64,000 nucleotides of DNA from Eledone cirrhosa (taxonomy: Eukaryota). Every line of letters starts with the position of its first letter. The stretch's first letter is position 1. Positions 1-64,000 of the stretch are shown piece after piece. Made by a program: the position numbers and the translations under genes. Where the stretch lies: contig OZ024741.1 in the NCBI GenBank assembly GCA_964016885.1, positions 27,342,001 through 27,406,000 of the forward strand, in the 5' to 3' direction. Under the pieces are notes generated by a model. The model was not told where the DNA came from and did not search any database. It saw only the letters and a list, made by a program, of their open reading frames with translations.

Positions 1-3000
1 CTATATATACAGTATAGTTGCTATCTCTAGCTTTATATACAGTATAGTTGCTATATATACAGTATAGTTGCTATCTATAGCTATATATACAGTATAGTTG
101 CTATCTATAGCTATATATACAGTACAGTTGCTATCTATAGCTATATATACAGTACGGTTGCTATCTATAGCTATATATACAGTACAGTTGCTATATATAG
201 CTATATATACAGTATAGTTGCTATATATAGCTATATATACAGTATAGTTGCTATCTATAGCTATATATACAGTATAGTTGCTATATATACAGTATAGTTG
301 CTATATATAGCTATATATACAGTATAGTTGCTATATATACAGTATAGTTGCTATATATAGCTATATATACAGTACGGTTGCTATCTATAGCTATATATAC
401 AGTACAGTTGCTATCTATAGCTATATATACAGTACAGTTGCTATATATAGCTATATATATACAGTATAGTTGCTATCTATAGCTATATATACAGTATAGT
501 TGCTATCTATAGATATATATATACAGTATAGTTGCTATCTATAGCTATATATACAGTATAGTTGCTATCTATAGCTATATATACAGTATAGTTGCTATAT
601 ATAGCTATATATACAGTATAGTTGCTATATATAGCTATATATACAGTACAGTTGCTATCTATAGCTATATATACAGTATAGTTGCTATATATAGCTATAT
701 ATACAGTATAGTTGCTATCTATAGCTATATATATACAGTACAGTTGCTATATATACAGTATAGTTGCTATATATAGCTATATATACAGTACAGTTGCTAT
801 ATATAGCTATATATACAGTACAGTTGCTAGCTATAGCTATATATACAGTATAGTTGCTATCTATAGCTATATATACAGTACAGTTGCTATATATAGCTAT
901 ATATACAGTACAGTTGCTATCTATAGCTATATATACAGTACATTTGCTATCTATAGCTATATATACAGTATAGTTGCTATCTATAGCTATATATACAGTA
1001 CAGTTGCTATATATACAGTATAGTTGCTATCTATAGCTATATATACAGTACAGTTGCTATCTATAGCTCTATATACAGTACAGTTGCTATATATAGCTAT
1101 ATATACAGTATAGTTGCTATATATGGCTATATATACAGTACAGTTGCTATATATAGCTATATATACAGTATAGTTGCTATCTATAGCTATATATACAGTA
1201 TAGTTGCTATATATAGCTATATATACAGTATAGTTGCTATATATAGCTATATATACTGTATAGTTGCTATATATAGCTTTATATACAGTATAGTTGCTAT
1301 CTATAGCTATATATACAGTACAGTTGCTATATATACAGTATAGTTGCTATATATAGCTATATATACAGTACAGTTGCTATATATAGCTATATATACAGTA
1401 CAGTTGCTATATATAGCTATATATACAGTATAGTTGCTATCTATAGCTATATATACATTATAGTTGCTATCTATAGCTATATATACAGTATAGTTGCTAT
1501 ATATAGCTATATATACAGTATAGTTGCTATATATAGCTATATATACAGTACAGTTGCTATATATAGCTATATATACAGTATAGTTGCTATCTATAGCTAT
1601 ATATACAGTACAGTTGCTATCTATAGCTATATATACAGTACGGTTGCTATCTATAGCTATATATACAGTATAGTTGCTATATATAGCTATATATACAGTA
1701 TAGTTGCTATATATAGCTATATTTACAGTATAGTTGCTATCTATAGCTATATATACAGTACAGTTGCTATATATAGCTACATATACAGTATAGTTGCTAT
1801 ATATAGCTATATATACAGTACAGTTGCTATCTATAGCTATATATACAGTATAGTTGCTATCTATAGCTATATATACAGTATAGTTGCTATCTATAGCTAT
1901 ATATACAGTATAGTTGCTATATATAGCTATATATACAGTATAGTTGCTATCTATAGCTATATATACAGTATAGTTGCTATCTCTAGCTATATTTACAGTA
2001 TAGTTGCTATATATAGCTATATATACAGTACAGTTGCTATATATAGCTATATATACAGTACAGTTGCTATATATAGCTATATATACAGTACAGTTGCTAT
2101 ATATAGCTATATATACAGTACAGTTGCTATATATAGCTATATATACAGTACAGTTGCTATATATAGCTATATATACAGTATAGTTGCTATATATAGCTAT
2201 ATATACAGTATAGTTGCTATCTATAGCTATATATACAGTATAGTTGCTATCTCTAGCTATATATACAATATAGTTGCTATCTATAGCTATATATACAGTA
2301 CAGTTGCTATCTATAGCTGTATATACAGTACAGTTGCTATATATAGCTATATATACAGTACAGTTGCTATCTATAGCTATATATACAGTACAGTTGCTAT
2401 CTATAGCTATATATACAGTATAGTTGCTATCTATAGCTATATATACAGTATAGTTGCTATATATAGCTATATATACAGTATAGTTGCTATATATAGCTAT
2501 ACATACAGTACAGCTGCTATCTATAGCTATATATACAGTATAGTTGCTATCTATAGCTATATATACAGTACAGTTGCTATATATAGCTATATATACAGTA
2601 CAGTTGCTATATATTGCTATATATACAGTACAGTTGCTATCTATAGCTATATATACAGTACAGTTGCTATCTATAGCTATATATACAGTATAGTTGCTAT
2701 CTATAGCTATATATACAGTACAGTTGCTATATATAGCTATATATACAGTATAGTTGCTATATATAGCTATATATACAGTACAGTTGCTATATATAGCTAT
2801 ATATACAGTATAGTTGCTATATATAGATATATATAACTATATATATACACTACAGAAGTTATATATAGCTATATATACACTACAGAAGTTATATATAGCT
2901 ATATATACACTACAGAAGTTATCTATAGCTATATATACAGTATAGTTGCTATATATAGCTATATATACAGTACAGTTGCTATATATAGCTATATATACAG

Positions 3001-3787
3001 TATAGTTGCTATATATAGCTATATATAACTATATATATACACCACAGAAGTTATATATAGCTATATATACACTACAGAAGTTATATATAGCTATATATAC
3101 ACTACAGTTGCTATCTATAGCTATATATACACTACAGAAGTTATATATAGCTATATATACAGTATAGTTACTATATATATCTATATATACTACAGAAGTT
3201 ATCTATAGCAATATACACTACAGAAGTTAGATATATATATATATATATATATACACTACAGAAGTTATCTATAGTTATATATATATATACACTACATCAG
3301 TTATATATAGCTATATATACACTACAGAAGTTATATATAGCTATATATACACTACAGAAGTTATATATAGCTATATATACACTACAGAAGTTATCTATAG
3401 CTATATATACACTACAGAAGTTATATATAGCTATATATACACTACAGAAGTTATATATAGCTATATATACACTACAGATGTTATATATAGCTATATATAC
3501 ACTACAGAAGTTATATATAGCTATATATACACTACAGAAGTTATATATAGCTATATATACACTACAGAAGTTATATATAGCTATATATACACTACAGAAG
3601 TTATCTATAGCTATATATACACTACAGAAGTTATATATAGCTATATATACACTACAGATTTTATATATAGCTATATATACACTACAGAAGTTATGTATAG
3701 CTATATATACACTACAGAAGTTATCTATAGCTATATATACACTACAGAAGTTATATATAGCTATATATACACTACAGAAGTTATATA
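1..3787. repeat. 30-bp AT-rich minisatellite with two variant domains (CTATATATACAGTAYAGTTGCTATMTATAG to ~2825; CTATATATACACTACAGAAGTTATATATAG from ~2830)
   Basis: Visible 30-bp periodicity (columns align every 60-nt line), with occasional 20-bp deletion units. Runs off the window start. Confidence 0.97.
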
Positions 3788-3920
3788 GAGTCGTTAGAAC
3801 GTCAGATAGAATACTTTATGGTATTCGTTCCGGCTCTCTGAGTTCAAATCCTGCCGAGGTCAACTTTGACTTTCATCCTTTCGAGGTTGATAAAAAAAGG
3901 TACCAGTCTAGTACTGGGCT
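3788..3920 (+). mobile_element. 5'-truncated tRNA-derived SINE fragment (same family as 9790-10012)
   Basis: Shares CTGAGTTCAAAT..GCCGAGGT..CTTTG..TTTCATCCTT..GATAAAA..GTACCAGT with the copy at ~9860-9935; B-box-like GAGTTCAAATCC. Confidence 0.7.
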
Positions 3921-4091
3921 AGATTCTTCCTCTCTCTGCAAGAAATCTGCTGTACTTAGGCCTGGAGAGGGATGGGCTCCACCAGGCTTAAAATGCCCAA
4001 GTAACGCTGTATGTCAATACGGTGCCCCTATGACTCCATCAGAAGTTACGGGACCAGAACAGATTAAATATATACAGCACAGTCAATGAAC

Positions 4092-4123
<32 letters not shown>

Positions 4124-4134
4124 GGAGAGGGGGA

Positions 4135-4246
4135 AGAAATGGCTTCTACAGGACTACAACTGTTTCATTCAAAAGAAATCATCAGAAAAGCTTTCCTGAT
4201 AATTTCTTTTGAATGAAACAGTTCTAGTCCTGTAGAAGCCATTTCT
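4135..4246. repeat. Near-perfect 112-bp palindrome (56-bp arms, 3 mismatches) containing a hammerhead-like core; probable Penelope-like element terminus
   Basis: AGAAATGGCTTCTACAGGACTA...AAAG|CTTT...TAGTCCTGTAGAAGCCATTTCT, centred at 4190/4191. Confidence 0.85.
4151..4190 (-). ncRNA. Minimal hammerhead-ribozyme-like motif (Penelope-type)
   Basis: Minus strand reads CTGATGA-TTTC(TTTT)GAAT-GAAAC-AGTT-GTA: intact CUGAUGA and GAAA cores and a near-palindromic helix III. Helix I pairing is poor. Confidence 0.5.
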
Positions 4247-4324
4247 ATATTAAACTTGATGTTTACACTCTACTAATGTATTGAGTACCTTACTAACTGT
4301 GGTTACCCCTTATTGAACCCAGGA

Positions 4325-4325
<1 letters not shown>

Positions 4326-4377
<52 letters not shown>

Positions 4378-4392
4378 TTATGTGTGTGTGTA
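4326..4392. repeat. (CT)n/(CA)n/(TG)n microsatellites
   Basis: Direct reading. Confidence 0.9.
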
Positions 4393-4474
4393 TACAAAAG
4401 GCAAACAGAAATAACAAAGCAAATGACACGGTACAATGAAGAAATATATTATTAGTTTGATATAGTTGGAAAAG

Positions 4475-4512
4475 TGTCATCACTTTTTGGACATTAGTCC
4501 TTCATCAGAAAA
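4475..4512 (-). ncRNA. Degenerate hammerhead-like motif (Penelope-type remnant)
   Basis: Minus strand reads CTGATGA-AGGAC(TAAT)GTCC-AAAAA: perfect stem II, but GAAA is mutated to AAAA. Confidence 0.4.
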
Positions 4513-4624
4513 TAGAATGAGAAATTAAGAAGAAATAGAAAAATAGAAAAGAGTGGTTCAGAGAAAGAAACCCCAAAAAATTTCTGAGATAAAAAACAGG
4601 TCCATTCAAGTTACGATCTCCGGT

Positions 4625-4654
4625 TATATATATATATATATATATATATGTATT

Positions 4655-4727
<73 letters not shown>
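4625..4727. repeat. (TA)n microsatellite
   Basis: Direct reading. Confidence 0.95.
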
Positions 4728-4730
<3 letters not shown>

Positions 4731-4935
4731 CTGTATAAAAAAGTGCATGGCGATCAAAATTGATGGTAGTTACAGAGTAGGTAGACCCAGAAAAACCACG
4801 GACGATCTGATAAATTCCGACCTTACACACTTGCACCTCTCTAAGACAATGTCACTGGACCGAGATCTTTGGCGCTACGCAGTAATACAGAAGACCCGCC
4901 TTGCCTATGTACAAAGCGAAACCTACAGTCAGTAG
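4728..4935 (+). mobile_element. 3' fragment of RTE-type LINE ORF2
   Basis: Translation [31 protein letters not shown]...SLDRDLWRYAV matches the RTE C-terminal G.R..GRPRK.W...DR..WR motif. Confidence 0.7.
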
Positions 4936-5125
4936 GCACCTCTTAACCAAATATACACCCCATCCACTACCCCTACCCTATCCTCCCACTCCCACCAACA
5001 CCACCCTCTCTCTGTAAAGTTGGTACCACAACATCCAGTCCAAATAAATGAGATAATGAGATCGAGATCGTGTAGGTGTCATGACAAAAAAACACAGTCC
5101 ATGCTGTAATGTGGCCGTGTAGGTA

Positions 5126-5187
5126 ATCATCATCATCATCATCTTCGTTTAACGTCCATTTTCCACGCTAGCATGGGTTAGACGGTA
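5126..5187 (-). mobile_element. SINE 3' tail (inverted relative to the 5195-5382 copy)
   Basis: (CAT)n-CTTCGTTTAACGTCCATTTTCCACGCTAGCATGGGTTAGACGG is the reverse complement of 5327-5382. Confidence 0.75.
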
Positions 5188-5194
5188 ACATGGT

Positions 5195-5382
5195 AAAAAG
5201 TTTCCAGTCCACACTGTAAATGTGGTTGGTGTTAGGAAGGGCATCCAGCCGTAGAAAACCTGCCAGATAGTCCTATATGAGTGAGACACGGTCACCCGAC
5301 CAACAATGCCTCAAGTGGGACAACTCCCGTCTAACCCATGCTAATGTGAAAGATGGACGTTAAACGAAGATGATGATGATGA
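5195..5382 (+). mobile_element. SINE 3' body and (GAT)n tail
   Basis: CACTGTAAA..GGTTGGTGTTAGGAAGGGCATCCAGC.GTAGAAA is shared with 6515-6560; ends GGACGTTAAACGAAGATGATGATG. Confidence 0.75.
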
Positions 5383-5386
5383 TATA

Positions 5387-6273
5387 CAGGGTGTGGACGA
5401 TATTTGTTCGCAATTTTCAACTGCTAATTTTATGCCAATTTTTTTTACTTTTGTTGTCACTCTTGTCTTCATAAAAACAGTGACTATATTTCCATTATTT
5501 ATTTTCAGAATAATTGATTATGAATAATTTTGAACCTCCAAATTTGTGGAAGAGACACAGAGTTCTTCTTGGAATCTGCGCCGGGAGGACAAATAAGACC
5601 AGAAGATCAACTCCCAAAACAACAGGTGGCTCACTGTCTCATCCAAAGACGTGCCCAGAGTCATGCAGACAAAGTTTCCAGCGACAACATTGGTCTTAGG
5701 TGTCGTCAGCAGTCAAGGTGACATCATGCTACCACACTTCTTCCCTGAGGGCTTCCAGCTGAGCACCGATGGCTACATCCGCATTCTGAGCGAGGTAGTA
5801 AATCCCTGGATCAACCAGGTAGCTGCAGGTTGGCCGTACATGTGGCAGCAAGACTCAGCGCCCTGCCATACCAACTGAAAGACCCAAGCCTGGCTGTCAG
5901 AGAACTTCGTTGACCACACTTCACCTGACATCTGGCCTCCCAGCTCGCCTGACTGCAACCCCCTCGATTCTTTGTGTGGGATGCAGGGGAACGAGACACC
6001 AATAGATCTAGCTGTAATACGAAAGACGATCTGAAGGCCAAGATCACAAGTGCCTTTAGGGGCCTAAGTTGGGGGACAGTGACGAAGGCCTGTAGCCGGT
6101 TCCGAGGCTGCCTTGAGGCCGTCATCAAAGCCAATGGCGGGTTTATCGAGTGAGAAAGAACAAGTCATGAAGACAAACTGACCCAAGTTTGATAAATATA
6201 TCTTAAAAAATAAAACTACTGTGTTATTTTTTCCTAGACAGTAATCTTGCGAACAAATATCGTCCGCACCCTG
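5387..6273 (+). mobile_element. Internally deleted Tc1/mariner DNA transposon, DD37D (maT) family, with transposase pseudogene
   Basis: 27-bp TIRs CAGGGTG(T/C)GGACGATATTTGTTCGCAA with 1 mismatch, flanked by TA on both sides. Translation ...WQQDSAPCHTN*KTQAWLSENF...WPPSSPDCNPLD has 37 residues between the 2nd and 3rd catalytic Asp. It carries a stop and a frameshift. Confidence 0.92.
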
Positions 6274-6300
6274 TATATATATATATATATATATATATTT

Positions 6301-6641
6301 GGAGGCACATGGCTTAGTGGTTAGAGCATTGGGCTTGCAATCGAAAGGTTGTGAGTTCAATTCTCAGACCGGGTGATGTGTTGTTTCCTTGAGCAAGACA
6401 CTTTATTTCACATTGCTCCAGTTTACTCAGCTGTAGAAATGAGATGATAGGACTGGAGTCCCTATCATTCCACTGCAAAGTGGTCGTGGAGGTGCCATGG
6501 CAAAAAAGCACTCACTGTAAAATGAGGTTGGTGTTAGGAAGGGCATCCAGCTGTAGAAATCAAGCCAGAATCAGTTCCCGTCCCACACTTGCAAGCTGGG
6601 AAAAGTGGACATAAAATGATGATGATGATGATGATGATGAT
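6301..6641 (+). mobile_element. tRNA-derived SINE with A/B boxes, central conserved domain and (GAT)n tail
   Basis: A box TGGCTTAGTGG, B box GAGTTCAATTC, body TGTTTCCTTGAGCAAGACACTT, tail GTTAGGAAGGGCATCCAGC...(GAT)n. Confidence 0.82.
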
Positions 6642-7095
6642 ATATATATATATTTGATTGATATACTTGTATATAAGCTCAGAAATAGGTGGCAAAAAAA
6701 AATCGATTTTCACGAACTTCAACAATTCTAGGTAAATGTGGTGCTAAAATATTTTCACTTTGAAGGTGAATATTACATCTGTTTCATGTGAAGTTCGTAT
6801 TTCCTGTTAGTTTTTATATGTTTTGAATGAATATGGCCTTCAAAACAGTCAGAAATTGGTAAAAATATCATTATGTAATGGAGTTGTGAAACAAAATCTA
6901 TACTCTAATCAGCACTTAAAACATTTTAGATATTACAATATTAAAACTTCATAAATATATTCTCCACTCTTGAGAATTTCAAAACTACGCCATCTAAACA
7001 TAATATGTTGATTACCTGCCTCAGCTTATTTGGATATTTGCCTATTTCTCAGACATAAACTAGAGGGTTGTGTATATATATATATATATATATAT

Positions 7096-7237
7096 ATTCA
7101 TATTATTAAGGCTAAATAGTGAGTGTTGTTACTCTGTTTATCACAGGATCATCAAACAAAAACTTGCTTGATGACCCTGTGATAAAGGCGAAACTCCAGA
7201 GTAACAAGACTCACTATTTAGCCTTAATAAAATGAAT
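7096..7237. repeat. Imperfect ~140-bp inverted repeat; probable Penelope-like element terminus
   Basis: ATTCATATTATTAAGGCTAAATAGTGAGT...TATCACAGG.TCATCAA / TTGATGA.CCTGTGATA...ACTCACTATTTAGCCTTAATAAAATGAAT. The left arm lacks about 10 nt. Confidence 0.85.
7163..7208 (+). ncRNA. Minimal type I hammerhead-ribozyme-like motif (Penelope-type)
   Basis: CTTGC-TTGATGA-CCCT(GTGATAA)AGGC-GAAAC-TCCAGA-GTA-ACAAG: helix I CTTG/CAAG, stem II CCT/AGG, near-palindromic helix III ACTC..GAGT, GUA cleavage triplet. C3 is U. Confidence 0.6.
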
Positions 7238-7512
7238 GTTCAAACTCTACTTTTGTATTGAGTACTCCTTTCTCTCACACATCAACTACATACGGATGTA
7301 TATGTATATATATAATTTGTAGTTTACTTGAAGCATTGTGTATTGTATATGGAATTTGAAGTTTGAAAGCCAGGACAATGCGAAATGGACATTAGACGGA
7401 GATGATGAGATAATTATTAGAAGTATGGTAAAGAAAGTGTTAAAGCTCTATTGAGGAAGCTGATATCTGGAAAGCCAGCTGATATATATTCCCTATTGAT
7501 TTCTGATTACAG

Positions 7513-7707
7513 GTAATGGTACCCAGCAGTTTATCAGCATACCAGTGTCGCTAGCAACCGGAGGCAACCAGCAGATACAGTTGCTGACAACGTCCAATGG
7601 ACAAATTATTGCTACAAATCTCTCCAGCCTTCAGGGTCTGGCACAACCCCTTAATATGACTGCTGCTGCTGCTGCTGCTGCCGCCGCCAACACAAATGCT
7701 GCTGCAG
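7513..7707 (+). CDS. POU6F2: Class VI POU transcription factor, internal exon (GNGTQQFISIPVSLATGGNQQIQLLTTSNGQIIATN...poly-Ala)
   Basis: Acceptor TTACAG at 7512, phase 1; open frame. The donor G|GTCTCT is weak but phase-compatible with the next exon. Confidence 0.72.
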
Positions 7708-8130
7708 GTCTCTATCTCTTTCTATCTCTCTCTCCTGCTTCTCCCTTTCTCCTGTCTCTCTCTCTCTCTTTCTCATGCCACTCTTTCTCAATCTCTCTCT
7801 CTTTCTCATGCCACTCTCTCTCAATCTCTCTCTCTTTTGTTCTCTCTTGCCTCTCTTTCTTACCTCTCTCTCTCTCTCATGCCACTCTCTCTCAATTTCT
7901 CTCTCTTTTACCTCTCCCTTTCTCCTGCCTCTCTCTTTTTCCTTTCTCTCTCTTTGTTTTCCCTTTCTTTCTCTTCTCTCTCTCTGTCTCCCTTCTCACT
8001 ATTTCTTCCCTCTTTCTCCCTCTCTACATTTCCCTTTCTCTTTCTCCCTTAACTCTTCCTCACCTATCTCTCCTCTCTTTAATCCTTCTCTCACTCTTGC
8101 TTTTCCATACTCTCTTCTTCCTTCTTCCCA
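7708..8130. repeat. CT-rich low-complexity / (CT)n tract
   Basis: Direct reading. Confidence 0.9.
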
Positions 8131-9458
8131 TATTCTCCACCATAATATCCACCATAATATCCACCATATTATCCACCATAATATCCACCATAATATCCAC
8201 CATAATATCCACCATAATATCCACCATAATATCCACCATATTATCCACCATAATATCCACCATAATATCCACCATATTATCCACCATATTGTCCACCATA
8301 TTATCCACCATAATATCCACCATATTATCCACCATAATATCCACCATAATATCCACCATATTATCCACCATAATATCCATCATAATGTCCACCATAATAT
8401 CCACCATAATATCCACCATAATATCCACCATATTATCCACCATAATATCCACCATAATATCCACCATATTATCCACCATAAAATCCACCATAATGTCCAC
8501 CATAATATCCACCATAATATCCACCATATTATCCACCATAATATCCACCATATTATCCACCATAATATCCACCATATTGTCCACCATAATATCCACCATA
8601 ATATCCACCATAATATCCACCATAATATCCACCATATTATCCACCATAATATCCACCATATTATCCACCATAATATCCACCATATTATCCACCATATTGT
8701 CCACCATATTGTCCACCATATTATCCACCATAATATCCACCATATTATCCACCATATTGTCCACCATATTATCCACAATAATATCCACCATATTATCCAC
8801 CATATTGTCCACCATATTATCCACCATAATATCCACCATATTATCCACCATATTATCCACCATATTATCCACCATAATATCCACCATAATATCCACCATA
8901 TTATCCACCATATTATCCACCATAATATCCACCATAATATCCACCATAATATCCACCATATTATCCACCATAATATCCACCATAATATCCACCATAATAT
9001 CCACCATATTGTCCACCATAATATCCACCATAATATCCACCATAATATCCACCATAATATCCACCATATTGTCCACCATATTATCCACCATAATATCCAC
9101 CATATTATCCACCATATTATCCACCATAATATCCACCATATTGTCCACCATAATATCCACCATATTATCCACCATATTATCCACCATATTATCCACCATA
9201 ATATCCACCATAATATCCACCATAATATCCACCATATTGTCCACCATAATATCCACCATATTATCCACCATATTATCCACCATAATATCCACCATATTAT
9301 CCACCATAATATCCACCATATTATCCACCATAATATCCACCATAATATCCACCATATTGTCCAACATATTGTCCACCATAATATCCACCATAATATCCAC
9401 CATATTGTCCACCATAATATCCACCATATTGTCCACCATAATGTCCAACATATATTGT
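8131..9458. repeat. 12-bp minisatellite TCCACCATA(ATA/TTA/TTG)
   Basis: Direct 12-bp periodicity. The long ORFs across it are artefacts. Confidence 0.97.
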
Positions 9459-9511
9459 CTTCATTGACATGAAAAGATGTAATTAATCTGTGACTTTTCC
9501 TCCAATTTTAG

Positions 9512-9648
9512 GTTCCATCAATTCCCACACATCAAACGGTACCACAACCAATCAACAAACCCCTAACCAATTGCTGGCCAATCAAGTTTCCTCATTACCT
9601 CAACTGCTTACCAATGCTCAAGGTCAAATTTTGGCAGTCGGTCCACAG
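9512..9648 (+). CDS. POU6F2: Class VI POU factor exon (GSINSHTSNG...LPQLLTNAQGQILAVGPQ)
   Basis: Acceptor TTTTAG and donor CAG|GTAAGC, phase 1 to 0. LLTNAQGQ resembles the POU6F N-terminal L(I/L)TNAQGQ motif. Confidence 0.85.
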
Positions 9649-9789
9649 GTAAGCATCTTTTAACCCTTTTCTAACCATATAAGGAAAAACACTGCCTATG
9701 ATTTTCATATGATTTTTAAAATAAGCAAGAATTTAGTGAGATTTAGTAAAATAACTAACTTTCTTATTATTAAATTGATGATGATGTTT

Positions 9790-10012
9790 AGGGCTGTGGA
9801 TTAGCAGTATCGGTAGAGTGTTGGACAACATGCTTTGTGGCATTGAGTTACGGCCCTTTACGTTCTGAGTTCAAATATCGCCGAGGTTAGCTTTGTGTTT
9901 CATCCTTGTGCGGTCGATAAAATAGAGTACCAGTAACACACTGCGGTAGATTTAATCGACTTTCCCCTTCCCCAAAATTGTAGCCTTTGTGCCTAAATAA
10001 GAAACTATTATT
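9790..10012 (+). mobile_element. tRNA-derived SINE (near full length)
   Basis: Head GGATTAGCAGTATCGGTAGAG, B-box-like GAGTTCAAAT, tail CCCAAAATTG..GCCTTTGTGCCTAAAT.AGAAAC.ATTATTA shared with 14677-14760. Confidence 0.75.
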
Positions 10013-10099
10013 AATTTCATGTTTGAAACGTAACTTAACAAGGTACTTTATAAAATTATTATAGTAGGTTTTTAGATAAATATAAACATAATCAGCTCA

Positions 10100-10400
10100 G
10101 AGATCAGAGAGTCACTCCAGGTAGAGCCACTACTTTTCTGAATTGAGAGATCACAGCTCCAATACTATAGGCATGTGGTTAGAATGTCTCAGGAAAGAAT
10201 CGCTAGACAGATTTTACGAGCAAAACCAACCGGCAGGAGACCCAGAAGTAGACCCCAAGCAAGTTGGTTGGATAACATCCATGAGCTTGGCTGGTCTCGC
10301 TTGTGGATGCAGCCAGATCAGTTGGAGACAGTTGCTTCTGACAGGACCTGTTGGAAGGAGTGTTTGAGGGCTCTGTCCCCACGAACTTCTCTCAAATAAG
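10100..10400 (+). mobile_element. 3' fragment of RTE-like LINE ORF2
   Basis: Translation ...HVVRMSQERIARQILRAKPTGRRPRSRPQASWLDNI...ASDRTCWKECLR is a typical non-LTR C-terminal region. Confidence 0.75.
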
Positions 10401-10534
10401 TAGGCAAAGAAGAAGGAGATAAACACAATCAGCTTTATATCATAAAATAAGGGGTGTTTTGGTACTATCATCATCTCTGTTCTCCATGTGTTATGTGTGT
10501 GTTGGACCTGTTCCAGTTTTTGGAGCCAACAGAA

Positions 10535-10775
10535 CAACCTACTCCTTAAATTTATGTGTAAGTGGTTGAGTATTCTACAGACACATGTACTCTTATTATG
10601 GTTCTCAGGGAGATTCAGCATGACACAGTGTGTGATGAGGTTGATTCTCTGTATTACAGGTACAATCCATCCATCAGGCTTCCAACCCAATATCATTGGG
10701 TTGACTTAAGACTTCCTCAAGATGAGATTCAACTCTGCATCTTATGATTGTGAAGCAAACTTCTTAACCATTTGG
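10535..10775 (-). mobile_element. Degraded SINE, minus strand
   Basis: Reverse strand begins TGGTTAAGAAGTTTGCTTCACAATCATAAGATGCAGAGTTGAATC, a tRNA-like head with A/B-box remnants. Confidence 0.5.
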
Positions 10776-10791
10776 TCAAGTTTTTCCATAT

Positions 10792-11720
10792 ATTACCACT
10801 ACACTCCTGATATTATCTCCACATTATAACTACACTCCCCACATTATAACTACACTCACCACATTAACACTACACTCCCCATATTATCACTACACTCCCC
10901 ACGTTATCACTACACTCTCTACATTATCACTATACTCTCTACATTATCACTATACTCTCTACATTATCACTACACTCCCCACATTATCACTACACTCTCC
11001 ACATTATCACTACACTCACCACATTATCACTACACTCCCCACATTATCACTATACTCCCCACATTATCACTACACTCACCATGTTATCACTACACTCTCT
11101 ACATTATCACTAGATTCCCCACGTTATCACTACACTTACCACATTATCACTACACTTGCCACATTATCACTACACTCTCTACATTATCACTACACTCTCT
11201 ACATTATCACTACACTCTCTACATTATCACTACACTCCCCACATTATCACTATACTCCCCACATTATCACTACACTCTCCACATTATCACTACACTCCCC
11301 ACATTATCACTATACTCCCCACATTATCACTACACTCTCCACATTATCACTACACTCCCCACATTATCACTACACTCCCCACATTATCACTACACTCCCC
11401 ACATTATCACTACACTACACTCCCCACATTATCACTACACTACACTCCCCACATTATCACTACACTCCTCACATTATCACTACACTCCTCACATTATCAC
11501 TACACTACACTCCCCACATTATCACTACACTACACTCCCCACATTATCACTACACTACACTCCCCACATTATCACTACACTCCTCACATTATCACTACAC
11601 TCCTCACATTATCACTACACTACACTCCCCACATTATCACTACACTACACTCCCCACATTATCACTACACTACACTCCCCACATTATCACTACACTACAC
11701 TCCCCACATTATCACTATAC
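10792..11720. repeat. 20-bp minisatellite ACATTATCACTACACTCYCY with 25-bp variants (extra ACTAC) in the 3' part
   Basis: Direct periodicity. Ends about 22 nt before the exon acceptor. Confidence 0.96.
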
Positions 11721-11742
11721 TTACTCCATTGTGTATTTTCAG

Positions 11743-12003
11743 CAAATGTTAACGCCCGTTTCTGTACCACATGTGAACTCTACGACCTCTAACTTGTCTG
11801 GCCAGCAACAGCAACCTGTGAACAACAACAACAACAACACCACCACCAATGGAGGCTGCACCCATCTCAACCAACAGAACCAGGCACACAGTACTGCTGC
11901 TGTTGCTGCTGCTGCCACTGCTAGCAGCAGTAGCAGCAGCAGCAACTGCAGCAGCAATGGTGTGGCCAACAGCTCGACAAATGGCAGCAATAACATCATC
12001 ATA

Positions 12004-12035
<32 letters not shown>

Positions 12036-12703
12036 TAATGGCGGTAGCAACAACAGCAACGGAGGTCACAATAACAATAATAACAACAACATTGGTGGTG
12101 GTGGCAGTGGTGGTGGTGGTGGCGGCGGTGGCGGTGGTGGTGGTAGTGGTGGCGGTGGTGGTAGCAGCAGCAACAACAGCAACAACAACAACAGCAACAG
12201 TAATATCACAAGTAATGGCATCAACAGCAGCAGCTTGGTGCACACTGTTGCAGCAAGCAGCAGCAGCACACTACGAGCAAACAGCAGCAATAGCAGTGGT
12301 AACAACAACAACAGCAGTAGTAGTAGCAGCAGCTCTGGGCCCTTATTGGGCTCAACAGAGACCAGCACAACAGGAATCAGTACTAGTAACAACAACAACA
12401 GCAACAACAGTAGTAACAACAACAGCATCATCAACAGCAGCACCAGTAGCAACAACAACAACAACAACAATAACAACAACAGTATCCATCAAGCAATCAA
12501 CTCCAGCAGCCTTCATTCCAACCTGGTCACTGCTGGTACAAGGAGCTTGGTCAGCCACCTACAACAACATGTCACTGCCAAAACGACGGCAGCTTCCCAA
12601 CAGCAGCAGGCTGCTACTCGTATAACAGTGGCATCGCAGTCCCTCACCACCCACACAACTACCTCAGATGGGCTGCCTCCAAATGTCAGTCAACTTTTAC
12701 CCA
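11743..12703 (+). CDS. POU6F2: Class VI POU factor large low-complexity exon (poly-N/S/G/Q; QMLTPVSVPHV...GLPPNVSQLLP)
   Basis: Acceptor TTTTCAG, phase 0; 320-codon open frame; donor A|GTATGT, phase 1, matches the next exon (A+AT=Asn). Confidence 0.8.
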
Positions 12704-12796
12704 GTATGTAAAAAAAATGTTTTCATTAACTCCATATATTTGCCTCACAACCATTGATGTGGCTTAAGCTTAGCTGTAGGGCTTACATGTCTTTAA

Positions 12797-13013
12797 CTCT
12801 TTAGCATTTAAACCGGCCATATCCGGCCAGAATTCTCTACCTCTTTCTGTCCAAACCGGTCGTAATTGGCTGCTCATACCAATGTTAAGGTATTATTCTG
12901 AAAATAATATCAAAATCTCGTAGATTTGATATCATGTGAGATAATTATGAGAGGTAAAGCCGTTTCTGTAAAAATACAAATAGTAAATATAGAGTAATGT
13001 AAATACTAAAGTG
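12797..13013. mobile_element. TTAA-flanked MITE (piggyBac-like ends), copy 1
   Basis: TTAA|CTCTTTAGCATTTA...TAAATACTAAAGTG|TTAA. Reverse-complement homolog of 16044-16251. Confidence 0.8.
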
Positions 13014-14119
13014 TTAAATAATGTCTACACTCTACTTTCTTTAACTCTTAGTGTCCTGTACCACATGAAACCACATTAGCAAAAAACCTTGTTGAAAAGT
13101 ACAAAACAAAACTAAGACTGCACCACATTAAAAATTGAAGTTTTTACTTTAGTTTACTTTAAATTTTCACAACAAACTGTCCAGTAGTAAAGATACTATA
13201 AACATTTGAATTAACATACTCGTTTCTTAAATGTCTGATAATTTTCAAAAAGCTGGTACAATGCAGTAGAAAAATATGAAACGCAAATGATGACAAATAA
13301 AACAAAACAAAGTAATGTTCGTTTTGTTTTGAACTGTTTCAATTCCACATTTGAAAAGAGGGTTATAGCCCTAAAATATTATGTTGAAATATATTGGATA
13401 AAACATTACTTTGTTTTATTTCTCTTCATTTGTCTTTTGTATTTTTCTACCACATTGTACCAACTTTTTGAAACCTATCAGTCTTTTATTACATATCTCT
13501 CACAATGCTTCGTATTAACTATATTACTTTATTTTTTTAATATGTTCTACAAAATCATTAGAGGATGTTCAGAGATAGAGTTGAATAATAGCATTATTAG
13601 TCTCAATTCATAACATTTCATATTTACATCTCTGATTCATTTCATTCAGTTGAATTTTTTTATTGTCAACTGATGTCTTATTCCTGAATGTGTACTTACT
13701 TGTACTTGTGGTGGCGTTCACCTGGGATGAGGTCGGGTGTGTTTGGGCCAGCTCCATTGAAGGAACTCTCAGTGTAAGTTCATTTCAATGGAGTTTCTTC
13801 AGGCGATTGGTTTCACAAGCGGTGCCCAGCCACAGGTGTAAACACTTTAGGATAGTGCAATCTAAGCATTGCATCAGATATAGTGCCAAGCTCTCACTTT
13901 CACACACAACCCAATTTGGTGAAGCCAGTGCTGCAATGGGGATGTATGGGAGGGAGTCTGACCAGCAGAGGTGATACACACAACCTATTTGAACCATTTT
14001 ATAGGCCAGCAGGAGCTCACCTCCACAACCCATCTCAAGCATACCGACCCTCGACACCAGAATGTGTACACAGCATCAGGACTGGAGTTGAACTAGGAAA
14101 TTTTATTTCTAAACTGTAG

Positions 14120-14676
14120 TTGGTGCCACAATAAAATACACCCAGTGCACTATTTAAAGTGGTAGTGTTGGTGCCATGATAAAATACACCTAGTACACTG
14201 TATAATGGTAGTGTTGGTGCCATTACTATAAAGTGGTAGTGTTGGTGCCATGATAAAATACGCCTAGTACACTGTATAATGGTAGTGTTGGTGCCATATT
14301 AAAATACACCTAGTACACTGTATAATGGTAGTGTTGGTGCCATTACTATAAAGTGGTAGTGTTGGTGCCATGATAAAATACACCTAGTACACTGTATAAT
14401 GGTAGTGTTGGTGCCATTACTATAAAGTGGTAGTGTTGGTGCCATGATAAAATACACCTAGTACACTGTATAATGGTAGTGTTGGTGCCATTACTATAAA
14501 GTGGTAGTGTTGGTGCCATGATAAAATACACCTAGTACACTGTATAATGGTAGTGTTGGTGCCATTACTATAAAGTGGTAGTGTTGGTGCCATGATAAAA
14601 TACACCTAGTACACTGTATAATGGTAGTGTTGGTGCCATTACTATAAAATGGTAGTGTTGGTGCCATGATAAAATA
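14120..14676. repeat. 74-bp tandem repeat (46+28 subunits) derived from a SINE body segment
   Basis: GGTAGTGTTGGTGCCATGATAAAATACACCTAGTACACTGTATAAT + GGTAGTGTTGGTGCCATTACTATAAAGT, repeated about 7 times. Confidence 0.9.
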
Positions 14677-14762
14677 CGAGTCGTGCACTGGAGTCAAATT
14701 AATTGACTTTCCCCTCACCCAAAATTGCTGGCCTTGTGCCTAAATCAGAAACCATAATTACT
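14677..14762 (+). mobile_element. SINE 3' tail (family of 9790-10012)
   Basis: TTAATTGACTTTCCCCTCACCCAAAATTGCTGGCCTTGTGCCTAAATCAGAAACC matches 9952-10005. Confidence 0.7.
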
Positions 14763-14800
14763 TGTATTAAACCTGCCATATATCTAATTTGCTGTTGCAG

Positions 14801-14978
14801 ATACTGTAAGCAATTCTACTGAGAGCACAACTGTTGACGGCATCAACTTAGATGAGATCAAAGAGTTTGCTAAGCAGTTTAAAATCCGACGCCTATCATT
14901 AGGTCTAACACAGACCCAAGTCGGACAAGCTTTAAGTGCAACAGAAGGACCAGCCTATAGCCAGTCAGCCATTTGCAG
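14801..14978 (+). CDS. POU6F2: POU-specific domain exon, class VI (VDGINLDEIKEFAKQFKIRRLSLGLTQTQVGQALSATEGPAYSQSAICR)
   Basis: Acceptor TTGCAG and donor AG|GTAAGT. The sequence is diagnostic of the POU6F1/POU6F2/pdm3 POU-specific domain. Confidence 0.97.
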
Positions 14979-15129
14979 GTAAGTTGAAATGGTGAATCTA
15001 TAGTTATTACTATGGGCTTCCACATAGTTTCTGTCTAAACAATTTTATTGTAACCATTGAAAGAAATTATGATCTCAAATATGGCACAAACTATATTTGT
15101 TGATGCTTGAGAGAATAATTTCAGACACA

Positions 15130-15262
15130 TTGTTGTGTGTATGTGTGTGTGTGGGGGGGGAGGGGGCATGTGTGTGTAGTAGCATGTGTGTATGTGTTAT
15201 GTATGCTGTGTGTATTGTGTATGCTGTGTGTGCTGTGTGTGTTGTGTGTGTGTTGTATGTGT
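15130..15262. repeat. (TG)n degenerate microsatellite
   Basis: Direct reading. Confidence 0.9.
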
Positions 15263-15335
15263 TTTAAAGTAATACACATGAGTACAATACATATAATGTC
15301 CCTTTTTCTCTTTTTTCTTCTCTTTACATCAAACT

Positions 15336-15770
15336 CCATACCATCATCATCACCACCACAATCACCACTACCACCACCACTACAACCACTATTATTATTA
15401 CCATCACCACAAACACAATCACTACCATCGCCACAACCACCATCATCTCCACAACCACTACCTCATCACCACCACCACCACTACCACTTCCACCAACATC
15501 AACACTACCACCACCATCACCACCATCATAACCCCACCACCACCATCATCACCCCACCACCACCATCATTACCACCACCACCACTACCATCATCACTACT
15601 ACCACCGCTACCACCATCATCACTACTACCACCATCACTACCACCACCACCACCACCATCATCACTACTGCCACCATCACTACCACCACCACCACCACCA
15701 CCACTACCACCACCACCACCACTACCACCACCACTACCACCACCACCACCATCATCACCACCACTATCAA
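15336..15770. repeat. (CCA/CAT/CTA)n trinucleotide tract
   Basis: Direct reading. Confidence 0.93.
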
Positions 15771-15777
15771 TACACAG

Positions 15778-15998
15778 GTTTGAAAAGCTGGATATCACTC
15801 CCAAAAGTGCTCAGAAAATTAAACCGGTTCTCGAACGATGGATGGCGGAGGCTGAGGAACGTTACAAAAATGGGGTGCAAAATCTGACTGAATTCATTGG
15901 CAGTGAGCCTTCTAAGAAGCGGAAACGACGCACATCTTTTACACCACAGGCATTAGAAATATTAAATCAACACTTTGAGAAAAATACACATCCATCAG
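15778..15998 (+). CDS. POU6F2: End of POU-specific domain, linker and homeodomain helix 1 (RFEKLDITPKSAQKIKPVLERWMAEAE...KKRKRRTSFTPQALEILNQHFEKNTHPSG)
   Basis: Acceptor ACACAG phase 2 (AG+G=Arg), donor G|GTAAGG. FEKLDITPKSAQKIKPVL and KKRKRRTSFTPQA are class VI POU signatures. Confidence 0.97.
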
Positions 15999-16043
15999 GT
16001 AAGGAAGATAGTGAGGCAGTAATATGGCCGGGGTCAGATTTAA

Positions 16044-16251
16044 CCCTTTACCATTTACATTACTCTATATTTACTATTGTATTTTCATGGTAATGGCTTT
16101 ACTTCACATAGTATCGAATCTACGAGATTTTGATATTATTTATTTTGAGAACAATACCTTAACATCAGTATGAGCGGCTGGTTACAGCCAGTTTGAATAA
16201 AAAGAGGTGAGAGAATTCTGGCTGGATACAGCCAGTTTAAATGCTAAAGGG
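16044..16251. mobile_element. TTAA-flanked MITE, copy 2 (inverted relative to copy 1)
   Basis: TTAA|CCCTTTACCATTTA...TAAATGCTAAAGGG|TTAA. The internal sequence is the reverse complement of 12797-13013. Confidence 0.82.
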
Positions 16252-16529
16252 TTAAAGGGGGAACGATTGATCAATTGCCCCACCGCTGAAAATGGAGCCC
16301 TCTTGTATGAAAGTCAGTGTGCTATATTCCTAACGAGATGCCCCTACTGCCAGTGGATGATTCTGTACCAGAGGGAATGTATCTGTGATAGACTTGTATC
16401 TTTTAGGCATATTTGAGCTATTTTTAACAATGTATATAGTAGCAGTGTTGTCACAAAAATTCAGCAAAACTTCTTCACTCAAGCAGACTCCAGATATTTG
16501 TGTATGTGTGTGTTTAAGGTTTAGTGTAT

Positions 16530-16590
16530 ATCATCATCATCATCATCATCATCACATGTCTATTTTTCCACACTAGCATGGGTTAGAGGA
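16530..16590 (-). mobile_element. SINE 3' tail with (CAT)n
   Basis: (CAT)n..TTTTCCACACTAGCATGGGTTAGA matches 5126-5187. Confidence 0.65.
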
Positions 16591-16704
16591 GTTGTCCTGT
16601 TATGAGACAAGGCAGGAGGGACGTGGTTGGGGGAGGGTTGTTAGAGTATGGAAGGGGGAGAGGGAAAGTAGTACATACAGGATGCATGCTTCAACCCGTA
16701 CATA

Positions 16705-17085
16705 GCCCAACTAATTATGGAAAGAGTTAAATTAGATAAGATGCAGTTTGGTTTTGTGCCATGAATGAGCACCACAGATGCTCTCTTCTTATGGAGACAA
16801 TTACAAAAGCCTTTGAGAGAGTTCCACAATCTGTTATTTGGTGGTTCTTAAGACAATTGGGTGTAGATAAGTGAGTTGCAAGAGCATTGTAAGCCATATA
16901 CACCGGTGCAGTTAGCAAGGTAAGAATTTAGTGAGGAATTCAGTATGCAAGTAGATGTCTATAAAGGTTCAGTCATTAGCTCCCTCATGTTCTCCAGGCC
17001 ATAATAAAGGAGTTTATGACCAGATGGCCATGAAAACTTCAGTATGTTGATAACTTGGTTCTTATTGCTGAATCTGTGGGAACAG
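16705..17085 (+). mobile_element. Degraded RTE-type LINE reverse transcriptase fragment
   Basis: Fragments LDKMQFGFVP*MSTTDALF, FERVPQSVIWWFLRQLGV, EEFSMQVDVYKGSVIS and LQYVDNLVLIAES (decayed YADD), with stops and frameshifts. Confidence 0.8.
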
Positions 17086-17182
17086 AGCTGAGAATCAAAG
17101 GACTCAGTAAACCTAGCAAAGACCACCTCTGAGGATGGATTGGGTGTTTTTTGTTGTGGCACTGACACTATTACCTTACAAG

Positions 17183-17496
17183 CAAGGCCAGATTTAATGG
17201 GGGGCAAAGGGGGCAATTGCTCCAGGTCCCCTGCTGTTGGGGACCCCACCAGTGACAACCGTAGCAATTTATTTGTACCCTCAGCTGGGCTTTTTAATTT
17301 TAAGATGGTTAGAATTTTTTAATTTAATACCTGTATGTATAACTTTTCAATTCCAATTACTTGCACCAAGCTAAATTTGATATGAAAAATTCGGGGGTGA
17401 GGGGTGGTGGGATGCTTTATATTCTAATTTTTTTGTGTATGAGGGGCCCCTAAACCTGAAGTGCCCTGGGCCCTACAAGGTCTAAATCCAACCCTA
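17183..17496. mobile_element. Non-autonomous hAT-like MITE with 8-bp TSD
   Basis: Direct repeat CTTACAAG at 17175-17182 and 17497-17504. Degenerate TIRs CAAGGCCAGATTTA / TAAATCCAACCCTA, with GGGGCCCC subterminal motifs. Confidence 0.8.
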
Positions 17497-18114
17497 CTTA
17501 CAAGGTACAGTAGATGCTTTATGTCATGGAATCAACACTGTCATTTTACAAGGTGGACTGGATGTGTTTTATAGTATCACCAGTACTACCTCATTACATT
17601 TGTTAAAAGTCTATTTTCCATGTTTGGCAGCCCGGTTGTCATGCTCTGAGACTAGGGCAGACAGGTGAATATGTCAGGCTCATACATATTGTCCTGGCAT
17701 GGCCACCATGACTTGATGGCCTTCCTATTGAGAACAGTATAAATAGAATTTCTAAGGATATAACAGCATTTGTAATATAAATATTCTGAATATTCTGATT
17801 AAAAATAGCAACTATATGATGTCTATTCAGAAGACATTACTAAATACCTGTAGTGTTCATGTCATCAGATATTAAATCACACTCATAAAATTTCTACTTA
17901 GAAGAAAAAGCATTTAGATTCTTCTAGACAAACAAAGCTCTGGCATAAAGATAGCCATAAAAATAAAACTAATTTGCAAGTGCTATAGAAAGAAGCTAGT
18001 AGACCAAACTATTGAACAATATAGACATGTAGTCAATATTAGCAATATATGATACTCTACACATTGAAACACATCTTAGAGCCACAGAAAGTGTATTGTT
18101 ATATGAATTAAATT

Positions 18115-21100
18115 CATACTAACTACAGAACACACACACATACTAACTATTGAACAAATACTAACTACAGAACACATACACATACAAACTACAGAACACA
18201 TACATACAAACTACTGAACACATACTAACTACAGAATACATACACATACAAACTACAGAACACATACATAAAAACTACTGAACAAATACTAACTACAGAA
18301 CACATACACATATGCATACTAACTACAGAACACATACTAACTACAGAACACATACTAACTACAAAACACATACTAACTACAGAATACATACATACTAACT
18401 ACTGAACACATACTAACTACAGAACACATACTAACTACAGAACATATACACATACTAACTACTGAACACATACTAACTATAGAACACATACTAACTACAG
18501 AACACATACATAATAACTACAAAACACATACATACTAACTACAGAACACATACATACTAACTCCTGAACACATACTAACTACAGAACACATACACATACT
18601 AACTGCTGAACACATACTATCTATAGAACACACACGCATACTAACTACTGAACAAATACTAACTACAGAACATATACTAACTACAGAACACATACACATT
18701 CGAAGTACAGAACACATACTAACTACTGAACACATACTAACTACAGAACACATACTAACTACAGAACACATACACATACGAACTACAGAACACATACTAA
18801 CTACAGAACACATACACATACTAACTACAGAACACATACTAATTACAGAACACATACACATATTAACTACAAAACACATACTAACTACGGAACACATACT
18901 AACTACAGAAAACATACTAACTACAGAAAACATACTAACTACAGAACACATACTAACTACAGAACACATACTTACTACTGAACACATACTAACTACAGAA
19001 AACATACTAACTACAGAACACATATTAACTACAGAACACATACTAACTACAGAACCCATACAAACTACAGAACACATACTAACTACGGAACACATACAAT
19101 CTACAGAAAACATACTAACTACAGAAAACATACTTACTACAGAAAACATACTAACTACAGAAAACATACTAACTACAGAAAACATACTAACTACAGAAAA
19201 CATACTAACTACAGAAAACATACTAACTACAGAAAACATACTAACTACAGAACACTTACTAACTACAGAACACTTACTAACTACAGAAAACATACTAACT
19301 ACAGAACACATACTAACTACAGAAAACAAACTAACTACAGAAAACATACTAACTACAGAAAACATACTAACTACAGAAAACATACTAACTACAGAAAACA
19401 TACTAACTACAGAACACTTACTAACTACAGAACACTTACTAACTACAGAAAACATACTAACTACAGAACACATACTAACTACAGAAAACAAACTAACTAC
19501 AGAAAACATACTAACTACAGAACACATACTTACTACTGAACACATACATATTAACTACAGAACACATACTAACTACAGAACACATACACATACTAACTAC
19601 TGAACACATACTAACTACAAAACACATACTAACTACAAAACACATAGTAACTACAGTACACATACTAACTACTTGACACAAACATACTAACTACAGAACA
19701 CATACATGCTAACTACTGAACACATACTAACTACAGAACACATACTAACTACAGAACACATACACATACTAACCTCTGAACACATACTAACTAAAGAACA
19801 CATACACAGACTAACTACTGAACACATTAACTACTGAACACATACACATACTAACTACTGAAAACATACTAACTACAGAACACACACTAACTACTGAACA
19901 CATATTAACTACAGAACATACTAACTACAGAACACATACACATAATAACTACTGAACACATACTAACTACAGAACACATACATACTAACTACTGAATACA
20001 TACTAACTACAGAACACATACTAACTACAGAACACATACTAACTATAGAACACATACACATACTAACTACTAATCACATATTAACTACAGAACACATACT
20101 AACTACAGAACACATACTAACTACAGAACACATACTAATTACTGAACACATACTGACTACAGAACACATACTAACTACAGAACACATACTAACTACCGAA
20201 CACATACTAACTACTGAACACATACACATACTAACTACAGAACACATACACATACTAACTACAGAACACATTCACATACTAACTACAGAACACATACACA
20301 TACTAACTAAAGAACACACACATACTAACTACTGAACACATATTAACTACAGAACATATACTAACTACAGAATACATACACATACTAACTACAGAACACT
20401 TATATACTAACTACTGAATACATACTAACTACAGAACACATACTAACTACAGAACACATACTAACTATAGAACACATACACATACTAACTACTCATCACA
20501 TATTAACTACAGAACACATACTAACTACAGAACACATACTAACTATAGAACACATACACATACTAACTACTCATCACATTTTAACTACAGAACACATACT
20601 AACTACAAAACACATACATACTAACTATTGAACATATACTAACTACTGAACACATATTAACTACAGAACACATACTAATTACTGAACATATACTGACTAC
20701 AGAACACATACTAACTACAGAACACATACTAACTACCGAACACATACTAACTACAGAACACATACTAACTACAGGACACGTACTAACTACAGAACACATA
20801 CATACTAACTACTGAACACATACTAACTACTGAACACATACTAACTACAGAACACATACTCATACTAACTACAGAACACATACACATACTAACTACTGAA
20901 CACATACTAACTACAGAACACATACATACTAACTACTGAACACATACTAACTACAGAACACATACTAACTACTGAACACATACTGACTACAGAACACATA
21001 CTAACTACAGAACACATACTAACTACAGAACACATTCTAACTACAGAACACATGCACATATTAACTAATGAACACATACTAACTACAGAACACATACTAC

Positions 21101-24100
21101 CTACAGAACACATACTAACTACAGAACACATACATATACTAACTACAGAACACTTACTAACTACAGAACACATACACATACTAATTACTGAACACATACT
21201 AACTAAAGAAAACATACTAACTACTGAACACATACTAACTACTGAACACATACTAACTACAGAACATATACTAACTACAGAACAGATATTAACTACAGAA
21301 CACGTACATACTAACTACTGAACACATACTAACTACTGAACACATACTAACTACAGAACACATACTAACTACAGAACACATACTAACTACTGAACAGATA
21401 TTAACTACAGAACACATACTAACTACTGAACACATACTAACTATAGAACACATACTAACTACAGAACGCACACACATACTAACTACTGAAGACATACTAA
21501 CTGCAGAACACATACACATACTAACTAATAAACACATACAAACTACAGAACACATACTAACTACAGAACACATACTAACTACAGAACACATACTAACTAC
21601 TGAACACATACTAACTACTGATCACATGCTAACTACAGAACACATACTAACTACTGAACACATACTAACTACAGAACACATTCTAACTACAGAACACATA
21701 CACATATTAACTACTGAACACATACTAACTACAGAACACATACTAACTACTGAACACATACTAACTACAGAACACATACACATACTAACTACAGAACACT
21801 TACTAACTACAGAAAACATGCTAATTACACAACACATACTAACTGCAGAACACATACTAACTACAGAACACATACTAACTACTGAACAGATATTAACTAC
21901 TGAACACATAAATACTAACTACTGAACACATACTAACTACAGAACACATACTAACTACAGAACACATACTAACTACTGAACAAATACTAACTACAGAACA
22001 CATACACATACTAACTACTGAACCCATACTAACTATAGAACATACTAACTACTGAACACATACTAACTACTGAACACAAACTAACTACAGAACACATACT
22101 AACTACAGAACACATACTAACTACTGAACACATTCTAACTACAGAACACATACTAACTACTGAACACATACTAACTACAGAACACATACACATACTAACT
22201 CCTGAACACATACTAACTACAGAACACATACTAACTACTGAACAAATACTAACTACAGAACACATACACATACTAACTACTGAACCCATACTAACTATAG
22301 AACATACTAACTACTGAACACATACTAACTACTGAACACATACTAACTACAGAACACATACTAACTAGAGAACACATACTAACTACTGAACACATTCTAA
22401 CTACAGAACACATACTAACTACTGAACACATACTAACTACAGAACACATACACATACTAACTCCTGAACACATACTAACTACAGAACACATACTAACTAT
22501 TGAACACATACTAACTACAGAACCCATACTAACTACAGAACACATTCTAACTACAGAACACATACTAACTACAGAACACATTCTAACTACAGAACACATA
22601 CTAACTACAGAAAACATACTAACTACAGAACACATACTAACTTCAGAACACATACCAACTACAGAACACATACTAACTACAGAACACATACTAACTACAG
22701 AACACATACTAACTACTGAACACATACTAACTACTGAACACATACTAACTACAGAACACATACTAACTACTGAACACATTCTAACTACAGAACACATACT
22801 AACTACTGAGCACATACTAACTACAAAACACATACTAACTACTGAACACATACTAACTACAGAACACATACTAACTACTGAACACATTGTAACTACAGAA
22901 CACATACTAACTACAGAATACATACACATACTAACTACTGAACACATACTAACTACAGAACACATACTAACTACTGAACACATACTAACTACTGAACACA
23001 TACTAACTACTGAACACATACTAACTACAGAACACATACTAACTACAGAACATATACTAACGACTGAACACATACTAACTACAGAACACATACATACTAA
23101 CTACTGAACACAATCTAACTACAGAACACATACACATACTAACTACAGAACACATTCTAACTACAGAACACATACACATATTAACTACTGAACACATACT
23201 AACTACTGAAGACATACTAACTACAGAACACATACTATCTACAGAACACATACTAACTACAGAACACATACACATACTAACTACAGAACAGTTACTAACT
23301 ACAGAACACACACACATACTAACTACAGAACACATACTAACTACTGAACACATACTAGCTACAGAACACAAACTAACTACAGAACCCGTATTAACTACAG
23401 AACATATTCTAACTACAGAACCCATACAAACTACAGAACACATACTAACTACTGAACACATACTAACTACTGAACACATACTAACTAGAGAACACATACA
23501 CATACTAACTACTGAACACATACTACCTACAGAACATACTAGCTACTGAACACATACTAACTACTGAACACTAACTACAGAACACATACTAACTACAGAA
23601 CACATACTAACTACAGAACCCATACTAACTACAGAACACATTCTAACTACAGAACACATTCTATCTACAGAACACATACATATACTAGCTACTGAACACA
23701 TACTAACTACTGAACACATACTAACTACAGAACACATACTAACTACAGAACACATACTAACTACAGAACACATACTAACTACAGAACACATACTAACTAC
23801 AGAACACATACTAACTGCAGAACACATACATACTAACTACTGAACACATACTAATGACAGAACACATAGTAACTACAGAACACATACTAACTACAGAACA
23901 CAAACACATACTAACTACTGAACACATACTAACTACAGAACACATTCTAACTACAGAACACATACTAACTACAGAAAACATACTAACTACAGAACACATA
24001 CTTTCTACTGAACACATACACATACTAACTACTGAACACATACTAACTACTGAACACATACTAACTACAGAACACATACTAACTACAGAATACATACTAA

Positions 24101-27100
24101 CTACTGAACACATACTAACTACAGAAAACATACTAACTACTGAACACATACTTACTAACTACAGAACACATACATAATAACGACTAATCACATATTAACT
24201 ACAGAACACATACATACTACAGAACACATACTAACTGCAGAACACATACTAACGACTGAACACATACTAACTACTGAAAACATACACATACTAACTACAG
24301 AACACATACACATACTAACTACTGAACACATACTAAATACAGACCACATACACATACTAACTACTGAACACATACTAACTACAGAGCACATACACATAAT
24401 AACTACAGAACACATACACATACTAACTACTAAACACATACAAACTCCAGAACACATACTAACTACAGAACACATACACATACTAACTACTAAACACATA
24501 CAAACTCCAGAACACATACTAACTACTGAACAGATACTAACTACTGAACATATACTAACTACAGAACACATACTAACTACCGAACACATACTAACTACTG
24601 AAAACATACACATACTAACTACAGAACACATACACATACTAACTACTGAACACATACTAACTACAGAGCACATACACATAATAACTACAGAACACATACA
24701 CATACTAACTACTGAACACATACTAACTACAGAACACATACTAACTACTGAATACATACTAACTACAGAACCCATACTAACTACTGAACACATACTAACT
24801 ACAGAACACATACTAACTACAGAACACATACTAACTACTGAACACATACTACCTACAGAACACATTCACATACTAACTACTGAACACATACTAACTACAG
24901 AACACATACTAACTACTGAACACATACTACCTACAGAACCCATACTAACTACTGAACACATACTAACTACAGAACACATACTAACTACTGAACACATACT
25001 AACTACAGAACCCATACTAACTACAGAACACATACTAACTACTGAACACATACTAACTACAGAACACATACTAACTACTGAACACATACTAACTACAGAA
25101 CACATACACATACTAACTACTGAACACATACTAACTACAGAACACATACACATACTAACTACTGAACACATACTAACTACAGAACACATACTAACTACTG
25201 AACACATACTAACTACAGAACACATACACATACTAACTACTGAACACATACTAACTACAGAACACATACACATACTAACTACTGAACACATACTAACTAC
25301 TGAACACATACTACCTACAGAACCCATACTAACTACAGAACACATACTAACTACTGAACACATACTAACTACAGAACACATACACATACTAACTACTGAA
25401 CACATACTAACTACAGAACACATACACATACTAACTACTGAACACATACTAACTACAGAACACATACACATACTAACTACTGAACACATACTAACTACAG
25501 AACACATACACATACTAACTACTGAACACATACTAACTACAGAACACATACACATACTAACTACTGAACACATACTAACTACAGAACACATACACATACT
25601 AACTACTGAACACATACTAACTACAGAACACATACACATACTAACTACTGAACACATACTAACTACAGAACACATACACATACTAACTACTGAACACATA
25701 CTAACTACAGAACACATACACATACTAACTACTGAACACATACTAACTACTGAACACATACTACCTACAGAACCCATACTAACTACAGAACACATACTAA
25801 CTACTGAACACATACTAACTACTGAACACATACTACCTACAGAACCCATACTAACTACAGAACACATACTAACTACTGAACACATACTAACTACAGAACA
25901 CATACACATACTAACTACTGAACACATACTAACTACAGAACACATACACATACTAACTACTGAACACATACTAACTACAGAACACATACACATACTAACT
26001 ACTGAACACATACTAACTACAGAACACATACTACCTACAGAACCCATACTAACTACAGAACACATACTAACTACTGAACACATACTAACTACAGAACACA
26101 TACACATACTAACTACTGAACACATACTAACTACAGAACACATACACATACTAACTACTGAACACATACTAACTACAGAACACATACACATACTAACTAC
26201 TGAACACATACTAACTACAGAACACATACACATACTAACTACTGAACACATACTAACTACAGAACACATACTAACTACTGAACACATACTAACTACAGAA
26301 CACATACACATACTAACTACTGAACACATACTAACTACAGAACACATACACATACTAACTACTGAACACATACTAACTACTGAACACATACTACCTACAG
26401 AACCCATACTAACTACAGAACACATACTAACTACTGAACACATACTAACTACAGAACACATACACATACTAACTACTGAACACATACTAACTACAGAACA
26501 CATACACATACTAACTACTGAACACATACTAACTACAGAACACATACACATACTAACTACTGAACACATACTAACTACAGAACACATACACATACTAACT
26601 ACTGAACACATACTAACTACAGAACACATACTAACTACTGAACACATACTAACTACAGAACACATACACATACTAACTACTGAACACATACTAACTACAG
26701 AACACATACACATACTAACTACTGAACACATACTAACTACAGAACACATACTAACTACTGAACACATACTAACTACAGAACACATACACATACTAACTAC
26801 TGAACACATACTAACTACAGAACACATACTAACTACTGAACACATACTAACTACTGAACACATACTACCTACAGAACCCATACTAACTACAGAACACATA
26901 CTAACTACTGAACACATACTAACTACAGAACACATACTAACTACAGAACAAATTCTAACTACAGAAGACATACTAACTGCAGAACACATACACATACTAA
27001 CTACAGAACCCATACTAACTACTGAACACATACTAACTACAGAACACATACTAACTACAGAACACATACTAACTACTGAACACATACTACCTACAGAACA

Positions 27101-30100
27101 CATTCACATACTAACTACTGAACACATACTAACTACAGAACCCATACTAACTACAGAACACATACTAACTACAGAACACATACTAACTACTGAACACATA
27201 CTACCTACAGAACCCATACTAACTACAGAACACATACTAACTACTGAACACATACTAACTACAGAACACATACTAACTACTGAACACATACTAACTACAG
27301 AACACATACACATACTAACTACTGAACACATACTAACTACAGAACACATACACATACTAACTACTGAACACATACTAACTACAGAACACATACACATACT
27401 AACTACTGAACACATACTAACTACAGAACACATACACATACTAACTACTGAACACATACTAACTACAGAACACATACACATACTAACTACTGAACACATA
27501 CTAACTACAGAACACATACTAACTACTGAACACATACTAACTACAGAACACATACACATACTAACTACTGAACACATACTAACTACAGAACACATACACA
27601 TACTAACTACTGAACACATACTAACTACAGAACACATACACATACTAACTACTGAACACATACTAACTACAGAACACATACTAACTACTGAACACATACT
27701 AACTACAGAACACATACACATACTAACTACTGAACACATACTAACTACAGAACACATACTAACTACTGAACACATACTAACTACAGAACACATACACATA
27801 CTAACTACTGAACACATACTAACTACAGAACACATACACATACTAACTACTGAACACATACTAACTACAGAACACATACACATACTAACTACTGAACACA
27901 TACTAACTACAGAACACATACTAACTACTGAACACATACTAACTACAGAACACATACACATACTAACTACTGAACACATACTAACTACAGAACACATACA
28001 CATACTAACTACTGAACACATACTAACTACAGAACACATACACATACTAACTACTGAACACATACTAACTACAGAACACATACTAACTACTGAACACATA
28101 CTAACTACAGAACACATACACATACTAACTACTGAACACATACTAACTACAGAACACATACACATACTAACTACTGAACACATACTAACTACAGAACACA
28201 TACTAACTACTGAACACATACTAACTACAGAACACATACACATACTAACTACTGAACACATACTAACTACAGAACACATACACATACTAACTACTGAACA
28301 CATACTAACTACTGAACACATACTACCTACAGAACCCATACTAACTACAGAACAAATTCTAACTACAGAAGACATACTAACTGCAGAACTCATACACATA
28401 CTAACTACTGAACACATACTAACTACTGAACACATACTAACTACAGAACACATACTAACTACAGAACACATACTAACTACAGAACACATACTAACTGCAG
28501 AACACATACTAACGACTGAACACATACTAACTACAGAACACATCATACTAACTACTGAACACATACTAATGACAGAATATATAGTAACTACAGAACACAT
28601 ACTAACTACAGAACACATACACATACTAACTACTGAACACATACTAACTACAGAACACATTCTAAATACAGAACACATACTAACTACAGAAAACATACTA
28701 ACTACAGAACACATACACATACTAACTACTGAACACATACTAACTAAAGAACACATACTAACTACTGAACACATACTAACTACAGAACACATACACATAC
28801 TAACTACTAAACATACTAACTCCAGAACACATACTAACTACAGAACACATACTAACTACTGAACAGATACTAACTACAGAACACGTACATACTAACTACT
28901 GAACACATACTAACTACTGAACACATACTAACTACAGAACACATGCTAACTACATAACACATACTAACTGCAGAATACATACTAACTACATAACACACAC
29001 ACATACTAACTACAGAACACTTACTAACTACAGAACACTCACACATACTAACTACAGAACACACACACATACTAACTACTGAAGACATACATACTAACTA
29101 CAGAACACATACATACTAACTACTGCACACATACTAACTACGGAACACATGCTAACTATAGAACACATACACATACTAACTACTGAACAGATACTAACTA
29201 CAGAACACGTACTAACTACAGAACACATACTAACTACTGAACACATACTAACTACAGAATACATACATACTAACTACTGCACACATACTAACTGCAGAAC
29301 ACATAATAACTGCGGAACACACACACATACTAACTACAGAACACTTACTAACTACAGAACACACAGACATACTAACTACAGAACACATACTAACTACAGA
29401 ACACATACTAACTACTGAACACATACTAATTACAGAACACATACTAACTACAGAACACATACTACCTACTGAACACTTACATACTAACTAGAGAACACAT
29501 ACATACTAACTACTGAACACATACCAACTACTGAACACATACTAACTACAGAACACATACTAACTACAAAACACATACACATACTAACTACTGAACACAT
29601 ACTAACTACAGAACACATACTAACTACAGAACACATACTAACTACTGAACACATACTACCTACCGAACACATACTAATTACAGAACACATACTAAGTACA
29701 GAACACATACTAACTACTGAACAGATACTAACTACAGAACACATACTGACTACTGAACAGATACTAACTACAGAACACACACTAGCTACAGAACACATAC
29801 TAACTACAGAACACATATTAACTACTGAACACATACTAACTACAGAACACATACTAACTACTGAACACATACTAACTACAGAACACATACATACTAATTA
29901 CTGAACATATACTAACTACAGAACACATACTAACTACAGAACACATACTAACTGCAGAACACATACTAACTACAGAACACACACACATACTAACTACAGA
30001 ACACTTACGAACTACAGAACACACACACATACTAACTACAGAACACTTACTAACTACAGAACACACACACATACTAACTACAGAACACATACTAACTACT

Positions 30101-33100
30101 GAACACATACTAACTACTGAACACATACTAACTACTGAACACATACTAACTACAGAACACATAGTAACTACAGGACACATACTAACTACTGAACAGATAC
30201 TAACTACAGAAAACATACTAACTACAGAACACATACTAACTACTGAACAGATACTAACTCAGAACATATACTAACTACAGAACACTTACTAACTACAGAA
30301 CAATTACTAACTACAGAACACACACACATACTAACTACAGAACACATACTAACCACTGAACACATACTAACTACAGAACACATACTAACTACAGAACACA
30401 TACTAACTACTGAACACATACTAACTACAGAACACATACATACTAACTACTGAACATATACTAACTACAGAACACATACTAACTACAGAACACATACTAG
30501 CTACTGAACACATATTAACTACAGAACACATACTAACTATTGAACACATACTAACTACAGAACACATACATACTAACTACTGAACATATACTAACTACAG
30601 AACACATACTAACTACAGAACACATACTAACTGCAGAACACATACTAACTACAGAACACACACACATACTAACTACAGAACACTTACTAACTACAGAACA
30701 CACACATATACTAACTACAGAACACTTACTATCTACAGAACACACACACATACTAACTACAGAACACATACTAACTACTGAACACATACTAACTACTGAA
30801 CACATACTAACTACTGAACACATACTAACTACTGAACACATACTAAGTACAGAACACATAGTAACTACAGAACACATACTAACTACTGAACACATACTAA
30901 CTACTGAACACATACTAACTACTGAACACATACTAACTACAGAACACATACTAACTACAGAACACTTACTAACTACAGAACACATACTAACTACAGAACA
31001 CTTACTAACTACAGAACACACACACATACTAACTACAGAACACATACTAACTACAGAACACATACTAACTACAGATCAATTACTAACTACAGAACACATA
31101 CTAACTACAGAACACATACTAACTACAGAACACATACTAACTACAGAACACTTACTAACTACAGAACATACACACATACTAACTACAGAACACATACTAA
31201 CTACAGAACACATACTAACTACAGAACACACACACATACTAACTACAGAGCACATACTAACTACAGAAAACTTACTAACTACAGAACACATACTAACTAC
31301 AGAACACTTACTAACTACAGAACACATACTAACTACAGAGCACATGCTAACTACAGAACACATACTAACTACAGAACACATACTAACTACTGAACACATA
31401 CTAATTACAGAACACATACTAACTACAGAACACATACTACCTACTGAACACTTACATACTAACTAGAGAACACATACATACTAACTACTGGACACATACC
31501 AACTACTGAACACATACTAACTACAGAACACAAACACATACTAACTACTGAACACATACTAACTACAGAACACATTCTAACTACAGAACACATACTAACT
31601 ACAGAAAACATACTAACTACAGAACACATACTTTCTACTGAACACATACTAACTACTGAACACATACTAACTTCAGAACGCATACTAACTACAGAACACG
31701 TACATATACTAACGACTGAACACATACTAACTACTGAACACATACTAACTACAGAACACATACTAACTACAGAATACATACTAACTACTGAACACATACT
31801 AACTACAGAAAACATACTAACTACTGAACACATACTTACTAACTACAGAACACATACATACTAACTACTAATCACATATTAACTACAGAACACATACATA
31901 CTAACTACTGAACAGATACTAACTACTGAACATATACTAACTACAGAACACATACTAATTACTGAACACATACTGAATACAGAACACATACTAACTACAG
32001 AACACATACTAACTACTGAACACATACTAACTACCGAACACATACTAACTACTGAAAACATACACATACTAACTACAGAACACATACACATACTAACTAC
32101 TGAACACATACTAACTACAGAGCACATACACATAATAACTACAGAACACATACACATAGTAACTACTAAACACATACAAACTCCAGAACACATACTAACT
32201 ACAGAACACATACTAACTACTGAACACATACTAACTACAGAACACATACTAACTACTGAATACATACTAACTACAGAACACATTCACATACTAACTACTG
32301 AACACATGCTAACTACAAAACATACTAACTACTGAACACATACTAACTACTGAACACATACTAACTACAGAACACATACTAACTACAGAGCACATGCTAA
32401 CTACAGAACACATACTAACTACAGAACACTTACTAACTACAGAACACTTACTAACTACAGAACACTTACTAACTACAGAACACTTACTAACTACAGAACA
32501 CATACTAACTACAGAACGCATACTAACTACAGAACGCATACTAAATACAGAACACTTACTAACTACAGAACACATACTAACTACAGAACACTTACTAACT
32601 ACAGAACACATACTAACTACAGAACGCATACTAACTACAGAACGCATACTAACTACAGAACACTGACTAACTACAGAACACATACTAACTACAGAACACT
32701 TACTAACTACAGAACACATACTAACTACAGAACACTTACTAAATACAGAACACTTACTAACTACAGAACACTTACTAACTACAGAACACTTACTAACTAC
32801 AGAACACATACTAACTACAAAACGCATACTAACTACAGAACGCATACTAACTACAGAACACTTACTAACTACAGAACTTACTAACTACAGAACACTTACT
32901 AACTACAGAACACTTACTAACTACAGAACACATACTAACTACAGAACACATACTAACTACAGAACACTTACTAACTACAGAAGTCATACACATACTAACT
33001 ACTGAACACATACTAACTACTGAACACATACTAACTACAGAACACATACTAACTACAGAACACATACTAACTACAGAACGCATAGTAACTGCAGAACACA

Positions 33101-36100
33101 TACTAACGACTGAACACATACTAACTACAGAACACATCATACTAACTACTGAACACATACTAATGACAGAACACATAGTAACTACAGAACACATACTAAC
33201 TACAGAACACATACACATACTAACTACTGAACACATACTAACTACAGAACACATTCTAAATACAGAACACATACTAACTACAGAAAACATACTAACTACA
33301 GAACACATACACATACTAACTACTGAACACATACTAACTAAAGAACACATACTAACTACTGAACACATACTAACTACATAACACATACACTTACTAACTA
33401 CTAAACATACTAACTCCAGAACACATACTAACTACAGAACACATACTAACTACAGAGCACATACTAACTACAGAACACATACTAACTACAGAACACTTAC
33501 TAACTACAGAACACATACTAACTACAGAATACTTACTAACTACAGAACACATACTAACTACAGGACACATACTAACTACAGAACACACACACATACTAAC
33601 TACAGAACACATAATAACTGCAGAACACACACACATACTAACTACAGAACACTTACTAACTACAGAACACGCAGACATACTAACTACAGAACACATACTA
33701 ACTACAGAACACATACTAACTACTGAACACATACTAATTACAGAACACATACTAACTACAGAACACATACTACCTACTGAACACTTACATACTAACTAGA
33801 GAACACATACATACTAACTACTGGACACATACCAACTACTGAACACATACTAACTACAGAACACAAACACATACTAACTACTGAACACATACTAACTACA
33901 GAACACATTCTAACTACAGAACACATACTAACTACAGAAAACATACTAACTACAGAACACATACTTTCTACTGAACACATACTAACTACTGAACACATAC
34001 TAACTTCAGAACGCATACTAACTACAGAACACGTACATATACTAACGACTGAACACATACTAACTACTGAACACATACTAACTACAGAACACATACTAAC
34101 TACAGAATACATACTAACTACTGAACACATACTAACTACAGAAAACATACTAACTACTGAACACATACTTACTAACTACAGAACACATACATACTAACTA
34201 CTAATCACATATTAACTACAGAACACATACATACTAACTACTGAACAGATACTAACTACTGAACATATACTAACTACAGAACACATACTAATTACTGAAC
34301 ACATACTGAATACAGAACACATACTAACTACTGAACACATACTAACTACCGAACACATACTAACTACTGAAAACATACACATACTAACTACAGAACACAT
34401 ACACATACTAACTACTGAACACATACTAACTACAGAGCACATACACATAATAACTACAGAACACATACACATAGTAACTACTAAACACATACAAACTCCA
34501 GAACACATACTAACTACAGAACACATACTAACTACTGAACACATACTAACTACAGAACACATACTAACTACTGAATACATACTAACTACAGAACACATTC
34601 ACATACTAACTACTGAACACATGCTAACTACAAAACATACTAACTACTGAACACATACTAACTACTGAACACATACTAACTACAGAACACATACTAACTA
34701 CAGCACACATACTAACTACTGAACACATTCTAACTACAGAACACATACTAACTACTGAACACATACTAACTACTGAACACATACTAACTACAGAACACAT
34801 ACACATACTAACTACTGAACACATACTAACTACAGAACACATACTAACTACTGAACACATACTAACTACAGAACCCATACTAACTACAGAACAAATTCTA
34901 ACTACAGAACACATTCTAACTACAGAACACATACTAACTACAGAACACATACTAACTACAGAACTCATACACATACTAACTACTGAACACATACTAACTA
35001 CTGAACACATACTAACTACAGAACACATCATACTAACTACTGAACACATACTAATGACAGAACACATAGTAACTACAGAACACATACTAACTACAGAACA
35101 CATACACATACTAACTACTGAACACATACTAACTACAGAACACATTCTAAATACAGAACACATACTAACTACAGAAAACATACTAACTACAGAACACATA
35201 CACATACTAACTACTAAACATACTAACTCCAGAACACATACTAACTACTGAACAGATACTAACTACAGAACACGTACATACTAACTACTGAACACATACT
35301 AACTACTGAACACATACTAACTACAGAACACATGCTAACTACATAACACATACTAACTGCAGAATACATACTAACTACATAACACACACACATTCTAACT
35401 ACAGAACACTTACTAACTACAAAACACTCACACATACTAACTACAGAACACACACACATACTAACTACTGAAGACATACATACTAACTACAGAACACATA
35501 CATACTAACTACTGAACACATACTAACTACAGAACACATACAAACTACAGAACACTTACTAACTACTGAACACATACTAACTACAGAACACATACTAACT
35601 ACAGAGCACATACTAACTACAGAACACTTACTAACTACTGAACAGATACTAACTACAGAACACTTACTAACTACAGAACACTTACTAACTACTGAACACA
35701 TACTAACTACAGAACACTTACTAACTACAGAAGACACACACATACTAACTACAGAACACATACTAACTACAGAACACTTACTAACTACAGAACACTTACT
35801 AACTACAGAACACATACTAACTACAGAACACATACTAATTACAGAACACATACTAACTACAGAACACATACTAACTACAGAACACATAATAACTACAGAA
35901 CACTTACTAACTACTGAACACATTCTAACTACAGAACACTTACTAACTACAAAACACTCACACATACTAACTACAGAACACACACACATACTAACTACTG
36001 AAGACATACATACTAACTACAGAACACATACATACTAACTACTGAACACATACTAACTACAGAACACATACAAACTACAGAACACTTACTAACTACTGAA

Positions 36101-39100
36101 CACATACTAACTACAGAACACATACTAACTACAGAGCACATACTAACTACAGAACACTTACTAACTACTGAACAGATACTAACTACAGAACACTTACTAA
36201 CTACAGAACACTTACTAACTACTGAACACATACTAACTACAGAACACTTACTAACTACAGAAGACACACACATACTAACTACAGAACACATACTAACTAC
36301 AGAACACTTACTAACTACAGAACACTTACTAACTACAGAACACATACTAACTACAGAACACATACTAATTACAGAACACATACTAACTACAGAACACATA
36401 CTAACTACAGAACACATAATAACTACAGAACACTTACTAACTACTGAACACATACTAACTACAGAACACTTACTAACTACAGAACACTTACTAACTACTG
36501 AACACATACTAACTACAGAACACTTACTAACTACAGAACACACACACATACTAACTACCGAACACTTACTAACTACAGAACACACACACATTCTAACTAC
36601 AGAGCACATGCTGACTACAGAACACATACTAACTACAGAACACTTACTACCTACAGAACACTTACTAACTACTGAACACATACTAACTACAGAACACTTA
36701 CTAACTACAGAACACACACACATACTAACTACAGAACACTTACTAACTACAGAACACACACACATACTAACTACAGAACACATACTAACTACAGAACACT
36801 TACTAACTACAGAACACATACTAACTACAGAACACTTACTAACTACAGAACACATACTAACTACAGAACACTTACTAACTACAGAACACACACACATACT
36901 AACTACAGAACACATACTAACTACAGAACACATACTAACTACAAATCACTTACTAACTACAGAACACATACTAACTACAGAACACATACTAACTACAGAA
37001 CACATACTAACTACAGAACACTTACTAACTACAGAACACACACACATACTAACTACAGAACACATACTAACTACAGAACACACACACATACTAACTACAG
37101 AGCACATACTAACTACAGAAAACTTACTAACTACAGAACACATACTAACTACAGAACACTTACTAACTACAGAACACATACTAACTACAGAGCACATGCT
37201 AACTACAGAACACATACTAACTACAGAACACTTACTAACTACAGAACACTTACTAACTACAGAACACTTACTAACTACAGAACACTTACTAACTACAGAA
37301 CACATACTAACTACAGAACGCATACTAACTACAGAACGCATACTAAATACAGAACACTTACTAACTACAGAACATACTAACTACAGAACACTTACTAACT
37401 ACAGAACACATACTAACTACAGAACGCATACTAACTACAGAACGCATACTAACTACAGAACACTGACTAACTACAGAACACATACTAACTACAGAACACT
37501 TACTAACTACAGAACACATACTAACTACAGTACACTTACTAAATACAGAACACTTACTAACTACAGAACACTTACTAACTACAGAACACTTACTAACTAC
37601 AGAACACATACTAACTACAGAACGCATACTAACTACAGAACACTTACTAACTACAGAACTTACTAACTATAGAACACTTACTAACTACAGAACACTTACT
37701 AACTACAGAACACATACTAACTACAGAACACATACTAACTACAGAACACTTACTAACTACAGAACTCATACACATACTAACTACTGAACACATACTAACT
37801 ACAGAACACATACTAACTACAGAACACATACTAACTACAGAACGCATATTAACTGCAGAACACATACTAACGACTGAACACATACTAACTACAGAACACA
37901 TCATACTAACTACTGAACACATACTAATGACAGAACACATAGTAACTACAGAACACATACTAACTACAGAACACATACACATACTAACTACTGAACACAT
38001 ACTAACTACAGAACACATTCTAAATACAGAACACATACTAACTACAGAAAACATACTAACTACAGAACACATACACATACTAACTACTGAACACATACTA
38101 ACTAAAGAACACATACTAACTACTGAACACATACTAACTACAGAACACATACACATACTAACTACTAAACATACTAACTCCAGAACACATACTAACTACA
38201 GAACACATACTAACTACAGAGCACATACTAACTACAGAACACATACTAACTACAGAACACTTACTAACTACAGAACACATACTAACTACAGGACACATAC
38301 TAACTACAGAACACACACACATACTAACTACAGAACACATAATAACTGCAGAACACACACACATACTAACTACAGAACACTTACTAACTACAGAACACAC
38401 AGACATACTAACTACAGAACACATACTAACTACAGAACACATACTAACTACTGAACACATACTAATTACAGAACACATACTAACTACAGAACACATACTA
38501 CCTACTGAACACTTACATACTAACTAGAGAACACATACATACTAACTACTGGACACATACCAACTACTGAACACATACTAACTACAGAACACAAACACAT
38601 ACTAACTACTGAACACATACTAACTACAGAACACATTCTAACTACAGAACACATACTAACTACAGAAAACATACTAACTACAGAACACATACTTTCTACT
38701 GAACACATACTAACTACTGAACACATACTAACTTCAGAACACATACTAACTACAGAACACGTACATATACTAACGACTGAACACATACTAACTACTGAAC
38801 ACATACTAACTACAGAACACATACTAACTACAGAATACATACTAACTACTGAACACATACTAACTACAGAAAACATACTAACTACTGAACACATACTTAC
38901 TAACTACAGAACACATACATACTAACTACTAATCACATATTAACTACAGAACACATACATACTAACTACTGAACAGATACTAACTACTGAACATATACTA
39001 ACTACAGAACACATACTAATTACTGAACACATACTGAATACAGAACACATACTAACTACAGAACACATACTAACTACTGAACACATACTAACTACCGAAC

Positions 39101-42100
39101 ACATACTAACTACTGAAAACATACACATACTAACTACAGAACACATACACATACTAACTACTGAACACATACTAACTACAGAGCACATACACATAATAAC
39201 TACAGAACACATACACATAGTAACTACTAAACACATACAAACTCCAGAACACATACTAACTACAGAACACATACTAACTACTGAACACATACTAACTACA
39301 GAACACATACTAACTACTGAATACATACTAACTACAGAACACATTCACATACTAACTACTGAACACATGCTAACTACAAAACATACTAACTACTGAACAC
39401 ATACTAACTACTGAACACATACTAACTACAGAACACATATTAACTACAGAACACATACTAACTACTGAACACATTCTAACTACAGAACACATACTAACTA
39501 CTGAACACATACTAACTACAGAACACATACACATACTAACTACTGAACACATACTAACTACAGAACACATACTAACTACTGAACACATACTAACTACAGA
39601 ACCCATACTAACTACAGAACAAATTCTAACTACAGAACACATTCTAACTACAGAACACATACTAACTACAGAACACATACTAACTACAGAACTCATACAC
39701 ATACTAACTACTGAACACATACTAACTACTGAACACATACTAACTACAGAACACATCATACTAACTACTGAACACATACTAATGACAGAACACATAGTAA
39801 CTACAGAACACATACTAACTACAGAACACATACACATACTAACTACTGAACACATACTAACTACAGAACACATTCTAAATACAGAACACATACTAACTAC
39901 AGAAAACATACTAACTACAGAACACATACACATACTAACTACTAAACATACTAACTCCAGAACACATACTAACTACTGAACAGATACTAACTACAGAACA
40001 CGTACATACTAACTACTGAACACATACTAACTACTGAACACATACTAACTACAGAACACATGCTAACTACATAACACATACTAACTGCAGAATACATACT
40101 AACTACATAACACACACACATTCTAACTACAGAACACTTACTAACTACAAAACACTCACACATACTAACTACAGAACACACACACATACTAACTACTGAA
40201 GACATACATACTAACTACAGAACACATACATACTAACTACTGAACACATACTAACTACAGAACACATACAAACTACAGAACACTTACTAACTACTGAACA
40301 CATACTAACTACAGAACACATACTAACTACAGAGCACATACTAACTACAGAACACTTACTAACTACTGAACAGATACTAACTACAGAACACTTACTAACT
40401 ACAGAACACTTACTAACTACTGAACACATACTAACTACAGAACACTTACTAACTACAGAAGACACACACATACTAACTACAGAACACATACTAACTACAG
40501 AACACTTACTAACTACAGAACACTTACTAACTACAGAACACATACTAACTACAGAACACATACTAATTACAGAACACATACTAACTACAGAACACATACT
40601 AACTACAGAACACATAATAACTACAGAACACTTACTAACTACTGAACACATACTAACTACAGAACACTTACTAACTACAGAACACTTACTAACTACTGAA
40701 CACATACTAACTACAGAACACTTACTAACTACAGAACACACACACATACTAACTACCGAACACTTACTAACTACAGAACACACACACATTCTAACTACAG
40801 AGCACATGCTGACTACAGAACACATACTAACTACAGAACACTTACTACCTACAGAACACTTACTAACTACTGAACACATACTAACTACAGAACACTTACT
40901 AACTACAGAACACACACACATACTAACTACAGAACACTTACTAACTACAGAACACTTACTAACTACTGAACACATACTAACTACAGAACACTTACTAACT
41001 ACAGAACACACACACATACTAACTACAGAACACATACTAACTACAGAACACTTACTAACTACAGAACACATACTAACTACAGAACACTTACTAACTACAG
41101 AACACATACTAACTACAGAACACTTACTAACTACAGAACACACACACATACTAACTACAGAACACATACTAACTACAGAACACATACTAACTACAAATCA
41201 CTTACTAACTACAGAACACATACTAACTACAGAACACATACTAACTACAGAACACATACTAACTACAGAACACTTACTAACTACAGAACACACACACATA
41301 CTAACTACAGAACACATACTAACTACAGAACACATACTAACTACAGAACAAACACACATACTAACTACAGAGCACATACTAACTACAGAAAACTTACTAA
41401 CTACAGAACACATACTAACTACAGAACACTTACTAACTACAGAACACATACTAACTACAGAGCACATGCTAACTACAGAACACATACTAAATACAGAACA
41501 CATACTAACTACAGAAAACATACTAACTACAGAACACATACACATACTAACTACTGAACACATACTAACTAAAGAACACATACTAACTACTGAACACATA
41601 CTAACTACAGAACACATACACATACTAACTACTAAACATACTAACTCCAGAACACATACTAACTACAGAACACATACTAACTACAGAGCACATACTAACT
41701 ACAGAACACATACTAACTACAGAACACTTACTAACTACAGAACACATACTAACTACAGGACACATACTAACTACAGAACACACACACATACTAACTACAG
41801 AACACATAATAACTGCAGAACACACACACATACTAACTACAGAACACTTACTAACTACAGAACACACAGACATACTAACTACAGAACACATACTAACTAC
41901 TGAACACATACTAATTACAGAACACATACTAACTACAGAACACATACTACCTACTGAACACTTACATACTAACTAGAGAACACATACATACTAACTACTG
42001 GACACATACCAACTACTGAACACATACTAACTACAGAACACAAACACATACTAACTACTGAACACATACTAACTACAGAACACATTCTAACTACAGAACA

Positions 42101-45100
42101 CATACTAACTACAGAAAACATACTAACTACAGAACACATACTTTCTACTGAACACATACTAACTACTGAACACATACTAACTTCAGAACACATACTAACT
42201 ACAGAACACGTACATATACTAACGACTGAACACATACTAACTACTGAACACATACTAACTACAGAACACATACTAACTACAGAATACATACTAACTACTG
42301 AACACATACTAACTACAGAAAACATACTAACTACTGAACACATACTTACTAACTACAGAACACATACATACTAACTACTAATCACATATTAACTACAGAA
42401 CACATACATACTAACTACTGAACAGATACTAACTACTGAACATATACTAACTACAGAACACATACTAATTACTGAACACATACTGAATACAGAACACATA
42501 CTAACTACAGAACACATACTAACTACTGAACACATACTAACTACCGAACACATACTAACTACTGAAAACATACACATACTAACTACAGAACACATACACA
42601 TACTAACTACTGAACACATACTAACTACAGAGCACATACACATAATAACTACAGAACACATACACATAGTAACTACTAAACACATACAAACTCCAGAACA
42701 CATACTAACTACAGAACACATACTAACTACTGAACACATACTAACTACAGAACACATACTAACTACTGAATACATACTAACTACAGAACACATTCACATA
42801 CTAACTACTGAACACATGCTAACTACAAAACATACTAACTACTGAACACATACTAACTACTGAACACATACTAACTACAGAACACATACTAACTACAGAA
42901 CACATACTAACTACTGAACACATTCTAACTACAGAACACATACTAACTACTGAACACATACTAACTACAGAACACATACACATACTAACTACTGAACACA
43001 TACTAACTACAGAACACATACTAACTACTGAACACATACTAACTACAGAACCCATACTAACTACAGAACAAATTCTAACTACAGAACACATTCTAACTAC
43101 AGAACACATACTAACTACAGAACACAAACTAACTACAGAACTCATACACATACTAACTACTGAACACATACTAACTACTGAACACATACTAACTACAGAA
43201 CACATCATACTAACTACTGAACACATACTAATGACAGAACACATAGTAACTACAGAACACATACTAACTACAGAACACATACACATACTAACTACTGAAC
43301 ACATACTAACTACAGAACACATTCTAAATACAGAACACATACTAACTACAGAAAACATACTAACTACAGAACACATACACATACTAACTACTAAACATAC
43401 TAACTCCAGAACACATACTAACTACTGAACAGATACTAACTACAGAACACGTACATACTAACTACTGAACACATACTAACTACTGAACACATACTAACTA
43501 CAGAACACATGCTAACTACATAACACATACTAACTGCAGAATACATACTAACTACATAACACACACACATTCTAACTACAGAACACTTACTAACTACAAA
43601 ACACTCACACATACTAACTACAGAACACACACACATACTAACTACTGAAGACATACATACTAACTACAGAACACATACATACTAACTACTGAACACATAC
43701 TAACTACAGAACACATACAAACTACAGAACACTTACTAACTACTGAACACATACTAACTACAGAACACATACTAACTACAGAGCACATACTAACTACAGA
43801 ACACTTACTAACTACTGAACAGATACTAACTACAGAACACTTACTAACTACTGAACACATACTAACTACAGAACACTTACTAACTACAGAAGACACACAC
43901 ATACTAACTACAGAACACATACTAACTACAGAACACTTACTAACTACAGAACACTTACTAACTACAGAACACATACTAACTACAGAACACATACTAATTA
44001 CAGAACACATACTAACTACAGAACACATACTAACTACAGAACACATAATAACTACAGAACACTTACTAACTACTGAACACATACTAACTACAGAACACTT
44101 ACTAACTACAGAACACTTACTAACTACTGAACACATACTAACTACAGAACACTTACTAACTACAGAACACACACACATACTAACTACCGAACACTTACTA
44201 ACTACAGAACACACACACATTCTAACTACAGAGCACATGCTGACTACAGAACACATACTAACTACAGAACACTTACTACCTACAGAACACTTACTAACTA
44301 CTGAACACATACTAACTACAGAACACTTACTAACTACAGAACACACACACATACTAACTACAGAACACTTACTAACTACAGAACACTTACTAACTACTGA
44401 ACACATACTAACTACAGAACACTTACTAACTACAGAACACACACACATACTAACTACAGAACACATACTAACTACAGAACACTTACTAACTACAGAACAC
44501 ATACTAACTACAGAACACTTACTAACTACAGAACACATACTAACTACAGAACACTTACTAACTACAGAACACACACACATACTAACTACAGAACACATAC
44601 TAACTACAGAACACATACTAACTACAAATCACTTACTAACTACAGAACACATACTAACTACAGAACACATACTAACTACAGAACACATACTAACTACAGA
44701 ACACTTACTAACTACAGAACACACACACATACTAACTACAGAACACATACTAACTACAGAACACATACTAACTACAGAACACACACACATACTAACTACA
44801 GAGCACATACTAACTACAGAAAACTTACTAACTACAGAACACATACTAACTACAGAACACTTACTAACTACAGAACACATACTAACTACAGAGCACATGC
44901 TAACTACAGAACACATACTAACTACAGAACACTTACTAACTACAGAACACTTACTAACTACAGAACACTTACTAACTACAGAACACTTACTAACTACAGA
45001 ACACATACTAACTACAGAACGCATACTAACTACAGAACGCATACTAAATACAGAACACTTACTAACTACAGAACATACTAACTACAGAACACTTACTAAC

Positions 45101-48100
45101 TACAGAACACATACTAACTACAGAACGCATACTAACTACAGAACGCATACTAACTACAGAACACTGACTAACTACAGAACACATACTAACTACAGAACAC
45201 TTACTAACTACAGAACACATACTAACTACAGTACACTTACTAAATACAGAACACTTACTAACTACAGAACACTTACTAACTACAGAACACTTACTAACTA
45301 CAGAACACATACTAACTACAGAACGCATACTAACTACAGAACACTTACTAACTACAGAACTTACTAACTATAGAACACTTACTAACTACAGAACACATAC
45401 TAACTACAGAACACATACTAACTACAGAACACTTACTAACTACAGAACTCATACACATACTAACTACTGAACACATACTAACTACTGAACACATACTAAC
45501 TACAGAACACATACTAACTACAGAACACATACTAACTACAGAACGCATACTAACTGCAGAACACATACTAACGACTGAACACATACTAACTACAGAACAC
45601 ATCATACTAACTACTGAACACATACTAATGACAGAACACATAGTAACTACAGACCACATACTAACTACAGAACACATACACATACTAACTACTGAACACA
45701 TACTAACTACAGAACACATTCTAAATACAGAACACATACTAACTACAGAAAACATACTAACTACAGAACACATACACATACTAACTACTGAACACATACT
45801 AACTAAAGAACACATACTAACTACTGAACACATACTAACTACAGAACACATACACATACTAACTACTAAACATACTAACTCCAGAACACATACTAACTAC
45901 AGAACACATACTAACTACAGAGCACATACTAACTACAGAACACATACTAACTACAGAACACTTACTAACTACAGAACACATACTAACTACAGGACACATA
46001 CTAACTACAGAACACACACACATACTAACTACAGAACACATAATAACTGCAGAACACACACACATACTAACTACAGAACACTTACTAACTACAGAACACG
46101 CAGACATACTAACTACAGAACACATACTAACTACAGAACACATACTAACTACTGAACACATACTAATTACAGAACACATACTAACTACAGAACACATACT
46201 ACCTACTGAACACTTACATACTAACTAGAGAACACATACATACTAACTACTGGACACATACCAACTACTGAACACATACTAACTACAGAACACAAACACA
46301 TACTAACTACTGAACACATACTAACTACAGAACACATTCTAACTACAGAACACATACTAACTACAGAAAACATACTAACTACAGAACACATACTTTCTAC
46401 TGAACACATACTAACTACTGAACACATACTAACTTCAGAACACATACTAACTACAGAACACGTACATATACTAACGACTGAACAAATACTAACTACTGAA
46501 CACATACTAACTACAGAACACATACTAACTACAGAATATATACTAACTACTGAACACATACTAACTACAGAAAACATACTAACTACTGAACACATACTTA
46601 CTAACTACAGAACACATACAAACTAACTACTAATCACATATTAACTACAGAACACATACACACTAACTACTGAACAGATACTAACTACTGAACATATACT
46701 AACTACAGAACACATACTAATTACTGAACACATACTGAATACAGAACACATACTAACTACAGAACACATACTAACTACTGAACACATACTAACTACCGAA
46801 CACATACTAACTACTGAAAACATACACATACTAACTACAGAACACATACACATACTAACTACTGAACACATACTAAATACAGACCACATACACATACTAA
46901 CTACTGAACACATACTAACTACAGAGCACATACACATAATAACTACAGAACACATACACATAGTAACTACTAAACACATACAAACTCCAGAACACATACT
47001 AACTACAGAACACATACTAACTACTGAACACATACTAACTACAGAACACATACTAACTACTGAATACATACTAACTACAGAACACATTCACATACTAACT
47101 ACTGAACACATGCTAACTACAGAACATACTAACTACTGAACACATACTAACTACTGAACACATACTAACTACAGAACACATACTAACTACAGAACACATA
47201 CTAACTACTGAACACATTCTAACTACAGAACACATACTAACTACTGAACACATACTAACTATAGAACACATACACATACTAACTACTGAACACATACTAA
47301 CTACAGAACACATACTAACTACTGAACACATACTAACTACAGAACCCATACTAACTACAGAACAAATTCTAACTACAGAACACATTCTAACTACAGAACA
47401 CATACTAACTACTGAACACATACTAACTACTGAACACATACTAACTACACACCACATACTAACTACAGAACACATACTAACTACAGAACACATCATACTA
47501 ACTACTGAACACATACTAATGACAGAACACATAGTAACTACAGAACACATACACATACTAACTACTGAACACATACTAACTACAGAACACATTCTAAATA
47601 CAGAACACATACTAACTACAGAAAACATACTAACTACAGAGCACATACACATACTAACTACTGAACACATACTAACTAAAGAACACATACTAACTACTGA
47701 ACACATACTAACTACAGAACACATACACATACTAACTACTAAACATACTAACTCCAGAACACATACTAACTACAGAACACATACTAACTACTGAATACAT
47801 ACTAACTACAGAACACATTCACATACTAACTACTGAACACATGCTAACTACAGAACATACTAACTACTGAACACATACTAACTACTGAACACATACTAAC
47901 TACAGAACACATACTAACTACAGAACACATACTAACTACTGAACACATTCTAACTACAGAACACATACTAACTACTGAACACATACTAACTTCAGAACAC
48001 ATACACATACTAACTACAGAACATACTAACTACTGAACACATACTAACTACTGAACACATACTAACTACAGAACACATACTAACTACAGAACACATACTA

Positions 48101-51100
48101 ACTACTGAACACATTCTAACTACAGAACACATACTAACTACTGAACACATACTAACTACAGAACACATACACATACTAACTACTGAACACATACTAACTA
48201 CAGAACACATACTAACTACAGAACACATACTAACTACAGAACACATCATACTAACTACTGAACACATACTAATGACAGAACACATAGTAACTACAGAACA
48301 CATACTAACTACAGAACACATACACATACTAACTACTGAACACATACTAACTACAGAACACATTCTAAATACAGAACACATACTAACTACAGAAAACATA
48401 CTAACTACAGAACACATACACATACTAACTACTGAACACATACTAACTAAAGAACACATACTAACTACTGAACACATACTAACTACAGAACACATACACA
48501 TACTAACTACTAAACATACTAACTCCAGAACACATACTAACTACAGAACACATACTAACTACTGAACAGATACTAACTACAGAACACGTACATACTAACT
48601 ACTGAACACATACTAACTACTGAACACATACTAACTACAGAACACATGCTAACTACATAACACATACTAACTGCAGAATACATACTAACTACATAACACA
48701 CACACATACTAACTACAGAACACTTACTAACTACAAAACACTCACACATACTAACTACAGAACACACACACATACTAACTACTGAAGACATACATACTAA
48801 CTACGGAACACATGCTATACTATAGAACACATACACATACTAATTACTGAACAGATACTAACTACAGAACACGTACTAACTACAGAACACATACTAACTA
48901 CTGAACACATACTAACTACAGAATACATACATACTAACTACTGCACACATACTAACTGCAGAACACATAATAACTGCGGAACACACACACATACTAACTA
49001 CAAAACACTTACTAACTACAGAACACACAGACATACTAACTACAGAACACATACTAACTACAGAACACATACTAACTACAGAACACATACTAACTACTGA
49101 ACACATACTAATTACAGAACACATACTAACTACAGAACACATACTACCTACTGAACACTTACATACTAACTAGAGAACACATACATACTAACTACTGAAC
49201 ACATACCAACTACTGAACACATACTAACTACAGAACACATACTAACTACAAAACACATACACATACTAACTACTGAACACATACTAACTACATAATACAT
49301 ACTAACTACAGAACACATACTAACTACTGAACACATACTAACTACCGAACACATACTAATTACAGAACACATACTAAGTACAGAACACATACTAACTACT
49401 GAACAGATACTAACTACAGAACACATACTGACTCCTGAACAGATACTAACTACAGAACACACACTAGCTACAGAACACATACTAACTACAGAACACATAT
49501 TAACTACTGAACACATACTAACTACAGAACACATACTAACTACTGAACACATTCTAACTACAGAACACATACATACTAACTACTGAACATATACTAACTA
49601 CAGAACACATACTAACTACAGAACACATACTAACTGCAGAACACATACTAACTACAGAACACACACACATACTAACTACAGAACACACACACATACTAAC
49701 TACAGAACACACACACATACTAACTACAGAACACTTACTAACTACAGAACACACACACATACTAACTACAGAACAAATACTAACTACTGAACACATACTA
49801 ACTACTGAACACATACTAACTACTGAACACATACTAACTACTGAACACATACTAACTACAGAACACATAGTAACTACAGAACACATACTAACTACTGAAC
49901 AGATACTAACTACAGAAAACATACTAACTACTGAACAGATACTAACTCAGAACATATACTAACTACAGAACACTTACTACCTACAGAATACACACACATA
50001 CTAACTACAGAACAAATACTAACTACAGAACAAATACTAACTACAGAACATATACACATACTAACTACAGAACACTTACTAACTACAGAACACACACACA
50101 TACTAACTACAGAACACATACTAACTACTGAACACAAACTAACTACAGAACACACCTAGATACTAACTACAGAACACATACTAACTACTGAACACATACT
50201 AACTACAGAACACATACTAACTACAGAACCCATACTAACTACAGAACATATTCTAACTACAGAACCCATACAAACTACAGAACACATACTAACTACTGAA
50301 CACATACTAACTACAGAACACATACTAACTACTGAACAGATACTAACTACAGAACACATACTAACTACAGAACACATACTAACTACTGAGCAGATACTAA
50401 CTACAGAACACATACTAACTACAGAACACACACACATCCTATCTACAGAACACTTACTAACTACAGAACACATACTAACTACAGAACACTTACTAACTAC
50501 AGAACACACAGACATACTAACTACAGAACACATACTAACTACAGAACACATACTAACTACTGAACACATACTAACTACAGAACACATACACGTACTAACT
50601 ACTGAACACATACTAACTACAGAACACATACTACAGAACACATACTAACTACAGAACACATACTAACTACTGAACACATACTAACTACAGAACACATACT
50701 AACTACAGAACACATACTAACTACTGAACACATACTACCTACAGAACACTTACTACAGAACACACACACATACTAACTACAGAGCACATACTAACTACAG
50801 AACACATACTAACTACAGAACACATACTAACTACAGAATACTCAATAACTACAGAACACATACTAACTACAGAACACATATTAACTACTAACACATACTA
50901 ACTACAGAACACATACACATAATAACTACTGAACACATACTAACTACAGAACACATACTAACTACTGAACAGATACTGACTACAGAACACATACATACTA
51001 ACTACTGAACACATACTAACTACAGAACACATTCTAACTACAGAACACATACAAACTACAGAACACTTACTAACTACTGAACACATACTAACTACAGAAC

Positions 51101-54100
51101 ACATACTAACTACTGAACACATACTAACTACAGAACACACAGACATACTAACTACAGAGCACATACTAACTACAGAACACTTACTAACTACTGAACAGAT
51201 ACTAACTACAGAACACTTACTAACTACAGAACACTTACTAATTACTGAACACATACTAACTACAGAACACTTACTAACTACAGAAGACACACACATACTA
51301 ACTACAGAACACATACTAACTACAGAACACTTACTAACTACAGAACACATACTAACTACAGAACACATACTAACTACAGAACACATACTAACTACAGAAC
51401 ACATACTAACTACAGAACACATAATAACTACAGAACACTTACTAACTACTGAACACATACTAACTACAGAACACATACTAACTACAGAACACATACTAAC
51501 TACAGAACACATACTATCTACAGAACACTTACTAACTACAGAACACATACTAACTACAGAACACTTACTAACTACAGAACACTTACTAACTACAGAACAC
51601 ATACTAACTACAGAACACTTACTAACTACAGAACACTTACTAACTACAGAACACTTACTAACTACTGAACACATACTAACTACAGAACACTTACTAACTA
51701 CAGAACACACACACATACTAACTACAGAACACTTACTAACTACAGAACACTTACTAACTACTGAACACATACTAACTACAGAACACTTACTAACTACAGA
51801 AGACACACACATTCTAACTACAGAGCACATACTGACTACAGAACACATACTAAGTACAGAACACTTACTAACTACAGAACACTTACTAACTACTGAACAC
51901 ATACTAACTACAGAACACTTACTAACTACAGAACACACACACATACTAATTACAGAAAACTTACTAACTACAGAACACTTACTAACTACTGAACACGTAC
52001 TAACTGCAGAACACTTACTAACTACAGAATACACACACATACTAACTACAGAACACATACTAACTACAGAACACTTACTAACTACAGAACACATACTAAC
52101 TACAGAACACTTACTAACTACAGAACACATACTAACTACAGAACACTTACTAACTACAGAACACACACATACTAACTACAGAACACATACTAACTACAGA
52201 ACACATACTAACTACAGAACACTTACTAACTACATAACACATACTAACTACAGAACACATACTAACTACAGAACACATACTAACTACATAACACACACAT
52301 ATACTAACTACAGAGCACATACTAACTATAGAAAACTTACTAACTACAGAACACATACTAACTACAGAACACTTACTAACTACAGAACACACACATACTA
52401 ACTACAGAACACATACTAACTACTGAACACATACTAACTACAGAACACATACTAACTACAGAACACATACTAACTACAGAACACATCATACTAACTACTG
52501 AACACATACTAATGACAGAACACATAGTAACTACAGAACACATACTAACTACAGAACACATACACATACTAACTACTGAACACATACTAACTACAGAACA
52601 CATTCTAAATACAGAACACATACTAACTACAGAAAACATACTAACTACAGAACACATACACATACTAACTACTGAACACATACTAACTAAAGAACACATA
52701 CTAACTACTGAACACATACTAACTACAGAACACATACACATACTAACTACTAAACATACTAACTCCAGAACACATACTAACTACAGAACACATACTAACT
52801 ACTGAACAGATACTAACTACAGAACACGTACATACTAACTACTGAACACATACTAACTACTGAACACATACTAACTACAGAACACATGCTAACTACATAA
52901 CACATACTAACTGCAGAATACATACTAACTACATAACACACACACATACTAACTACAGAACACTTACTAACTACAAAACACTCACACATACTAACTACAG
53001 AACACACACACATACTAACTACTGAAGACATACATACTAACTACGGAACACATGCTATACTATAGAACACATACACATACTAATTACTGAACAGATACTA
53101 ACTACAGAACACGTACTAACTACAGAACACATACTAACTACTGAACACATACTAACTACAGAATACATACATACTAACTACTGCATACATACTAACTGCA
53201 GAACACATAATAACTGCGGAACACACACACATACTAACTACAAAACACTTACTAACTACAGAACACACAGACATACTAACTACAGAACACATACTAACTA
53301 CAGAACACATACTAACTACAGAACACATACTAACTACTGAACACATACTAATTACAGAACACATACTAACTACAGAACACATACTACCTACTGAACACTT
53401 ACATACTAACTAGAGAACACATACATACTAACTACTGAACACATACCAACTACTGAACACATACTAACTACAGAACACATACTAACTACAAAACACATAC
53501 ACATACTAACTACTGAACACATACTAACTACATAATACATACTAACTACAGAACACATACTAACTACTGAACACATACTAACTACCGAACACATACTAAT
53601 TACAGAACACATACTAAGTACAGAACACATACTAACTACTGAACAGATACTAACTACAGAACACATACTGACTCCTGAACAGATACTAACTACAGAACAC
53701 ACACTAGCTACAGAACACATACTAACTACAGAACACATATTAACTACTGAACACATACTAACTACAGAACACATACTAACTACTGAACACATTCTAACTA
53801 CAGAACACATACATACTAACTACTGAACATATACTAACTACAGAACACATACTAACTACAGAACACATACTAACTGCAGAACACATACTAACTACAGAAC
53901 ACACACACATACTAACTACAGAACACACACACATACTAACTACAGAACACACACACATACTAACTACAGAACACTTACTAACTACAGAACACACACACAT
54001 ACTAACTACAGAACAAATACTAACTACTGAACACATACTAACTACTGAACACATACTAACTACTGAACACATACTAACTACTGAACACATACTAACTACA

Positions 54101-57100
54101 GAACACATAGTAACTACAGAACACATACTAACTACTGAACAGATACTAACTACAGAAAACATACTAACTACTGAACAGATACTAACTCAGAACATATACT
54201 AACTACAGAACACTTACTACCTACAGAATACACACACATACTAACTACAGAACAAATACTAACTACAGAACAAATACTAACTACAGAACATATACACATA
54301 CTAACTACAGAACACTTACTAACTACAGAACACACACACATACTAACTACAGAACACATACTAACTACTGAACACAAACTAACTACAGAACATACCTAGA
54401 TACTAACTACAGAACACATACTAACTACTGAACACATACTAACTACAGAACACATACTAACTACAGAACCCATACTAACTACAGAACATATTCTAACTAC
54501 AGAACCCATACAAACTACAGAACACATACTAACTACTGAACACATACTAACTACAGAACACATACTAACTACTGAACAGATACTAACTACAGAACACATA
54601 CTAACTACAGAACACATACTAACTACTGAGCAGATACTAACTACAGAACACATACTAACTACAGAACACACACACATCCTATCTACAGAACACTTACTAA
54701 CTACAGAACACATACTAACTACAGAACACTTACTAACTACAGAACACACAGACATACTAACTACAGAACACATACTAACTACAGAACACATACTAACTAC
54801 TGAACACATACTAACTACAGAACACATACACGTACTAACTACTGAACACATACTAACTACAGAACACATACTACAGAACACATACTAACTACAGAACACA
54901 TACTAACTACTGAACACATACTAACTACAGAACACATACTAACTACAGAACACATACTAACTACTGAACACATACTACCTACAGAACACTTACTACAGAA
55001 CACACACACATACTAACTACAGAGCACATACTAACTACAGAACACATACTAACTACAGAACACATACTAACTACAGAATACTCAATAACTACAGAACACA
55101 TACTAACTACAGAACACATATTAACTACTAACACATACTAACTACAGAACACATACACATAATAACTACTGAACACATACTAACTACAGAACACATACTA
55201 ACTACTGAACAGATACTGACTACAGAACACATACATACTAACTACTGAACACATACTAACTACAGAACACATTCTAACTACAGAACACATACAAACTACA
55301 GAACACTTACTAACTACTGAACACATACTAACTACAGAACACATACTAACTACTGAACACATACTAACTACAGAACACACACACATACTAACTACAGAGC
55401 ACATACTAACTACAGAACACTTACTAACTACTGAACAGATACTAACTACAGAACACTTACTAACTACAGAACACTTACTAATTACTGAACACATACTAAC
55501 TACAGAACACTTACTAACTACAGAAGACACACACATACTAACTACAGAACACATACTAACTACAGAACACTTACTAACTACAGAACACATACTAACTACA
55601 GAACACATACTAACTACAGAACACATACTAACTACAGAACACATACTAACTACAGAACACATAATAACTACAGAACACTTACTAACTACTGAACACATAC
55701 TAACTACAGAACACATACTAACTACAGAACACATACTAACTACAGAACACATACTATCTACAGAACACTTACTAACTACAGAACACATACTAACTACAGA
55801 ACACTTACTAACTACAGAACACTTACTAACTACAGAACACATACTAACTACAGAACACTTACTAACTACAGAACACTTACTAACTACAGAACACTTACTA
55901 ACTACTGAACACATACTAACTACAGAACACTTACTAACTACAGAACACACACACATACTAACTACAGAACACTTACTAACTACAGAACACTTACTAACTA
56001 CTGAACACATACTAACTACAGAACACTTACTAACTACAGAAGACACACACATTCTAACTACAGAGCACATACTGACTACAGAACACATACTAAGTACAGA
56101 ACACTTACTAACTACAGAACACTTACTAACTACTGAACACATACTAACTACAGAACACTTACTAACTACAGAACACACACACATACTAATTACAGAAAAC
56201 TTACTAACTACAGAACACTTACTAACTACTGAACACGTACTAACTGCAGAACACTTACTAACTACAGAATACACACACATACTAACTACAGAACACATAC
56301 TAACTACAGAACACTTACTAACTACAGAACACATACTAACTACAGAACACTTACTAACTACAGAACACATACTAACTACAGAACACTTACTAACTACAGA
56401 ACACACACATACTAACTACAGAACACATACTAACTACAGAACACATACTAACTACAGAACACTTACTAACTACATAACACATACTAACTACAGAACACAT
56501 ACTAACTACAGAACACATACTAACTACATAACACACACATACTAACTACAGAGCACATACTAACTATAGAAAACTTACTAACTACAGAACACATACTAAC
56601 TACAGAGCACATGTTAACTACAGAACACATACTAACTACAGAACACTTACTAACTACAGAACACTTACTGACTACAGAACACTTACTAACTACAGAACAC
56701 ATACTAACTACAGAACGCATACTAACTACAGAACGCATACTAACTACAGAACACTGACTAACTACAGAACACATACTAACTACAGAACACATACTAACTA
56801 CAGAACACTTACTAACTACAGAACACATACTAACTACAGAGCACATACTAACTACAGAACACATACTAACTACAGAACACTTACTAACTACAGAACACAT
56901 ACTAACTACAGAATACTTACTAACTACAGAACACATACTAACTACAGGACACATACTAACTACAGAACACACACACACATACTAACTACAGAACACATAC
57001 TAACTACAGAACACATACACATACTAACTACTGAACACATACTAACTACTGAACACATACTAACTACAGAACCCATACTAAATACTGAACACATACTAAC

Positions 57101-60100
57101 TACAGAACACATACTAACTACAGAACACATACTAACTACTGAACACATACTAACTACAGAATACATACATACTAACTACTGCACACATACTAACTGCAGA
57201 ACACATAATAACTGCAGAACACACACACATACTAACTACAGAACACATACTAACTACAGAACACATACTAACTACTGAACACATACTAATTACAGAACAC
57301 ATACTACCTGCTGAACACTTACATACTAACTAGAGAACACATACATACTAACTACTGGACACATACCAACTACTGAACACATACACATACTAACTACTAA
57401 ACACATACTAACTACAGAACACATACTAACTACTGAACACATACTAACTACTGGACACATACTAATTACAGAACACATACTAAGTACAGAACACATGCTA
57501 ACTACTGAACAGATACTAACTACAGAACACATACTGACTACTGAACAGACACTAACTACAGAACACATACTAACTACAGAACACATACTAGCTACTGAAC
57601 ACATATTAACTACAGAACACATACTAACTACTGAAAACATACTAACTACAGAACACATACATACTAACTACTGAACATATACTAACTACAGAACACATAC
57701 TAACTACAGAACACATACTAACTTCAGAACACATACTAACTACAGAACACACACACATACTAACTACAGAACACACACACATACTAACTACAGAACACAC
57801 ACACATACTAACTACAGAACACTTACTATCTACAGAACACACACACATACTAACTACAGAACACATACTAACTACTGAACACATACTAACTACTGAACAC
57901 ATACTAACTACTGAACACATACTAAGTACAGAACACATAGTAACTACAGGACACATACTAACTACTGAACAGATACTAACTACAGAACACATACTAACTA
58001 CAGAACACATACTAACTACAGAACACTTACTAACTACAGAACACATACTAACTGCAGAACACATACTAACTACAGAACATATACACATACTAACTACAGA
58101 ACACTTCCTAACTACAGAACACACACACATACTAACTACAGAACACATACTAACTACTGAACACAAACTAACTACAGAACACATACTAACTACAGAACAC
58201 ATGCTAACTACTGAACAGATGCTAACTACAGAACACATACTAACTACAGAACACTTACTAACTACAGAACACACACACACATGCTAACTACAGAACACAT
58301 ACATACTAACTACTGAACACATACTAACTACAGAACACATACTAACTGCAGAACACATACTAACTGCAGAATACATACTAACTACAGAACACTTACTAAC
58401 TACAGAACACACACACATACTAACTACAGAACACATACTAACTACTGAACACATACTAACTACAGAACACATACTAACTACAGAACCCATACTAACTACA
58501 GAACATATTCTAACTACAGAACCCATACAAACTACAGAACACATACTAACTACTGAACACATACTAACTACAGAACACATACTAACTACGGAACACATAC
58601 TAACTACTGAGCAGATACTAACTACAGAACACATACTAACTACAGAACACGCACACATACTATCTACAGAACACTTACTAACTACATAACACATTCTAAC
58701 TACAGAACACATACTAACTACTGAACACATACTAACTACAGAACACATACTACAGAACACATACTAACTACAGAACACATACTAACTACTGAACACATAC
58801 TAACTACAAAACACATACTAACTACTGAACACATACTAACTACTGAACACATACACATACTAACTACAGAACACATATTACAGAACACATACTAACTACT
58901 GAACACATACTACCTACAGAACACTTACTACAGAACACACACACATACTAACTACAGAATACTCAATAACTACAGAACACATACTAACTACAGAACACAC
59001 ACGCATACAAACTACAGAACACATACTAACTACAGAACACATACTAACTACTGAAAATATACTATCTACTGAACACATACTAACTACAGAACACATATTA
59101 ACTACTAACACATACTAACTACAGAACACATACATATACTAACTACTGAACACATACTAACTACAGAACACATACTAACTACTGAACAGATACTAACTAC
59201 AGAACACATACATACTAACTACTGAACACATACTAACTACAGAACACATACAAACTACAGAACACTTACTAACTACAGAACACATACTAACTACAGAGCA
59301 CATACTAACTACAGAACACTTACTAACTACTGAACAGATACTAACTACAGAACACTTACTAACTACAGAACAGTTACTAACTACTGAACACATACTAACT
59401 ACAGAACACTTATTAACTACAGAAGACACACACATACTAACTACAGAACACATACTAACTACAGAACACTTACTAACTACAGAACACTTACTAACTACAG
59501 AACACATACTAACTACAGAACACATACTAACTACAGAACACATACTAACTACTGAACACATACTAACTACAGAACACATACTAACTACTGAACACATACT
59601 AACTACTGAACACATACTAATTACAGAACACATACTAAGTACAGAACACATGCAAACTACTGAACAGATACTAACTACAGAACACATACTGACTACTGAA
59701 CAGATACTAACTACAGAACACATACTAACTACAGAACACATACTAGCTACTGAACACATATTAACTACAGAACACATACTAACTACTGAACACATACTAA
59801 CTACAGAACACATACATACTAACTACTGAACATATACTAACTACAGAACACATACTAACTACAGAACACATACTAACTGCAGAACACATACTAACTACAG
59901 AACACACACACATACTAACTACAGAACACTTACTAACTACAGAACACACACACATACTAACTACAGAACACACACACATACTAACTACAGAACACTTACT
60001 ATCTACAGAACACACACACATACTAACTACAGAACACATACTAACTACTGAACACATACTAACTACTGAACACATACTAACTACTGAACACATAGTAACT

Positions 60101-63100
60101 ACAGGACACATACTAACTACTGAACAGATACTAACTACAGAACACATACTAACTACAGAACACATACTAACTACTGAACAGATACTAACTCAGAACATAT
60201 ACTAACTACAGAACACTTACTACCTACAGAACACACACACATACTAACTACAGAACAAATACTAACTACAGAACATATACACATACTAACTACAGAACAC
60301 TTACTAACTACAGAACATACACACATACTAACTACAGAACACATACTAACTACTGAACACAAACTAACTACAGAACACATAGTAACTACAGAACACATGC
60401 TAACTACTGAACAGATGCTAACTACAGAACACTTACTAACTACAGAACACACACACACATGCTAACTACAGAACACATACATACTAACTACTGAACACAT
60501 ACTAACTACAGAACACATACTAACTGCAGAACACATACTAACTGCAGAACACATACTAACTACAGAACACATACTAACTACTGAACACAAACTAACTACA
60601 GAACACATACTAACTACAGAACACATGCTAACTACTGAACAGATGCTAACTACAGAACACATACTAACTACAGAACGCTTACTAACTACAGAACACACAC
60701 ACACATGCTAACTACAGAATGCTTACTAACTACAGAACACACACACACATGCTAACTACAGAACACATACATACTAACTACTGAACACATACTAACTACA
60801 GAACACATACTAACTGCAGAACACATACTAACTGCAGAATACATACTAACTACAGAACACTTACTAACTACAGAACACACACACATACTAACTACAGAAC
60901 ACATACTAACTACTGAACACATACTAACTACAGAACACATACTAACTACAGAACCCATACTAACTACAGAACATATTCTAACTACAGAACCCATACAAAC
61001 TACAGAACACATACTAACTACAGAACACATACTAACTACTGAGCAGATACTAACTACAGAACACATACTAACTACAGAACACGCACACATACTATCTACA
61101 GAACACATTCTAACTACAGAACACATACTAACTACTGAACACATACTAACTACAGAACACATACTACAGAACACATACTAACTACAGAACACATACTAAC
61201 TACTGAACACATACTAACTACAGAACACACACTAACTACAGAACACATACTAACTACTGAACACATACACATACTAACTACAGAACACATATTACAGAAG
61301 ACATACTAACTACTGAACACATACTACCTACAGAACACTTACTACACAACACACACACATACTAACTACAGAATACTCAATAACTACAGAACACATACTA
61401 ACTACAGAACACACACGCATACAAACTACAGAACACATACTAACTACAGAACACACACACATACTAACTACAGAAAACATACTAACTACTGAACATATAC
61501 TATCTACTGAACACATACTAACTACAGAACTTATATTAACTACTAACACATACTAACTACAGAACACATACACATACTAACTACTGAACACATACTAACT
61601 ACAGAACACATACTAACTACTGAACAGATACTAACTACAGAACACATACATACTAACTACTGAACACATACTAACTACAGAACACATACAAACTACAGAA
61701 CACTTACTAACTACAGAACACATACTAACTACAGAGCACATACTAACTACAGAACACTTACTAACTATTGAACAGATACTAACTACAGAACACTTACTAA
61801 CTACAGAACACTTACTAACTACTGAACACATACTAACTACAGAACACTTACTAACTACAGAAGACACACACATACTAACTACAGAACACATACTAACTAC
61901 AGAACACTTACTAACTACAGAACACTTACTAACTACAGAACACATACTAACTACAGAACACATACTAACTACAGAACACATACTAACTACAGAACACATA
62001 CTAACTACAGAACACATACTGACTACAGAACACATACTAACTACAGAACACATACTAACTACAGAACACTTACTAACTACAGAACACTTACTAACTACAG
62101 AACACTTACTAACTACTGAACACATACTAACTACAGAACACTTACTAACTACAGAACACACACACATACTAACTACCGAATACTTACTAACTACAGAACA
62201 CTTACTAACTACTGAACAGATACTAACTACAGAACACTTACTAACTACAGAACACACACACATACTAACTACAGAACACATACTAACTACAGAACACTTA
62301 CTAACTACAGAACACATACTAACTACAGAACACTTACTAACTACAGAACACATACTAACTACAGAACACTTACTAACTACAGAACACACACACATACTAA
62401 CTACAGAACACATACTAACTACAGATCACTTACTAACTACAGAACACATACTAACTACAGAACACATACTAACTACAGAACACATACTAACTACAGAACA
62501 CTTACTAACTACAGAACACACACACATACTAACTACAGAACACATACTAACTACAGAACACATACTAACTACAGAACACATACTAACTACAGAACACACA
62601 CACATACTAACTACAGAGCACATACTAACTACAGAAAACTTACTAACTACAGAACACATACTAACTACAGAACACATACTAACTACAGAACACTTACTAA
62701 CTACAGAACACTTACTAACTACTGAACACATACTAACTACAGAACACATACTAACTACTGAAAATATACTATCTACTGAACACATACTAACTACAGAACA
62801 CATATTAACTACTAACACATACTAACTACAGAACACATACATATACTAACTACTGAACACATACTAACTACAGAACACATACTAACTACTGAACAGATAC
62901 TAACTACAGAACACATACATACTAACTACTGAACACATACTAACTACAGAACACATACAAACTACAGAACACTTACTAACTACAGAACACATACTAACTA
63001 CAGAGCACATACTAACTACAGAACACTTACTAACTACTGAACAGATACTAACTACAGAACACTTACTAACTACAGAACAGTTACTAACTACTGAACACAT

Positions 63101-64000
63101 ACTAACTACAGAACACTTATTAACTACAGAAGACACACACATACTAACTACAGAACACATACTAACTACAGAACACTTACTAACTACAGAACACTTACTA
63201 ACTACAGAACACATACTAACTACAGAACACATACTAACTACAGAACACATACTAACTACTGAACACATACTAACTACAGAACACATACTAACTACTGAAC
63301 ACATACTAACTACTGAACACATACTAATTACAGAACACATACTAAGTACAGAACACATGCAAACTACTGAACAGATACTAACTACAGAACACATACTGAC
63401 TACTGAACAGATACTAACTACAGAACACATACTAACTACAGAACACATACTAGCTACTGAACACATATTAACTACAGAACACATACTAACTACTGAACAC
63501 ATACTAACTACAGAACACATACATACTAACTACTGAACATATACTAACTACAGAACACATACTAACTACAGAACACATACTAACTGCAGAACACATACTA
63601 ACTACAGAACACACACACATACTAACTACAGAACACTTACTAACTACAGAACACACACACATACTAACTACAGAACACACACACATACTAACTACAGAAC
63701 ACTTACTATCTACAGAACACACACACATACTAACTACAGAACACATACTAACTACTGAACACATACTAACTACTGAACACATACTAACTACTGAACACAT
63801 AGTAACTACAGGACACATACTAACTACTGAACAGATACTAACTACAGAACACATACTAACTACAGAACACATACTAACTACTGAACAGATACTAACTCAG
63901 AACATATACTAACTACAGAACACTTACTACCTACAGAACACACACACATACTAACTACAGAACATATACACATACTAACTACAGAACACTTACTAACTAC
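18115..64000. repeat. Giant 18-bp satellite array ACTAACTAC(A/T)GAACACAT with 16/22/24-bp variants and higher-order duplications
   Basis: Continuous periodicity to the window end. It yields the MCSVVS/TTEHIL pseudo-ORFs. Confidence 0.98.

What the first reader, a model, noticed from the sequence alone, without database searches (positions are those of the whole stretch)
18115..64000. Intronic satellite is a >45-kb polymer of the branch-point / STAR-protein motif UACUAAC on the POU6 sense strand
Seen: the consensus monomer reads ...CA-TACTAAC-TACAG-AACA..., i.e. TACTAAC followed by a YAG, in the same orientation as the POU6 exons. About 46 kb at ~18-20 nt per unit gives roughly 2,300-2,500 units, most with the motif intact (estimate, not a count). 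Established: UACUAAC is the optimal U2 snRNA-pairing branch point and SF1/BBP site. ACUAAY with a nearby UAAY half-site is the QKI/HOW (STAR) response element, which tandem monomers satisfy. Inference: if transcribed as part of the POU6 intron, each nascent RNA would be a highly multivalent scaffold or sponge for SF1/QKI/U2 snRNP. It could form a nuclear RNP body like Drosophila Y-loops or HSATIII bodies, and could regulate splicing of the last homeodomain exon. The common variants (CAG/CTG, CACAT/CACTT, +ACACAT) fall outside the heptamer, which hints at constraint but is not quantified.
Basis: partly seen in the sequence, partly recalled or inferred. Interest (0 to 1): 0.8.

Follow-up and report, generated by a model that had tools for sequence, protein, structure and literature searches.

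The report
Octopus POU6 intron branch-point satellite
A 59-kb run of an 18-base repeat fills the last intron of an octopod brain-development gene and carries the splicing signal UACUAAC about 2,600 times, but this is likely a chance product of a genome full of such repeat arrays rather than a selected splicing-factor sponge.

Summary
The array runs from window 18,115 to about 77,259 (13 kb past the window). It has about 3,160 units of an 18-mer with 2,591 TACTAAC, all on the POU6 sense strand, and fills 59.1 of the 63.2 kb of the last intron; the missing homeodomain exon starts at 79,181. It is single-locus (197 of 197 exact dimers) and holds multi-kb duplications at 99-100% identity.

The functional reading is not supported where it could be tested. 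The heptamer varies as much as its flanks (2.5% against 2.7% once two common variants are set aside; p=0.24 with them in), and the branch adenosine is not protected. This array holds about 5% of some 43,000 tandem-TACTAAC matches in the genome, and same-composition heptamers without the motif reach 36,000-40,000. Eleven of 79 sampled 10-kb stretches lie wholly in a satellite, each with a different monomer. The other strand of this array reads as a polymer of 5'- and 3'-splice-like words.

Best reading: a neutral, recently expanded intronic satellite that likely binds SF1/QKI incidentally when transcribed. Expression, protein binding and conservation across species remain untested.

The parts
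18115..64000 (+). 18-bp satellite (consensus CATACTAACTACAGAACA), the part inside the window: 2,451 units, 1,990 TACTAAC. It continues 13 kb past the window end (to G000:C2:27419259, extended coordinate 77,259) and grades into a CA/CT microsatellite; the last POU6 coding exon follows 1.9 kb later (extended 79,181-79,305; L003:5181-5305).
15778..15998 (+). POU6 exon: end of the POU-specific domain, linker and first half of the homeodomain; donor GT at 15,999
15999..18114 (+). Non-array 5' part of the last intron; its last 436 bases are essentially single-copy
14801..14979 (+). POU6 exon: first part of the POU-specific domain
1..3771 (.). Unrelated 30-bp array (4.5 kb, starts before the window) in an upstream POU6 intron; no TACTAAC; serves as control
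8128..9452 (.). Unrelated 12-bp array in a POU6 intron; no TACTAAC
10819..11696 (.). Unrelated 20-bp array in a POU6 intron; no TACTAAC

Best explanation
This is a single-locus 59-kb tandem array of an 18-mer inside the last POU6 intron, which likely grew recently by slippage and unequal exchange and likely carries TACTAAC by chance, as one of an estimated several thousand private satellites in this genome. Shown: position, size, single locus, near-identical multi-kb internal duplications, a variant gradient along the array, and no extra conservation of the heptamer. Inferred: POU6 transcription reads through the array. The intron is likely still spliced from 15,999 to 79,180, because the sense strand offers no 5' splice site and no U-rich tract, the AG nearest each heptamer is too close to it, and the true acceptor lies 1.9 kb further on. 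SF1 or a QKI/HOW protein would likely bind the nascent RNA as a side effect. If orientation was filtered at all, this is likely the less harmful one, since the other strand reads as a polymer of donor-like and acceptor-like words.
For: Single locus: 197 exact dimer matches genome-wide, 197 of them here. Recent growth: 4,118 bp repeated at offset 4,240 with 99.93% identity, 2,472 bp at 100%, and many similar blocks. No constraint: in 3,018 of 3,164 units kept as clean, substitutions average 2.5% in the heptamer and 2.7% in the other positions without positions 2 and 13 (6.0% with them); Mann-Whitney p=0.24 with all 11; p=0.22-0.25 after collapsing shared contexts. Intact heptamers are 83.9% against 82.7% expected from the flanking rate; the branch A varies more (81 units) than the tolerant base before it (41). 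Base rate: 11 of 79 sampled 10-kb stretches lie wholly in one satellite, 11 different monomers; 32 of 33 sampled monomers carry some word of a 14-motif panel (recalled motifs) and 1 of 33 carries TACTAAC. Tandem TACTAAC triples: 33,318 plus 10,127 genome-wide, about 2,200 of them here. Same-composition controls: 42,246, 39,847, 35,691, 23,451, 13,466 and 3,570. The first 100 listed places fall in 15 other loci on C1, on both strands; one is a 32.6-kb array with about 725 TACTAAC. Five other arrays inside the POU6 coding span, and a sixth just upstream of the first exon found, have no TACTAAC. The sense strand has 0 GTRAG and 0 AGGT; the antisense strand has 2,274 GTATGT, 511 GTAAGT and T-rich YAGs.
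Against: The heptamer does avoid both high-frequency variants and most insertions. At its last position the tolerated C>T change is 55 of 102 changes, against 17 of 43 and 34 of 87 at two other C positions (copies are not independent). TACTAAC's genome-wide count is the highest of the 8 heptamers tried, narrowly, and second without this array. Variation within one array measures recent turnover, and weak selection on total motif number would not show. The near-identical blocks could partly be assembly duplication. No RNA data and no relatives were examined.
Confidence: 0.8

Rival explanations
1. A selected Gomafu-like scaffold: the nascent or excised intron is kept as a multivalent UACUAAC polymer that gathers SF1/QKI/U2 into a nuclear focus and tunes neural splicing, including that of the last POU6 exon.
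For: 2,591 sense-strand sites in unstructured RNA; 2,478 bipartite QKI patterns; a STAR-dimer domain in the genome. Gomafu does this with 3-7 sites per RNA and delays splicing of a weak-branch-point substrate in vitro (PMC3116199). POU6 is expressed in squid ganglia (PMC4407788 abstract). Satellite-filled introns bind specific proteins in Drosophila (PMC6508621 abstract).
Against: No excess conservation of the heptamer or of its branch A. The motif is not enriched over control heptamers, and this array is about 5% of the tandem matches. The array is single-locus and rapidly turning over. The SF1/QKI competition described in PMC13004596 concerns branch sites 20-60 nt from the acceptor (passages), whereas this array ends 1.9 kb from it.
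Confidence: 0.07
2. The array acts as a run of cryptic acceptors: the branch A of one unit pairs with the CAG 24 nt downstream, giving a POU6 isoform that lacks homeodomain helix 3 and ends in an EHILTT repeat, or causing premature termination.
For: AGs end 6 and 24 nt after the branch A; 2,404 YAG on the sense strand; two of three frames of the consensus are open, with ORFs up to 1,567 codons. From the sequence, a splice from the phase-1 donor to a consensus CAG would be in the EHILTT frame. One POU6 acceptor is T-poor.
Against: No YAG in the array has more than 7 T in the 17 nt before it (most 3-4), against 8-9 at five of six POU6 acceptors. There is no downstream donor to define an exon, and only 1 AATAAA in 59 kb. 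The last exon is intact with a normal acceptor. AGs closer than 12-15 nt to a branch point can be bypassed (PMC1431707 passage).
Confidence: 0.05
3. The array matters through its length or chromatin and not through its motif: 59 kb of repeat delays or dampens full-length POU6 transcripts (intron delay, heterochromatin), and any monomer tolerated by splicing would do.
For: It makes up 94% of the intron. POU6 has other introns enlarged by unrelated arrays. Satellite-filled giant introns need a special expression programme in Drosophila (PMC6508621 abstract).
Against: Such arrays are everywhere in this genome, including one of 77 kb starting 47 kb beyond the POU6 stop. Nothing singles this one out. 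No expression data.
Confidence: 0.08

Closest known systems
Gomafu/MIAT/RNCR2 lncRNA (PMC3116199; text parts 1-2 of 5 and passages read)
   Same: Tandem UACUAAC on the transcribed strand; neural context (POU6 in squid ganglia, by orthology); predicted SF1 ligand.
   Different: Gomafu has 3-7 sites in an exon of a stable, polyadenylated, nuclear-retained RNA, and the motif is kept across human, mouse and chicken while the rest diverges. Here there are about 2,600 sites in an intron of a coding gene, in a young single-locus satellite whose heptamer is no better kept than its flanks. The same paper lists other genes with several TACTAAC that are not conserved, and shows that eight copies in Slc8a1 do not cause nuclear retention.
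Drosophila Y-loop genes kl-3 and kl-5 with satellite-filled giant introns (PMC6508621; abstract and outline seen)
   Same: An intron made almost wholly of tandem repeats, which must be transcribed for the gene to be completed.
   Different: Those are megabases of simple satellite, with shown transcription, loops and dedicated proteins. This one is 59 kb of an 18-mer with none of that shown.
Locus-specific intronic minisatellite / large VNTR arrays (recalled class)
   Same: Short unit, single locus, variant units interspersed, block duplications, microsatellite-like edge.
   Different: Larger than typical minisatellites, and the unit contains a perfect yeast-type branch point. Length polymorphism was not tested.
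SF1/QKI competition at ACUAA branch sites (PMC13004596; passages seen)
   Same: Tandem ACUAAC elements that both proteins can bind.
   Different: Those elements are real branch sites 34-43 nt before a 3' splice site. These lie 1.9-61 kb before it, without a U-rich tract.

Membership tests
Gomafu-like UACUAAC sponge RNA | Tandem UACUAAC on the transcribed strand | tested here: met
   2,591 copies on the POU6 sense strand, inside the intron
Gomafu-like UACUAAC sponge RNA | Motif better conserved than the surrounding sequence (within the array) | tested here: not met
   2.5% against 2.7% without the two polymorphic sites; p=0.24 with them; branch A not protected
Gomafu-like UACUAAC sponge RNA | Motif conserved at the orthologous locus across species | not tested
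Gomafu-like UACUAAC sponge RNA | Motif lies in the exon of a stable, nuclear-retained non-coding RNA | tested here: inconclusive
   The array is intronic in a coding gene and has no Rfam match in 9,000-24,000; a stable intron-derived RNA was not tested
Gomafu-like UACUAAC sponge RNA | Binds SF1/QKI and alters splicing | not testable with these tools
   Needs CLIP, EMSA or knock-down; a STAR-dimer domain is present in the genome
Functional branch point / 3' splice site | Branch point followed by a U-rich tract and an AG beyond about 12-15 nt | tested here: not met
   AG at +6 and +24, but most YAG have 3-4 T in the 17 nt before, against 8-9 at five of six POU6 acceptors; the rule is from mammalian work (PMC1431707)
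Y-loop-type satellite giant intron | Intron consists mostly of tandem repeat | tested here: met
   59.1 of 63.2 kb
Y-loop-type satellite giant intron | Megabase scale | tested here: not met
   Intron is 63,182 bp
Y-loop-type satellite giant intron | Visible nascent RNP structure with dedicated RNA-binding proteins | not testable with these tools
   Needs RNA-FISH and immunostaining
Locus-specific satellite / large minisatellite | Head-to-tail short unit confined to one locus | tested here: met
   197 of 197 exact dimer matches; diverged relatives elsewhere are not excluded by an exact pattern
Locus-specific satellite / large minisatellite | Signs of turnover by unequal exchange (block duplications, variant gradients) | tested here: met
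   Multi-kb blocks at 99-100% identity; position-2 variant rises from 0-3% to about 30% along the array
Locus-specific satellite / large minisatellite | Length varies between individuals | not tested
   One assembly only

The most novel reading that the evidence does not exclude
Each nascent POU6 transcript carries about 2,600 exposed UACUAAC sites, the equivalent of several hundred Gomafu molecules, and builds a local SF1/QKI body in octopod neurons that tunes splicing: an intron-borne, satellite-built counterpart of Gomafu, perhaps one of many among this genome's TACTAAC arrays.
Probability: 0.07. Interest if true: 0.75.

Novelty: new member of a known kind. Interest (0 to 1): 0.2.

Why it matters
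As a neutral array it matters little by itself. It does show that a spliceosome likely copes with about 2,600 perfect branch-point words in one intron of an intact developmental gene, which makes it a natural test of how much decoy a long intron tolerates. The broader background may be of more interest: roughly a seventh of sampled 10-kb stretches of this genome lie inside large satellites with unrelated monomers. If the sponge reading were true, it would be a satellite-built, cis-anchored splicing-factor body in a cephalopod neural gene. No paper held all of 'TACTAAC', 'satellite' and 'tandem array' (0 papers). Three searches on octopus satellites listed no paper whose title concerns them. 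That library lacks most subscription journals, so absence from print is not shown.

Tried and rejected
Rfam on window 9,000-24,000: 0 matches. RNA fold of 300 nt: no structure beyond shuffles, 122 of 200 fold as well. Origin from a dispersed element: the 436 bases before the array gave itself and one weak 54-base match, so no seed element was found; that search skips simple repeats. The early contrast of 33,318 against 4,065 for the reversed control, and the high count of CTAACAT, suggested that CTAAC-bearing satellites are enriched. This was rejected when TATCAAC (35,691) and CAATACT (39,847), which lack the motif, proved as common. Long ORFs in the array were set aside, since two of three frames of the consensus have no stop. 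Orientation of TACTAAC arrays relative to host genes was not measured: there is no annotation and only the first 100 places are listed per search. Two look-ups in earlier findings returned nothing. No supplements were read.
Full report
Observation. The array begins at window 18,115. Between there and 64,000 it has 1,990 TACTAAC in 2,451 units, and the whole window has none on the minus strand. The consensus unit is CATACTAACTACAGAACA. The window is G000:C2:27342001-27406000 in a 3.0-Gb assembly. Adjoining stretches show that the array runs on to about 77,259 in extended window coordinates: 59.1 kb, 3,164 units parsed over 18,115-77,245 and 2,591 TACTAAC.

Host gene. Exons at 14,801-14,979 and 15,778-15,998 carry the Pou and Homeodomain domains. 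The second is 100% identical over 73 aa to an Octopus vulgaris POU6 protein, while an upstream low-complexity exon is 77-81% identical, so the source is another octopod. The rest of the homeodomain is an intact exon at 79,181-79,305 with a T-rich acceptor. The intron is 15,999-79,180 (63,182 bp), 94% of it array, and the array ends 1.9 kb before the acceptor. That the intron is transcribed is inferred from the intact gene. POU6 is expressed in ganglia of the squid Idiosepius (PMC4407788, abstract seen).

History of the array. An exact two-unit pattern matches 197 times in the genome and 197 times in this array, so it is single-locus as far as an exact pattern can show. It contains blocks such as 4,118 bp repeated at offset 4,240 with 99.93% identity and 2,472 bp at 100%, and the position-2 variant rises from 0-3% near the start to about 30% near the end. 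This is the pattern expected from recent unequal exchange (inference); assembly duplication is not excluded. No dispersed element was found at its 5' flank, and its 3' end grades into a CA microsatellite.

Constraint test. I kept 3,018 of 3,164 units (no deletion, at most 3 substitutions; 146 dropped). Substitutions average 2.5% in the heptamer and 6.0% in the other 11 positions. The gap comes from two common variants (position 2, 17%; position 13, 25%); without them the others average 2.7%. Medians are 2.7% and 3.0%, Mann-Whitney p=0.24 on all positions, and p=0.22-0.25 after collapsing copies that share context. Four of the 18 possible 7-base windows are as invariant or more so. In 18 control arrays, 27.5% of 599 windows show a contrast as strong. 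Intact heptamers are 83.9% of clean units against 82.7% expected from the flanking rate, and the branch A is changed in 81 units against 41 for the tolerant base before it. Mildly in favour of constraint: the tolerated C>T at the last position is 55 of 102 changes, against 17 of 43 and 34 of 87 at two other C positions; copies are not independent.

Chance. I sampled 79 stretches of 10 kb: 19 at fixed offsets on 19 contigs and 60 at about 31-Mb steps on C1-C7, so the sample is systematic and not strictly random. Tandem repeats cover 32%. Eleven of 79 stretches (14%; 95% interval 7-24%) lie wholly in one array, with 11 different monomers. If such arrays average about 60 kb (assumed; four measured whole are 59, 77, 33 and 33 kb), there are some 8,000. 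The chance that a monomer holds TACTAAC on a given strand is 0.38% by shuffling, or about 0.17% from the non-repeat background (55 matches on both strands of 533,090 bases). That gives roughly 14-30 large arrays with the motif on a given strand, and several of them intronic and sense (inference; the intronic share is unknown). Direct counts agree. Three tandem TACTAAC within 3-30 bases match 33,318 times when followed by A, C or G and 10,127 times when followed by T-N-not A. Of these, 33 and 2,214 are in this array, about 5%; the sum may double-count a few starts. Heptamers of the same composition give 42,246 (CTAACAT), 39,847 (CAATACT), 35,691 (TATCAAC), 23,451 (CAACTAT), 13,466 (TCATAAC) and 3,570 (TACAATC), and the reversed controls give 4,065 and 289. 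TACTAAC is thus at the top of the range, narrowly, and second without this array; these counts are dominated by a few large arrays. The first 100 places listed fall in 15 other loci on C1 with different monomers (6 plus, 8 minus, 1 both). One is 32.6 kb with about 725 TACTAAC. One of 33 sampled monomers holds TACTAAC, and 32 of 33 hold some word of a 14-motif panel recalled from memory, so almost any satellite here invites a story of this kind. Five other arrays inside the POU6 coding span and one just upstream of the first exon found have no TACTAAC, while a 77-kb array 47 kb beyond the stop has 797 ACTAAY on the same strand.

Splicing logic. On the sense strand the array has 0 GTRAG, 0 AGGT, 1 AATAAA and 2,404 YAG, most with 3-4 T in the 17 bases before and none with more than 7. 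Five of six POU6 acceptors have 8-9 (three of the six were placed from alignment boundaries). The sixth has 3, with a U-rich tract about 450 nt upstream and a 493-nt AG-free gap, so a T-poor acceptor is not excluded outright. AGs end 6 and 24 nt after the branch A, and AGs within 12-15 nt of a branch point can be bypassed (PMC1431707, passages; mammalian data). The antisense strand has 2,274 GTATGT, 511 GTAAGT and 6,651 YAG, mostly with 7-9 T before them. A splice-like motif would have been noticed in either orientation, and the observed one is likely the safer (inference).

What would still work. A 300-nt piece is unstructured (z=0.34), the QKI pattern matches 2,478 times, and the genome encodes a STAR-dimer domain. 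Gomafu binds SF1 with 3-7 such sites and delays splicing of a weak substrate in vitro; the same paper shows that multiple copies in other genes are not conserved and do not cause nuclear retention (PMC3116199, parts 1-2 of 5 and passages). Incidental binding to the nascent intron is therefore plausible, perhaps as likely as not. Selected function is a different claim, and the two tests of it that could be run here, motif constraint and motif enrichment, gave no support. SF1/QKI competition is described at real branch sites 34-43 nt from an acceptor (PMC13004596, passages). Y-loop introns are megabases long with shown protein partners (PMC6508621, abstract).

Verdict. An ordinary, recently expanded intronic satellite with an eye-catching unit (0.80). 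Rivals: selected sponge or nuclear body (0.07), length or chromatin effect (0.08), cryptic acceptors (0.05). Cross-species conservation, expression, junction use and genome-wide orientation were not tested and could change this. Searches for a printed description of such an array found none (0 papers; search listings only, none on octopus satellites by title). Interest 0.2.

Noticed in passing
window 15,283-15,777: The acceptor of the 15,778 exon is T-poor (3 T in 17 nt). A U-rich tract lies at about 15,299-15,327, followed by a 493-nt AG-free stretch made mostly of an (ACC)n repeat. It looks like a distant-branch-point intron created by a repeat growing between tract and AG.
   Followed up: partly
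G000 samples L052-L130: 11 of 79 sampled 10-kb stretches lie wholly in a satellite, each with a different 7-54-bp monomer, and tandem repeats cover 32% of the sample: the genome seems to hold thousands of private large satellites.
   Followed up: partly
window 18,115-64,000, minus strand: The antisense strand is a polymer of donor-like words (2,274 GTATGT, 511 GTAAGT in the whole array) and T-rich YAGs. The position-2 variant makes the sense strand read ACTTAC, which resembles the U1 snRNA 5' end (recalled).
   Followed up: partly
G000:C2:27468134-27545590 (extended window 126,134-203,590): A 77-kb array of a 32-mer starts 47 kb beyond the POU6 stop and carries 797 ACTAAY and 1,932 CTRAY on the same strand; gene context unknown.
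   Followed up: partly
G000:C1:1530950-1563550 (L139-L142): A 32.6-kb array of a 32-mer with about 725 TACTAAC on the minus strand, next to unrelated arrays of 33 kb and 17 kb; gene context not examined.
   Followed up: partly
window 11,743-12,705: Long low-complexity POU6 exon rich in Ser, Asn and Gly runs, 77-81% identical to O. vulgaris in the alignable parts while the POU domain is identical.
   Followed up: no
window 5,540-6,150: The sequence reads like a decayed DNA-transposase fragment between short inverted ends (seen by eye; the resemblance is recalled and was not tested).
   Followed up: no
L068 (G000:C18:10000001-10010000): A 16-bp satellite with a telomere-like G-rich unit fills the whole 10-kb stretch at an internal position.
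   Followed up: no
window 18,005-18,020: A 13-base word in the non-array flank recurs in the second array unit about 135 bases later; possibly a relic of the seed sequence, possibly chance.
   Followed up: no
G000 contigs C1-C4: Four scaffolds of 379-443 Mb followed by much smaller ones of 135 Mb or less, an uneven karyotype that may reflect fusions.
   Followed up: no
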